This document shows positions 1 to 64,000 of a stretch of 64,000 nucleotides of DNA, in pieces. The stretch covers positions 139,199 to 203,198 of the forward strand of contig CAVOIR010000001.1 in assembly GCA_963696045.1 (NCBI GenBank), read 5' to 3'. Both the position numbers and the translations under genes were made by a program. The stretch's first letter is position 1. Each line of letters opens with the position of its first letter. The notes under the pieces are model-generated. The model saw nothing but the letters and a program-made list of their open reading frames with translations, made no database searches and was not told the DNA's origin. This DNA comes from an uncultured Chloroflexia bacterium (GTDB lineage Bacteria > Chloroflexota > Limnocylindria > Limnocylindrales > CSP1-4).

Positions 1-681
1 CCGGGCAGCGTGCGGGCGGTGGTCACGTCGCTCGCGGAGGGCCTGCGCTTCATCCGGTCCAGCCAGATCGTGCTGCTGGCCATGGTCGTGGTCGGGGTGG
101 CCTCGATGATGGGCCTGAACCTCGGGGTCGTCGTGCCAGCCCTGGCCAGCGAGGTGCTCCACGTGGATGCCGCGGGGTTCGGCCTCCTTATGGCGGCTAC
201 CGGCGTCGGCTCCCTGCTCGCGGCGCTGTCGATCGCCACGCTGCCGAGCGTGCATGTCGGGCTCATCGCTGGCGGGGCCATCCTGATGGGTGTGGCCGAG
301 ATCGTGGCCGCGCTCACGGACGCCATGCCGGTGGCCCTGCTGGCCATGCTGGCGCTCGGCTTCGGTGCCATCGGCATGGCGGCCACGGCCAACACCACGG
401 TCCAGCTGCGGGCGCCCGACGCCCTGCGCGGCCGCGTCATGAGCGTGTACACGGTCGTGTTCGTGGGTTCGACGCCGCTGGGCGGACTGCTCATCGGCGC
501 CATCGCCTCCGCATCCGGCGTGGCCGCGGCGCTCGCGGTCGGAGGGGCAGCCTGCGTGGTCGTCGGTGCGGTCGGCTATCTCTGGCTCAGCAGGATCCGC
601 GCTCGCGAGCAGCTGGCCACCGCCGCCTCGACGGCCGCCGCTGGTGGCGCCAGCAGCGCATCGGACATCGCCGCCGGCTGA
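1..681 (+). CDS. MFS-type transporter, C-terminal half (5' end outside window)
   Basis: ORF 10..681 is open to the window edge. It contains about six hydrophobic helices (LLAMVVVGVASMMGL, LLMAATGVGSLLAALSIA, ALLAMLALGFGAIGMAA, GGLLIGAIASASGVAAALAV), typical of the second half of a 12-TM major-facilitator protein. Confidence 0.55.
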   Translation, partial: PGSVRAVVTSLAEGLRFIRSSQIVLLAMVVVGVASMMGLNLGVVVPALASEVLHVDAAGFGLLMAATGVGSLLAALSIATLPSVHVGLIAGGAILMGVAEIVAALTDAMPVALLAMLALGFGAIGMAATANTTVQLRAPDALRGRVMSVYTVVFVGSTPLGGLLIGAIASASGVAAALAVGGAACVVVGAVGYLWLSRIRAREQLATAASTAAAGGASSASDIAAG

Positions 682-1199
682 CGGCCCCCGGGGTCAGGAG
701 AGGGGACGGCGGGCGACGGCGCCGGGGTCACCTTCCAGCGCCGCTCCACCCATGCACGAAACCCGTCATCTCCTGCTGACTCTGACGCCTTGAACGCCAC
801 TATCAGCCGCAGACCGTCAAAGTCGATGCCAGACGAGGTGGTGACTGGAGTTCCCCGGGGCAGATGAGACTCATCCGCCGCCGTTCCTGCCGGGCATCCA
901 TGGACGGGATGGGAAGCAGGCTCTCGGGACCATCGACGGCGCTGCGAAGGGCGTTGGCGGCGATCATCTGCCCCGCCACGCTCAGGGTCGGCCCGTCCGC
1001 CACCACCGGTGACCGTACTCGGGACCATGAGGCTGTCTTGTATCCCGTCGGTGGATGGATGAAGGGAACGCGAGGCGATCGGCCGTCAGGCGTCTCCTTT
1101 GGCCCGGGGGAATCTCAGTTCGTCGGGGGTCGACGTAGGGTCAGGGCCTGCTGTCTCCCCCGTCGGGCAGCCCGAAACGGACGAATCCACGCGTAGGGG

Positions 1200-1274
1200 T
1201 GGAGCCGACACTCGGATTTGAACCGAGGACCTGCTGTTTACGAAACAGCTGCTCTACCGCTGAGCTATGTCGGC
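1200..1274 (-). tRNA. tRNA-Thr (anticodon CGT), CCA encoded
   Basis: The reverse complement folds as a cloverleaf. Acceptor GCCGACA/TGTCGGC, D-arm GCTC-AGCGGTA-GAGC, anticodon arm GCTGT-TTCGTAA-ACAGC, variable loop AGGTC, T-arm CTCGG-TTCAAAT-CCGAG, discriminator T plus CCA. Confidence 0.92.
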
Positions 1275-1417
1275 CCGTGGAGCCAGAAGTCTAGCGCGTC
1301 TGGCCACGAGGTCCCCCTCCGCGGCCGGGCGCGCCATGGACAGCCAACGGTGCCCAGGGTCACCGCAAGCGGTCGCTGCCGTGGGGTGGAGCAGGGTCAG
1401 GTGTAGCCCGGTGCGGT

Positions 1418-1423
1418 TACGCT
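1418..1423 (+). promoter_or_regulatory. -10-like box TACGCT 6 nt upstream of the ATG (possible leaderless transcript)
   Basis: The sequence reads TACGCT-agggcc-ATG(1430). No Shine-Dalgarno sequence fits in the 6-nt gap. The same TAnnnT-N6-8-start layout is seen at four other genes in the window. Confidence 0.35.
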
Positions 1424-1429
1424 AGGGCC

Positions 1430-2131
1430 ATGGGCGAATCCGACTGGTGGATGTGCGGCCGCTGCCGAAGCCTGAACAACCTGTCCGCGCGCAAGTGCTA
1501 CTCCTGCGGGTACGGCAAGCCCAAGGACTCGCAGAAGGCCAGTGAGTTCCTGGGCTACGAGTCCGTCGTCACCCGGGACGGCAAGGTCCGGCTCGACTTC
1601 CCCGAACACGCGGCAGAGGCGACTGCAGCTCAGAGGGTCGAAGCGACAAGGCAGGCGCCACCGTTGCGCGACCCGATCCCGCGCAGCATCACCGACGTCG
1701 CTCCCCGAGTCCCGCACGGCAGACGCATCGTGTACCGCCTCGACGGGCCGCCGATGCCGCCCCCGCGACCCATGCCGCCCCTTGCCCCGCCTCCCCCCAT
1801 GCCTGTCCCAGGACACCCCATGCCAGGACACCCGATGCCAGGACACCCGATGCCTGGACCACGGCCGGTGACATGGGGACCCGCGCTGCCGCCCCCACCG
1901 GGCATGCCGGGCATGGCGCCTCCGATGCCCCCGCCCGTCGCAGGTCCGTACGCTGGCCCCCGTCCGCTCGTCGGCATGCCCATCGGGCGGCCCGCCATGG
2001 TCGGCGTACCGGTCGGTCGCGGCCTTCCGCCCATGCGCGCGCCCGGACCACCGTCCACGAACGCCGTGCCGCCTGGTGGGCCGGTGTTGCCGCCTCAGCC
2101 GCCGGGTCCGGGTCGCTCGCCCGATCGGTGA
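1430..2131 (+). CDS. RanBP2-type zinc-finger protein with long Pro/Gly/Met-rich tail
   Basis: Intact 233 aa ORF. The N-terminus WMCGRCRSLNNLSARKCYSC fits W-x-C-x2-C-x3-N-x6-C-x2-C. The C-terminal two thirds are proline-rich and include GHPMP x3. Confidence 0.6.
   Translation: MGESDWWMCGRCRSLNNLSARKCYSCGYGKPKDSQKASEFLGYESVVTRDGKVRLDFPEHAAEATAAQRVEATRQAPPLRDPIPRSITDVAPRVPHGRRIVYRLDGPPMPPPRPMPPLAPPPPMPVPGHPMPGHPMPGHPMPGPRPVTWGPALPPPPGMPGMAPPMPPPVAGPYAGPRPLVGMPIGRPAMVGVPVGRGLPPMRAPGPPSTNAVPPGGPVLPPQPPGPGRSPDR
1808..1852 (+). repeat. 15-bp in-frame tandem repeat x3 (CCAGGACACCC[C/G]ATG, encodes PGHPM)
   Basis: Three consecutive copies read directly at 1808-1822, 1823-1837 and 1838-1852. Confidence 0.85.
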
Positions 2132-2171
2132 CTCGACGGAGGCGCTGAGCCGCCTGAAGCGGCCTCCGCCG

Positions 2172-2515
2172 TCAGCGTCCGAGCAGCACGTCGATCCCGG
2201 CCAACACGAGCCCGAGACGAGCCGGAGACAGCCTGCCGCTCCGTTCCACCAGCGCTGACCGGTCCAGCGTCACGACCTGGGTGACATTGGCAACCGATCC
2301 ACGATCGAGCCCGGTCGCGCGGGCACTCAGGTGCACGTTTCCGGGCGCATCTGCCCAGCGAGGGTTGCTCGTGAGGGACACGCAGACGACGGTCGAAATG
2401 CGGCTGTGGTTGAACGCATCGCCCTGGACGACGACGACCGGCCTGCGGAAGCCGGGCTCCGAGCCGTGCGATCAGCCAGCTCCGCCCACCAGACGTCGCC
2501 CTGGCTGATCACCAT
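2172..2515 (-). CDS. mazF: MazF/PemK-family toxin (one apparent frame change near 2460)
   Basis: Piece 2327..2515 begins MVISQGDVWWAEL. Piece 2172..2381 holds SLTSNPRWADAPGNVHLS...VVTLDRSAL. Shifting one nt near 2460 restores GSEPGFRRPVVVVQGDAFNHSRISTVVCV, the canonical PemK core. Confidence 0.8.
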
Positions 2516-2742
2516 TCGACATCGCGCAACGTCGTTGAAGCCGCTGTGGCAACGAACGATCCGGGTCTGTCCCAGGCGGGCGAGGACGCTGTCGACAGCC
2601 TGCGTGACCTCATCGATCTCATGGCGGGCGACATACTCGCGGAGCGCAGTGCTGTAGACATCGCTCCGGGAACGCCCGTTGCGCTGTGCCAGTCGCTCGG
2701 CCCGCAGGTAGATGTCGTCCGGGACAGAATCGCCGTCTTCAT
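2509..2742 (-). CDS. Ribbon-helix-helix antitoxin partner of MazF (two apparent frame changes)
   Basis: N-terminus is MKTAI. An internal alternative frame reads PDDIYLRAERLAQRNGRSRSDVYSTALREYVARHE (RHH). The C-terminus is ...TLRDVEW, with its stop overlapping the mazF ATG. Confidence 0.65.
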   Translation of the reverse strand: MKTAILSRTTSTCGPSDWHSATGVPGAMSTALRSASMSPAMRSMRSRRLSTASSPAWDRPGSFVATAASTTLRDVEW

Positions 2743-2748
2743 ACCCGG

Positions 2749-2754
2749 AGTATA
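2749..2754 (-). promoter_or_regulatory. -10-like box TATACT 6 nt upstream of the antitoxin ATG
   Basis: The minus strand reads TATACT-ccgggt-ATG(2742). The box lies just past the stop of the upstream methyltransferase gene. Confidence 0.35.
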
Positions 2755-2763
2755 ACCAGGCCC

Positions 2764-3390
2764 CTACAGCGTGCGGAGGTCGGTCCTGCGGCAGGCGACG
2801 ACGCTGGCGACGGGCAGGACGAGCTCCTCATAGCCGTGCGGGCGTTTGGCGAGGCGCGTCGCCGAGCGCAGGATGCGGAAGGCATCGAGGTGCCGCTCGA
2901 GCTCGTCTCGTGAGACGAGGTGCTTCTCGGCCATCCGGCCTTCCCTGCCCAGAGAGATGTCGAGGTCGGTGACGAGGATGCGCCCGCCCGGGGCCACGGC
3001 CGCGGCGGCCATCTCGAGCGTCCGGCTGCGCCCCTGGCCGCGCGCCGGCAGGGCGTAGGTCAGGACGACGAGGTCGAAGCGCGAGGCTGGCCGCCACGAT
3101 GCCAGGTCGGCGACGTGGAAGGCGATCGTCACACCCGCTCTGGCCGCCGCGGCGCGAGCCTCTTCGACTGCCTCGGGGTTGGGGTCCACGGCGGTCACGT
3201 TCCAGCCGCGGCCGGCGAGCCAGACGCTGTCCTGCCCGGATCCGCAGCCGAGCTCCAGGGCCTTGCCGGGCACGAGGTCCGTGGCAGCCTCGATGAGCCC
3301 GTCGTCGACGGGGTCGGCCGGCGGCTGGGGCTCCGCCAGGGCGGCCCAGCCGGGGGCGCGAGCAGGCACAGAGGCATGCTCCGTGGTCAT
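2764..3390 (-). CDS. Class I SAM-dependent methyltransferase
   Basis: Intact 208 aa. Motif I is ALELGCGSGQDSVWLA, the acidic post-I residue is in VTAVDPN, and motif IV-like is GGRILVTDL. GGGAG lies about 15 nt upstream of the ATG. Confidence 0.8.
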   Translation of the reverse strand: MTTEHASVPARAPGWAALAEPQPPADPVDDGLIEAATDLVPGKALELGCGSGQDSVWLAGRGWNVTAVDPNPEAVEEARAAAARAGVTIAFHVADLASWRPASRFDLVVLTYALPARGQGRSRTLEMAAAAVAPGGRILVTDLDISLGREGRMAEKHLVSRDELERHLDAFRILRSATRLAKRPHGYEELVLPVASVVACRRTDLRTL

Positions 3391-3513
3391 ACGGCGATAG
3401 GGACTCCCTCAGCGTGACCCGACGTGCGAACGGCACGCAGCGTCAGCCACGCCGGCAGGATACGCGACGAGCACACCGCGCCCGGTGCGCGGACGCACCG
3501 GGCCGCCACAGGC

Positions 3514-3918
3514 CTACTGCAGCGCGAGGATCCCGACCCCGACTCGGTCATAGGTCGCCTGTGCGCGACGATCGAGGGTGGCGAGCGTCGATCCATTCTG
3601 CGCCGCGATCATGGCAACGACCGCGTCATATGAGGCGCCGCCGGAGATCCCCAAGGCCACCAGGTCATCGATCAGCCTGGCATGACGCCGGATGGAGAGG
3701 GTCATCAGCGGAGCCGGGAACGCGGCCGAGAGATACTGCCTGACGAGGTCGCCCTCGGCGCGATGCGGTGGCGGCAGGCGGGTCAACACGGCGTAGCTCT
3801 CGAGGGCGCAGGGAGCCGGCAGGCGAGGTCGCTGGGCCACGATGCGCGCGGCGCGGTCGTGGGCCTCATGCCAGGTGGCGAACGCGGCGACGACGACGCT
3901 TGTGTCGACAGCGATCAA
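3514..3918 (-). CDS. vapC: PIN-domain toxin VapC
   Basis: TTG start at 3918 overlaps the vapB stop (TTGA). N-terminus IAVDTSVVVAAF carries the PIN Asp. The C-terminus reads ASYDAVVAMIAAQNGSTLATLDRRA. The 405-aa ORF in the track is an upstream read-through artefact. Confidence 0.8.
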   Translation of the reverse strand: MIAVDTSVVVAAFATWHEAHDRAARIVAQRPRLPAPCALESYAVLTRLPPPHRAEGDLVRQYLSAAFPAPLMTLSIRRHARLIDDLVALGISGGASYDAVVAMIAAQNGSTLATLDRRAQATYDRVGVGILALQ

Positions 3919-4160
3919 CGCCGCGTCCCCTCGAGCGTCACGCGCACCTGGTCGATCGTCAGTGGCGGGAGCTCGCGCGCGGGGACTGCCACGAGGACCC
4001 CATCGCGCTCCTCGAGGCGCATCTCTGTGGGCGGGATATCGACCTCGAGGCGTCCGTCCCTGGCGTTGATCTCCAGCACTTGACCTCCGATCAGGCCGAG
4101 CTCCTCGCGCATCGGCTTGGGAACGACGATGCGGCCCGCAGCGTCGATGGTAGTTCGCAT
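3915..4160 (-). CDS. vapB: AbrB/SpoVT-family antitoxin VapB
   Basis: Intact 81 aa. MRTTIDAAGRIVVPKPMREELGL is the swapped-hairpin AbrB motif. The gene is translationally coupled to vapC. Confidence 0.8.
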   Translation of the reverse strand: MRTTIDAAGRIVVPKPMREELGLIGGQVLEINARDGRLEVDIPPTEMRLEERDGVLVAVPARELPPLTIDQVRVTLEGTRR

Positions 4161-4166
4161 GGCAGC

Positions 4167-4244
4167 ACGATACCATCGCCGCCGCCATTCTTGGCGCCAC
4201 TGCGATCCGTCGGAGCCGCGACCGGCCCTGGCAGCGGGTATCGT
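4167..4244. promoter_or_regulatory. Divergent promoter region with inverted TATCGT boxes (vapB on minus, adh on plus)
   Basis: CACGATACC (4165-4173) and GGTATCGTG (4237-4245) form a 9-bp inverted repeat. Each contains TATCGT, placed 6 nt (vapB ATG 4160) or 8 nt (adh ATG 4253) from a start codon. Confidence 0.35.
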
Positions 4245-4252
4245 GGCTCGGC

Positions 4253-5260
4253 ATGGAAGTGCTTCGACTGCACGGCGCCTCCGACGTCCGTGTCCACCAG
4301 GAACCAGAGCCCGTCCCCGCGCCCGGAGAGGAGCTCGTCAGCATCACCGCCGTCGGCCTGTGCGGCTCCGACCTCCACTGGTATGAGGACGGCGGCATCG
4401 GTGAGGCACGGGTCGTGGAGCCGCTCGTGCTGGGCCACGAGATGGGCGGCGTCATCGTGACCGGTCCGCGAGCCGGCGAGCGCGTCGTCGTCGAGCCTGC
4501 CAACCCGTGCGGGCACTGCGTCGTCTGTCGGGCTGGCGACGGCAACCTCTGTCCCGACGTCCGCTTCTGCGGCCACGCTCCGGTCGATGGCGGTCTGCGG
4601 ACGCAGATGGCCTGGCCGCAGCGGCTCCTGCTGGCCATCCCGGACACGGTCCAGGGCGACCAGGTCGCGCTGCTCGAGCCGCTCGGAGTCGGCCTGCACG
4701 CCATCGACCTCGGCCACTTCCGCCCGGGCATGAGTGCGGGCGTCTACGGCGCGGGGCCCATCGGCCTCCTCCTCATCCGCGCGCTGCGAGCGATGGGCGC
4801 TGGGCGCATCGTGGCGACGGACGCCCTGGCACACCGCGTCGAGGCCGCCCTCGCGTCAGGCGCCGACGAGGCCCACCTGACGAACGTGGGTGGTCGGCCC
4901 GACGGTATCGAAGGCTGGGACCCGGTCGACGTCGCCTTCGAGGCGGCCGGGGAGGACGCGGCACTCGAATCGGCCCTCATCCATGTGCGGCTCGGGGGCC
5001 GCGTCGTGGTCGTGGGCATCCCGCCTACGAACCGTCACTCCTTCACGGCGCGTCCGGCACGTGGCAAGGGGCTCACGCTGGCGTTCTCGCGGCGGATGAA
5101 GGCCATCCACATGCTGCGGGCCATCGAGCTCGTGGACCACGGCATCGTCCAGCTGGACGGCCTCATCTCGGGGACCTATCCGATGAGCCAGGCGGCGACC
5201 GCGTTCGATGCCCTCGTGGCGCGCTCTGGACTGAAGCTCGTGGTCAAGCCGAACGCCTGA
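4253..5260 (+). CDS. Zinc-dependent medium-chain alcohol/polyol dehydrogenase
   Basis: Intact 335 aa. GLCGSDLHWY and GHEMGGVI carry the catalytic Zn ligands. CGHCVVCRAGDGNLC is the structural Zn lobe. GAGPIGLLLI is the Rossmann motif. Confidence 0.85.
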   Translation: MEVLRLHGASDVRVHQEPEPVPAPGEELVSITAVGLCGSDLHWYEDGGIGEARVVEPLVLGHEMGGVIVTGPRAGERVVVEPANPCGHCVVCRAGDGNLCPDVRFCGHAPVDGGLRTQMAWPQRLLLAIPDTVQGDQVALLEPLGVGLHAIDLGHFRPGMSAGVYGAGPIGLLLIRALRAMGAGRIVATDALAHRVEAALASGADEAHLTNVGGRPDGIEGWDPVDVAFEAAGEDAALESALIHVRLGGRVVVVGIPPTNRHSFTARPARGKGLTLAFSRRMKAIHMLRAIELVDHGIVQLDGLISGTYPMSQAATAFDALVARSGLKLVVKPNA

Positions 5261-5278
5261 CCGAGCAAGCGCGGGCGA

Positions 5279-5989
5279 TCAGTCCTCGGCTTCGGCGTGC
5301 ACGCCGCGCGCCATGAGGCCGCTGTCGTGGCTGGGGGCCGGCCCGGGGTAGCCTGATGCAGCACTGACCGGGACGCCGCCAGGCAGGGGCTGGCCCATGG
5401 GACCCGCCACCGGGACCGCGACGGCAGGCCTCAGCGGATGGACCGGCACCGGGACGCGCGGCCGGGGCGCCACGACCAAGCGCGCGCACATGCCGCACAT
5501 GGGATGCTCGCCCGCGGTGGGCAGACCGAGGCGGGATCGACGACGCGTCCTCGGGCCCGACTGCGGAGGGCGGAAGCCGCAGATGGCGACGGTGTCGTTG
5601 CCCTCGAGGTAGGCATGCTGCGTGGTGCCGCGGTGGTACCAGGGATCGTCGATCTCATCGAACCCGTTGCGGATGACGATCCCCCACACGACCTCATCGG
5701 CCGGGAAGGTCTTGCCCGGCCTGGGCTGGGGGGCCTGGGACACCTGCGCCATGGGCTGGTGCGGCGTCGCATTCTGGCCGGGATCAGGCGCCCCGGCGTT
5801 GGCGAAGAGGTTGATGCGCATCCAGTCAGAGATAGTAGCGAATGTCGCGCTCAGGGCCTGCATCCGGTTCCTTCGCTGCGCTGGCGCCGGGGGTCGAGCC
5901 ACCATCCGAGGGACGGGGGCCGGGTACCTGACCGGCATCGGCGGGGGCTGGACTTGGGTACGGGGGGGAGGTACGACGGCGACGTTCAC
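5279..5989 (-). CDS. Hypothetical proline-rich protein
   Basis: Intact 236 aa ORF with GTG start. The central segment FPADEVVWGIVIRNGFDEIDDPWYHRGTTQHAYLEGNDTVAICGF...HPMCGMCARL looks globular with possible Cys ligands. No family was recognised. Confidence 0.4.
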   Translation of the reverse strand: MNVAVVPPPRTQVQPPPMPVRYPAPVPRMVARPPAPAQRRNRMQALSATFATISDWMRINLFANAGAPDPGQNATPHQPMAQVSQAPQPRPGKTFPADEVVWGIVIRNGFDEIDDPWYHRGTTQHAYLEGNDTVAICGFRPPQSGPRTRRRSRLGLPTAGEHPMCGMCARLVVAPRPRVPVPVHPLRPAVAVPVAGPMGQPLPGGVPVSAASGYPGPAPSHDSGLMARGVHAEAED

Positions 5990-6077
5990 GCCGGTACTAT
6001 CGGTCCATCCAGGGGCGACAGGCTACCCCCATAGACCCCACCGCACCACCCCGTACGTTGGTCCTGTAGGCGCCGCG

Positions 6078-7333
6078 TCACCGGTACCCCCGGCTGAGGG
6101 CGGGCGCTAGGCGCCAGCGGCCCCGGCTCTGGCTCGAGGCCGTCACGGCGGCGATGGCCCGGCAGACCGGTTCGAGGTTCGCGTCGGTCAGGCCCGCGAC
6201 GTTGATGCGGCCTTTGCCCACGACGTAGATGGCGAACTCGTCGCGCAGCCGGGCGACTCGCTCCTCGCCCAGGGCCAGCAGCGAGAACATGCCTCGCTGG
6301 CGCAGCAGGCGCTCATGGTCGCCGGCTGCACCGGCCGCCTGAAGGCCGGCCACGAAACGGCGCCGGTTGGTGTTGATGCGGTCGCGCATGAGGCCGACCT
6401 CCGTGACCCACCGGGCGCGGAGCGCATCATCAGCGAGGATGGTGGCCACGATCTCGCCACCGTGCGCCGGCGGGTTCGAGTAGTTGGCACGCACGACGCC
6501 CTTGGCGTGCGTCAGCAGGGCGGCGGTCTCGGACGCGTCAGCGCCGACGATGCTGAGCGCCCCGACGCGCTCGTCGTAGAGCGCGAAGTTCTTCGAGAAG
6601 CTCGAGGCGACGAGCATCGTGCGGCCGCCGCTCGACGAGGGAGAGCACGCCTCGGGCGTCCTCCTGCAGGCCATCCGCGAAGCCCTGGTAGGCGAAGTCC
6701 AGGAGGGCGAGCGCGCCCGCCTCGGTGACGGCCGCAGGCGATGGCCGACCACTGGGCGGGCCGCGGATCGATCCCGGTGGGGTTGTGACAGGAGGCGTGG
6801 AGGACGACGAGGTCGCCAGCCGGCACGGCCCGCAGCACGCCGAGCATGGCGTCGAGGTCGAGCTCGCCGTCGGCACCCAGGTACGGGTAGGTCCGGATGG
6901 GCAGGCCGGCGGCTTCGAAGACCTGGGGATGGTTGGGCCAGGTGGGCGTCGAGAGCCATGCGGCCGCGCCCGGGCGCAGCGCGTGCACGAGGTCGGCCGC
7001 CACCCGCAGGGCGCCGGTGCCCCCAGGCGTGTGGAGGAGCGCGATGCGCCCGGCAGCGACGGCCGGATGGTCGGCGCCGAAGACGAGGTCGCGCACCGGC
7101 CCGAGATACGCGGGATCGCCGTCGATGGGCTTGTAGACCTTCGTGGTCTGCTGCGCCAGGAGCCTTGCCTCGGCCTCGCGCACCGTCGCCAGGACCGGGG
7201 TGGTGCCCGTCTCATCGACGTACACCCCCGACGCGAGTGACACCTTGTCGGGACGCGGGTCGGCGCGGAAGCGCTCCATGAGCCCGAGGATGGCGTCCGG
7301 CGCCCTGGGCTCCAGATCAGCGAACATGGCCAT
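6078..7333 (-). CDS. Aspartate/aromatic-amino-acid aminotransferase (class I), frame changes around 6620-6750
   Basis: The N-part (6512..7333) holds KVYKPIDGDPAYLGPV and CHNPTGIDP. The middle, in a third frame, reads LLDFAYQGFADGL. The C-part holds SFSKNFALYDERVGAL (PLP-lysine motif) and RANYSNPPAHG. Confidence 0.8.
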
Positions 7334-7407
7334 GGCCCCGAGGATAGCCGGGCTATGCTCCAGCGCGTGACGGCAGGGCGACGCGACGCAGCCAGGGCCG
7401 CGCGCCC

Positions 7408-8234
7408 GTGAGCGTCGCGCTCGTCGCCTTCGTCGTCTCGCTCGCGGCGGGTGGCTTCGGCTCGCTGGTGGGCGTCGGCGGAGGCCTCATCATCGTGCCC
7501 GCCCTGAGCGTGGGACTCGGCTACGACGTCAAGGCAGCCATCGCCGCCAGCCTCATCGGCGTCATCGCGCTGTCGCTCTCGGCGAGCCCGCGCTTCCTGC
7601 GCTCAGGGGTGGCCGACCGCCACCTCGGGCTCCTGCTGCTCATCGCGGCCACTCTCGGCGGCCTGACCGGCGGGATGACATCCGGGTACCTCGACGGGCG
7701 TCTGCTGGCCCTCCTCTTCGGGCTCCTCCTGACCCTCGTCGCCATCCAGATGCTGCGCCAGGTCCTGCGTCCGACCGCCCATCCGCCCATCGATGAGAGC
7801 GACGAGGAATCGGGTTCCTGTCCGAGTACGTCGAGCCCACCACCGGCGAGGTGGTTCGCTACCGTGCGCGGCGCCTCGGGGTGGGGACGGCGTTCTCGTT
7901 CGTGGCCGGCAATGTGAGCGGCCTGCTCGGGGTGGGCGGCGGGGTCATCAACGTGCCCATCATGAACACGGTCATGCACGTGCCCATCCGGGTGGCCACG
8001 ACCACGAGCACCTACATGCTGGCGGCCACGGCCACCGCCAGCGCCGTCATCTACCTCGCCTCGGGGCAGCTCGATCCGGTGCTCGCCGCACCCGTCGCCC
8101 TCGGCGTCATCATCGGGGCTCGGGTCGGCGCGCGCCTGGCCCTGCGCGTCTCGCAGCCCCTCCTGCGGCTGGCCTTCGTGGCGGTGGCGGCGATCTTCGC
8201 GCTCGGCATGTTCCAGCGGTTCCTGGCCTCATGA
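7408..8234 (+). CDS. TauE/SafE (TSUP) family anion exporter, frame change about 7800-7850
   Basis: There are two halves, each with the family motif (VGVGGGLIIVPAL and LGVGGGVINVPIM), and about 8 TM helices in total. Confidence 0.75.
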
Positions 8235-8599
8235 GCGCCCCGGAGCGGCGGCAGCGCCAGGCGCACAGCGCCCCGCGGCGCCTCACCAGCGCCATGCTCT
8301 CGGCGGGCGTGGGGCTCAGCGCGGCCTGCTTCCTCGTGGCCGGGGTCGCCGAGCTGCTGGGCACGCCGGCCCGAACAGGGACGGTTCGCGACCTCGGCGC
8401 CGTGGTGGCCGGCCTGGCCTCCGCCGATCCATGGGCCTGGGCGAGCCTGGGCACCCTCGTCGTCATCGCCACTCCCGCGCTGGCGCTCCTCACGACGGCG
8501 ATCGAGTATCTGCGGGTCTCCGATCGTGGGACGGCCCTCATGGCGGCCACGGTCCTGGTCGTCCTCGTCATCAGCGCCGTGCTCGCATTCATGCGCTGA
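8231..8599 (+). CDS. DUF1634-like small membrane protein
   Basis: The ATG overlaps the TauE stop (ATGA). About 122 aa with 3-4 TM helices and TPALALLTTAIEYLRVSDRGTALMAATVLVVLVI. This family commonly follows TauE genes. Confidence 0.55.
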   Translation: MSAPERRQRQAHSAPRRLTSAMLSAGVGLSAACFLVAGVAELLGTPARTGTVRDLGAVVAGLASADPWAWASLGTLVVIATPALALLTTAIEYLRVSDRGTALMAATVLVVLVISAVLAFMR

Positions 8600-8640
8600 G
8601 ACACACCCTCTCGGGCAAGCAGGCGTACTCTTCGGGGGCC

Positions 8641-9421
8641 ATGAGCGAAGCCGACTGGTGGCTCTGCGAGCGTGCCAGAGCCTGAACAACCTGTCGGCGC
8701 GTCAGCTGCTACTCCTGTCGCCGACGCAAGCCGAAGCGCGCTCAGCGAGCCAGCCAGCACCTCGGCTATCGAGTGATCGTGAGCTGGGACGGGAAGGTGC
8801 GCCTCGAGCAGGCAGGACCGCCTCCGCCCGAGATTCACGTCCAGGAGGCCGCCAAGCGGCCGCCACCGCTCCGCGACCCGGTCCCGCGGAGCATCGTCGA
8901 GGTAGCCCCGCCTCCGCCGGAGGGCGCCCGCATCACCTACTGGCTAGGTGATGCCGCCAGGATCCTCGACGACCGGCGAGCGTCCCGCTGCCGGCCAGGC
9001 CCATGGTCGCCATGCCCATCGTGCCAGGCGCACCGCCACCACCACCGGCCCGGCCCATGGTCGCCATGCCCATCGTGCCAGGCGCACCGCCGCCACCACC
9101 GGCCCGGCCCATGGTCGCCATGCGCATCGTGCCAGGCGCACCGCCGCCACCACCGGCCGGCCCATGGTCGCCGTACCCATCGTGCCGTCAGCACCGAGCT
9201 TCCCGCACTGGCGTGAGCTGCTGGACGTCCCGAAGCCCGATCCAGCGCGACTTCGACAGGCACTCGGGTCAGCATCGAATCGGTCCTCGCGAGCCACGCA
9301 GACGGCATCGACCGGCCTGCTGGACCGAGAGGAGTCGGCACCGCACGAGCCCTCCAGCGTCAGCGAGCCCTTCGGGGCATGGCCTGCCGCTGACCTTGCC
9401 GCCAAGCGCTGCGACGTCTAG
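8641..9421 (+). CDS. Paralogue of the RanBP2-type zinc-finger/Pro-rich protein (several frame changes)
   Basis: MSEADWWLCER... restores WLCERC.SLNNLSARQCYSC after one deletion and one insertion. Then GYRVIVSWDGKVRLE and PPLRDPVPRSIVEVAPP are colinear with 1430..2131. This is followed by PMVAMPIVPGAPPPPPAR repeats. Confidence 0.55.
9001..9175 (+). repeat. 54-bp tandem repeat, about 3.2 copies, inside the paralogue's Pro-rich region
   Basis: Copies of CCATGGTCGCCATGCCCATCGTGCCAGGCGCACCGCC[A/G]CCACCACCGGCCCGGC begin at 9001, 9055 and 9109. A partial fourth begins at about 9162, one base short. Confidence 0.85.
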
Positions 9422-9461
9422 ATGACCTTTCGTCGCCGCGTGCGATTCGACCCCCGGCGGG

Positions 9462-10340
9462 CTACGTAGCGAAGCGGTCGACGTACCGGCAGCGGGGCGC
9501 GATGGGGCAGTCGTCGCACTCGGGCGCGCGCGCGTGGCAGGTCTGGCGACCGTGGGTGATGAGCCCGACGTGCATCGGGTAGGACTGCTCGGGCGCGAGC
9601 AGCCCGAGATAGCGGTCATGGGCCTGCTCGGCGGTGACCTTGGCCGGCAGCAGGCCGATGCGCTTGGAGACCCGCTCGACGTGGCGGTCCACGGGCATGA
9701 GCGGCATGCCGAACGAGAAGAGCAGCACGACCGAGGCGGTCTTCACACCGACGCCATCGATGGCCGTGAGCCAGGCTCGTGCCTCCAGGGGCGCCATATC
9801 GCCGAGGAACTCGAGGGAGTGGCTGCCATGCGCTTCGCGCAGCCGTGCCAGCGAGGCCTGGATGCGAGGGGCCTTCTGGGGCGCCAGGCCGCCCGGACGG
9901 ATGACCTCGATGAGCTCGTCGAGCGGCGCGGTCTCCACGGCCATCCAGTCGGGTGGAGCCGCCAGCGCCAGGCCGGCGCCGCCCCAGCCGGGCCGGTTGG
10001 CCCTGTCGGCCGGGCCGCCGCCTGCGGCTGCCGCGCGTCCGGAGCCCTCATCAGCCGCAGCGACGCCCGGGTAGGCCCGCCGCAGCGCCTCGAAGGCCTT
10101 CTCGGCGTTCACATCGGCCGAGTTCTGGGACAGGATCGTGAGCACGAGCTCCGAGGTCGGGTCGTGGACGCGCTGCCAGACCGGTCGGCCGTAGGTCTCG
10201 GCGAGCCGGTCGAGCACGTACTCGACGAGCCCCGGGCGGCTCATGCGCAGCCGCCTGGCCCAGGGCCGGATCGGATCGGCCCGCCGCCTCCGCCGCGCCG
10301 GCTTTCGGGCGGCGTCGACCTTCGCTCGAGGCGACTTCAC
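9462..10340 (-). CDS. Endonuclease III-like HhH-GPD base-excision glycosylase
   Basis: Intact 292 aa. The HhH motif is LTAIDGVGVKTASVVLLF, followed by PVDRHVERV. The C-terminal Fe-S Cys cluster is CHARAPECDDCPIAPRC. A Gly/Ala-rich insert is present. Confidence 0.8.
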   Translation of the reverse strand: MKSPRAKVDAARKPARRRRRADPIRPWARRLRMSRPGLVEYVLDRLAETYGRPVWQRVHDPTSELVLTILSQNSADVNAEKAFEALRRAYPGVAAADEGSGRAAAAGGGPADRANRPGWGGAGLALAAPPDWMAVETAPLDELIEVIRPGGLAPQKAPRIQASLARLREAHGSHSLEFLGDMAPLEARAWLTAIDGVGVKTASVVLLFSFGMPLMPVDRHVERVSKRIGLLPAKVTAEQAHDRYLGLLAPEQSYPMHVGLITHGRQTCHARAPECDDCPIAPRCRYVDRFAT

Positions 10341-11525
10341 GGCGCCAGTCTCCCGGCCAGGTCGAGGAGCCGGGCCGCCCGCTCGGCCGCCCGCTCGATG
10401 GGCGCCACGCCCGCGGCCCGCACCTCGTCGAGGCTCATGGGACGCTCGATGACCGGCAGGCTGACCGCGCCGAGCCCGGCCATGACGGCGGCGCCCTCGG
10501 GCGTCACGCCGCCGCCGAAGCAGATGACCGGGACCCCGCTCGCCCGTGCCCGCTCGGCGACGCCCATGGCCGTCTTGCCGAAGGCGGTCTGCGCGTCGAC
10601 GCTGCCCTCGCCGGTGAGCACGAGGTCGGCGCGCGCGAGCTCGTCGACGAAGCCGGTCAGCTCCATGACCACCTCCACGCCCGGGCGGACCTCGAAGGAG
10701 GCGAAGCGATCGGCGATGGCCAGCAGGCCGAACGTCGTGCCGCCGGCGGCGCCGGTGCCCGGCTCGTCGCGCAGGGTCCGGCCCACGGTCGCCTCCATGA
10801 CGTCCGCGTAGCGGCGCAGATTGCGATCGAGGCCCGCCACCTGCTCCTCGTCGGCGCCCTTCTGCGGGCCGTACGTGGCTGCCGCGCCGAGCTCGCCCAG
10901 GAGCGGGTTCGTGACGTCCGAGGCCACCGTGAGGCTGACCTCGGCGAGGATGGCCGGGATGTCCGAGAGGTCGATGCGTGGCCAGGTCCCCGAGCGCGCC
11001 GCCGCCTGGCGCCGAGGTCCACGCCGCCGGCGTCGAGGAAGCGCGCGCCGAGGGCCTCGAGCAGCCCCGCGCCGCCGTCGGTCGTGGCGCTGCCGCCGAG
11101 GCCCAGGACGATGCGCCGGCAGCCCAGGCCGATGGCCGCGGCCAGGATCTGGCCGGTGCCGAAGGTGCTGGCGGCCATGGCGTCGCGCTCGCCGTCCGCC
11201 AGCCGCGACAGCCCGGAGGCCTCGGCCAGCTCGACGACGGCCCGGTCGCCGTCGCGCAGGAAGCTGGCGCCGAGCGTCCGCATGAGCGGGTCCTTGGCGG
11301 CGACGGGCAGCCGCAGCCCAGCCACCGTTCGCGGCGACCGCATCGAGCGTGCCCTCGCCGCCGTCGGCCATGGGCGCAAGCCTCAGCGCGTCCCGGGGTC
11401 GCGCCGCGGTCCAGCCATCCGCCAGCGCGCGCGCCACCACGACCGAGGAGAGGGAGCCCTTGAAGGAATCGGGCGCCACGAGCACGCGCGAGGCGGCCGG
11501 CCGATGCCCTTCGGGTCCGCCGGGC

Positions 11526-11533
<8 letters not shown>
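10337..11533 (-). CDS. Glycerate kinase (three frame pieces)
   Basis: N-terminal motif RVLVAPDSFKGSLSS. The middle piece in another frame reads GLGGSATTDGGAGLLEALG. The C-terminus reads VPVICFGGGVTPEG. The ATG overlaps the gpgS stop (ATGGCTGA). Confidence 0.8.
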
Positions 11534-12529
<996 letters not shown>

Positions 12530-12544
12530 GGCACGCTCGGCGGC

Positions 12545-13430
12545 CTCGAGCGGTCTCGGCCTGCTCGGCGCGCTCCTCGAACGGTCGCGGTCGTGGGCGG
12601 CTCGCGGGTCTTGACCACGATGACCGTCGGGCGCGCCTCCTGGGCGACGTGCTCGGCGAGCTGGCCGAAGAGCGAGGCGCCGGGGCTGTCGACGGCGGTG
12701 GCGGTGGCGCCCATGACCACGAGCTGCGCATCGGCGGCCTCGCGCAGGATCGTGGCGCTGACGTCGTCGCCCTCGACGAGCCGTGCGGACGCGGGCTCGC
12801 CGGCGTGCGCGCGCACGAACGCGCGCAGGGCCCGCTCGGCCTGCGCACGGATGGCCGGGTCGAGCGCTGGCGGGACGACGTGCAGCACGGCGAGCTCGGC
12901 GTCGAAGGCCGAGCGCAGCGCGGCGGCGAAGCGCAGCGCCAGCTCGGCGTGCGGCCCGCCGCGGACCGGCGCCACGATGCGCCGCACCTCGCTGACGCCG
13001 CGCTGCTTGACGACCGCGATGTCGCAGGGCCGTTCGCGCACGACCTCGTCGATGGTCGGGCTGAAGACGGCCTCGGTCGGCGGCATCGGACGAGGCCCCG
13101 CTGGCCGGCCGGGGTCGGGCCGCCCCAGCCGAAGAGGATGAGGTCGGCCTCCTCCTCCGCCGCGAGCTCGACGATGCCCTCGGCGGCGCGGCGCCCGATG
13201 CGCACGACGGTGCGCAGGTCGACGCCCTCGGGCGCGAACTCGAGCACGCGCTGCAGCAGGCGGCGCGCCTGGCGGGCCCGGGTCGCGCCCTCGGAGAGCG
13301 GCACGCCCTCGGGCACCTCGACGATGGAGAGCGCGGTCAGCGTGCCCCCGTCGCGCAGGAGCGCCGCACCGATGCGCACCAGGTCGGCCGCCGTGCGCGG
13401 GTTGGCGAGCGGGATGAGGATGCGGCCGGG
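12545..13430 (-). CDS. Tandem universal-stress-protein (UspA) domain protein; boundaries unresolved
   Basis: Two USP-like halves are present: ILIPLANPRTAADLVRIGAALL...ADLILFGWGG and RIVAPVRGGPHAELALRFAAAL...AQLVVMGAT...PTVIVVK. No clean start or stop could be fixed because of frame changes. Confidence 0.55.
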
Positions 13431-13439
13431 CAGCGGCCG

Positions 13440-14791
13440 CTCGCGGTCGCTCGATGCCGGTCGCCCAGCCAGCGCTCCGACGAAGCTCGGGCTTGGCCAG
13501 CTCGAAGGCGCGCGCCTGGCGCTCCACGAGGGCCTCGGCCTGGTGCGTCGTCAGCTCCCGCGTCTCGATGACCAGGCTGGCGACCCGCCCGAAGTAGATC
13601 GGCACCAGCGCGGCGACGAGCGCGCTCGACCTCCGCGACGCCCGTCGCGCACGGCGATGGCCAGGTCGTAGACGACGTGCGCCCAGAGCTCGTCGGGGAG
13701 GTGGAAGGCCACGTCGTCGATGCCGGTCGGGGTGTCTGCCCGGCCCGACTCGTCCAGGGCGGCCGCGGCCTCATCGGCCAGGCTCAGGACGGCCTCGCAG
13801 CGGGCCGGGGCGACGAGCAGTCGCCAGGTGTCGGCCAGCGTGACCCGAGCGCGGGCGAACGAATCCAGCAGACGCGCCGAGGTCGACCTCGAGCGGCGGC
13901 GGGTCGGCGAAGCGCTCGAAGCCGTAGACCGGCACGTCGTGCGAGCCGCGCACGGGCAGCCAGCGGTCGGCGTGGCGCCGTCAGAGCCGCAGGAGCGTGC
14001 CCACGACCTGGCTGAACATCGGCCCGAGGTCCGCACCGGGGTCCTTGGGGTCGTGGACCTTGGCGCCCAGGCGGGTCTGGCAGACCGCGAAGCCGCCGGT
14101 GATGGCGGTCGTCGTCATCCAGATGTCGATGCCGAAGCGGGAGACGTCCGGCGTCCAGTCGTCCTGGGCCAGGTAGTGGCGGACGAGGTCGCCGCTGACC
14201 CCGAAGTCGCCGCCGATGGGCTGGCGGATGCGCAGCCCGTAGAGCGCCCGCGTCAGCGGGTAGGTGACGGTGTTCGTGATCGTGCCGTCGTACTTGTAGC
14301 GCGGGTAGAGCGGCGCCACGTAGTCGAAGCCGCCCTTGAGGATGGGCCCGGCCAGCAGCTCGATCCACTCGGGCACGATGGAGCGCAGGTCCGAGTCGAC
14401 CACCACGAGGGCCTCGACGTCGAGCGTCTCGGCGATCTGGAAGATCGTGCGCAGGGCCGCGCCCTTGCCGCCGACGCCATCGACCTCCGGGTACGTCAGG
14501 CTGATGCGCTGCAGCTGGTTGCGCGGCCGGACCAGGAGGATGCGCTCGACGTAGTCGGGCGGCTCGGTCTCCACGACGACGCGCCCGGTGCCGTCGGGCG
14601 AGCCGGCGTCGGCGTTGACGAGGACGGGCTCGCAGGTCGGGGAAGTACTGCACGAGGCCGGCCTGCGCGGCGCGCGCGACGTGGCCGATGGTGGCCGCGT
14701 TCCGGTAGCTCGGGATGCCGACCATGATGTCGGCCGAGCCCAGCCGCCGCACCTCCTCGGCGATGGCCTCGGGCAATGAGCTCACGGGCAT
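13440..14791 (-). CDS. GT-A glycosyltransferase resembling mannosyl-/glucosylglycerate synthases (several frame changes)
   Basis: Motifs seen: IMVGIPSYRNAATIGHV, GGKGAALRTIF, VVVDSDLRSIVPEWI (DxD), RQPIGGDFG, FGIDIWMTT. Their order is colinear with the retaining glycosylglycerate-synthase fold. A helical C-terminal region of about 150 aa follows. Confidence 0.55.
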
Positions 14792-14825
14792 GGCCCGCAG
14801 ACTACACCGAGATGCCCTCTGGTCT

Positions 14826-15575
14826 CTATCGGCCCACGCGCTCGACGATGCGCCACTCCGTCGTGTCCCGGCCCGGCAGGTAGCGGCTGTTGGCGGCCTT
14901 GAGGATGCCGCCTCGCAGGCCCAGCGACTTCCAGGTCGCGATCCACGTCTCGACGGGTGGGCGCACGTGCACCGAGGTTCGCACCAGGTCGCCCGGGCTG
15001 ATGACGCTCTCGAGGAGTCGTTTGCGCTCGAGGAGCGGGACGTCGAGCAGGGAGGTGCCGTCGACGCGGAGGAGGTCGACGGCGATGAAGCCGTCGCGCT
15101 CGAGGGGCTCCCCGGCCCGGCCCTGCTCAGCGGCAGTGCCCTGCTCCGAGGTCGTCCCTCGCGGCACGACCTCGAGATCCACGCGGCGGCTCAGGAAGAG
15201 GCCGGGACGGCCGCGCATCTCCGGCACGATGGCCGCTCCCACGCCGTCGATGCCGACCTGCCGGCTGATGACGCCGTCGATGACCGCGTCAGATGCGGCG
15301 ACACTGGCGGCCACCGCATCGCGCAGGGCCGGCAGCTCGGCGGCCACGTCGGCACCGAGAGCCTCGATCAGCTCCACCTCCGGGCCGGCCGCACCCCGTG
15401 CCGGGACGGCGACATGGCAGATGACCCGTGTGCCGCTCCAGAAGGGCTCGACGATGGGGTCGCGGATGTCGAAGGTCCGTCGCCCCCGGTAGGGGCGCAT
15501 CGGCTGCCAGTCACGGGGGTCAGCGGAGTCCGGCGCGTCGGGGTCCGCGACGTCCGGCGTCCGATGGTCGGCCAC
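14826..15575 (-). CDS. ATP-dependent DNA-ligase-like adenylation domain lacking the motif I lysine
   Basis: Intact 249 aa. Motif V-like GILKAANSRYLPGRDTTEWRIVE and motif III/IV-like segments are present. Motif I reads EPFWSGTR instead of EPKxDGxR. No OB domain is present. Confidence 0.55.
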   Translation of the reverse strand: MADHRTPDVADPDAPDSADPRDWQPMRPYRGRRTFDIRDPIVEPFWSGTRVICHVAVPARGAAGPEVELIEALGADVAAELPALRDAVAASVAASDAVIDGVISRQVGIDGVGAAIVPEMRGRPGLFLSRRVDLEVVPRGTTSEQGTAAEQGRAGEPLERDGFIAVDLLRVDGTSLLDVPLLERKRLLESVISPGDLVRTSVHVRPPVETWIATWKSLGLRGGILKAANSRYLPGRDTTEWRIVERVGR

Positions 15576-15599
15576 GGCGAGCCAGGCCTCCCGCCGCTG

Positions 15600-16572
15600 T
15601 CAGCGGGGGCGGTCCTGCTCCATGAGCTGCCAGGCCGACCCGATCATCTCGCCCAGCGACCCGCGCGTCGGCTCCCAGTCGAGGACCGTCCGGGCGCGAT
15701 CGGCGGCGGCCACCAGCACGGGCGGGTCGCCGACACGGCGGGGACCGAAGCGGTGGGGGATGGGCCGGCCGATGATGTGGCTGGCGCTGTCAAGCACCTG
15801 CTTGACCGAGAAGCCGCTGCCCGAGCCGAGGTTGCAGACCTCCTGGCCGGGTTCCATGCGAGCCGTCAGCTCGAGGGCCGCGAGGTGGGCATCGGCGAGG
15901 TCCAGGACGTGGATGTAGTCGCGGATGGCCGTGCCATCGGCCGTCGGGTAGTCGTCCCCGAACACCATCAGCTCCGGGCCGCCCAGTGCGGCCCGCAGGA
16001 CGCTCGGCACCAGGTGCGTCTCAGGGTCGTGACGCTCACCGTACTGCTCGCTCGCGCCCGCCACGTTGAAGTAGCGCAGCGACACGGAGCGCAGTCCGTA
16101 GGCGGCATACCAGGCCATGGCGCCCTCGAAGGCCAGCTTGGAGGCGCCGTAGGGGCTCATGGGACGGGTGGGTGCCGTCTCGCGGATGGGCACCTTCTCG
16201 GGTTCGCCGTAGACGGCGGCCGTGGAGCTGAAGACGAGGCGATCGACGCCGGCCTCGCGGAGGGCATCGAGGAGGGCGATGCCACCGACCACGTTCTCGG
16301 TGTAGTAGAGACCGGGCTCCCGGACCGACTCCGCGACGATCGAGCGGGCGGCGCAGTGCAGCACCGCCTCGACGTGGTGCTGTCTGAGGAGAGCGACGAG
16401 CGCGGGCTGGTCGGCGACCGAGTGGACGCTCAGCTCGAGCCCCGCGGGCGACTGCCTCGCGATGCCCGGTCACGAGCGAGTCGACGACGATGACCTGATG
16501 GCCGGAGAGGATGAGCTGCTCGACGCTGACACTGCCGATGTATCCGGCGCCGCCCGTCACGAGGATGCGCAT
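15600..16572 (-). CDS. galE: UDP-glucose 4-epimerase (frame change about 16380-16440)
   Basis: [14 protein letters not shown] at the N-terminus, [17 protein letters not shown] (YxxxK), [12 protein letters not shown]. Confidence 0.85.
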
Positions 16573-16919
16573 CAGCGGCCCCGCAGCCGGTCGAGGAACG
16601 ATCGCCGCGACGCATCGGAGGGCTTCGGCGTGCCTGGACCCTGGGTCCCCGGCACCGGCTCTCCGCGGGCAGCGAGGACCTCCGCCAGGCGCGCCGACAT
16701 GCGCCTCGCCATGTCGTTCTCGGGGTCGACCCGGAGTGCGTCCGCGGCCAACGCCTGGGCACGCCGGTCGTCGCCCTCCGCGAGCGCGCAGCGCGCCAGG
16801 CCGACGATGGCGATGGCGTTGCGTGGGTCCGCCTCGGCGACCCGCGCGTACATCCGCCGGGCCTGCTCGACCTGGTCGACGGTGAGCAGTCGGTCAGCCT
16901 GGAGGAGCTGCTCGATCAC
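16572..16919 (-). CDS. Small TPR-like protein
   Basis: Intact 115 aa. Helical repeats ([34 protein letters not shown]) look TPR-like. Its stop overlaps the galE start (TGATG). Confidence 0.45.
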
Positions 16920-16928
16920 CCGTCGAGA

Positions 16929-18244
16929 CTACCCGATGCGCGGCGGCGCCGGATCGCCCTCGTTGGCCTCGGCGCGGAGCTCGTCACGGAGCTCGTCACG
17001 CAGGAGGCTCGCGCGCGTCAGCAGGGTCATCCTCTGGTTGAGCGCCGGGTCCTCGATGACGTCTCGCAGAAGCCGGTCGAGCACCCGGCCGATGGCCGGG
17101 CCCTCTGGGAGCCCGAGCGTGTCACGCACGTCGCGCCCGTCGACCTCGAGATCGGCCAGGGAGAGCGGCGCACCGGCCGCGTGCTGGGCCTGCACGCGTC
17201 GGGCGAGGAGCTGCTCGCGTTCGATGCCGCGGGCATCCCCGGGCGCGACGCGTGCCCCGCGCAGGGCGAGCAGATCATCGAGTAGCCCGGGCGCCACGCC
17301 GGCCATGTAGCGGCGCACGTCCGCATCGCTCCAGGAGGCCGTCTCCATGATCGGCGGCTGCCTCGATGAGCGCCGTCACCGCATCTGCTTCCCGGGCGGC
17401 CACCCGCAGGCGGTCGAGGGCCGCCCGGGCCGCCATCGGGCCGGCCTCGCAGAGCAGGGCGGCGAGCGCGAGCCGGGTCCGCCCGGGTGTCTGAGCCGTC
17501 ACCGCATCGAGCGTCCGCAGCGATCGATCGAGACCGTCCTCTCCTTCGGCGGCATGAACGTCGTGGCGGCCAGCGAGAGTATCGAGCTCGGGCAGGACGA
17601 GCGTCAGCATGCCCGTCTCCCGCAGCAGGCGGAAGGCCTTCGACGGTCGATCCGCCTCCAGCATGCGCAGCACCTCGCCGGCGATGCGTTCCTCTGAGAC
17701 CCAGCGGAGATCCGCGGCATGCGAGCACATCGCGGCGAGGGTGACCGGCTCGATCCGGAAGTCGAGGCGGGCCGCGATACGGATGGCGCGCAGGAGCCTC
17801 AGGGCGTCCTCGTCGAAACGCTGGCGGGGGTCTCCTACCGCGCGGACGAGCCCTGCGCGGAGGTCGCCCCGGCCGTCGGCAGGGTCGACGAGCCGGGTCG
17901 GAGAACCCCGGCTCCGGCTGCCCCAGGCGATGGCGTTGATGGTCAGGTCCCGCCGCGCCAGGTCCTCGTAGACGTCGTCGCTGAAGGTGACGCTGTCGGG
18001 ACGACGATGGTCCGCGTAGCGATGCTCACGCCGGAACGTGGTCGATCTCGAGGCCCCGGGCCTGGACGGTGCCGAAGCGGTTCGTGTAGGTGCTGCCTGG
18101 AAAGACCTCCAGGATGCGCTCCGGTCGTGCGTCGGTCGCGACATCCCAGTCGGTGACCGAGCGTCCGAGGAGGGCGTCGCGGACGCCCCCGCCCACGAGA
18201 TAGGCCGCGTGACCACGCTGCCACAGCGCATCGAGGGCGGCCAT
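16929..18244 (-). CDS. cca: CCA-adding enzyme / tRNA nucleotidyltransferase (frame changes; start uncertain)
   Basis: AAYLVGGGVRDALLGR..DWDVAT, RDLTINAIA, DALRLLRAIRIAARL. The C-terminal piece is 16929..17348. Confidence 0.75.
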
Positions 18245-18311
18245 CGTGGCGGGCTCGACGGGGAATGGCGGCCCCTCCACGTCGACGGGGCCACGGTCGG
18301 ACAAGGCGCCC

Positions 18312-18824
18312 TCAGCGATGGAGCGGAAGGTAGTCCCGCCAGGCCTCGTTGCGGGGATCGGTGAGGTAGGAGGCGTACATCGAGTAGGCGTCGCAGTAGG
18401 GCTCGCGCGGGGACTTGCGCAGGCGCATGCCCGCCTCCTCGGGGAGCCGGCCGCCCTTGCGGTGATTGCAGGAGCTGCAGGCCGCCACCAGGTTGTCCCA
18501 GCTGTGCCCGCCTCCGCGGTGGCGGGGCACGACGTGGTCGAGGGTGAGCTTCTGGGTGTGGTCGCCGCAGTACTGGCAGCTGTGGCCGTCCCGGGCGAAC
18601 ACCTCGCGTCGCGAGAGCCGCACGCGCGGGCGCGGACGCCGGATGCGGTACTGCAGCTTGATGACCGATGGGGCACGCAGGACGGTGGTGGGCGTGCGGA
18701 CCTCGGTGTGGTCGTACTCGATGACCTCGGCCTTCTCGCCGAAGACGAGCCGGAAGGCCCTGCGAAGGTCGCAGACGTTGAGCGGCTCGTAGTCGGCATT
18801 CAAGAGAAGGACGACGCTATCCAA
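18312..18824 (-). CDS. HNH endonuclease family protein
   Basis: Intact 170 aa with TTG start. CQYCG...LTLDHVVPRHRGGGHSWDNLVAACSSCNHRKG is the HNH motif with both CxxC pairs. Confidence 0.8.
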   Translation of the reverse strand: MDSVVLLLNADYEPLNVCDLRRAFRLVFGEKAEVIEYDHTEVRTPTTVLRAPSVIKLQYRIRRPRPRVRLSRREVFARDGHSCQYCGDHTQKLTLDHVVPRHRGGGHSWDNLVAACSSCNHRKGGRLPEEAGMRLRKSPREPYCDAYSMYASYLTDPRNEAWRDYLPLHR

Positions 18825-19083
18825 CGCTCACCTCGGGTCGACGTGGGCCCCACGCTCCGGTGGCATCGTAACGCACCGCACCGTCACCCCACGGTCGGCC
18901 CTCCGGGCGGTGTACCAAACGCTCAGGCGGGGTCAGCCGCCCGGCGCGCAGCGGACCGCACCGCAGGCTCCCGCACCGCCTGGATCATGGGACGACCGGG
19001 TGATGGCGGGATGACCGTGGGGACCATAGGGTCCGATATGTCATCGACCCGAGCGCAGACATCGTCACAGACAGGGGACTTGG

Positions 19084-19392
19084 ATGATGAACGCCTACTG
19101 CCCGGAGTGTGAGACCGACCTCGACGCCGCGACCGGCATCTGCCCGGCCTGCCGCTGGGATCCCCAGGGCGTCATCGAGACCTCGGGCGTGCGGGTCACG
19201 CGCATGGTGCACGCACCCGAGACGTCGCTGACCGAGCGTTACCGAGGCACCGCGTACGACTTCTCCCTGCTCTCAGAGGCCGCGGAATCCCGCCAGGGCA
19301 TCTCCCGCGGGCGCACCCTCGTGATCATCGGCCTCATCGGGGCCGTGGTGCTCTACGGTGTCATCCTGACGGTGATGATGGGTCCCTCATAG
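19084..19392 (+). CDS. Zinc-ribbon protein with C-terminal TM anchor
   Basis: Intact 102 aa. CPEC-x10-CPAC is followed by the hydrophobic helix LVIIGLIGAVVLYGVILTVMM. GGGGA lies upstream of the ATG. Confidence 0.45.
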   Translation: MMNAYCPECETDLDAATGICPACRWDPQGVIETSGVRVTRMVHAPETSLTERYRGTAYDFSLLSEAAESRQGISRGRTLVIIGLIGAVVLYGVILTVMMGPS

Positions 19393-19908
19393 ACCGGCTC
19401 GGCGCTCCGTGCGCGCCGGAGGTCGCGCCGCGACCGCGGTAGCGATCCGCAGACCCTGCACAGCGGACCGAGTCGCCGCCGGTACCGCGCCGCGGCTCGC
19501 GTCGGGGGCGCGCTGACTCACGCCGATTCCGCGCGCCGTCGGACGATGCCTGACGGCGCGATCGCTCGCGTGCGATGGACCGTCCGGCGATGGGATCAAG
19601 ACAGCCTCATGCGTCCCGAGTACGGTCGCGGTGGCGGCGGAAGCGCCGACCGCTGAGCGTGGCCGGCGCACGATCGCCGCGCCAGACCCTTCGTGGAGCG
19701 GTGGCGATGGCCGCCGAGAGCGCCGACTGCCCATCCGTGCCGTCTGCCTGCAACGATCGGCAGCGGATGAGGCCGCGCCGCGGAGACCTGCACCGACGCG
19801 CGGTCGAGCGCGGGCGGCTCGCAGGCCGGCGGCCGTGACAGACCTGGGCAGGCGACGTCGGAGCCGGATCGGCGGAACCTGCGCGGTGCAGCGGAACTGG
19901 ACGGTCGC

Positions 19909-20728
19909 CTAGCGGACGGGGGCCGGGGCCGTGACGCGGCCGCGCGCCAGGAGCGTGCCGATGCCCTCGGAGCCCAGCGGCTTGGAGTAGAGGTAGCCCT
20001 GGGCCATGTCGCAGCCGAGGACGGCCAGTCGCCGCGCCTGGTCGCGCGTCTCCACGCCCTTGCCGATGGTGCGCAGGTCGCGCGCCCGGCACAGCGAGAG
20101 GAGGCCCTCGGCGAAGGCGACGTCTTCCTCGTCGCCGGCCGCCATGCCCGCGAAGCTGGGGTGCAGCTTGACGATCGAGAGCGGCAGGACGCGGACGACG
20201 TCGAGCGAGGAGCCGTAGCCGAAGTCCTCGAGCGCCAGGCCGACGCCAAGGTCCGCCAGCGCGTCGATGGGCCCGACCTGGTCGGTGCAGTCCGGCCCGA
20301 GCTCGAGCGTCAGGGATGCCGGATCGAGGTCCGAGCGCTGCAGGACGGTCTCGACATGCGCGAGCAGACCCGGATCGGCGAGCTGCCGCGCCGAGATGTT
20401 GACGTGCACGCGTCAGCGACTGCATGCGCGCGAAGCCGAGGTGCCAGGTGCGCAGCTGTCGGGTCGCAGCGTCGAGGACGCGCTCGCCGATGGGCACGAT
20501 GAGCCCGGTCTCCTCGGCCAGCGGCAGGTAGTCGCCCGGCGGGATGGTGCCCATGAGCGGATGGCGCCAGCGCAGCAGGGCCTCCACCGCGGCGATCGAT
20601 CCCGAGACCAGGTCGATGATGGGCTGGTACTCGAGTCCGAACTCGCTGCGCTCGACGGCCTGCTCGAGCTCGTCGGCGAGATCGATGGTGGGACGCTGCG
20701 TCCGCGCGCGCTCTGGCATGGAAGGCAC
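19909..20728 (-). CDS. Stand-alone EAL-domain c-di-GMP phosphodiesterase (frame change about 20405)
   Basis: LEYQPIIDL, AVEALLRWRHP (EAL motif), NISARQL, LALEDFGYG, VKLHPSF, IGKGVET, AQGYLYSKP. Confidence 0.8.
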
Positions 20729-20971
20729 CGTAGCACCGTCGCGGCGCCATGGCCCTCCTGACGGTGGTGCCCCCCGGCACCGGGGCCATCAGTACCATCC
20801 CCGGACGCGGTGGAGCGCGTCTGCCGGCAGGCAGGAGTGCCTGCCGAGCGCTCGAGAGGGGCATGCCATAATCCACTCCGCAAGCGTGGCAGCCGTGCGG
20901 CTCCGTGCGGGCGAGGACCCCGCTGTCGAGCCGCTCCGGCCAGGGCCACGGACGATTCGATCGAGGTCAAC

Positions 20972-21861
20972 GTGAGCGTCGAGACATCCACCTGGGCGAC
21001 CAAGAAGGGTCTGGCCCAGATGCTCAAGGGCGGCGTCATCATGGACGTCGTCACGCCCGACCAGGCGCGCATCGCGGAGGATGCCGGCGCCGTCGCGGTC
21101 ATGGCCCTCGAGCGCGTGCCGGCGGACATCCGGGCCACCGGCGGCGTGGCGCGCATGAGCGACCCGGCCCTCATCAGCGCCATCATGGACGCGGTGACCA
21201 TCCCGGTCATGGCCAAGGCGCGCATCGGCCACTTCGTGGAGGCCCAGGTCCTCGAGGCCCTCGGCGTCGACTACATCGACGAGTCCGAGGTCCTCACGCC
21301 GGCCGACGAGGCCAACCACATCGACAAGCACGCCTTCAAGGTGCCCTTCGTCTGCGGCGCCCGGGACCTCGGCGAGGCCCTCCGGCGCATCAACGAGGGC
21401 GCCGCCATGATGCGCACCAAGGGTGAGGCCGGCACCGGTGACATCGTCGAGGCGGTGCGCCACATCCGGGCCGTGAACGCTGGCATCCGAGCGCCTCGCG
21501 ACCATGCGCCAGGACGAGCTCTTCGTGGCCGCCAAGGAGCTTGGGGCGCCCTACCCGCTCGTGACCGAGGTGGCCGCCACCGGGCGCCTGCCGGTCGTCA
21601 ACTTCGTGGCCGGCGGCATCGCCACGCCCGGCCGACGCGGCGCTCGCCATGCAGCTCGGCGCCGAGGGCGTCTTCGTGGGCTCGGGCATCTTCAAGTCCG
21701 AGCATCCTGCCACCACGGCCAACGCCATCGTCCAGGCCACCACGCACTTCGATGACCCGCGCATCATCGCCGAGGTCTCCCGCGGTCTGGGCGCGCCCAT
21801 GCGCGGCCAGAGCGTCGCCTCGGTCCCTGAGGAGGAGCGGCTGGCGGTACGCGGCTGGTAG
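20972..21861 (+). CDS. pdxS: Pyridoxal 5'-phosphate synthase lyase subunit PdxS (two frame changes)
   Basis: [66 protein letters not shown]. Confidence 0.9.
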
Positions 21862-21895
21862 GCGGCGCACCGGTCGAGCGGTCCGACGACCGAGC

Positions 21896-22596
21896 GTGAG
21901 GATCGGCGTCCTCAGCGTCCAGGGCGCCTTCGCCGAGCATGAGGCCGTGCTCGGATCGGTCGGCGTCAGAGGCCGTCCCGGTGCGCCTGCCCGAGCACCT
22001 CGAAGGCCTCGCCGGCCTCATCCTGCCGGGCGGCGAATCGACGACCATGCGCAAGCTCATCGACCGCTGGGGCGCTGCGCCAGCCCATCCTCGACCTGGC
22101 CGCGCGCGGCGCGCCGCTGCTGGGCACCTGCGCCGGGATGATCCTGCTGGCCCGCCGCATCAGCGACGGCGACGAGCCGGTCCTGCCGCTCATCGACATC
22201 ACGCGTGAAGCGCAACGCCTTCGGCCGCCAGCTCGACTCGTTCGAGGCGGACGTCGAGGTGCCGGTCCTGGGCGACCGCGCCCGTCCACGGGGTCTTCAT
22301 CCGGGCGCCGGTCGTGGAGCGCGTCGGCGACGACGTGGACGTCCTGGCGCGGCTCGAGGACGGGCGCGTCGTGGCCGTCCGGCAGCGCAACGCCATCGCC
22401 ACGGCCTTCCATCCGGAGCTGGCGGGGGAGACCGCGCTTCCACCGGCTGCTGGCGACGATGGCGGAGGCCTACCAGGAGCCCGCCGAGGGCACCGGCCGG
22501 CGCCACCACCCGACGCGCCGGCGTGCAGGGCGACGCGAGCCCGAGGCCGCGGGGCCGGACATGCCGCTGATGCCGAGGAACCGGACATGCCGCTGA
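21896..22596 (+). CDS. pdxT: PLP synthase glutaminase subunit PdxT (at least four frame changes; end uncertain)
   Basis: [55 protein letters not shown]. Confidence 0.8.
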
Positions 22597-22601
22597 TGCC
22601 G
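22555..22601 (+). repeat. 21-bp direct duplication CCGGACATGCCGCTGATGCCG separated by AGGAA
   Basis: The copies lie at 22555-22575 and 22581-22601. The second contains the ATG (22587) of the next gene, and the spacer supplies a GAGGAA SD-like sequence. Confidence 0.85.
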
Positions 22602-23692
22602 CGGGCCGGCCGCGTGCGAGCGGCGCGCATCACGGACCTCGCCGCCGTCGGCGAGCTGTCACGGCTGGCCCATCCATCCGGCTCGGACGGTCACACCACG
22701 GCCGGTCGAGCCTCGCGCGACGGCCAGGAACGTCCGGAGCGACCGACCCGCTCGCTGGGCCTGCCCGTCACGGCCAGCCACGTCTCGGTGTTCAGCCTCT
22801 TCCGCATGCCGTTGGGCGCCTTCCAGCCCCACGACCAGCTGTACGTCTACGAGGAGGACGGCCGACTGGCCGGCCTGGCCCGCGTCGAGCGCGACACGAA
22901 CCGCGACGAGTGGACCATCGTCGAGCTCGACGCCGTCGATCACGGCGAGGCCGGCGACATCCGCTTCCGGCTCGTCCAGCACCTCCTGCGCGACGGCTCC
23001 CGACGGGGCGCGTCGCGCTTCCACGTCGCCTGTGCCGACCGCGGCGGCAACGTCGAGCTCTTCATGCAGGCGGGCTTCGCGCGCTACGGCGAGGAGACCA
23101 TCCTCTTCCGTCGCCCCGGGCTGCGCTTCCCGGGCCTGCGCGGCGCCGATGCCGAGGGCCTCGGGCATCCGCCCGGCGGTGGCCCTGGACGCCGTGGACC
23201 TGAGCCGCCTGTACCGCCGCGTCACGCCCGCTCCGGTGGCGCGCCTGGAGGGCTATCGGCTGCCGGACTGGGAGCACCTGCCCGGCCGCTCGAGCGTGCC
23301 TCGCACGTCGCTGACGCCGATCCTGCGCTTCGCCGACGTGGAGGCCTACGTGCAGGAGAGCGGCGACGGGGGCGCGGGCTCGCGGCCATGCTCCAGCTCG
23401 GCGTGGCCAAGGAGCAGCAGCCTCACTACATGCGCGTCCTCACCCTGCCCGAGCACGATCCGAGCGCGCTCATCCGCTTCGGGCTGGCCATCATCGGCAA
23501 GCGCAGCGGCGCCGGCCGGTCGCCCGACCGCCGAGCCACCAGCACGGCGTCATGTCCTGCGTGCGGACCTACGAGTCGCCCATCGACCATCGCCTCGAGG
23601 ACCAGGGCATGGAGGCCATCGCGACGGTCTCGCTGCTCATCAAGGAGGCGCTCGTGCGGGTCGCCGAGCCCGCGCTGGTGCCGGCCATCTGA
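22587..23692 (+). CDS. GNAT-family acetyltransferase-like protein, probably two tandem GNAT folds (frame changes)
   Basis: [14 protein letters not shown]...[19 protein letters not shown]...[10 protein letters not shown]...[26 protein letters not shown]. The second half reads [13 protein letters not shown]...[20 protein letters not shown]. The stop overlaps the next ATG (TGATG). Confidence 0.55.
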
Positions 23693-25824
23693 TGACCACG
23701 CCAGCCACTGGAGAGCCCATGTCCGCCGAGCATCACACCCACCCAGCCAGCGACGACCTCGACGCCCTGCTCGATGCGCTGCCCCCCGAGATCGGCGCAG
23801 CGCATGCGCGCCCTGCCCCAGGTCGAGCACCGTCATCGAGGTCGTCATGGACCTCGGGCGCAAGCCGGAGGCGCGCTTCGGCGGCGGCGGCGAGGAGGTC
23901 CTGCTCGACCGCGAGATCGGCCAGGACGACATCCAGTACGTGGTCGACCACGTGGGCTCCTTCGGCGAGGACAACCGCGCCGGCATCGAGCGCACGCTGC
24001 ACCGCATCAGCGCCATCCGCAACCGCAACCGCAAGATCGTGGGCCTCACCTGCCGCGTCGGGCGGGCCGTCTTCGGCACCATCGAGATCATCGACGACCT
24101 CGTCGAATCGGGCCAGTCCATCCTCATCATGGGCCGCCCGGGCATCGGCAAGACGACGATGCTGCGCGAGGCCGCCCGCGTGCTCGCCGACGAGCTCGAC
24201 AAGCGCGTCGTCATCGTCGACACCTCCAACGAGATCGCCGGCGACGGCGACATCCCGCACCCGGGCATCGGCCGCGCCCGGCGCATGCAGGTGCGCACGC
24301 CCGGACCTCCAGCACGCCGTGATGATCGAGGCCGTCGAGAACCACATGCCCGAGGTCATCGTCATCGACGAGATCGGCACGGAGCTGGAGGCGCTCGCGG
24401 CGCGCACCATCGCCGAGCGCGGCGTCCAGCTCATCGGCACCGCGCACGGCAACAACCTCGACAACCTCATGCTCAACCCGACGCTCTCGGACCTCATCGG
24501 CGGCATCCAGACGGTGACCCTCGGCGACGACGAGGCGCGCCGGCGGCGGACCCAGAAGTCGGTCCTCGAGCGCAAGGCCCCGCCCACCTTCGACGTCGTC
24601 GTCGAGATCGCAGGACCGCGACCGCGTCGCCGTCCACGCCGACGTCGCCGAGACGGTCGACGCCCTGCTGCGCGGCGACGCCGCTGGCGCCCGAGATGCG
24701 CTGGCGCGACGAGGGCGGCGTCCACCGCACCCAGGCGCGCCCGCGGCCCGGGCCCGCGCACGCGCATGCCCGGCGAGCGCTTCGGCGGTCTCGTCGGCGG
24801 CGGGCCTCGGCGGCTGGGCCATCGAGCCGGGCTGGCGTCCGGACGCCGCGGCGCGGTCCGGTCGGGCCCTGGCGATCCCGGAGGTCGGACGTGCCGGCGG
24901 CGCGACCGCGCGGCCGCACCGCGCAGCCGCAGCCGGGCCACGCGAGGCTCGGCCCGGCGAGGAGACGTCGCGGCCGAGGCGCCCGGCGCACGGTCTTCCG
25001 CTCCGGCGGCATCGCCGACCGGGGGCCGCTCGAGCGCGGCACCGCCGCTGCCCGAGCCGCGCGCCCGCGACAGCCGCGAGTACGAGCGCCAGGCGGAGTG
25101 GCGCGCCTCGGCCGGCCGGGCCCTGACCGAGCTGCTGGCCGAGGTCCGGGTCGAGCTGACCGGCGGCAGGAGTCGGCCTCGAGCCGCCGCCGGCGCCGCC
25201 CGTGCAGTGCGCCCCGCAGCGGCACGGCGGCGGCGCGCCAGTCGGCGACGCCTCGACCTGACGGCTGGCGAGCCGAGGCCGAGGACGACGAGGACGAGGA
25301 GGCCATCGCTCATCCGCCTCTCCGACCGCGAGCCGACGAGCGTGCTGCCGCTGGAGCCGCTCGAGCGTGCTCGGCTACGGCATCAGCCGCAAGCGCCTCG
25401 AGCAGGCCATCCGCGACCTGCAGCTGCCGGTCTTCGTCGTGCGCGAGCCGGACGAGGCCGACCTCGTCATCACGCTGCGCAACATCTACAAGCAGAAGTC
25501 GCCCGATCATCCGCGAGGCGGAGGCGCGCGGCATCCCCATCTACGTGCTGAAGTCCAACACGGTGGTCCAGATGCAGGCCATCCTGACGAGCCTCTACGC
25601 GCTCGAGATCGACCCGCAGACAGCTGGCCATGCGCGAGCTCGAGGAGGCCATCGGCCTGGTGCGCGCGGAGTCCAAGCCGGTCGAGCTCTCGCCGCAGAA
25701 CGCCTTCGTGCGCAAGCTCCAGCACCGCGCCGCCGAGGCCGCCAACCTCGTCTCACGCTCGCGCGGCCGCGAGCCGTTCCGTCGCGTGCGCGTCTACCCC
25801 GAGAAGGCGCGGGCCTGGCGCTGA
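23692..25824 (+). CDS. AAA-ATPase with C-terminal R3H nucleic-acid-binding domain (ycf45/SpoIIIAA-like), many frame changes
   Basis: P-loop [12 protein letters not shown], Walker [38 protein letters not shown]. The C-terminus reads [38 protein letters not shown] (R3H). Confidence 0.75.
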
Positions 25825-25829
25825 GCGCC

Positions 25830-26517
25830 GTGACCGACGTCGACGCCGGGCCCTCGGCGGGGCCGCTTCATCGTGCTCGAAGGGCCCGACGGCGCCGGCA
25901 AGTCCGCGCAGGCCACGCGGCTCGCGGAGCAGCTGCGGCAGCCGGCCACGCCGTGACGCCTCACCCGCGAGCCGGGCGGCACGCGGCTCGGCGAGCAGGT
26001 CCGCGCCATCGTGCTCGACCCCTCCGACGTCGCGCGCGGACCGATCGCCGACGCCCTGCTCTTCAACGCCGCCCGCTCGCAGCACGTCGCCGAGGTCATC
26101 CGGCCGGCCCTGGAGCGCGGCGACATCGTCGTCTGCGACCGCTACGCGACCTCCACGCTGGCCTACCAGGGGTACGGCAGCGGCGTCGACCGCGATGCCC
26201 TGCGCAGCCATCCAGGCCTGGGCCACGGGCGGCCTCGAGCCGGACCTCGTGGTCCTCCTCGACGTCCCGGTCGAGGTCGGGCCTCGCTCGTCGGCGACGC
26301 CGGTCGCGCCGACGAGCTGACCCGCTTCGAGGACGGCGCACGCCACGACCTGGCCTTCCACGCAGCGGGTCCGCGCGGGCTACCTGGAGATGGCGGCCGC
26401 CGATCCCGGTCGCTGGGTCATCGTCGACGGCAGCGCGCGCCGGTCGATGAGGTGGCCGTGGAGGCGGTCGCGCCGTGGACGCCGCGCTGCGGCGTCGCCG
26501 CGGCGGTGAGCCGCTGA
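25830..26517 (+). CDS. tmk: Thymidylate kinase (frame changes)
   Basis: [14 protein letters not shown]-loop, [45 protein letters not shown]. Confidence 0.8.
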
Positions 26518-27520
26518 GCAGCGGCTGGCCGGGCCTCCTGGACTCCCGAGGATGGAGCCCGGACCCTGCGACTTGGCCTCGCCGAGGGCCCGCTCCGAGG
26601 CGGCCACGAGGTCCGCGCCGGTGGCACCGTCGGCGGGGTGGTGCACGACGGCCGCCGAGACGCTGATGTCGACCTCGCCGATGGGCGGCAGCTCGGCGAT
26701 GGCGTCGCGCAGCCGGAGGGCCACGATGCCGCCGGCGTCGCCGGGCGCGATGACCACGAACTCGTCCTCGCCGAAGCGGGCCACCGTGTCGAGGAGGCGG
26801 ACGCGATCGGCGATGGCCGCCGCCACGTGGCGCAGCACCTCGTCCGCGACGCGAGCGCCCTTGCGCTCGCTGATGTCGCTCAGGCCGTCGACGTCGAGCA
26901 GGACGACCGCGAGCGGCGTGCCCTGGCGCGTGGCCCGGGCGATCTCCAGCTCGAGCATGCGCTCGAAGGTGACGCGGTTGGCGAGGCCGGTGAGGCGGTC
27001 CGTGTGCAGCAGCCGGTCGGCGTGATCCGAGCGCTCCCAGGCCGAGTTGCGCAGTCGAGCCTGGCGGATGGCCACGGCGGCCAGGTCGGAGATGGCCAGG
27101 ATCGTATCGGGCGCCTCCGCGAAGGGCGGCTCACCGGCGAACCAGCCGATGACCAGGAGGCCCTCGAGGAACGGCGCCGTCCTCGTCCTCGACGACCAGG
27201 GGCAGGAGGAGACAGGACCGAGCCCCGGGCAGGAGCGGCGCCAGGCCTTCGGGTACCGCGGGAGGCATCAGGGCGATGCGGTCGGCGATGGCGCGAGCCA
27301 GGTCGGCGTCAGCGTCCGCCACCGCCAGGGTCACGCTCGCCATCGAGCGACAGCAGCAGTGCCCGTCTCGACGTCATGGAGCAGGACGGCCACGACGTCG
27401 CCGTCCGAGACGGCGAGCGCCTGCGACGAGAGGGCCTCCAGCTTGCTCGTCGAGCCCACCGCCACGCGCCACGACGCGCGCGGCGTCGAGGAGGCTGAAG
27501 GGCACGATGCGCTGCGTCAT
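26500..27520 (-). CDS. GAF-like sensor plus GGDEF-domain protein with variant active site GEDEF (frame changes; ends approximate)
   Basis: DRLTGLANR, AVVLLDVDGL, I-site RLLD, then ARFGEDEFVVIAPG, then EALGEAKSQG. The N-terminal pieces (MTQRIVPFSLLD..., LLLPLVVEDE) look GAF-like. Confidence 0.6.
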
Positions 27521-27556
27521 GGGTGGCCCGATGATAGTGCCGTTGGCTGCGCCTGC

Positions 27557-28617
27557 CTACGGCTCGCCGGCCAGGACGGCGGCCTCGCTCAGGATCTGGC
27601 GGTACGCGGCTGGATCGACGTTGCCGCCGCTCACGACCATGACGATGTCACCGCTCGCGGTCGAGGCTCGCCCGGTGCCGCAGCCAGGCCGCGATGGGCA
27701 GGGCGCCGGATGGCTCGGCCACGATGCGAGCCTGACGGGCGGCCTCGAGCATGGCGACCTTGATGTCGTCCTCGCTGACGGTCAGGACGCCGTCGAGCAG
27801 CTCGTGCAGGTGGGCGAACGGGATGCGGCCCAGGGCGCTCGTGCGGACGCCGTCGGCGATGGTGCGTCCGGTGCAGCTCGGGGGCCCAGCGCACGATGCG
27901 CCCCTGCGCGCATCGAATCGGCTGCATCGGCCGCCAGCTCGGGCTCGACGCCGATGACCGTGGCGTCCGGGCGCAGGCCCTTGACGGCGACGCAGACGCC
28001 GGCCGAGAGGCCGCCGCCGCCGATGGGCACGAGCACGGTCAGCGGCTCGGCGTCCCATCGGCCGCGTCCGCAGCTCGGCCAGCTGCTCGACGATCTCCAG
28101 GCCCGACGGTGCCCTGGCCGGCCACGATGCGCGCATCGTCGAAGGAGGGGACGAGGGCCATGCCGTGGCGCTCCGCGAGCTCGTCGGCTCGGGCGATGCG
28201 CTCCTCGTTGTCAGGACCCACGACGTCGATCTCGGCGCCGTCGGCGCGCACGCCGGCGACCTTGATGGCGGGGGCGTCGCTGGGCATGACGATGACGGCT
28301 CGGATGCCCAGCAGGCGCGCCGCTCGCGCCACCCCCTGGGCATGGTTGCCGCTCGAGTGCGAGACGACACCGGCGGCGCGCTCCGCATCCGTGAGCTGGC
28401 TGAGCGCGTTGTAGGCGCCACGGATCTTGAAGGCGCCGATGGGCTGGAGGTTCTCCGCCTTCAGCCAGGCGCGCGGCGCGTCCGCCATCCAGCGGGCAGC
28501 CCGCCGAAGGCCAGCAGCGGCGTCCGCAGCGCGACGCCACGGAGGCGACGGCGGCCGCCTGGACGTCGGCCAGCGTGACGCGGGCATCGGGCTCGACGCG
28601 GTCATGGGTGGCAGTCA
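27557..28617 (-). CDS. PLP-dependent threonine/serine dehydratase family enzyme (frame changes)
   Basis: [14 protein letters not shown] (PLP lysine), [21 protein letters not shown]. The length of about 350 aa leaves no room for an ACT regulatory domain. Confidence 0.75.
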
Positions 28618-28742
28618 CGTCGGTATACTGCCGCCACCGCGGACGGCGGTGCTGCGGCCGTGCTGTCGCAGCGGATCCGCCGTGAAGCCGCCCCGTTCGC
28701 GTCGGATGGCCACGCCGGCAGCATCGGAGGAGCCTCTCGATC

Positions 28743-29950
28743 GTGGCCATCGGGGTCGATCACCGCTCCGCGCAGCCCGACCGCGGAACGGGGCATCCCG
28801 GCCCGACGCGCGTCCCGGGTCGACGGGCTGCGCCGCGCCTACGGCTTCGACGACGTCTCGCTGGCGCCCGGGCCCCGCACCGTCGAGCCCGCGGACGTGG
28901 ACACCTCGGTCGAGGTCGCCGGCCTGCGCCTGGCGCATCCCGATCCTCGCGGCGGCCATGGACGCCGTCGTCGACGTCCGCTCGGCGGCCGAGCTGCGCC
29001 GCCTCGGCGGCGTGGCCGTCCTCAACCTCGAGGGCGTCCAGACCCGCTACGAGGAACCGGCGCCGATCCTCGAGCGGATCGCCGAGGCGCCCGCCGAGGA
29101 GGTCCAGGAGCGCCTCTCGGCGAGCCTACGAGCCGCCCATCCGCGAGGAGCTCGTGGCCCGCCGCATCGCGCGAGCTCCATGCCGCCGGCTCGCCGGCCG
29201 TCGTCTCGGCCACGCCGGCCTCGGCGCGCAGCGCTGGGGTCCCTTCTGCGCCGAGCAGGGCGCCGATGTCTTCCTCGTCCAGTCGCAGGTCTCCTCGGCG
29301 CAGCACCTCGCCGCCGGCTACGAGCCGCTCGAGCTGTCTCGACTTCACGCAGCTCATGGGCATCCCGGTGGCGGTCGGCAACACGACCTCGTACGAGGCG
29401 GCGCTGCCAGCTCATGGAGCAGGGCATCGCCGCCATCTTCGTGGGCGTCGGGCCCGGCGCGGCCTGCACGACGCGCGAGGTGCTGGGCATCGGCGTGCCC
29501 CAGGTGACGGCCATCGCCGACGTCGCCGCGGCGCGTGACGACCACTTCGAGCGCGACCGGCCGCTACGTGCCCGTCGTCGCCGACGGCGGCATGCGCCGG
29601 GGAGGGGAGCTGGCCAAGGCCATCGCCGCCGGCGCCGATGCGCTGATGCTCGGCTCGCCGCTGGCGCGCGCCAGCGAGGCGCCCGGCCACGGCACCAACT
29701 GGGGCATGGCGGCGCCCTCGCCGACGCTGCCGCGTGGCACGCGCATCCGGGTCGGCACGGTCGGGCTCGCTGGAGCGCATCCTGCTCGGGCCCTCGCGCG
29801 TCACCGACGGCAGCGAGAACCTCGTCGGCGCGCTGCGCCAGTCGATGGCCGCCCTCGGCGCGGCGGACATCCGCGCCATGCAGCAGGTCGAGATGGTCTA
29901 CGCGCCGGCCGTCGCGCGTCGAGGGCAAGTCCTGGCAGCAGGGACGCTGA
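28743..29950 (+). CDS. guaB3: GuaB3-type IMP-dehydrogenase-related protein (many frame changes)
   Basis: [73 protein letters not shown]. About 400 aa with no CBS pair. Confidence 0.7.
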
Positions 29951-30095
29951 CGCCCCTGCTGCGATGGTCACGCGAGCCACGGCGATGCCGCGGTGCGATC
30001 GTGGGTCGTCGCTGGCGCGCACGCCGAAGGTCCTGGTGAGGCCCGGTACCGGCAGCCTGTTCCGGTGCGTGGACGCACCGGTCAGACTGCGCCCG

Positions 30096-31348
30096 TGATG
30101 ACCCCTGGAGGAAGGGTCGGCCGCCGTGTGCCGTCCATCATCGCCCTGGCCGTGCTCGCCGCCCTGTCGCTCGACCCTGCTCGCGGCACCGGTCCTGGGC
30201 GCCGGTTGGAGCACTCTCAAGCGGGTGACCGACGAGCGCGGCTCTCGCCTCGACTCGCTGCACCAGCTGGCTGCCGACCGTGGCATGTTCCACGTCGTGC
30301 ACCCACGCATCGGGCCGGGCGCGACCGACGACCGCGTCTTCTACCAGCGCTCGGACGACCAGGGCGAGACGTGGAGCGATCCGACGCCCCTCTTCCAGGC
30401 CACGAGCGCACATCGCCAGGTGGTCCCCAACCTGGCCCTCGCCGCCAGCCGCGACACGGTGGCCGTCGCCTGGCGCGTGAGCGGGCCAGAGGGCCACGCC
30501 CTGCTCCTGCGGGTGAGCCGGGACGGCGGGCGGACCTTCGGCAAGCGCAAGGACGTCTTCTCCACGAAGCGAGACGACGGCATCGGCGTGCCCGCCGTGG
30601 CCGTCGATCCGGGGGCCGGGTCGTCGTCGTGGCCTGGACCGATCGCCACAGCGCGGAAGGTCCTGCTGCGCATCCAGCCGGGACGGCGGCCGGACCTTCG
30701 GGGACGCCCGCACCATCGGCCGCACGAACCTCTCCATCGACTGCCGCGGGCGCCTGACCGACGGTCTCGTCGGCCTTGCGGCATCGCAGCGCTTCATCCA
30801 CGTGGCCTGGTCGGACGCGCCCGAACGCGCCGCTGCCAGGCGAGCAGCATCCAGGACGCGGCGCTCGGGCGACCAGGGCCGCACCTGGGAGGCGGCGCGC
30901 ACCATCACCGAGCCGGCGGAGCTACGGCTGGCCGGAGCTCGACGCGCGAGGCCGGACGGTCATGGCCACCGTCCAGGCGCCCGGCGGCGACGTCATCGTG
31001 GCCCGCTCCGTCGACGACGGCGCGAGCTGGAGCGACCGGCTGCTCAAGGCGCCCAAGGGCTCCAACTTCAGCGCCGCCGACGTCGTCCTGCTGCCCGACC
31101 GGAAGGCCATGATCACGTACGTCAACGAGCGGGTCCGCAGGGCCAGGCTCCTGGCCACGAAGGTCGTGTCGCGCTGGAGCCCGGACGACGGAGCCAGCCT
31201 GCGCGAGCCGCGGACGGTGGCAGGGGAGGCCAGGCGCCTGCGCATGGCGCCCAACATCGCCAGCGACGGGCAAGGCGTCAGCATCGTCCTCCAGTCGGGT
31301 CCGCTCTCCGGCTCGCCGCGCAACGTCTTCACCTCCCGCCTCCGCTGA
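30096..31348 (+). CDS. Secreted BNR/Asp-box (sialidase-fold) repeat protein (frame changes)
   Basis: Signal-like IIALAVLAAL at the N-terminus. Asp-box repeats: SDDQGETW, SRDGGRTF (twice), SGDQGRTW, SVDDGASW, SPDDGASL. Confidence 0.65.
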
Positions 31349-31660
31349 CCGGCCACTGCAGGTCCGGAGCAGCGATCCTCGCCAGGTCGGGCACCACGCG
31401 CTCCGAGCTCGCGAACCCGCTCGAGGCGTACACGATCGCTGAACCACATCACCGGCCGAGGCCCGCCGCGCCCCGCGGTCACACGAGCTGAACGCTGGGC
31501 CCGGGCGCGCCCAGCGCCTCAGCCCGGAGCGCCACGTCGGAACCAGGTTCACGCTCGGTTCGAGCCGCTGCGACATGTCCGTGGAGCGCCCGCGCCGACC
31601 GGACCGTTCGACCGGCCGCGTAAGTGCCGAGAAAGGGCTCGCTCGTTCAATGATCGTGTC

Positions 31661-32510
31661 ATGTCGCCACCTTCACCCGATCGCGAGCCTGCTCCGGCCG
31701 CAGTGGCACTGGCCGGCCACGTCGCAATCGCCATCGGAGGCGCCGTGCAGAGAGGAGCGCCGCCGCCGCCGCTGGTCGGTCAGAGCCTGGCGGCGCGTGC
31801 TCGCGTCTGCGCCGCCACGGTCACCAACGTGGAGGCTGGACGCCGCGCCTCGCTGGATGTCTATGCGCGCCTCGCGGTGGCGCTCGGGCTCTCGTTCGAC
31901 GTCAGGCTCGAGAGCGGACAGCGACGTGCCACCCGCGAGGCGAGCGACATGGTGCACGCGGCGATGGGCGAAGCTGGAGGCGAGGCTGCTGCGCGCCCAC
32001 GACTACGAGGTCGCCATCGACCATCCCTACCAGCACTACCAGTTCGCGGGTCGCGCCGACGTGCTGGCCTGGACGCGGACGCCGGCTGCGCTCCTCCACA
32101 TCGAGAACCGCACCCGTTTCCCCGACCTCCAGGCAGGTGGCGGGCAGCTACAACGCCAAGCGCCAGTACCTCGCTGGCAGCGTGGCTCGCCAGCTCGGCA
32201 TCCCGCGCTTCGAGTCGGAGACGCACGTGATGGTGGGTCTCTGGTCGGCCGAGGTCATCCACAGCATCCGCCTCCGCAGCGCTACGTTCAGCGTCCTCTG
32301 TCCCGGACTCCGACGACCGGCTGCGGGCCTGGCTGTCGGGTGCTCCGCCGAGGACCGGCGCGAGCTCGTCCCTCGTGCTCCTGGACCCGTTCGCCAAGCG
32401 GCCCGGCCAGGGCATCGTCGGGCTGGATGGCGTGCTCGCCGGGTGCCCGGCCTCGGCTGCGCGACTACCGGGATGCCGCCGAACGACTGGGCTCGCCGCG
32501 ACGAGCCTGA
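31661..32510 (+). CDS. XRE-family HTH protein fused to an uncharacterised, possibly PD-(D/E)XK-like, domain (frame changes)
   Basis: The HTH reads LVGQSLAARARVCAATVTNVEAGRRASLDVYARLAVALG. Downstream pieces read YEVAIDHPYQHYQFAGRADVLAWTRTPAALLHIENRT and AKRQYLAGSVARQLGIP. Confidence 0.45.
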
Positions 32511-32765
32511 CGGAGTGGCCCGTCGTCCAGGCGAGCCGGGCGCGCCTCGCGGCGGCTTCGCGCCTCGCGGCGGCTTCGGCCTGGGTGCCTAGCCTGGAGC
32601 ACGGCCACCGGGCTTCGGTAGACTCGGGCGCAGCGACCGCACGCCGGGGCGACCACGGCGGTCGCCGAGCGACCGCAGCGGAGGGGACCGGATCGACGGT
32701 GCCAGGCGACAGCAGCGCAGCGCGGCAAGACCGTCCACGGCGAGCAGGCCAACGCCGGCCATCGC

Positions 32766-34445
<1,680 letters not shown>

Positions 34446-34446
<1 letters not shown>

Positions 34447-34983
34447 GCGCCGGCCGCCGGGCCCGCGCGATCGGCGGCCGCCGTGGCGCTCACGAGCCCG
34501 CCCGGATGCCCTCGCCCGGCCCCTCCTTCGCCCGGGCCGAGCCGCTGCGGCTGCGCGCGCCCGCCGGCGAGCCCGGGCCGCGCGTCCGCCTGGGGATGCT
34601 CAAGCCGTCGGTCATGGACGACGGCTGGTGGCTGACGACGCTGTGGGTCGAGGACGACGAGGGCGTCGTCGAGGCGCGGCGCCGTGGCGCCGCTCGCCGG
34701 GACCGCCGCCGGGGCCGCCGCTGCAGGTCATCGGCCCCACGCTCTCGAGCGCGCTCATGGGCCTGCTCGACCAGGAGGACGGCCGCCAGCTCATCCGGCT
34801 GCGCATGCCCCCGGCCGACGACGAGGCGCAGCCCTGGCGCCGGCCGCTGCTCATCCTGGTGGCGGTGCGCTGGGACCCCGTGCGCGCCAGCACGATGCGC
34901 GACGAACGCAGCTGGCCGGCGAGCTCATGCGCGCCTTCCGCAACGCCATCGACGTCGCCGGCGCCCCAGGCCGCCTCGGCTGA
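34446..34983 (+). CDS. Hypothetical protein (frame changes, boundaries uncertain)
   Basis: Plausible peptide pieces are [80 protein letters not shown] and [17 protein letters not shown]. No family was recognised. Confidence 0.3.
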
Positions 34984-35112
34984 CCACGCGGCCGACCGCG
35001 GGCTGCCTGAGGAGCACCCGGGCCGGCTCGACGGTCCGCTGCTACACTCGGCGCGCCGTGGGCGGCCTGGACGCCGCCGCATCTCCCTTCGCACCACTGA
35101 GGCCACCTGTCC

Positions 35113-35640
35113 ATGTTCGAGGACCTGTTCGCGGAAGTCGACGCCGCGCTCTCCGGTTTCGTCGAGAGCGACGTCTTCCAGGTGGGCATCCGCGTCCTCG
35201 TGGCCTACATCGTCCTCATCTGGCTGGCCAGCGCCTTCTGGGCCTACCGCGACATGCGCCTGCGCTCGGCGAGCGCCTTCACGCCCTACGTCGCGGCGGC
35301 CGCCATCATCGTCTTCACGCCCGTCTTCTTCCTCTTCGGCCTGCTGCTCTACCGCATCGTGCGACCCAAGGAGACCATCGCCGAGGTCAACGAGCGGACG
35401 CTCGCCGAGGAGGCCATGCTGGCCGAGATCGCCTCGCACGCGCACTGCGCCAACTGCTCGCGGCCCGTCCACGAGGACTGGATCATCTGCCCCACCTGCC
35501 GCAACCGGCTGCGCCGCGTCTGTCCCAACTGCGAGCACCTCATCGAGCTCGACTGGACGCTCTGCGCCTGGTGCGGCAAGGACTTCGAGCGCGCCGAGGC
35601 GCCCGGCCTGGCGGCCTACATGCCCTCCGCGCGGCCCGCG
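35113..35640 (+). CDS. Membrane-anchored double zinc-ribbon protein (may continue into the CPBP region)
   Basis: Two TM helices ([39 protein letters not shown]) are followed by CANC-x11-CPTC and CPNC-x11-CAWC. Confidence 0.5.
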
Positions 35641-36019
35641 CCGCGCCCGCAGCCGCCGGCCCCGGTGCGCTCCCGCCGCCCGGCCGCCGGCCACCGCGCC
35701 CGGTCGCGCCACCGCCGGCGCCAGCGCCGGCCCGCCGAGCCCGACCGGCGCCCAGGTCGCCCTCGCCGCGCAGCGCCGGCGCCGGCATCCGCGCAGCTCG
35801 GGCGACCGCGGGCGGCCTCGACGGCAGCGGCTCAGCCCGCCAGCGTCCGGCGCCAGCCGCGCAGCCGTCGTCTGGCGCTCGCCGACCGACGCCCTGACCG
35901 GCCCGCGCCCGGACCAGCCCGTGCTGATCGGGCACGGCCTCGACGCGAGCCGGGCGATCGACTCCGCCGACGGCAGGCGCAGCCCACGTGCCGGACGACG
36001 GACGACGGCTCCGGCTGGC

Positions 36020-37080
36020 AGCGCCGCTCCGGGCCCACCGGGCGGCGGCATCTTCACGCTGGAGGGCCGTCGGGCGCCGGGCCTCTACCTCGTCTCCTGG
36101 GTGCTCTCGGTCGGCGGCCTGCGTGCTGTCCTCCTCATCGGGCCGCTGGCCAGCTCCGAGGTCGGCCGCGTCGCTGCTCGTCGGCGCCGGGGCCGTCCTG
36201 CTCACCCTCGGCCTGGCCGCGGGCTGCGGCTACCAGGTCGTGCAGCGCCGCGACCGCCATCCGGACCGCTACCGGGGGCCCGCGCCGCTGCTCGTCTTCG
36301 CGCGCCTACTTCTTCGCGTTCGCGCTGCGTCGGGCTCGCCGTCGTCATCGGCGGCCTCGTCGACCCCGCGCAGCCCCTCGGCTTCCTGCTCATCGGCTCG
36401 CTCCAGGCGCTCGGCTACGCGGTCGTCGTCTGGCTCTTCGTGGTCCGCACGGGCGCCCTGTCCTGGCGCGCAGATGGGCTGGCCGACCTGGCAGGGCGCG
36501 GCCGGCGCCGGGACGTGCTCGGCGCGATCGGCGACGGCGGTCGGCGGTCATGCTGCCCACGACCTTCGTCATGCTCATCCTGGGCGGCCTCCTGGCGCTC
36601 CTCCTCGGCGTCGAGGCGCCCGACGTGCTGCCCGACGCCGGAGCAGCTCGCTCGAGGCGCTGGCCATCGCGGCTCGCCGCCGCGCTCATCATCCCCATCG
36701 GCGAGGAGCTCTTCTTCCGCGGCTTCGCCCTGACGGCCTGGCTGCGCGACCTCGGGCCGCGCTCGCGCCCTCGTCCGCAGCGCGCGTGTTCTTCGCGCTC
36801 ATCCACATCGCCAACATCACGCACCGACTCGTTCGCCGAGGGCGCCGCCCAGGCCCTGCTCCAGACGGCCGTCATCCTGCCGGTCGGTCTCGTCCTCGGC
36901 TGGCTCTTCCTGCGCCGCGGCATGAGCGGCGCCATCGCCGGGCACGTCACCTACAACTCCACGCTCCTGTTCCTGTCGCTGCGTGGCGCTCGTCCCTGCC
37001 CGAGCGACCTGGCTGACGCGACGTCCACGCTGCCGCCGCGCCGCAAGCGCACGGGCAATGCCGGCGCGAAGGTCGCGTGA
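36020..37080 (+). CDS. CPBP-family intramembrane glutamic endopeptidase (CAAX-protease-like), frame changes
   Basis: Multiple TM pieces. Motif 1 is IIPIGEELFFRGF, motif 2 is VFFALIHI, and motif 3 is AIAGHVTYN. Confidence 0.6.
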
Positions 37081-37190
37081 AGTGCCGCTCGCTAGGCTGC
37101 GCGTCGCCTTCGGGATCGGACGGCGGGGGAATTGGCGGGCTCCGTCGTTCGGACCCGGAGGCACCAGCATGCACAGCGACGAGGAGCAGC

Positions 37191-37911
37191 ATGACGAGCG
37201 TCACCACGGCACCCAGCGCGCCGGTCGGTCCGGGAGCTGCCGGCCACCGAGCGGCCCCGCGAGCGCCTCGCCGCGCGCGGGCCCGGCGGGCTCTCGGCCG
37301 CGGAGCTCATCGGCCTCCTCTGGGCCACCGGGCTCGCGGCAGGCCTCGGCGGCGGCGCATCGCGGAGGAGGCGCTCGTCCGCTGCGACGGGCTGGCGGGA
37401 CTGGCGGCCGCCTCGCCCCAGGAGCTGGAGCGCGTCCCGGGCGTCGGCCCGGCCCGGGCGGCGCAGCTCACGGCGGCCTTCGAGCTGGGGCGTCGCGCGG
37501 TCGTCGACTGGCCGGCCGGCCGCTGGTCCATCCGCGGGCCCCGCGGACCTGGCGGAGCGGCTCATCGCCGAGCTCGGCCACCTCGAGCGCGAGGAGCTGC
37601 GGGTCGTGCTGCTCGACACGCGCAACGGCGTCCTGGCCATGCCCACCGTCTACGTGGGCAACGTGTCGGTCGCGCTGGTGCGCATCGGCGAGCTCTTCCG
37701 GGACGCCGTGCGCCTCCACGCGGCGCGCCTCATCCTCGTCCACAACCACCCCTCCGGCGACCCCACGCCCAGCCCGGACGACCTGCACATGACGGCGGAG
37801 GCCGTGGCCGCCGGCCGGCTGCTGGACATCGCCGTGCTCGACCATCTCGTCATCGGCCACGGCTCGTTCATCAGCCTGCGCGACCGGGGCGTCGCCTTCG
37901 AGCGGACCTGA
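37191..37911 (+). CDS. radC: RadC-like JAB/JAMM-domain protein (frame changes in the N-terminal part)
   Basis: ELPATERPRERL, LSAAELIGLL, HhH-like PGVGPARAAQL, LILVHNHPSGDPTPSPDD. Confidence 0.8.
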
Positions 37912-38132
37912 GCCGGGCCTGAGCCGCTGGGCCCGACGACGGCCGGCTCGACGGCAGGCCCCGCGTATACTGCGCGGCACAGCGATCGGCCGTCGTGGAG
38001 GGCGGCCGAGCAGGGTCGCCGTGGCCCGCTCCGGGGCACCGGGCCGTCCTTGCCTGAGGGCGCCGCCGGGCCGCCGGTGCCGCATCGCTCGTGGCCGCCG
38101 CCTGGCCACCCAGGGAGGACGCCCGTCGCACG

Positions 38133-42235
<4,103 letters not shown>

Positions 42236-42282
42236 GGCCATCTGCCGATGAGCGCAGCCCGCCGCCAGCCGCCGCTTCGCCG

Positions 42283-43012
42283 ATGACCTGGGTCGTGCTG
42301 CCCACCTACAACGAGGCCCAGAACCTGCGCCGGCATCAGCGAGCGCCATCCTCGACGCGCTGCCCGGCGCGCACCTGCTCGTCGTCGACGACGCCTCGCC
42401 CGACGGCACCGGGACGCTGGCCGACGGCCTGGCCGCCGCGGACCCGCGCGTCGAGGTCCTCCATCGCGCCGGCAAGGAGGGCCTCGGCCGGGCCTACGTC
42501 GACGGCTTCGCCGACGTGCTCGCGCGCGGCGCCGGGCGCGTCGTCCAGATGGACGCCGACTGGTCGCATTCGCCCGACGACCTGCCGGCGCTCATGGCCG
42601 CCCTCGACGGCGGCGCCGACCTCGTCATCGGCTCGCGCTACGCGCGCGGTGGCGGCGTGCGCGACTGGGGCCTCGCTGCGGCGCATCGTGTCGCGCGGCG
42701 GCTCGATGTTCGCGCGGGTCGTGCTGGGCCTGTCGCCCCACGACCTGACGGGCGGCTTCAAGGCCTGGCGCGCGACGACCCTCGAGGCCATCGACTGGGG
42801 CCGCGTCCACTCGGGCGGCTACGTCTTCCAGATCGAGACGACGTACCTCGCGAGCCGTGCCGGCGCGCGCGTCGTGGAGGTGCCCATCGTCTTCAAGGAC
42901 CGCGAGGTGGGCACGCAGCAAGATGTCCAAGTCGATCATCCTCGAGGCGCTCGTGGTGGTCCTGCAGCTGCGCTGGGACGAGCTGCGCGGACGCGGTCCG
43001 CGGCGCGCCTGA
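42283..43012 (+). CDS. Polyprenol-phosphate mannosyltransferase-like GT2 (Ppm1/DPM1 family), frame changes
   Basis: VVLPTYNEAQN, LLVVDDASPDGT, GKEGLGRAY, QMDADWSHSPDDL, IGSRYARGGG, GGFKAW. Confidence 0.8.
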
Positions 43013-43175
43013 GCGCCGTCCTGCCGAAGTCCGCGGTCCGGGTTAGGCTGGGCGTCCCCAGCGCGTCGCACCGCGGCCGTGGACGCGCGACCGAGGAGAC
43101 TGCGAGACCGTGAGCATCCGAGCGGCCGACCCACGAGGCGGCTAGCCGCGACCCGCGCCTCGCACTGTCACGATC

Positions 43176-44483
43176 GTGGCCGCCAACCCCTTCGAGTTCG
43201 ATTCGCGCTTCCTGCGCTCCGCGACCTCGCTGGCGGCGGACGGCCACCGGCTGCGCATCCTCGGCTGGTCGGCGCCGGGCCTGCCCGCCGAGGAGGAGCT
43301 GGCGCCCGGGGTGCGGCTCACGCGCCTGGACATCGACCGGCGCATCAGCTCGGCGCTGCGTCCCCTGCCGCGGACGCGTCCGCGGCTGGCTCAGCCGGCT
43401 CGTCGGGCTCGACCCCGAGGCCCGGGTCCTGCCGCCGGACGCGCCACGCGGCCTCGACCGCCTCCGTCACCCCCTGCGGCGCACGCTCGAGGTCATCGCC
43501 AATGCGCGCCGCGCCGGTCCCTGGGCGGACGTCGTCGTGGCCACCGCGCCCGGAGACCGACGTCTTCCACGCCCAGTCGCTCATCGTCCTGCCCGTCGTG
43601 CGCACGCGCCGCCCGCCGCCTCGGCGGACGCTTCGTCTACGACGTGGCCGACTACCACACCGAGGCCGCCCGCCTGGCACGCATGCCCTGGCTCGTCCGC
43701 GAGGTCGTGCGCCGTCGGGAGCGCGACTGGGCCCGCGATGCCTCGGCCTTCCTGGCCGTCAGCGACCCGGTGGCCGACCTGCTCGTGCGGCGCTGGGGCG
43801 TCCCGCGGCCGACCGTGCTCTGGAACTGCCCGCCGGCCTGGCGTCCCGGACGAGCCGGGGCCCATCGCCTCGGACCGCATCCGCGCCGCGACCGGCATCG
43901 AGCCCGAGCGGCCCATCGTCCTCTACCAGGGCGGCTTCTCCGTCGACCGCGGCGTGGAGGAGCTCGTGGCGGCGGCCACCTCGCCGCGCCTCATGGAGCT
44001 CGGTGCGGCCATCGTGTTCATGGGCTACGGCCGGCTGGAGACGCATCATCGCCGAGGCCGTGGCGGCGCACCCGGGACGCATCTACCTGCTGCCCGCCGT
44101 GCGCCCGGACGACCTGCATGCCCTGGACGGCGAGCGCGGACGTCAGCTTCGTGGGACAGCCGCCGCGCACCCTGAACCAGCGCATGAACCTCCCCAACAA
44201 GCTCTTCGAGTCGCTGATGGCCGGCGTCCCGGTGGTCGTTAGCAAGGCTAACGAACAGTGCCGCCTGACGACGGCCGAGGGCGTCGGGCGTCTGCGCCGA
44301 CATCGACGACCCGGCGGCCATCGCGGCCGCCTGCGCGGAGCTCCTGTCGGCGCCCGTCGCCGAGCGGCGCGCCCTGCGCGCCCACTGCCGCGCCGTGGCC
44401 CTCGCGCGCTACACGTGGGAGCACACCTCGGTCGGGCCTCGTGGAGCTCTATCGGCGGCTGGCCCGGGACGGGGCGGCCGTGA
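43176..44483 (+). CDS. GT4-type (GT-B) glycosyltransferase (frame changes)
   Basis: The N-terminus reads ANPFEFDSRFLRSATSLAADGHRLRILG. The middle reads GGRFVYDVADYH. The C-terminal nucleotide-sugar motif region is NLPNKLFESLMAGVPVVVS. Confidence 0.6.
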   Translation: MAANPFEFDSRFLRSATSLAADGHRLRILGWSAPGLPAEEELAPGVRLTRLDIDRRISSALRPLPRTRPRLAQPARRARPRGPGPAAGRATRPRPPPSPPAAHARGHRQCAPRRSLGGRRRGHRARRPTSSTPSRSSSCPSCARAARRLGGRFVYDVADYHTEAARLARMPWLVREVVRRRERDWARDASAFLAVSDPVADLLVRRWGVPRPTVLWNCPPAWRPGRAGAHRLGPHPRRDRHRARAAHRPLPGRLLRRPRRGGARGGGHLAAPHGARCGHRVHGLRPAGDASSPRPWRRTRDASTCCPPCARTTCMPWTASADVSFVGQPPRTLNQRMNLPNKLFESLMAGVPVVVSKANEQCRLTTAEGVGRLRRHRRPGGHRGRLRGAPVGARRRAARPARPLPRRGPRALHVGAHLGRASWSSIGGWPGTGRP

Positions 44484-44499
44484 GGCCTCGCCCGGACGC

Positions 44500-45382
44500 T
44501 GATCCGGCGGCGGCCGTCCTGGGCGTCCGCGCTGGTCGCCATCGCGCTCGCTGCGTCCTCACGGGCGTCCTGGCCACACGCGGTCGCTGCGGGCCGTCGA
44601 GCCCGCGTGCGGCGCCAGCGACGCGCGCCGCCTCGTCTCCGAGGCGCAGCTGCGCCGGCGGCCCGTTCCGCAGCGTCGTGCTGGTGGCCGTCGGCGAGCG
44701 CGTCGTCTGCACCGGCTTCGTCGTGGCTCCGCGCAAGGTCGTGACGGCGGCCCACTGCCTGGCGCGCGACGCGTCCGGCGGTGACTTCCGCTTCCGGCGC
44801 GACCTGCCCGGCGAGCGTGCGCCTCTACCGCGCCTTCAGCCAGGCGGCCGGCGGCGAGACGTTCGGCAGCTGCGCGGTGTCGAGCGTCTGGGCGCATCCG
44901 CGGTTCATCAAGGGCGACCCGGACGACCCGGCGTTCGGCAGCCGCGCTCACGACTACGCCGTCCTCACCGTCCCCGAGGAGTGCGCCTACCCGAACAGCG
45001 CGGTCATCCGCATGTGGCCGACCGACGAGGCGGACGGACGAGCTCCCCGCCGGGACGCGCCATCTTCCTGTCCGGCTACCCGGCCGACGGGCGCTTCGAG
45101 GGCATGAACGGCCTGAACCTCTGGCGCAGCCAGGGCGAGGTGCGGCCGCCCGACGGCGACCCGCGCCTCATCGACACGACGGGCTTCGTGGCCCAGGGCA
45201 TGAGCGGCGGCCCGGTGTGGGGCTCGTTCGGCGCGGACTCCCCGTGCGGCCGCGCGCAGTGCGTCGTCGGCATCCTCACCGAGTGCGCCGTGAACGGCCA
45301 GGGCCAGTGCCGGCTCGGCGACAGCCTGCGCCGCGCCATCCGCATCACGCCCACGGTCAAGGCCGCCATCCAGCGGCGCTGA
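44500..45382 (+). CDS. Secreted trypsin-like (S1) serine peptidase (frame changes; start approximate)
   Basis: The catalytic triad contexts are VVTAAHC (His), HDYAVL (Asp) and AQGMSGGPV (Ser). A signal-like segment ASALVAIALAAS lies upstream. Confidence 0.65.
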
Positions 45383-45412
45383 GGCCGCCGGCGCCGGCCG
45401 CCGACGGCCGCC

Positions 45413-46434
45413 TCAGCGTGCGGCAGGATCTCCTCGGTCACCGCGTCCGCGAGCGCCTCGAGGTCCGGCGTCGCGGGCTGCCGCTTGACGACGACGACGT
45501 CCTCGGCGCGCTCCAGGATCCGCAGGCGACCCTCGGCCACGAGCCAGCGGTCGACGGCCCCGAGCTCGCCCGCGAACGTCGTCCAGGTGGGCACGCCGAG
45601 GACGGCCGCCTCGCGGTTCATGGTGCCGCCGGCGCTGATGACGGCGTCGGCCATCCAGACGCAGCGAGGGCCCATCCACGGGCGCGGCGGGCACGATGAC
45701 GCCCGGGCGTGCCCGCGAAGCGCGGCGCCCTGCTCGGTCGTGCGCGGCAGCAGCACGACCTGGACGCCGCCGTCGAGGAGCCGCTCGAGCACCGTCGTCG
45801 AAGACGGTGTTGTGGAGGCCCCGGTGGTAGAGGCTCATCGTGGCCGGCGGGCGCAGCACGGCGATGGGACGCTGAGCGGTCCAGGCCGAGCTCGTCGAGC
45901 CACGCTCTCGTCGGGCACGAAGTCGGCCAGGGTCGACCTGCTCCTTGAGGCCCGGCGTAGGGCCGGTAGCGGCGACGGTCGAGGCCCAGGCGCGGCCAGC
46001 GACTCGAAGGGGATGACCTCGGGCAGCATGACCTTGTCGGCCAGGCGGAAGTTGATGCGGTGCATGCCCTGCGGCGCCCTCGAAGTCGTGCAGGACCGTG
46101 CTGTGGATGCGCAGCAGGCGCGCCGCCACGGCGAGGTCGTTGGAGCCGTGGCTCACCGCCTGGCTGAAGCCGCGCCCGCGCCCGAAGCGCACGAGCGCCC
46201 CCGAGCGCCGCACGAGCCCGAGGCCCTTGCCGCGCAGGGACGCGCCGCCGTGGCGGCCGATGACGGTGTGCGGGATGCCGAAGCGCTCGAGCAGGCCGAG
46301 CGTCTGGGCGAAGTCGCGCGCCGTGACGTCCACTCGACGCCGGCCTCGTCGAGCCGCCGCAGGATGGGCCGGAAGAAGAGGACGTGCGGCGAGTTGGTGA
46401 GGTCGATCCAGACCTTCGCGGGGCCAGCCGGCAC
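45413..46434 (-). CDS. DUF354-family protein (GT-B/epimerase-like fold), frame changes
   Basis: KVWIDLTNSPHVLFFRPILRRL, FGIPHTVIGRHGG, ISAGGTMNREAAVLGVPT. Confidence 0.6.
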
Positions 46435-46499
46435 GGTCAGCTAGAGGACGTCGACGCTCACGGCTCGCCGACTCTAGCACTCGTGGCATCCTTGCCGGC

Positions 46500-47633
46500 A
46501 TGCCCGGGCTCATCCACGTCGTCGGCGCGCGGCCGAACTTCATCAAGGCCGCGCCCGTCATCGCCGCGCTCCGGGCGGCGGGCGTCGAGCAGCGCCTCGT
46601 CCACACCGGCCAGCACTACGACCGCGGCCTGTCCGACGTCTTCTTCGAGGAGCTCGGCCTGCCCGAGCCGGACCTGAACCTCGGGCGTCGGCTCCGGCAG
46701 CCACGCGGCCCAGACGGCGGCGCTGCTGTGGCGCTCGAGGCAGAGCCTTCCTGGACCTGAGCGCCGGACGGCGTCGTCGTCTACGGCGACGTCAACTCCA
46801 CGCTGGCGGCGGCGCTCGTCTGCGCCAAGCTGCTCATCCCGGTGGCGCACGTGGAGGCCGGCCTGCGCTCCTTCGACGCGACGATGCCCGAGGAGGTCAA
46901 CCGGCGCGTCACCGACCTGCTCTGCGACCCGCTCTTCGTGACGGCGCCCGAAGGGCGAGGTCAACCTCGCCGCCGAGGGCATCAGCGGCGAGCGCGTCGT
47001 CTTCGTGGGCAACCCCATGATCGACACGCTGCTGGCGCACCTCGACCGTCTCCAGCCGGGGCCGGTCATGGCGCGCCTGGGGCTGACGGCGCCGTATCGG
47101 GGTCGCGACGCTGCATCGGCCGGCCAACGTGGACACGCCGAGGCGCGCCGCGCGCGCTCGTGGAGGCGCTGCGCGCGGCCACGCGGCGCCTGCCCATCGT
47201 CCTGCCGCTCCATCCCCGCGGCCGCGCGCACGCTCGCCGCGGCCGGCCTGACGGAGGTGCCCGGCCTGCATCGTCGTCGACCCGCTCGGCTACCTCGACT
47301 TCCTCTCGCTCGTCCGCGGCGCGGCCGTCGTCATCACCGATTCGGGCGGCATCCAGGAGGAGACCACGATCCTCGACGTGCCCTGCCTGACGCTGCGCCC
47401 CAACACGGAGCGGCCCATCACGCTGACGCGCCGGCACGAACCGGCTGGTCACGCCGGAGACGCTGGCCGATGCGCTCGATGCCGCCCTGGCCGGCGCCCA
47501 GGCGCGGCCCGGCGACGGGCCACCGGGCTGGGACGGCCACGCCGGCGAGCGCATCGCCGCGGTCCTCGTGGAGCGCTGGGGACGGCTGGCCGGGACGCGT
47601 CGTCGCGACCGAGCGCACCGGCCAGCCGGGTGA
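46500..47633 (+). CDS. wecB: UDP-N-acetylglucosamine 2-epimerase, non-hydrolysing (frame changes)
   Basis: [64 protein letters not shown]. Confidence 0.85.
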
Positions 47634-48758
47634 GCAGGCCGCCGCGCCGTCCGACGCGCCCGCGGACGCGCGCCATCCTCCTGCCCTCGTACGCCTGGAA
47701 CCCGTACCAGCGCCTGCTCGCCGCTGCGCTCGACGGAACAGGGCGTCGGCGCGCGCGCGCTCGGCCAGTGGCCGCGCCGCGCCCCCATCCTGGGCGCCTG
47801 GTGGGCCAACGGCCGGCCGGACGTCGTGCACCTCCACTGGATCCACGAGTTCCTGGGCGGCAGCCGGGGCCCGCCATCCGCGCCGCACCGTGCGCTGGTT
47901 CGACTGGCAGCTGCGCATCCTCAAGGCGCGCGGCGTGCGCATCGTCTGGACGGTCCACAACCTGGAGGGCCACGAGGCGGCGGCGCCGACCGCGATGCCG
48001 AGGGGCCCAGCGCGACGCCGACGGCCGCACCGCAGCCATCATCGAGCGCGCTGACGCCATCATCCTCCACTGCGCCGCCGCCCGCGACGGGCTCATCGAT
48101 CGCTACCGGCCCAGCGACGGCCGCCCGGCGGCGGATGCACGTGCTGCCCCACGGCAACTACGTGCCGCCAGTACGCCGTCGACCTCGACCGCGACGCAGG
48201 CCCGGGCGGACCTCGACCTCGCCTCGGCCGGACCCGTCTTCGCCTTCGTGGGCTCCATCCGCGGCTACAAGGGCGTCGGCGAGCTCCTCGAGGCCTTCAG
48301 CGGCGCAGGCCGACCTCGGGCCGGACGCCCGGCTGCTCGTCTGCGGCAAGCCGCTGCCGAGCCGGCTCGGCCGCGAGCTCGAGGAGCGCGCCGCGGCCGA
48401 CCCGCGCATCAGGCTGCGCCTCGAGCGCATCCCCGAGGCGGACCTCTCGCGCGTCCTCCGCGCGGCCGATGCGGTCGTGCTGCCCTTCCGCGACATCCTC
48501 ACCTCGGGCAGCGCCATCCTGGCCCTGAGCCACGGTCGCCCGGTCATCGCCCCGGCCCTGGGCTGCCTGCCCGAGACGCTGCCGGCGGACGCCACCATCC
48601 TCTACGACCCGGCCGCACCCGGATGCCCTGGCGGCGGCCCTGCGCGATGCCGCCCGCGCCGACCTGGCCGCCATGGGGCTGCGTGCCCGGGCGTTCGCGG
48701 ACACCTCGACTGGGGACCCATCGCGGCGGCCACGGCGCGGCTCTACCGGGGCGACTGA
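47630..48758 (+). CDS. GT4-type glycosyltransferase (frame changes)
   Basis: The GTG overlaps the wecB stop (GTGA). DVVHLHWIHEF, RIVWTVHNL, FVGSIRGYKGV, LLVCGKP, SGSAILALSHGRPVIAP. Confidence 0.65.
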
Positions 48759-48775
48759 GCCGCGCCCGAGGGCGC

Positions 48776-49782
48776 TCAGAAGGCCATCGCGCCCCTAGCC
48801 CGAGCCTCTTGCCGCGCCCCGGCTTCGCTCAGCCCGCTCGTGTCCGATCCGCCTTCCGCGCCGCGGCGGCCGCCTTCGATCTCCTCGAGCTCGGCGAGGT
48901 CCTCGTCGTCGAGCTCGGCTTCGTCGAGGTCGGCTCGCCCTCGGCGACCTCGGCCAGCCGTGCCCTCCTTGCGGGCCGTGCGGATGTCCACGAGGTCGAC
49001 CTTGCCGTGCTTGATGAGCTGCTTGGCCTTGCGCTTCTGCTTCATGCGCCGCTCGGCGTCGTCCTCGTGCATGTCGGCGATCTCCTCGGGATCGCCCTCG
49101 GCCACGATCTGGCCCTTGTCGAGGAGGATGGCGCGCGTGCAGAAGGCCGTGATCCAGCTCATGTCGTGGGTGACCATGACGACGGCCTTGGCCGTCTGCA
49201 GCACCTCGGCGATGCGGCGCCGGCTCTTCTCCTTGAACTTGTTGTCGCCGGTCTGGAGGACCTCGTCGAGCAGCAGGATGTCCGGGTCCACGGCGGTGGC
49301 GATGGAGAACCCGACCCGGGCCCGCATGCCCGACGAGTACGTCTTCATGGGCGCATCGATGAAGGCCCCGATGTTGGCGAAGGAGATGATGCCCGGGCGT
49401 GATCTCCTCCATGAGCTTGTGGTCGATGCCCATGAGCGCACCGGCCAGGGCGATGTTCTCGCGGCCCGAGAGCTCCTCGTCGAGGCCGGCCTGCAGGCTC
49501 AGCAGGGTGGAGACGTGACCGTGCGCCTCGACCACGCCCTCCGAGGGCTGGATGATGCCGGCCAGCGCCAGCAGGAGCGTGGACTTGCCCGAGCCGTTGG
49601 GCCCGATGACGCCCGACCGCCTCGCCGCGGCTGACCGTCAGGTCGACGCCGCGCAGCGCCCAGAAGTGGCCCTTCCGTCGTCGCCGCGGGTCGAGGAGGT
49701 TGGCGAAGGTCGTCTGCAGCTTGGTCTTCTTGGTGAGGTTGAGGTTGTAGCGGACGCCCAGGTTCGTGGCCCGCAGCGCCAT
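48776..49782 (-). CDS. ABC transporter ATP-binding protein, Wzt/TagH-type polysaccharide exporter (frame changes)
   Basis: Walker A VIGPNGSGKSTLL (reverse complement of about 49570-49610), signature YSSGMRARVGF, Walker B ILLLDEVL. A charged C-terminal tail of about 100 aa follows. Confidence 0.8.
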
Positions 49783-49937
49783 CTCCCCCGTGGGCACCGG
49801 GCACGCGCAGGCCGAACGTGCCGGGCTCGGGCGCCTCGTCGTCGGCCTCCACGGCGGACGTCGTCGAGCTGGGCCAGGGCGGCCTCGTCGAGGCGGCTGT
49901 CGTGGCGGTTCCTCCCGGCCGCCCGTGGTCGGGTCGC

Positions 49938-50908
49938 TCACAGGAGCTTCGCGAAGGCCGGCTCGAGCCGCTTGAAGACGATGCGTGCCGATGACGATGA
50001 AGACGACGCCCGAGACGAAGATGACGGCCAGCATCGGGAGGTCGGGATGCGTGGCGGGCGTCCAGATGAGCTCGCGCCCGCCATCGGCCGTCGGGGTGGC
50101 ACCGAGGTCGCCGTAGATGACCTTGCGGTACGACTCCAGCAGGATGGCCATGGGGTTGTAGTGGAGCACGTTGAAGAGGGTCCCGATGGGCAGGCCCGAG
50201 GGCCTGGTCGGCATCGGCCATGGCCTCCTCGAGCGCCTGGCCGCGGCCGGCCACCGCGTTGAACGACCAGAGGATGGGCGAGACCCAGAAGAGCAGGCGC
50301 ATGAAGTGCCCGATGACGATGCCCACGTCGCGGTAGAAGACCGTGACGGCCGCGACCATGAACGTGAAGCCCAGCACGAAGACGAACTGCACGACCGCGA
50401 TGAGCGGCACCCAGACGACCTGCGACCGTGAGGTGGGCTGGTGTAGGCCACGAGCAGGACCAGGAACAGCACGAGCATGCCGAAGAGGAAGCTCACGACC
50501 TGGGAGAGGTCGCTCGTCACGGGCAGGATGATCTTGGGGAACATGATCTGCTTGATGAGGCCCTGTCTGCCCGTGACCGCGTGGGTCGAGCTGCCGATGG
50601 TCGAGGTGAACCACTTGAAGGGCACCATGGCGGAGAGCAGGAAGAGCGGGAAGTCGGGCGTCGCGCGCTGGAAGATGACGGTCATGACGAGCACGTAGAT
50701 GAGCATCGTGATGAGCGGGTCGAGCACCCACCAGACGTTGCCCGAGCACGGTGTTGGCGCCGCGCTTCTTGATGTCGGCGCGGACCATGTAGCCGATGAG
50801 CCGACGGCGCGACCAGACGTCGGTGATGGCGTTGCGGATGAGGGCGACCGGACCAGGCCGGTCGGCGCTGCTGCGGAAGGCAGCAGGTGCCTCGTTGACG
50901 ACTCCCAT
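49938..50908 (-). CDS. ABC-2 type (Wzm/TagG-like) exporter permease (frame changes)
   Basis: RRLIGYMVRADIKKR, LDPLITMLIYVLVMTVIF, FLLSAMVPFKWF, LIKQIMFPKIILPV, YNPMAILLESYR. About six TM helices. Confidence 0.75.
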
Positions 50909-51026
50909 GGACGGCCTAGATGGTAGCGGACCGCGCGGCCGCCGCGACCGGCCCGCTCGGGACGGCCGGGAGCCGCGCCGGCTCGCCTGCCGGACCGCAG
51001 TCGCGCCCGGCGCTAGAGTCGGGCCG

Positions 51027-52336
51027 GTGACGCGCCCCAGCCCGCAGCCCGTGTTCGTCGTCGGCGGTCCGCGCTCGGGCACGACGCTGCTCTCGGCCAT
51101 GCTGGCCGCGCATCCGGCCTTCGACTGCGGTCCGGAGACGCATTGCCTGTCGCGCTGGGCGCGCCTCGGGCGCCGCGAGCGGGCGCGCATCCTCGACCCG
51201 GCCGACTGGCCCGCGCCGCGCCACCGCCTACGTGACCAGCCTCTCGCTCGGCAAGCAGCCCATCCACCCGATGTACGGCCTGACGCGCGAGGACGTCCGC
51301 GCCTGGCTGGCCGCCCGGCCGCCGTCGCTGGCCGCCATGCTCGAGTCGCTCACCGAGCAGCGCGCGCTGCGCGACGGGCGCGCCGCGCTGGGTGGAGAAG
51401 ACGCCGCGCCACCTCGAGGTGCCGGAGCTCATCGTCGAGACCTGGCCGGGGGCGCGCCTCGCTGCGCATCGTGCGCGATCCGCGCGACGCGGCCGTGTCG
51501 CTCACGAGGGTGCCCTTCGGGACGCCGTCGCTGCTCACCAACCTCTCGGTGCTGGCGCGCATGAACGAGGCGGCGGCCGACTTCTATCGCGACCTCGCCG
51601 CAGGCCCTCACCGTGCGCTACGAGGACCTCGTGGCCGAGCCGGAGCGGGAGCTGCGGCGCATCTGCGACTTCGTGGACGAGCCGTACGACGCGCGCATGC
51701 TCGAGGACCGCAGCGCGGTCAGCGGCGTCGCCGCCGCGCACGAGTGGTGGAAGGGCGATGCCACCGGGCCCACTCGACCGCGGCCGCTCCGGGCGCTGGC
51801 GCGAGGAGATGCCCGCCGAGGTGCAGCACTACGTCGCGCTCAACATGGGCGACCTGCTCGAGGAGCACGGCTACGGCACGGCGGTGCCGGCCGCCCGCCA
51901 GCTGGCCATCGTGCCGGCCGGGGACGCCCTGAGCTCGAGGTACGACGACGTCCTGCTCCGGCTCGCCGCGTCCGACGTGGCCGTCCGCCGGCCGGTCCCG
52001 GCCACCATCGAGCAGCTGCACCTCCAGGAGCCGCTCGTGTTCTTCGGCGTCGTCGGCCAGCTCGACCCGGACCGCGGGCAGCCGGCGCGCCGAGCGCGTC
52101 GTGGCCATCGCCAGGCTCGGCGCGCTGCTCCTGACGCGGCGGCTGCAGGGCCGCCCGGTGGTCTGGGTGCGGCGCCTGAGCCTCATCCGCCGCCATCCCC
52201 GCGACGGCGGCGAGCGCGTTCATCGCGCGCCTGCTGCAGGTGCTCGCGGTCGCGCGGAGGCCGACGACCTGCCGGCCCTCGTCGGCGCGGACGGCCGAGA
52301 CGCCTCGACCGCGTCGCTCGTGACGACCGAGGCTGA
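51027..52336 (+). CDS. Sulfotransferase paralogue 1 with C-terminal extension of about 150 aa (many frame changes)
   Basis: 5'-PSB loop VFVVGGPRSGTTLLSAMLAAHP, 3'-PB region LRIVRDPRDAAVSL, then LTVRYEDLVAEPERELRRICDF, HEWWKG, GRWREEM. The extension reads IVPAGDALSSRYDDVLLRLA...LVFFGVVGQLDPDRG...LLLTRRLQGRPVVWVRR. Confidence 0.7.
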
Positions 52337-53652
52337 GGTCGCCTCGCCGCCTCCGGCGTCGCATCGGCCGCGGCGCCCATCTTCGTCGTCGGCGTGGCTC
52401 GCTCGGGCACGACGCTCCTGTCGGCCATGCTGTCGGCGCACTCGCGCCTCGACTGCGGCCCGGAGTCGCGCTTCTTCGCCCGCTTCCGCCACCTCGACGC
52501 GCAGCGCGCGTCGCGCCACGCTCGACACCGGCCGACCTGGCCCGGGCCCCGCGGTCGACTTCATCGCCTCGCTGCGCAACCAGGGCCACCCGGTCGTCGG
52601 AGCTCTTCGGGCTCCGGCTGCGCGACGTGCGCGAGTACCTCGCGGGCCGGCCGCCGTCGCTGGCGGCGATGCTCGAGTCGCTCACCGTCCTCCACGCCCG
52701 CCGGGCGGGCAAGGCGCGCTGGCTCGAGAAGACGCCCCGCCACCTGCTCATGACCGACGCTGCTGCGGCGGCTCTGGCCGGAGGCCCGCATCGTGCGCAT
52801 CGTGCGCGACCCGCGCGACGTGGCCCTCTCGCTGGCGGGCCTGCCCTTCGCCAAGGAGTCGGTCGTCGGGAACCTCGTCCGCGTCGACCAGGACGATCGC
52901 GCCTCGCGCGACCGCATCGCCGCGGACCCGCTGGCCATGACCCTGCGCTACGAGGACCTGGTCACGGAGCCGGAGCGGGAGCTGCGGCGGATCTGCGACG
53001 TTCGTCGGCGAGGCGCTACGAGCCCGCCATGCTCGATTCGCGGACGCTCGGCGGCGGCCGTCGCAGCCGACCACGAGTGGTGGAAGGCCGCGGTGGCGGG
53101 ACCGCTCACCACCGCCAGCGTGGGACGCTGGCGGCGCGAGATGTCGGCCGATGCGCAGCGCTTCGCGGCGCTCCACCTCGCCGACTTCCTGCGCGAGCAC
53201 GGCTACGAGGGCGCCCGCGACGCCGCGCACGAGGTGGCCATCGTGCCCGGTCGCGGACGCGTGTCGGGTCCGCACAACGAGCGGCTCCTCCTCGAGCTGG
53301 CGCGCCGCTCCGCGGTCGTGCGTGCGACCCGCTCCCGACGAGCCTCGCGGAGCTCCACGCCCAGGCGCGACCTCGTCTTCCTCGGCGTGCGCGGCCAGCT
53401 CGACCCGAGCCGCGGGCGGCCCATCGCCAGGCGCGCTCATCTCGTGGCCTCGGCATCGGGGCCGGGCTGCTCGTCCGGCGGCTGCAGCGCCGTCCGGTCC
53501 TCTGGGTCCGCCGCGCCACGCTGCGAGCCGCGACGCCCACGCGATCCCGCTGGAGCTCTGCCTCGTGGCCGCTGCTGCGCCTGCTGGCTCGCCAGGTCGA
53601 ACCCGAGGAGGTCTGGCAGCCGCCTGCCGCCTCCGCGCTCGACGCGGCGTGA
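52320..53652 (+). CDS. Sulfotransferase paralogue 2 with the same C-terminal extension (many frame changes)
   Basis: IFVVGVARSGTTLLSAMLSAHS, WLEKTPRHL, RIVRIVRDPRDVALSL, MTLRYEDLVTEPERELRRICD, HEWWKA, GRWRREM. The extension reads IVPGRGRVSGPHNERLLLELA...LVFLGVRGQLDPSRG...LLVRRLQRRPVLWVRR. Confidence 0.7.
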
Positions 53653-53709
53653 TCCCGAGCGCCAGTCGCGCGCCCGCAGCCGGCGTGCCCGCTAGACTCG
53701 GCGTGGCCG

Positions 53710-54812
53710 ATGCGCATCATCGTCACCGGCGGCGCCGGCTTCATCGGCTCCACGTTCGTGCATCGGCGCCTCGCCGCCACGCTCTGACCACGTCACGGTC
53801 GTCGACAAGCTCACCTACGCGGGCAACCCTGCCAACCTGGACGGCCTCGCCGACGACCCCGCCACCCGCGAGCGCTACCGCTTCGTCCAGGCCGACATCG
53901 CCGACGAGCCGCTCATGCGGGAGCTCGCCGCCGAGCACGACGCCATCGTCAACTTCGCCGCCGAATCGCACGTCGACCGCTCCATCCTCGAGCCGGCCGC
54001 CTTCCTGCACACCGGCGTCATGGGCGTCTACTCGCTGCTCGAGGCCGCGCGCGCCGAGCACGAGAAGCGCGGCGGGTCAGGCCGCCGCGGCGACGAGGGT
54101 GCGACGTCAGGCCTTGACGCCGACCAGCGGCTTCCGCTTCCTCCAGGTCTCGACCGACGAGGTCTACGGCTCCGTGCCGGTCGGCCTCAGCGTCGAGAGC
54201 GACCCCATCCGGCCCGACCAGCCCCTACAGCGCCGCCAAGGCGGCCGGCGAGCATCTCGTGGCCGCCTACCACGAGACCCACGGCCTCGACACCGTCGTC
54301 ACGCGCGGCGCCAACACCTACGGCCCCCACCAGTATCCCGAGAAGCTCATCCCGCTCTTCATCACCAACGCGCTCGACGACGAGCCGCTGCCGATGTACG
54401 GCGACGGCATGCAGCGCCGCGACTGGCTCTTCGTGGACGACCATGCCGACGGCATCGCCGTGGCCCTCGATCGCGGCGCCAGCGGCGCCGCCTACAACCT
54501 GCCCGGCGACGGTGTGGAGCGGCCCAACCGCGCGGTCACCGAGGCCATCCTCGAGGCGCTCGGCAAGCCCTGGTCGCTCGTCCGCACGCGTGCCCGACCG
54601 ACCCGGCCACGACCGCCGCTACGCTCTCGACGGGTCGCGCCTCCGCGGCCCTCGGCTGGCAGCCGCGCGTCTCGTTCGAGGAGGGCATCGCCCGCACCAT
54701 CGCCTGGTACGCCGAGCACCGCGACTGGTGGGAGCCCATCAAGCGCGGCGATTGGGCCGACTACTACCGCGCCCAGTACGCCTGGCGCCTCGAGCAGTCG
54801 GTCGAGGCCTGA
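53710..54812 (+). CDS. rmlB: dTDP-glucose 4,6-dehydratase (frame changes)
   Basis: MRIIVTGGAGFIGS, VDKLTYAGN, NFAAESHVDRS, QVSTDEVYG, YPEKLIPLF, PMYGDGMQRRDWLFVDDH. Confidence 0.9.
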
Positions 54813-55049
54813 GCCGGCTCGGCCGCCTGACGCACGGGCCCCTCACGACCGCCGGCCCACGCGGTCACGACGGTCGGCGCCGACGCGCTAGACTTCGGCG
54901 GCGCGCGCTCGCGACCGTCAGTCCCTCGTGGCGCCGCAGGGACGCGCGCCAGCCCGGCGCTGGCCCCTGCGACCGAGACGTCGTCCGGCCCAGGCGCCGC
55001 CAGACGACCCGAAGCGCCCCACATCCACCAACCGGAGACCAGTCACCGC

Positions 55050-58997
<3,948 letters not shown>

Positions 58998-59001
<4 letters not shown>

Positions 59002-59729
59002 GCATCGGCGGAGGCATGCGCTACCGGGCCGATGGCCGGACGCCGGGCCAGATGCGCCCGGTCTCCATCGACCTCGACGTGCAGAAGTGGGCCGCGGCCT
59101 CGCTCATCTTCCGGCAGGGCGACACGCACGTCGTCTGCTCGGCCACCGTCGAGGACCGCATCCCGCCGCACCTGCGCGGCAAGGGCACGCGGCTGGGTCA
59201 CCGCCGAGTACGCCATGCTGCCGGCGGCCACCTCGGAGCGCATGCAGCGCGAATCGGTCAAGGGCCGGCCGGGCGGCCGGACCTACGAGATCCAGCGCCT
59301 CATCGGCCGCGCCCTGCGCGGCGTCGTGGACACCTCGGTCATGGGCGAGCGCACCGTGACCATCGACTGCGACGTGCTCCAGGCCGACGGCGGGACGCGC
59401 TGCGCCTCGATCACCGGCGGCTACATCGCGCTCGTGCTGGCGCTGCGCAAGGTCGGGCCTCGAGCGCGCCATCACCAGCAAGATCGCCGCCATCAGCGTG
59501 GGCATCGTGGCCGGCACGCCGCTGCTCGACCTCGAGTACCGCGAGGACTCGAGCGCCGAGGTCGACTTCAACGTCGTGGGCACGGACGCCGGCACGTACG
59601 TCGAGATCCAGGGCACCGCGGAGGGCAAGCCCTTCGACCGCGCCCAGATGGACCGCCTCCTGGCGCTCGCCGACGGCGGCCTCGCAGAAGCTCTTCGCCA
59701 TGCAGGCCGAGGTGCTCGCGCAGCGGTGA
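58998..59729 (+). CDS. rph: Ribonuclease PH (frame changes)
   Basis: The ATG overlaps the mazG stop (ATGA). [59 protein letters not shown]. Confidence 0.9.
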
Positions 59730-60400
59730 CGGATCCGTCGGCGGCCGTCCGGAGCGGTTCCGGAGCGGCGCCTCCTGCTGGCCACGCGGGCGCGCCACAA
59801 GGTGCGCCGAGCTGGCCGAGCTGCTCGACCTGCCCGGGGTCACGCTGCGTCACGCCCGGACGAGGTCGGCGTCGAAGGTGAGCCGGTCGAGGACGCCGAC
59901 TCGTTCCGCGGCAACGCCGAGATCAAGGTCCGCTACTACGCCGCGCGCTCCGGGCTGCCCACCCTGGCCGATGATTCGGGCCTCGAGGTGGACGCGCTCG
60001 ATGGACGGCCCGGCGTCTACACGCGGCGCTACGCGGGACCCGATGCCACCGACGCGCAGAACAACGCGCGGCTCCTGGCCGAGCTCGACGGCGTGCCGCC
60101 CGAGCGGCGCGGCGGCCCGCTACCACTGCGTGCTCGCCTACCTCGACCCCGGCGCGCCCGGCGTCCCGCGCCGGTCTTCCGCGACGGCACGTTCGAGGGC
60201 CGCATCGCGGCCGGTCCGCGTGGCGACGGCGGCTTCGGCTACGACCCCGTCTTCGAGCCCGCATCCGAGCCGCCCGGAGGGCGTACCGTGGGCCAGATGA
60301 GCGCCGCGGAGAAGCACGAGCTGTCGCATCGCGGCAAGGCCGCCCGCGCCATGGCCGAGTACCTGCGCGGCACGGACCTCGTGCGCGGCAGGGCGGCTGA
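59726..60400 (+). CDS. rdgB: Non-canonical purine NTP pyrophosphatase RdgB/HAM1 (frame changes)
   Basis: The GTG overlaps the rph stop (GTGA). [51 protein letters not shown]. Confidence 0.8.
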
Positions 60401-60402
60401 CC

Positions 60403-61362
60403 GTGCCCGTCGACCGACCCCGCGTCGTCGTCGGCGGCGAGGCCCTCATCGACCTCATCATCGACCAGTCCGGCCGCGTCACGCCCGGCGCCCGGCGGCG
60501 GCCAGTACAACACGGCCCGCGCCATCGCCCGACTCGGGGGCGACGCGCACTTCCTCGGGCGCATCTCGGACGACTGGTTCGGGCGCCTGCTGCGCGGCCG
60601 GCTGGAGGCCGACGGCGTGGGCACCGACCTCGTCGTCGAGACGGCCGACCCGACGACGCTCGTCCTGGCCGAGATCGACGCCGGGGCGTGGCGCACTACC
60701 ACTGGTACATCGAGCGGACGACGGTGCCCGGGCCTCGAGCTCGACGGACGCGCGCCGCGCCCTCGCTCCTGCGCCGGATGCGCTCCACGTCGGGACGCTG
60801 GGCCTGACCATGGAGCCGGTGGCCGATTCGCTGGCCGCCTCGTGGCCGAGGTGCCCGACCGAGACCCTCGTCATGGTCGACCCCAACTGCCGGCCGACCG
60901 CGACGCCGGACGTGGCCGTCTACCGCGAGCGCATGACCCGCGTCCTGGGTCGCGCCGACATCGTCAAGGGCAGCGACGAGGACTTCGCCTATCCTGGCCC
61001 TGGCCGACTCGACGGAGGCTGCCGCGCGGTGCCTGCTCGAGCGCGGCGTCGGCGCCGTCATCGTGACCCACGGCTCGGAGCCGGCGCGGGCCTGGTGCGC
61101 CGGCGGCGAGGTGAGGTGCCGGTGCCCGGGTCGAGGTCGTCGACACGGTCGGTGCCGGCGACACCTTCGGCGGCGCCTTCCTGGCCTGGTGGCTGGAGCA
61201 GGGCCTGGGCCGGGAACAGCTCGGCGACCGCGACCTGCTCGCGACGCCGTGACCTTCGCCGCCCGCGCCGCCGCCATCAACTGCACCCGCGCCGGCGCCG
61301 AGCCGCCGACCCGCGCCGAGATGGTCAGCGGAACCTCGGAGCCGCCACAATGGCCGCCATGA
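60403..61362 (+). CDS. PfkB-family carbohydrate kinase (frame changes)
   Basis: VVVGGEALIDLI, GGGQYNTARAIARLGG, ADIVKGSDEDF, VVDTVGAGDTFGGAFL (PfkB signature 2), INCTRAGAEPP. Confidence 0.7.
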
Positions 61363-61375
61363 GGACGATCGCGGG

Positions 61376-61957
61376 ATGAGGATGGACGTTCGCCGGACCT
61401 CGCTCCCCGAGGTGCTCGTCGTCGAGCACGAGGCCTTCGACGATGAGCGGGGCTTCTTCATGGAGGTCTATCGGGCCGATCATTTCGAGGAACACGCGGA
61501 CCTGGCGCTACCCAGCCGGTTCGTGCAGCTCAACCACAGCCGAAGCGTCCGCGGCGTCGTGCGCGGCCTCCACTTCCAGTGGCAGCCGCCGATGGGCAAG
61601 CTCATGCGGGTGGCGCGGGGCGAGGCCTTCATCGTGGCGGTGGACATCCGCCCTGGGTCACCGACGCTCGGCCGATACGAGTCGATCGTCGCGAGCGACC
61701 AGAACCACCTGCAGCTCTGGGCGCCGGCGTCCTTCGCGCGCGGCTTCTGCGTGCTGTCCGACGTCGCCGACATCGAGTACCTGACGACGGGCACGTACGG
61801 CCCCGGGGCCGAATCGGGCATCGCCTGGAACGACCCGGACATCGGCATCGACTGGCCGATCGCCGAGCCGATCCTGTCGACCAAGGACGCTGCCGCACAG
61901 TCACTCGCTGACTGGCTCGCCCGCCCGGAGGCGCAGCACTTCCGGTACCCCGGCTGA
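61376..61957 (+). CDS. rmlC: dTDP-4-dehydrorhamnose 3,5-epimerase
   Basis: Intact 193 aa. FDDERGFFME, RGLHFQ, GKLMRVARGEAFIVAVDIR, LWAPASFARGF, AESGIAWNDP. Confidence 0.9.
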   Translation: MRMDVRRTSLPEVLVVEHEAFDDERGFFMEVYRADHFEEHADLALPSRFVQLNHSRSVRGVVRGLHFQWQPPMGKLMRVARGEAFIVAVDIRPGSPTLGRYESIVASDQNHLQLWAPASFARGFCVLSDVADIEYLTTGTYGPGAESGIAWNDPDIGIDWPIAEPILSTKDAAAQSLADWLARPEAQHFRYPG

Positions 61958-61969
61958 GTCCCAGACGCC

Positions 61970-61983
61970 GCCGGGCGCCCGGC
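61970..61983. terminator. Perfect 14-nt GC palindrome between convergent rmlC and vapC (possible bidirectional terminator hairpin)
   Basis: GCCGGGCGCCCGGC is its own reverse complement. It lies 13 nt after the rmlC stop. No U-tract is present. Confidence 0.25.
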
Positions 61984-62012
61984 TCCTGGTCGGCGTGACA
62001 CTGCCTGATCGC

Positions 62013-62409
62013 TTATCGGGCGGATCTCGATGAAGCCGGCAGCCGCGAAGTCTCCGTCGAAGGCGAGCGCCTCGGTCATCCGCAGGCGACGCATCACCTG
62101 GAAGCTCGTGCCGTCGACGAACGAGTAGTCACGCTCGTCATGTCGCCGAAGCCAGGACCACGCCGCCGCCCTGGCCGCCGGGTCGACCTCGATGACCGTA
62201 AGCCGAGGGCTGGCCTCCACCGCATCCAGGAAGCCGACCGCCTCCGCATGGCCTGCCTTTCGGCGCAGGAACGTCCATGTCTCTCCCACGACCAGGTCCG
62301 TGGTCGCCAGCGGATGCGAGCGATCGGACCACAGCGCGACGGCGTCGCGGTGGTGAGCGTCGCGCCGGTATCTGTACGCGACCCAGAACGATGTATCGAC
62401 GAACCTCAT
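62013..62409 (-). CDS. vapC: PIN-domain toxin VapC (second module; C-terminal stop probably displaced by one indel)
   Basis: MRFVDTSFWVAY (PIN Asp), TTDLVVGETWTFL, DYSFVDGTSFQVMRRL, EALAFDGDFAAAGF. TAA at 62013-62015 is one frame off, and the track ORF runs on antisense through rmlC. Confidence 0.75.
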
Positions 62410-62612
62410 GGCCGGTAGACGATCTCGTCGATGTCGCCGGGGTCCTCGTCGAGCCCGCCTGCCCAGCCGTCGAATGGGTCCTCGGAGGGCTTGCCATATT
62501 CACGCCGTACGGCATCCCGGATGAGAGCGGCCTTCGAACGGCCCTCCTGTCGCGATCGGCGCGTCAGGAGCTCATCAGACTCGTCATCGATGTAGATCTG
62601 CAGTCGCTTCAC
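62406..62612 (-). CDS. Ribbon-helix-helix (CopG-like) antitoxin
   Basis: VKRLQIYIDDESDELLTRRSRQEGRSKAALIRDAVRREY is RHH. The stop overlaps the vapC ATG. GTG 62612 is preferred over ATG 62627 because of the TATACT box 6 nt upstream. Confidence 0.7.
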   Translation of the reverse strand: MKRLQIYIDDESDELLTRRSRQEGRSKAALIRDAVRREYGKPSEDPFDGWAGGLDEDPGDIDEIVYRP

Positions 62613-62618
62613 GCCCAC

Positions 62619-62646
62619 AGTATACATCACATTGTCGATGTATACG
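62619..62646 (-). promoter_or_regulatory. Inverted repeat AGTATACAT-N10-ATGTATACG containing a TATACT -10-like box (candidate TA operator/promoter)
   Basis: The arms lie at 62619-62627 and 62638-62646 and match 8 of 9. The minus strand reads TATACT-gtgggc-GTG(62612). Confidence 0.4.
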
Positions 62647-62768
62647 CCAGTCCGCGCCTCCCTCCGCCGCGGCACGACTGCCCTGTACCATCGATGTGTC
62701 ATCCCCGACCTTGATCGGCGACCGGAGGGAGATGTGCCGAGGATCCCGCGCACGCCACTCGTCGCGGC

Positions 62769-63806
62769 GTGACCGACGCCGCACCGTCGGCCGAGGGCCA
62801 CGTCAAGCCCCCGCGGGTGACTCTCTCGCTCGTCACGTTCAACGGCGCCCGCTGGATCCCGGGGTGCCTCGCATCCATCGCCGAGCAGGATCTGGCCGAC
62901 TTCGAGCTGCTGATCTGCGACAACGCCTCGTCCGATGGCAGCCAGCAGATGCTGCGGGAGTGGGTCGAGCGGGATGAGCGCGCGAGCCTTCACGAATCGA
63001 CCGTCAACCTGGGGTACGCGGCCGCCCACGACCGCGCCATCCTGGCCGCCCGCGGCGAGTTCGTCGTCCTCGTGAACCAGGACGCCGAGCTGGACCCCGG
63101 GTTCCTCAACGCGATCGTCTCCGCGTTCGAACAGCACCCGGAGGCAGCTTCGGTCCAGCCCCGGCTTCGACAGCTGTCGACGACCGGGGAGCGTCTCGAG
63201 ACGCTGGACACCACGGGCCTCGTCATGGGCCGCGACCGCCGCGCGGTCAGTCGGGCGCAGGGCCTCCGTGACGGCCCCGACCATCAGCGCCCGGGCGAGG
63301 TCTGGGGGGCTGATGGGCCGCTGCCGGCCTATCGGACGCGAGCGCTCCGTGAGGCCGCGCTCCCTCGCGAGGACGGCTCTCCCGAGATCCTCGACGAGGA
63401 CTTCTTCATGTACAAGGAGGATGTCGACCTGGCCTGGCGACTGCGCCTCCTGGGATGGACGGCCTGGTACGAGCCAGCAGCGCTCGGCTGGCATGCACGC
63501 GGCACCGGTGTCACCGGGGCCACCGCGATGCTGGACATCGCCCGCACGAACCGCGGTCTCCCCTACGCAGCACGGAAGCGCTCGTGGGTGAACCAGCGCC
63601 TCATGGTCATCAAGAACGAGGACGCGGGGACGCTGCTGCGCGACCTGCCCTGGATCGCCGCGCGGGAGGCCCTTTCGCTCGTCTACATGCTCTTCCTCGA
63701 CCCCCGTCGGCTCAGCGCCGTGCTGCCCCTCGTTCGGCTCGCCCCATCGGCCTTCCGCAAGCGCCGTGCGCTCCGAGCCCTTGTGCGCGCCAGCCGACTG
63801 GCATGA
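62769..63806 (+). CDS. GT2-family glycosyltransferase (rhamnosyltransferase-like)
   Basis: Intact 345 aa. SLVTFNGARWI, LLICDNASSDGS, NLGYAAAHD, VVLVNQDAEL, EDFFMYKEDVDLAWRL. Confidence 0.8.
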   Translation: MTDAAPSAEGHVKPPRVTLSLVTFNGARWIPGCLASIAEQDLADFELLICDNASSDGSQQMLREWVERDERASLHESTVNLGYAAAHDRAILAARGEFVVLVNQDAELDPGFLNAIVSAFEQHPEAASVQPRLRQLSTTGERLETLDTTGLVMGRDRRAVSRAQGLRDGPDHQRPGEVWGADGPLPAYRTRALREAALPREDGSPEILDEDFFMYKEDVDLAWRLRLLGWTAWYEPAALGWHARGTGVTGATAMLDIARTNRGLPYAARKRSWVNQRLMVIKNEDAGTLLRDLPWIAAREALSLVYMLFLDPRRLSAVLPLVRLAPSAFRKRRALRALVRASRLA

Positions 63807-64000
63807 ATCCCGCATGGCGGGGCCTGGCGCTCGGCTACTCGAGCGCTCGTGGTGCACCGACGCGGCGCACCCTGACCTCCGCCGGTGGCCGTGTAGGCGA
63901 TCAGGCCTGATGAAGCGTCCGATAAGCGTGGGATATGCTTGACGACGCCTACCCGCATGCCGAAGATACGTGCCACTCGGCGGGGGGTGACGTGCTCCGG

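Follow-up and report, generated by a model that had tools for sequence, protein, structure and literature searches.

A candidate locus for a sulfated cell-envelope glycan with two PAPS-type sulfotransferases in Chloroflexota

Cobetia marina KMM 1449 has a sulfated capsule locus that combines a sulfotransferase and PAPS genes with an ABC transporter (PMC11766843), and a similar sulfated capsule locus was described for Vibrio sp. KMM 8419 (PMC11641403). Furthermore, synechan is known from Synechocystis (PMC8205485), as are sulfated exopolymers from Pontiella (PMC7356697). A preliminary description of the DNA analysed here regarded carbohydrate sulfation as documented in few bacteria, a claim of rarity that left these published loci out and is overstated. 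The locus presented here is the first candidate sulfated-glycan locus seen in Chloroflexota, while the same kind of system is known from a few other bacteria. It shares with the Cobetia and Vibrio loci the combination of glycosyltransferases, dTDP-rhamnose genes, an ABC exporter, sulfotransferase, and PAPS-synthesis genes (PMC11766843, PMC11641403).

The window, i.e. the whole stretch of 64,000 nucleotides that was analysed, derives from an uncultured Chloroflexia bacterium, a Limnocylindria-type member of the Chloroflexota from soil or freshwater. Its positions 42283-57721 are considered reasonably likely to encode a pathway that makes a ManNAc-containing polymer or glycolipid of the cell envelope and depends on an ABC-2 exporter; this glycan would be sulfated in the cytoplasm before export. 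This reading takes the frameshifts in the window copy as errors.

Reading frames and gene content

The window DNA is ~81% identical to Microflora Danica MAGs and carries single-base insertions at ~5-7 per kb between 20 and 61 kb. Broken reading frames had been suspected in the preliminary description, and protein-guided alignment revealed 8 frameshifts in Stf1, 12 in Stf2, and 72 over nine genes; GT4a carries 10 and DUF354 11. The window copy is untranslatable as it stands. The sheer number of frameshifts in these nine genes, and their varying density along the window, would fit an array of pseudogenes decaying in this organism. Such biological decay is very hard to credit, as nearly all frameshifts are +1 insertions, the essential genes RNase PH, MreC, and GuaA are equally affected, amino-acid identity is 80-96% inside each frame segment with stops not in excess, and the locus is intact in orthologous genomes. 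The frameshifts are sequencing or assembly errors, not marks of pseudogenes. After reading-frame repair, all components named previously were found within ~70 nt of the starts given for them. The features are as follows.

42283-42985, plus strand: GT2 glycosyltransferase (PF00535, E 2.8e-26), Ppm1/DPM1/ArnC type, polyprenyl-phosphate sugar transferase-like
43132-44540 (approximate), plus strand: GT4a, glycosyltransferase of ~470 aa (Glyco_transf_4 fragment; protein-guided alignment)
44596-45379, plus strand: trypsin-like protein (Trypsin_2, E 6.6e-9; orthologue also matched)
45417-46434, minus strand: DUF354 protein (orthologue PF04007, E 1.7e-50; window copy rebuilt)
46476-47582, plus strand: WecB, non-hydrolysing UDP-GlcNAc 2-epimerase (Epimerase_2 fragments; rebuilt)
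47576-48755, plus strand: GT4b glycosyltransferase (Glyco_trans_1_4; orthologue data; rebuilt)
48776-49951, minus strand: ABC exporter ATPase, TagH/Wzt-like (ABC_tran; rebuilt)
49941-50908, minus strand: ABC-2 type permease, Wzm/TagG-like (ABC2_membrane fragment; orthologue PF01061; rebuilt)
50909-51029, divergent: intergenic region, ~120 bp, separating the exporter operon from the sulfotransferase string (coordinates from rebuilt genes)
51030-52295, plus strand: Stf1 sulfotransferase (Sulfotransfer_3, E 1.4e-12, 48.8 bits vs cut-off 27)
52364-53652, plus strand: Stf2 sulfotransferase (Sulfotransfer_3 fragment; rebuilt)
53710-54812, plus strand: RmlB, dTDP-glucose 4,6-dehydratase (Epimerase and GDP_Man_Dehyd fragments)
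55050-57130, plus strand: SurA/PrsA-like parvulin PPIase, membrane-anchored (Rotamase, E 1.7e-24)
57170-57721, plus strand: APS kinase (CysC; PF01583, E 1.7e-33)
Within 57.8-61.3 kb: housekeeping genes MazG, RNase PH, Ham1/RdgB, and PfkB kinase
61376-61957, plus strand: RmlC (TIGR01221, 212.7 vs cut-off 155.75)
Adjoining rmlC: VapC/RHH (vapBC) pair (rmlC and vapBC together 61376-62714)
62769-63806, plus strand: second GT2 glycosyltransferase (PF00535, E 8e-23)

The first GT2 is the upstream edge of the locus and is directly preceded by MreB, MreC, and an FlgD_ig-domain protein. The preliminary description treated ~21 kb as one locus; the 21.5-kb span is not a single unit because 57.8-61.3 kb is occupied by housekeeping genes, and the functional unit is ~15 kb (42283-57721). 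Several non-glycan genes in the span were absent from that description, namely those for the trypsin-like protein, PPIase, MazG, RNase PH, Ham1/RdgB, PfkB, and the VapC/RHH pair.

The best NCBIfam matches of the first GT2 are AglJ, PpgS, dolichyl-P hexose transferase, and ArnC, all under cut-off, and its orthologue in locus L011 also matches PF00535. GT4a orthologues bear Glycos_transf_1 and Glyco_trans_1_4, and the trypsin-like gene is syntenic in most relatives. The DUF354 gene is divergent from wecB; its product, for which no solved homologue was found by sequence, may be a GT-B-like transferase. From its sequence, WecB is predicted to make UDP-ManNAc (orthologue TIGR00236, 275 vs cut-off 210). 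The exporter ATPase matches TagH (209 bits) and galactan Wzt (172 bits) best, both under cut-off. Its C-terminal tail is charged and of low complexity, with no carbohydrate-binding domain detected, and the permease shows a weak match to galactan Wzm. The intergenic region between the exporter and sulfotransferase genes presumably holds promoters; no sigma-70-like site was detected in it.

An O-sulfated product containing rhamnose and hexosamine had been suggested. The hexosamine part is better supported, with WecB pointing to ManNAc, while rhamnose is weakly supported because rmlC and vapBC are lineage-specific, the second GT2 was matched in L001 and L002 only, and RmlB is missing in distant loci. 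The segment with rmlC and vapBC is absent from all 27 related loci and is a lineage-specific insert; RmlC lies outside the conserved locus and is possibly an accessory gene. The same may apply to the second GT2, whose orthologue (69% identical) adjoins pfkB, and which has housekeeping genes and the VapC/RHH pair between it and the core. The RmlB orthologue scores 398 bits against a TIGR01181 cut-off of 365, and RmlB is present in close relatives only, with no copy in L029, L030/31, or the P0125 locus. ATP sulfurylase, RmlA, and RmlD were not detected anywhere in the repaired but imperfect translations of the window, in agreement with their earlier placement outside it. PAP phosphatase, an initiating phosphoglycosyltransferase, and a ligase are likewise absent from the window, and these gaps, like that of ATP sulfurylase, weigh against the proposed pathway.

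The sulfotransferases and their acceptor

Stf1 and Stf2 share their architecture. The catalytic, PAPS-dependent domain lies at the N-terminus and is followed by a conserved alpha/beta domain of ~130 aa at the C-terminus, with neither signal peptide nor membrane anchor. Their earlier recognition as two paralogues with PAPS-binding motifs holds, as Sulfotransfer_3 is matched above cut-off and the PAPS residues are present. The motifs RSGTTLL (51072 in Stf1, 52400 in Stf2), DCGPE (51123, 52451), EKTPRHL (51395, 52726), and RDPRD (51474, 52805) occur in both. Among 60 homologues, the PAPS loop RSGTT, the DCGPE glutamate, the EKTPRH lysine, and RDPRD...S are invariant; both window copies have all of them, so that PAPS-binding and catalytic residues are intact. 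The rebuilt proteins are 80-88% identical to intact proteins of 421-436 aa from Chloroflexota/Limnocylindrales MAGs. In the orthologue pair of L001, Stf1 and Stf2 are ~48% identical, with the invariant residues common to both.

Both enzymes belong to an uncharacterised two-domain family that comprises 247 clusters at 50% identity. Among named families, NoeE, the Nod-factor fucose sulfotransferase, comes nearest, with a score far under its cut-off (E 1e-10, 40 bits vs cut-off 500). The AlphaFold model (pLDDT 86) predicts a TPST/CurM-type fold, and the structures closest to it, with a probability of 1.0, are those of TPST1/2, of the sulfotransferase domains in CurM and OLS, and of Stf9 and Stf1 from mycobacteria. 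The closest solved structures act on protein tyrosine or polyketide intermediates and not on sugars, an observation that speaks against a glycan acceptor.

A carbohydrate acceptor is nevertheless supported indirectly, because four of eight long relatives are fusions with GT4 or GT2 domains and all eight sampled gene contexts of the family are glycan-related. Moreover, distant two-domain relatives (36-38% identity) adjoin Wzx-type flippases and glycosyltransferases, or GDP-mannose genes. The nearness of NoeE and of a sulfotransferase from the synechan cluster points the same way. Alternatively, the acceptor of Stf1 and Stf2 could be a lipid, a small metabolite, or a tyrosine in a protein, with the glycan and exporter neighbourhood being coincidental or serving to export that product. 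In this respect, tyrosylprotein sulfotransferases and the sulfotransferase domains of PKS enzymes give the best matches in structure and sequence, a foldase for secreted proteins (PPIase) is always next after the sulfotransferases, and the locus retains a trypsin-like protein. The exporter ATPase also matches DrrA and NodI, and ABC-2 transporters export lipids and drugs too. The likeness to TPST, however, amounts to 21-24% identity, mostly in the PAPS-binding core, and neither a precursor peptide nor a PCAT-type transporter, as in the RaxST system, is present. With the glycosyltransferase fusions and glycan-related contexts also standing against it, a non-carbohydrate acceptor is improbable, and a glycan is preferred.

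Conserved gene order, PAPS supply, and proposed pathway

The order GT4, Trypsin, DUF354, (WecC), WecB, GT4, Wzt, Wzm, Stf1, Stf2, (Stf3), RmlB, PPIase, APSK is found in ~22 species-level genomes, and relatives carry one to three sulfotransferase genes at the locus. The core of Wzt, Wzm, Stf, PPIase, and APSK is kept in relatives whose sulfotransferase is 60%, 45%, and 44% identical, while their glycosyltransferase sets differ. The comparison of synteny proposed in the preliminary description thus bears out its central claim that this glycan locus is of the ABC-2-exporter type, holds two PAPS-type sulfotransferases within it, and has an APS kinase nearby, as the sulfotransferase/exporter module is co-conserved down to 44% sulfotransferase identity. 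The syntenic genomes are mostly close relatives (70-88% amino-acid identity), and part of the synteny is therefore simple shared ancestry.

In relatives with clean sequence, the genes from sulfotransferase to APS kinase overlap or lie 1-9 nt apart. The PPIase has an N-terminal SurA_N_3 domain, a transmembrane segment, and a first rotamase domain; its orthologues (587-598 aa) are always positioned between the sulfotransferases and the APS kinase. The latter (orthologue TIGR00455, 199 vs cut-off 138.7) starts 1-9 nt past the PPIase stop in relatives, or overlaps it, and is the probable PAPS supplier. The enzyme also shares a block with MazG, RNase PH, and RdgB, because of which it could be a housekeeping enzyme of sulfate assimilation. 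Its presence near the sulfotransferases and its co-conservation agree with the preliminary description; a dedicated role does not follow, given the tightly packed string with housekeeping genes.

Accordingly, the sulfotransferase-glycan module may be real while the APS kinase is part of a housekeeping operon (PPIase, APSK, MazG, RNase PH, RdgB) for assimilatory sulfate reduction via PAPS. In every relative the kinase lies within 1-9 nt of the PPIase and near MazG, RNase PH, and Ham1, it is unaccompanied by ATP sulfurylase or CysQ, unlike in the Cobetia cluster, and another locus type with the same sulfotransferase family has no APS kinase nearby. On the other hand, the sulfotransferases are directly upstream and co-oriented, with only the PPIase between, in every ABC-type locus (to 44% identity), and the PAPS made would feed them regardless of other uses. 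A non-dedicated kinase is therefore a serious but less likely option, and supply to the sulfotransferases remains the preferred role.

From the gene identities, the intact catalytic motifs, and the gene order across species and deeper relatives, we infer which acceptor is used, in what sequence the steps run, that the genes are co-transcribed, and what the APS kinase does. The cytoplasmic GT2, the two GT4 enzymes, and DUF354 would build the glycan on a lipid carrier. WecB would supply UDP-ManNAc for this, and RmlB possibly a route to a 6-deoxyhexose. The two paralogous cytoplasmic sulfotransferases would then move sulfate onto the glycan from PAPS, whose synthesis may be completed by the APS kinase of the same co-directional gene string. 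Finally, the Wzm/Wzt (TagG/TagH-like) transporter, encoded divergently from the sulfotransferases, would export the sulfated product.

Comparison with described systems

The Cobetia and Vibrio product contains rhamnose 2-sulfate proven by NMR. Both organisms are diderm Gammaproteobacteria with a Kps-type (group III capsule) exporter, KpsSC, and Kdo priming, as opposed to the TagGH/Wzm-Wzt-type exporter of the window locus. They also encode a full PAPS set (cysDN/C, cysQ, sulfate permease), compared with an APS kinase only, and a sulfotransferase different from the two-domain family of the window. The xss cluster of Synechocystis PCC 6803 likewise has two sulfotransferases (XssA/XssE) among polysaccharide glycosyltransferases (PMC8205485). 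WP_011153583.1, which is XssE by its position in this synechan cluster, comes closest among genes from clusters that have been studied genetically (26% identity in the catalytic domain, E 1e-11). XssE has 316 aa and is without the C-terminal domain of Stf1 and Stf2. Unlike the window locus, the xss system is Wzx/Wzy-dependent and plasmid-borne, and has its own regulators and no APS kinase.

Wall teichoic/teichuronic acid and O-antigen pathways (TagGH, Wzm/Wzt, WecB, TuaD-like) resemble the window locus in several respects: a TagH/Wzt-like ATPase is paired with an ABC-2 permease, UDP-ManNAc is synthesised, assembly takes place in the cytoplasm prior to export, and the phylum is of monoderm type. 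In contrast to these pathways, TagO/WecA, TagA, TagB/F, and an LCP ligase are absent from the window, and the ATPase scores under the equivalog cut-offs for TagH/Wzt-type transporters. Charge would be supplied by sulfate, and by ManNAcA in WecC-bearing relatives, instead of phosphate.

The rhizobial and mycobacterial enzymes NoeE, NodH, LpsS, Stf0, Stf1, and Stf9 share PAPS-dependent cytoplasmic glycoconjugate sulfation with the predicted function of the window enzymes. Their substrates are Nod factors, LPS, or trehalose glycolipids, they are without the C-terminal domain, and fold likeness to mycobacterial Stf9 and Stf1 reaches TM-scores of only 0.30-0.35. Membership of the window sulfotransferases in these families was rejected on the basis of the low NoeE score and the absence of any Stf0-type match. 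TPST1/2 and the CurM/OLS domains are the best structural matches (Foldseek E ~5e-11, TM 0.6-0.7 on target) and share the PRSGTT loop, the catalytic Glu, the Lys, and the Arg...Ser motif with the window enzymes. Sequence identity is only 21-24%, and neither context resembles the window locus: TPSTs sit in the Golgi membrane and modify peptides, and the CurM sulfotransferase is a PKS domain acting on acyl-ACP.

Frameshifts and gene content of the window

The G+C content of the window ranges from 69 to 78%, and its raw open reading frames are short and overlap in all frames; Pfam matches to them span just 30-100 profile residues before the frame shifts. Raw ORF lists with a simple GC3 filter were defeated by these frameshifts. 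Genes were instead read with a frameshift-aware dynamic programme, in which intact orthologous proteins are aligned to the DNA, together with a codon-usage frame tracker. The protein-guided alignment placed 72 frameshifts, almost all +1 insertions, in nine genes: Stf1 (8) and Stf2 (12), the two sulfotransferase paralogues, WecB (10), DUF354 (11), the second GT4 gene, GT4b (10), the ATPase Wzt (7) and permease Wzm (5) of the exporter, RmlB (5), and the APS kinase (4). According to the frame tracker, their density is about 1 per kb between 1 and 20 kb, about 5-7 per kb between 20 and 61.35 kb, and about 0.5 per kb between 61.35 and 64 kb. The housekeeping genes for RNase PH, MreC, and GuaA are frameshifted as frequently as the others, identity to relatives stays at 80-96% inside each frame segment, and the orthologous loci in relatives are intact. 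These observations therefore favour assembly error over gene decay. The uneven density suggests that read coverage or polishing varied locally, or that assembly segments with different support were joined.

Genes of the surface-glycan region, with strand where assigned and basis of assignment
42283-42985, plus: GT2 of the polyprenyl-phosphate sugar transferase type (profile match)
43132-44540, plus: GT4a, the first GT4 (profile match, protein-guided alignment)
44596-45379, plus: trypsin-like serine-protease-fold protein (added here)
45417-46434, minus: DUF354 (profile match of orthologue, rebuilt copy)
46476-47582, plus: WecB (profile matches, rebuilt)
47576-48755, plus: GT4b (profile match, rebuilt)
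48776-49951, minus: TagH/Wzt-like ATPase (profile match, rebuilt)
49941-50908, minus: ABC-2 permease (profile match, rebuilt)
51030-52295, plus: Stf1 (profile match, homologues, rebuilt)
52364-53652, plus: Stf2 (profile match, rebuilt)
53710-54812, plus: RmlB (profile match)
about 55050-57130, plus: membrane-anchored SurA/PrsA-like peptidyl-prolyl isomerase, PPIase (added here)
57170-57721, plus: APS kinase (profile match)
57781-58992: MazG (added here)
58998-59747: RNase PH (added here)
59766-60368: Ham1/RdgB (added here)
60433-61323: PfkB sugar kinase (added here)
61376-61957, plus: RmlC (profile match)
62031-62714, minus: VapC(PIN)/RHH toxin-antitoxin pair (added here)
62769-63806, plus: second GT2 (profile match)

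Every gene named in the preliminary description was recovered at essentially the same coordinates by profile matches and protein-guided rebuilding, and the entries marked as added here complete the list. MreB, MreC, and a FlgD_ig-domain protein lie upstream of the locus. In the remainder of the window, frame-repaired translations contained no ATP sulfurylase, CysH, CysQ, RmlA, RmlD, WecA/TagO, Bac_transf or LCP ligase; the preliminary description had likewise stated that ATP sulfurylase, rmlA, and rmlD are missing from the window. For DUF354, no solved homologue was found by sequence, and a literature search returned only unrelated DUF354x families.

The sole Rfam match is the single tRNA of the window, tRNA-Thr(CGT), at 1200-1274 on the minus strand, and a promoter and terminator scan yielded no more than expected by chance. 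Elsewhere in the window, the region close to its start (2181-4151, minus strand) encodes a PemK/MazF-type toxin, a SAM methyltransferase, and a PIN-domain protein. A TauE/SafE-family anion (sulfite/sulfonate) permease with a DUF1634 partner at 7405-8593 is the only further sulfur-related gene found in the window. At 9471-14800 (minus strand), a frameshift-split glycerate kinase, a fused Usp and GT2 protein, and a mannosylglycerate-synthase-like glycosyltransferase lie close together as a possible compatible-solute (glycosyl-glycerate) module, beyond which, at 15606-16575, comes a GalE-like epimerase.

Two-domain sulfotransferases

A window fragment scores 48.8 bits against Sulfotransfer_3 (PF13469; cut-off 27), a profile carried by all intact homologues. 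The PAPS-binding motifs quoted in the preliminary description are real, with RSGTTLL at 51072 and 52400 and RDPRD...S at 51474 and 52805. R15, S16-T19, R148, and S156 are invariant in a nine-sequence alignment, the last two also in a 60-sequence alignment, and E36 (DCGPE) and K123 (EKTPRH) are invariant across homologues. The 5'-phosphosulfate loop for PAPS (RSGTT) and the 3'-phosphate-binding Arg...Ser motif align with the same motifs of TPST and CurM ST, E36 with the CGEE glutamate of TPST2, and K123 with its NKDP lysine. The TPST2 counterparts of E36, K123, the loop, and R148...S156 have a catalytic role in that enzyme.

Both paralogues consist of two domains, and in the closest relative (L001) their two orthologues share about 48% identity. 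The catalytic domain covers residues 1 to about 285. The AlphaFold2 model (pLDDT 86, pTM 0.85) matches TPST1/2, CurM ST, olefin-synthase (OLS) ST, and mycobacterial Stf9 and Stf1 with a Foldseek probability of 1.0; TPST, CurM/OLS ST, and Stf9/Stf1 are also the sole sequence matches in the PDB. Profile, motifs, and predicted fold thus assign Stf1 and Stf2 to the PAPS-dependent sulfotransferase superfamily, with sulfotransferase activity as the predicted function. No N-terminal signal or membrane segment was found, the first strand of the model beginning at residue 8. The enzymes are therefore expected to be cytoplasmic, with access to PAPS, and this is consistent with a product that would be finished before ABC export. 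The nearest named family, NoeE (NF052394), is far under its cut-off (40-44 bits vs 500), and profile searches gave no match to the Stf0-type (PF09037) or NodH-specific families.

Residues from about 288 to 415 form a small alpha/beta domain, whose invariant residues include F336, G338, G341-D344, R369, G372-P374, and W377. A profile search of PDB sequences with this domain returned nothing, and a separate AlphaFold model of it (pLDDT 74) had no significant Foldseek match, the best reaching E 0.037 and TM 0.42. The idea that it is a remnant of the acceptor-binding half domain of a GT-B enzyme was dropped, as no relative in sequence or fold supports it.

The family comprises 247 clusters at 50% identity (E<=1e-30). 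Eight unusually long members were examined: two are fused to GT4, two to GT2, and one to a methyltransferase; a further one repeats the sulfotransferase domain four times, and two contain sulfotransferase domains only. The fusion and repeat members are among P0130, P0134, P0148, P0168, P0237, and P0248; the protein with four tandem sulfotransferase domains has 1298 aa and comes from Solirubrobacterales. All eight sampled family contexts are glycan-related, and they fall into ABC-2 loci, Wzx-flippase loci with GT2 or GT4, and a GDP-mannose-gene locus. In this third type, from other Limnocylindrales/Chloroflexota, three sulfotransferases are interleaved with GDP-mannose pyrophosphorylase, phosphomannomutase, and PGI/PMI. 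In the related loci L026 (9974-17115) and L027 and on the contig of family member P0136, the order is MetK, Stf, Stf' (minus strand), GDP-mannose pyrophosphorylase, Stf'' (minus strand), phosphomannomutase, and PGI/PMI. Neither an exporter nor a glycosyltransferase was found near these three loci, whose product could be a sulfated mannose-containing small molecule or glycolipid.

Conservation and limits of the locus

Limnocylindria are abundant in soil and lakes and have no cultured members. The phylum of this uncultured class is considered monoderm-type and to lack an LPS outer membrane (PMC10608941). With the hand-rebuilt Stf1 as query, more than 1000 homologues were retrieved; the best are 80-88% identical, have 421-436 aa, and, where named, are annotated as 'MAG: sulfotransferase [Candidatus Limnocylindrales / Chloroflexota bacterium]'. 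These names spoke against an actinobacterial origin, which a G+C of 73-75% had initially suggested and which was rejected. A scan with one genome per species gave 27 related loci, most of them from Microflora Danica long-read MAGs, and the window DNA is about 80-81% identical to the closest.

The co-conservation expected by the preliminary description is borne out in about 22 related genomes. They share the order GT4a, trypsin-like protein, DUF354 (minus strand), in some cases WecC (minus strand), WecB, GT4b, a variable segment, Wzt and Wzm (both minus strand), Stf1, Stf2, in some cases a third copy (Stf3), RmlB, and PPIase, followed by APS kinase, MazG, RNase PH, Ham1, and PfkB. The number of sulfotransferase copies per locus ranges from one to three. 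WecC, a UDP-ManNAc dehydrogenase, and GT61, which some relatives carry, are missing from the window. The core also persists at lower sulfotransferase identity, namely 60% (L030/L031), 45% (P0125 locus), and 44% (L029). All of these versions carry, in this order, WecB and GT4, then Wzt and Wzm on the minus strand, the sulfotransferase(s), PPIase (586-598 aa), APS kinase, MazG, and RNase PH, with other glycosyltransferase sets and without RmlB. PPIase invariably lies between the sulfotransferases and the APS kinase, even at 44% identity. Where the sequence is clean, neighbouring genes in the stretch between the sulfotransferases and Ham1 overlap or sit a few bases apart (e.g., a 4-nt overlap of Stf1 and Stf2 and a 3-nt gap from PPIase to APS kinase), and this tight packing points to their co-transcription.

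Several further features of these loci were observed. The PPIase is membrane-anchored with two or three parvulin domains (orthologues at 5609-7372 in L031 and 8201-9997 in the related locus L032), and a long linker rich in Ala/Pro is present in the window copy. The trypsin-like protein between GT4a and DUF354 is conserved in most versions of the locus and is unusual in a glycan cluster. An insert of about 4.5 kb separates GT4b from the exporter in one relative (L007, about 3400-8050) and by eye resembles ArsR, an ACR3-type arsenite carrier, a TauE-like permease, and a thioredoxin-like protein. In the distant relative L031, the housekeeping block is followed at 10774-14203 by a Bac_transf initiating phosphoglycosyltransferase, an NMT1-like protein, and a sortase. 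This one case hints that initiation and anchoring genes may sit just past the conserved core.

The preliminary description had extended the locus from 42283 to 63806, which holds as far as 57721. Beyond, the segment with rmlC and vapBC (61376-62714) has no counterpart in any of the 27 related loci; the flanking pfkB and GT2 are adjacent in L001, and the insertion coincides with a drop in G+C to 0.686 and with the end of the frameshift-rich stretch. The conserved functional unit is thus about 42283-57721. RmlB and RmlC pass their equivalog cut-offs, and the RmlABCD set is incomplete, RmlA and RmlD being undetected in the window. With rmlC outside the conserved unit, the evidence for rhamnose comes down to RmlB. 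Of the rhamnose/hexosamine product proposed earlier, the hexosamine (ManNAc) part is the better supported.

PF01061 and PF00005 on adjacent minus-strand genes identify the permease and ATPase of an ABC-2 glycan exporter. The best matches of the ATPase are TagH and galactan Wzt, below both equivalog cut-offs (TagH 209 bits vs 538; Wzt 172 vs 400). It contains no Wzt_C domain, and its C-terminal tail is charged and of low complexity. It was considered whether the sulfotransferases terminate the chain, as a signal that a Wzt carbohydrate-binding domain would recognise. This idea was rejected since the ATPase has no such domain, and it is also undercut by an ATPase length that varies from 314 to 433 aa. 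The APS kinase is the only PAPS-supply gene present; ATP sulfurylase and CysQ were found neither in the window nor within 10 kb of the locus in relatives. Among the 120 APS kinase matches listed, no identity falls below 77% and all belong to the same clade; synteny is likewise the same in the one that was examined.

Predicted product and comparison with known sulfated glycans

Gene content and neighbourhood make a sulfated glycoconjugate the probable product. A ManNAc-containing glycan would be assembled on a lipid carrier in the cytoplasm, with ManNAcA where relatives have WecC. Stf1 and Stf2 would sulfate it at different positions or residues, with the linked APS kinase completing PAPS, and Wzm/Wzt would then export it. 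The exported glycan may be linked to the wall, anchored in a lipid, or released. Indirect support for a glycan acceptor comes from the size of the family and the fusions of its members to glycosyltransferase domains, from the glycan-related contexts of the family, and from its nearest named and studied relatives, which have sugars as substrates or belong to sugar loci. These are NoeE, with its match far under the cut-off, and, among genes of genetically studied clusters, a sulfotransferase from the synechan cluster of Synechocystis, which is 26% identical and lacks the C-terminal domain. A counterpoint to a glycan acceptor is that the solved structures closest to these enzymes have peptides or acyl-ACPs as substrates.

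A more specific proposal, considered rather unlikely, is that the sulfated glycoconjugate is a secondary cell-wall glycopolymer, a phosphorus-free analogue of teichoic or teichuronic acid whose sulfate would give the monoderm-type wall of these oligotrophic Chloroflexota its negative charge. The C-terminal domain would dock the sulfotransferases on the lipid-linked polymer or on the Wzm/Wzt exporter and so couple sulfation to export, and the two-domain enzymes would be a widespread, unrecognised family of bacterial polysaccharide sulfotransferases, in ABC-type and Wzx-type loci alike. As regards a teichoic/teichuronic-type pathway, neither TagO/WecA nor a TagA-type ManNAc transferase nor an LCP ligase was found in the 64-kb window; their genes may lie in other parts of the genome.

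Animals, algae, and some archaea commonly make sulfated glycans; in bacteria, such glycans are, to our knowledge, documented in just a few lineages. With a conserved sulfation-plus-export locus in Limnocylindria, Chloroflexota would join these lineages, and something concrete would be learnt about the cell envelope of this class. The locus would also put forward a large two-domain sulfotransferase family as modifiers of polysaccharides, enzymes in demand for the microbial production of sulfated polysaccharides. The finding is of limited value, as it is built on gene content and neighbourhood and the general design has already been published for other bacteria.

The capsule locus of Cobetia marina KMM 1449 combines rhamnose genes, glycosyltransferases, an ABC exporter, a sulfotransferase, and PAPS genes, and its product is proven to contain Rha2S (PMC11766843). 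A related sulfated-capsule locus occurs in Vibrio (PMC11641403), synechan of Synechocystis is made from a cluster with two sulfotransferases (PMC8205485), and Pontiella makes sulfated exopolymers (PMC7356697). The preliminary description had confined documented bacterial carbohydrate sulfation to mycobacteria and rhizobia, a statement that these publications contradict and render outdated. The general design of the window locus, glycosyltransferases with an exporter, a sulfotransferase, and PAPS genes, is already known from other bacteria. The literature search returned nothing on sulfotransferases or sulfated glycans in Limnocylindria. New relative to the known systems are the phylum and class, Chloroflexota/Limnocylindria, the TagGH/Wzm-Wzt-type exporter in a monoderm-type lineage, the uncharacterised two-domain sulfotransferase family, and the invariable PPIase between the sulfotransferases and the APS kinase.

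Follow-up and report, generated by a model that had tools for sequence, protein, structure and literature searches.

A shared C-terminal domain outside known families in tandem TPST-like sulfotransferases of a putative sulfated-glycopolymer cluster in Chloroflexota

Two adjacent sulfotransferase genes, ST1 (gene 1) and ST2 (gene 2), occupy positions 51027-53652 of the window, the 64,000-nt stretch of an uncultured Chloroflexia genome that we analysed. Do the two proteins share more than a catalytic domain, and what could the shared remainder do? A sequence-only reading of this DNA proposed tandem, diverged paralogues with a common C-terminal module, and in intact orthologues that module is indeed part of the same polypeptide as the sulfotransferase. 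To our knowledge, bacterial polysaccharide sulfotransferases are poorly characterised; such enzymes are wanted for making sulfated glycans. The value of the pair is that of a lead for structural and biochemical work, not of a surprise: the extension, about 135 aa long and with a confidently predicted fold, is a candidate for a new domain family. The scope is narrow (two of the sampled genera), and we infer the function.

Two coupled genes with interrupted frames

The features of the locus are collected in Table 1. ST1 starts with the GTG at 51027 and ST2 stops with the TGA at 53650-53652, and no single frame is ever open across ST1 or ST2 in the window. The ST1 path runs through frames 0, 1, 2, 0, 1, 2, 0 and 1, with ~8 breaks, mostly +1. 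About five of them are in the catalytic domain (near 51210, 51373, 51461, 51591 and 51766) and others in the extension (near 52094, 52218 and 52253), where there is probably one further break before the TGA at 52321-52323. The ST2 path has about 12 frame changes, again mostly +1. In its catalytic domain these fall near 52541, 52599, 52762, 52997, 53016 and 53044, with at least one between 52320 and 52373, where the conserved core begins (APIFVVGVARSGTT); in its extension they fall near 53321, 53346, 53371, 53463, 53527 and 53568.

Table 1. Coordinates of the sulfotransferase pair and of neighbouring genes in the window
Feature	Position	Strand	Evidence
ST1 catalytic domain (Sulfotransfer_3), GTG to ...LLEEHGYG	51027..51877	+	PF13469, frameshift-aware alignment, motifs
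ST1 C-terminal extension, ~140 aa, predicted basic alpha/beta domain and variable acidic tail	51878..52323	+	
ST2 catalytic domain	52320..53209	+	PF13469, DP alignment, junction analysis
ST2 C-terminal extension, ~140 aa, with TGA stop	53210..53652	+	
ABC-2 type permease (Wzm/TagG-like), frameshifted, divergent from ST1	49954..50908	-	tblastn with L015 product; PF01061 on orthologue
ABC transporter ATPase (Wzt/TagH-like), charged C-terminal tail, frameshifted	48839..49910	-	tblastn E 9e-123; PF00005 on orthologues
NDP-sugar 4,6-dehydratase/epimerase, downstream of ST2, three frames	53707..54809	+	tblastn E 1e-153, six pieces
APS kinase (makes PAPS)	57181..57721	+	tblastn; PF01583

The breaks are best read as assembly errors, because the neighbouring genes are equally broken and the orthologues elsewhere are intact. 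All genes from 44 to 61 kb of the window are split over frames, and the syntenic genes at an orthologous locus (L015) are intact, including sulfotransferase orthologues at L015:10001-11266 and L015:11283-12539. Intact, colinear orthologues of 397-440 aa are found on dozens of independent contigs, and they read straight through the extension. The completeness of the genome is 57%. Pseudogenes and programmed frameshifting are excluded on the same grounds, with the breaks hitting all neighbouring genes and the orthologues intact. Frameshift-aware alignment of ST1 with the P0001/P0004 orthologues gives 380 identical residues out of 436, and DP alignment of ST2 with the L015 ST2 gives 325 out of 418.

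The ST2 start is likely the GTG at 52320, which overlaps the ST1 stop as GTGA. A GTG of ST2 at the end of ST1 had been noted before, and it is there; in the window, further indels obscure exactly where the two genes meet. In at least four of six orthologue loci the stop of the first gene and the start of the second share 4 or 8 nt, so the tight coupling of the two genes, also proposed earlier, is a conserved trait.

Once stitched, ST1 has 438 aa and ST2 has 429 aa, and the two products align colinearly into the C-terminal region (50% identity over 391 aa, E 2e-111), which bears out the colinearity along the whole length that had been read from the raw sequence. The similarity of the extensions, too, persists after frame correction: compared alone, they share 49% identity across 106 aa, far more than chance would give (E 4e-26, compositionally adjusted). 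All the motifs that had been quoted for the extension can be found, and IVP, VR(R)P, LVFxGVxGQLDPxRGxP and RRLQxRPVxWVRR, present in the window copies, are invariant or nearly so in the intact orthologues. The extension-bearing enzymes form one clade (support 99/97), and the extension was acquired once, before the ST1/ST2(/ST3) duplications.

Catalytic domain and C-terminal extension

The stitched window proteins score 106.7 bits (ST1) and 100.8 bits (ST2) against PF13469 (Sulfotransfer_3, cut-off 27), and the gathering score is also exceeded in all homologues. The Pfam match spans residues ~8-223 only. The matches of the PDB profile search end at position 286, with TPST1/2 at E 6e-21 and the CurM sulfotransferase domain at 4e-15, and a Foldseek search of the PDB with the full-length model returns sulfotransferases only, TPST1 with a TMt of 0.69-0.70 (E 4e-11). 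HMM alignment to TPST1 identifies equivalents of PRSGTT, CG(P/E)ET, (E/N)K(T/D)P and RD(P/G)R...S, and both reconstructed genes carry the TPST 5'-PSB loop (PxxSGTT), the 3'-PB motif (RDxR...S) and the catalytic Glu and Lys positions. The motifs PRSGTT, CGPETH, EKTPRH and RDPRDxxxS are intact in ST1, and 44 sequences of both paralogue groups all share the R of PRSGTT, the E of GPE(T/S), the K of EKTPRH and RDPRDxxxS. Judged from sequence, ST1 and ST2 are cytoplasmic PAPS-dependent sulfotransferases of the Sulfotransfer_3/TPST-like type.

TPST1 and TPST2 (PDB 5WRI/5WRJ and 3AP1-3) have the same catalytic fold and motifs (PRSGTT, Glu/Lys equivalents, RDxR...S), at only 22-24% identity to the ST1/ST2 catalytic domain. 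They have no C-terminal alpha/beta domain, and they end where the ST1/ST2 catalytic domain ends. TPSTs, type II membrane proteins of the Golgi, act on protein tyrosine, whereas the acceptor of ST1 and ST2, going by gene context only, is probably a glycan. The sulfotransferase domains of CurM and olefin synthase (PDB 4GBM and 4GOX; E 4e-15 and 3e-12, Foldseek E ~1e-10) are bacterial Sulfotransfer_3 domains that lie within polyketide synthase modules, with a thioesterase coming after them, whereas ST1 and ST2 are free-standing and followed by an unrelated, unclassified domain. The NCBIfam equivalog for the rhizobial fucose sulfotransferase NoeE (NF052394) gives weak matches, with 40.4 and 44.5 bits, below the cut-off of 500.

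The architecture is thus a ~285 aa catalytic domain, a ~10-residue linker and a ~135 aa C-terminal domain. The sequence-only reading could assign this last part to no known family, and neither can we from Pfam, NCBIfam, PDB sequences or PDB folds. Twelve extensions have zero matches in Pfam at E <= 10, NCBIfam gives no usable match, and the PDB sequence-profile search leaves the last ~135 aa unmatched, with all matches confined to the catalytic domain. Foldseek matches of the extension to the PDB are weak, generic alpha/beta ones, none of them significant (best E 0.012, TM 0.30-0.47). When 1.84 billion representative proteins are searched exhaustively by HMMER with the profile of the extension, 40 matches come out, nearly all sulfotransferases with the extension or fragments of these; in this set the extension has no detectable sequence relative outside the sulfotransferase subfamily. 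Matches of 915-1246 aa are either fusions wrongly called in contigs full of indels or weak, low-complexity hits (such as a Calx-beta protein, E 3e-6). The short matches (P0121-P0131) are not stand-alone extension genes, as their starts fall within the catalytic domain or at breaks in the contig or the reading frame. In hhalign the extension reaches a probability of 0.5% with the catalytic domain, which rejects an internal duplication of the sulfotransferase fold, and the comparison with the ABC ATPase is negative as well. Against the neighbouring GT4, DUF354 and Epimerase_2 genes the hhalign probability is 0.2-0.4%, with no Pfam match. Two outcomes that would have undone the original proposal, a separate ORF and a glycosyltransferase fragment, are therefore discarded, the first by the continuous orthologues and the second by hhalign probabilities below 1%.

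For the orthologue P0004, AF2 gives a pLDDT of 86.4 and a pTM of 0.86 at full length, and a pLDDT of 76.8 for the extension alone. Strands and helices alternate over residues 288-415, five of each, predicting an alpha/beta domain of the flavodoxin-like or Rossmann-like type. The pTM, from which alone the packing is judged, argues for a fixed arrangement of the two domains. The predicted order of strands and helices fits flavodoxin-like/Rossmann-like three-layer alpha/beta/alpha domains; unlike flavodoxin-like domains, the extension has no cofactor-binding motifs and no sequence tie to any Pfam family. The top Foldseek folds are flavodoxin, class-I glutaminase, SGNH esterases, TIR and pseudo-receiver. 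The extension is strongly basic (median net charge +5, pI 10.9), against -3 and pI 6.2 for the catalytic domain, and rich in arginine, which partly follows from the 75% GC. Divergent members keep only the G after strand 3 and R-P-x-x-W, with no catalytic-looking signature.

That the feature is unreal is hardly credible, be it chance similarity in GC-rich out-of-frame DNA, a fragment of a glycosyltransferase, a small ORF of its own or pseudogenes in decay: both genes lack one continuous open frame in the window and 75% GC gives long spurious ORFs in every frame, but the intact orthologues on independent contigs, the extension-only comparison, the confident AF2 prediction and the hhalign values all speak against it, and the equally frameshifted neighbouring housekeeping genes indicate sequencing or assembly error instead of decay.

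A conserved cluster with an exporter and an APS kinase

At the orthologous loci, PF01061 and PF00005 proteins are encoded beside GT4, DUF354 and Epimerase_2 genes, and by tblastn these genes are also present in the window. A permease and an ATPase beside glycosyltransferases is the arrangement of ABC-transporter-dependent glycopolymer pathways (Wzm/Wzt or TagGH type). The ABC-2 permease, the ATPase, the ST genes, a rotamase and the APS kinase are present in 30/30 ST1/ST2-clade loci, which are not independent, since two pairs are the same contig and nearly all come from one GTDB genus. The APS kinase is the only copy found in the genome of the window, and searching G000 and three relatives with PF01583 turns up a single APS kinase locus per genome, in every case within the cluster. 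CysDN is located elsewhere, outside the cluster; a second PAPS_reduct-family gene was looked for and not found. Because the ABC-2 exporter, the GT4s and the genome's only APS kinase share a conserved cluster, a sulfated glycopolymer is suggested as the product, probably an envelope polymer of these uncultured soil Chloroflexota (Limnocylindria-type MAGs).

The presence of PAPS genes together with sulfotransferases in a polysaccharide cluster has been described as a hallmark of the making of sulfated polysaccharides (PMC11641403), and the sulfated capsular polysaccharide clusters exemplified by Vibrio sp. KMM 8419 (PMC11641403) likewise combine, at a single locus, sulfotransferases and an APS kinase with glycosyltransferases and an ABC exporter. 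Vibrio-type clusters and rhizobial NoeE come from another phylum than the Chloroflexota genes described here, their sulfotransferases are not orthologous to ST1 and ST2, and none of their enzymes is reported with the ST1/ST2 C-terminal domain. A literature search on Limnocylindria and sulfotransferase found no papers.

Of the 39 genera of the family that were sampled, two were found to have sulfotransferases with the extension. In the genome GCA_034667005.1 there is just one such gene, in the same cluster, and the extension enzymes of the P0146/P0161 clade also occur singly; in all 2- and 3-copy genomes both paralogues are retained. A co-occurrence with ABC-2 exporters, which the sequence-only reading had raised, holds for the ST1/ST2 clade and fails for its sister clade, which is at another locus. 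There, the P0161-type enzyme has SAM-cycle and GDP-mannose genes as neighbours, as well as two sulfotransferases that lack the extension, and ABC-2 genes are absent within 9 kb.

Possible roles of the extension

The sequence-only reading had offered acceptor recognition, membrane association or oligomerisation as examples of what the extension could do. The explanation that we prefer, and to which we give about an even chance, is that of a two-domain TPST-like pair in glycopolymer sulfation whose extension is non-catalytic and binds a polyanionic partner. ST1 and ST2 would act in the cytoplasm and sulfate either a glycopolymer or the lipid-linked precursor of one, the glycan being built by the products of the neighbouring GT4, DUF354 and UDP-GlcNAc-2-epimerase genes, with PAPS supplied by the APS kinase of the cluster, and the sulfated product would be exported by the ABC-2 transporter. 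Most likely non-catalytic, the extension would be packed onto the catalytic domain and would have as its partner an acidic or already sulfated glycan chain with a pyrophosphate-lipid anchor, or the anionic membrane surface on which this substrate is located, and in this way it would hold the acceptor at the active site. ST1 and ST2 probably differ in position or acceptor specificity. Against this explanation, the nearest catalytic relatives with a solved structure act on protein tyrosine or on polyketide intermediates rather than on sugars, and the extension-bearing sister clade sits away from any ABC-2 exporter. A bolder form, which we consider unlikely, makes the extension an undescribed binder of polyanions or lipid-linked glycans that tethers the sulfotransferase at the membrane, with sulfation by ST1/ST2 as the terminal, export-licensing step. 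It would be a sulfate-based counterpart, in Chloroflexota, of the methyl or phosphate capping in ABC-transporter-dependent O-antigen pathways.

Alternatively, the extension could be an oligomerisation module for homodimers or ST1-ST2 heteromers, a possibility that we rate as modest. The paralogues are always adjacent, their 4 or 8 nt overlaps favour equimolar co-synthesis, and their joint retention in multi-copy genomes points the same way; TPSTs, the closest solved relatives, are homodimeric, and small alpha/beta domains frequently dimerise. However, the strong net positive charge on both partners disfavours mutual association, and the genome with one copy and the singly occurring P0146/P0161 clade imply that heteromerisation is not the original role.

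It is also conceivable, if improbable, that the extension docks the sulfotransferase on the ABC-2 exporter, for instance on the charged tail of the Wzt-like ATPase, so that sulfation is coupled to export or serves as the chain-terminating mark that licenses it. The divergent permease and ATPase genes adjoin in all 30 ST1/ST2-clade loci and in the single-copy genome, and the C-terminal tail of the ATPase is charged and variable (protein lengths 311-406 aa). In ABC-transporter-dependent O-antigen systems terminal modification controls export (WbdD/Wzt). Synteny inside one genus is weak evidence, however, and the P0161-type enzyme lacks a nearby exporter altogether.

Quite improbable, finally, is a ligand-binding or catalytic domain, such as a nucleotide, PAP or PAPS sensor with a regulatory role, or a second activity (esterase, transferase) on the same glycan. 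Its fold matches, which include flavodoxins, SGNH esterases and a nucleoside deoxyribosyltransferase, are insignificant (E >= 0.012, TM <= 0.47), no catalytic triad or P-loop can be recognised, and the GQLDP loop is degenerate in the divergent P0144, P0146, P0156 and P0131. What favours such a role are the conserved polar loops after strands 1, 3 and 4 (IVPxxD, GxxGQLDPxR and RRxxxxRxxxD), loops after strands being the usual ligand sites of alpha/beta folds.

Broken reading frames of the ST1-ST2 pair

The tandem sulfotransferase genes ST1 and ST2 run from a start GTG at 51027 to a TGA at 53650-53652 (+), the limits given in the sequence-only reading. No single reading frame stays open across 51027-53652 in the ORF listing or the three-frame translation; sulfotransferase peptides are recognisable but switch frame repeatedly. 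A frameshift-aware protein-to-DNA alignment with intact orthologues as reference places eight breaks in ST1 (frame path 0>1>2>0>1>2>0>1) and twelve in ST2 (about a dozen frame changes), nearly all of them +1. The stitched products have 438 and 429 aa and share 50% identity over 391 aa (E 2e-111), so the proposed whole-length colinearity holds. Nor does the likeness of the two C-terminal extensions vanish once frames are corrected: aligned alone, they share 49% identity over 106 aa (composition-adjusted E 4e-26), which confirms a similarity far beyond chance. The pair of paralogues with a shared extension is real.

Judging from their relatives, we regard the frameshifts as assembly errors. On orthologous contigs the ORFs are unbroken and 397-440 aa long; related public records come from long-read MAGs (uncultured Chloroflexia bacterium, Chloroflexota bacterium, Candidatus Limnocylindrales bacterium). 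When products of L015, an intact syntenic contig, are used in tblastn, each window gene at approximately 44.6-61.3 kb appears in 2-6 frame pieces, including the housekeeping genes for APS kinase, MazG and a dehydratase, the last in six. The shifts across 44600-61300 are frequent and almost uniformly +1 in all genes. This pattern fits a systematic one-base insertion error, as does the 57% completeness score of the source genome (2.56 Mb in 18 contigs). Public protein collections also hold mis-called fusion ORFs, P0110 (592 aa), P0148 (915 aa) and P0149 (934 aa), which string together pieces of ST1, ST2 and the dehydratase translated in wrong frames; they come from other indel-ridden assemblies of the same locus.

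Translational coupling of the two genes, suggested earlier from the window, is supported as a conserved trait by the junctions in six orthologous loci. The stop of ST1 overlaps the start of ST2 by 4 nt in L017 and L019 and by 8 nt in L016, L018 and, if its second ATG is used, probably L020; in L015 the two are 16 nt apart. The GTGA at window 52320 fits the 4-nt type, its exact position being blurred by extra indel corrections on either side.

Coordinates of features in the window, the P0004 model and related loci
Feature	Coordinates	Remark
ST1 breaks (8)	window ~51210, 51373, 51461, 51591, 51766, 52094, 52218, 52253	frameshift-aware alignment
ST2 breaks (12)	window ~52541, 52599, 52762, 52997, 53016, 53044, 53321, 53346, 53371, 53463, 53527, 53568	frameshift-aware alignment
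Extension start, ST1	window 51878	after ...EEHGYG
Extension start, ST2	window 53210	after ...EEHGYG
Extension strands	P0004 residues 288-293, 315-318, 334-337, 376-378, 405-407	AF2
Extension helices	P0004 residues 301-312, 325-330, 351-370, 391-403, 409-415	AF2
ST3, third tandem copy	L016 12518-13688 (=L031); L036 7633-8973; L041 7573-8952
ST3-bearing tandem arrays	G010:C1:367541-371299; G001:C10:15563-19339	related genomes
P0161-type locus	L051 9001-13438	sister clade
APS kinase	window 57181-57721; G000:C5:86644-87318; L049	loci of the APS kinase and CysD/CysN comparison; APS kinase gene at the window position
Double-parvulin rotamase	L017 10741-13096; L018 10802-13190; L019 10689-13047; L052 10323-12633

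Catalytic domain and extension

ST1 and ST2 are two-domain enzymes, a sulfotransferase domain followed by the extension. In the stitched products, Sulfotransfer_3 (PF13469) covers residues ~8-223 with 106.7 and 100.8 bits (cut-off 27). The closest PDB matches are TPST1 and TPST2 in sequence and TPST1 in fold. A profile of 44 homologues matches them at E 6e-21 to 1e-18, and more weakly the sulfotransferases of CurM (4e-15) and olefin synthase (3e-12); the match to PDB sulfotransferases stops at profile position 286. The full-length AF2 model of the intact orthologue P0004, made from the 44-homologue alignment, has pLDDT 86.4 and pTM 0.86; Foldseek against PDB puts TPST1 on top (E 4e-11, TM 0.69-0.70 on the target), followed by other sulfotransferases, with no match covering the C-terminal part. 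Neither paralogue group shows any variation in the PRSGTT loop, the Glu of CGPE(T/S), the Lys of EKTPRH or the RDPRDxxxS motif, and both reconstructed window genes encode all four, so both domains look canonical and apparently active. The proteins lack a signal peptide and any membrane segment, and their P-loop starts at approximately residue 8, so the enzymes are cytoplasmic.

The extension is a conserved, basic, lineage-restricted alpha/beta domain without a family in the libraries searched, in agreement with the sequence-only reading. Pfam gives no family for 12 extensions at E <= 10, and NCBIfam nothing on the extension (a sub-threshold NoeE match falls on the catalytic part only). The isolated extension has no Foldseek match in PDB at E <= 0.001; the best are weak (E 0.012-0.1, TM 0.30-0.47) and comprise flavodoxins, class-I glutaminase subunits, SGNH esterases, TIR and pseudo-receiver domains, all of them generic three-layer alpha/beta/alpha folds. 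With hhalign, all probabilities are below 1% against alignments of the catalytic domain, GT4, DUF354, Epimerase_2 and the ABC ATPase; we therefore reject a fragment of a neighbouring glycosyltransferase-type gene (GT4, DUF354, Epimerase_2) and an internal duplication of the catalytic domain.

In the full-length model the extension alternates five strands with five helices, and it keeps these elements when modelled alone from 12 sequences (pLDDT 76.8, pTM 0.69). Across the two paralogue groups there is no variation in the P of IVP, R-P-x-P after strand 2, G-x-x-G-Q-L after strand 3, several Arg, R-P-x-x-W at strand 4 and an Asp. Divergent members retain no more of these than R-P-x-x-W and the Gly that follows strand 3. 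This pattern looks structural rather than catalytic. With a median pI of 10.9 and a median net charge of +5 (reaching +15 in ST2), the extension is strongly basic, compared with net charge -3 and pI 6.2 for the catalytic domain.

Distribution and history

Searched exhaustively with HMMER and the extension profile, 1.84 billion representative proteins yield 40 matches (28 at E <= 1e-10); every full-length one is sulfotransferase plus extension, and the remainder are fragments or mis-called fusions. Each of 24 genomes from the same GTDB genus gives matches, and many carry a tandem of two or three full-length copies; none is found in 16 genomes of a sister family or in 400 of a phylum-wide sample outside the genus. 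Across a family-level sample of 39 genera the enzyme occurs in its own genus and g243 only, and the rest of that sample has no close extension-less orthologue. A GTDB-wide pattern scan finds 24 loci, every one in a Chloroflexota MAG. The extension is confined to a few related lineages of uncultured Chloroflexota.

In the ML tree, extension-bearing enzymes form a single clade (99/97) apart from extension-less sulfotransferases; it contains an ST1 clade, an ST2 clade with ST3 nested inside, and a separate P0146/P0161 clade. Within the genus, the genome GCA_034667005.1 (L052) carries this gene cluster with only one such enzyme. From the single clade and the single-copy genome it follows that the extension was fused once and that the tandem duplications are later.

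Gene neighbourhood and putative role

We fetched 30 ST1/ST2-type loci (two pairs being the same contig). All share an ABC ATPase and ABC-2 permease on the opposite strand, then ST1, ST2 and sometimes ST3. Next come, in most loci, an NDP-sugar dehydratase and, in all of them, a parvulin-type rotamase and APS kinase. The upstream side has GT4, UDP-GlcNAc 2-epimerase and DUF354 genes, often with a UDP-ManNAc-type dehydrogenase. The window matches this order (tblastn with L015 products). These loci come from close relatives and are weak as independent evidence. Co-occurrence with ABC-2 exporters, raised in the sequence-only reading, holds in 30/30 ST1/ST2-type loci and fails in the P0161-type locus, where no ABC-2 gene lies within 9 kb and the neighbours are SAM synthetase, AdoHcy hydrolase, two extension-less sulfotransferases and GDP-mannose pathway genes.

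PAPS genes and sulfotransferases within an ABC-transporter polysaccharide locus are described as a hallmark of sulfated polysaccharide synthesis (PMC11641403). APS kinase is the sole copy found in the window's genome and three relatives, always inside the cluster. CysD/CysN lie outside it, and neither a Sat-type sulfurylase nor a second PAPS_reduct-family (CysH-like) gene was found in these incomplete genomes, so the main purpose of PAPS synthesis may be sulfation, not assimilation.

Within the cytoplasm, ST1 and ST2 would add sulfate to a glycopolymer, or to the lipid-linked precursor of one, prior to ABC-2 export. The extension, a candidate new domain family added to a known kind of enzyme in a narrow lineage, would have no catalytic role of its own. 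It would bind a polyanionic partner and bring it into position at the active site, the partner being the acidic or sulfated glycan, the pyrophosphate-lipid anchor of this glycan or the surface of the membrane. Given its high pTM, the full-length model suggests that the two domains pack in a fixed arrangement, consistent with an enlargement of the acceptor site. Oligomerisation through the extension is weakened as its original role by single-copy genomes and by the like charges the partners would carry. The P0161-type locus makes docking to the exporter less likely, and the degeneration of a loop in divergent members does the same for a ligand-binding or second catalytic role.

The Wzt-like ABC ATPase (window 48839-49910, -; L015-L020) has 311-406 aa and a variable charged C-terminal tail, present in L016 as a separate 104 aa ORF; precomputed Pfam matches include no carbohydrate-binding domain. 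A gene for a double-parvulin rotamase of approximately 600 aa always lies between the sulfotransferases and APS kinase, and in three loci its coding region shares 8 nt with the start of the APS kinase gene, which suggests one operon.
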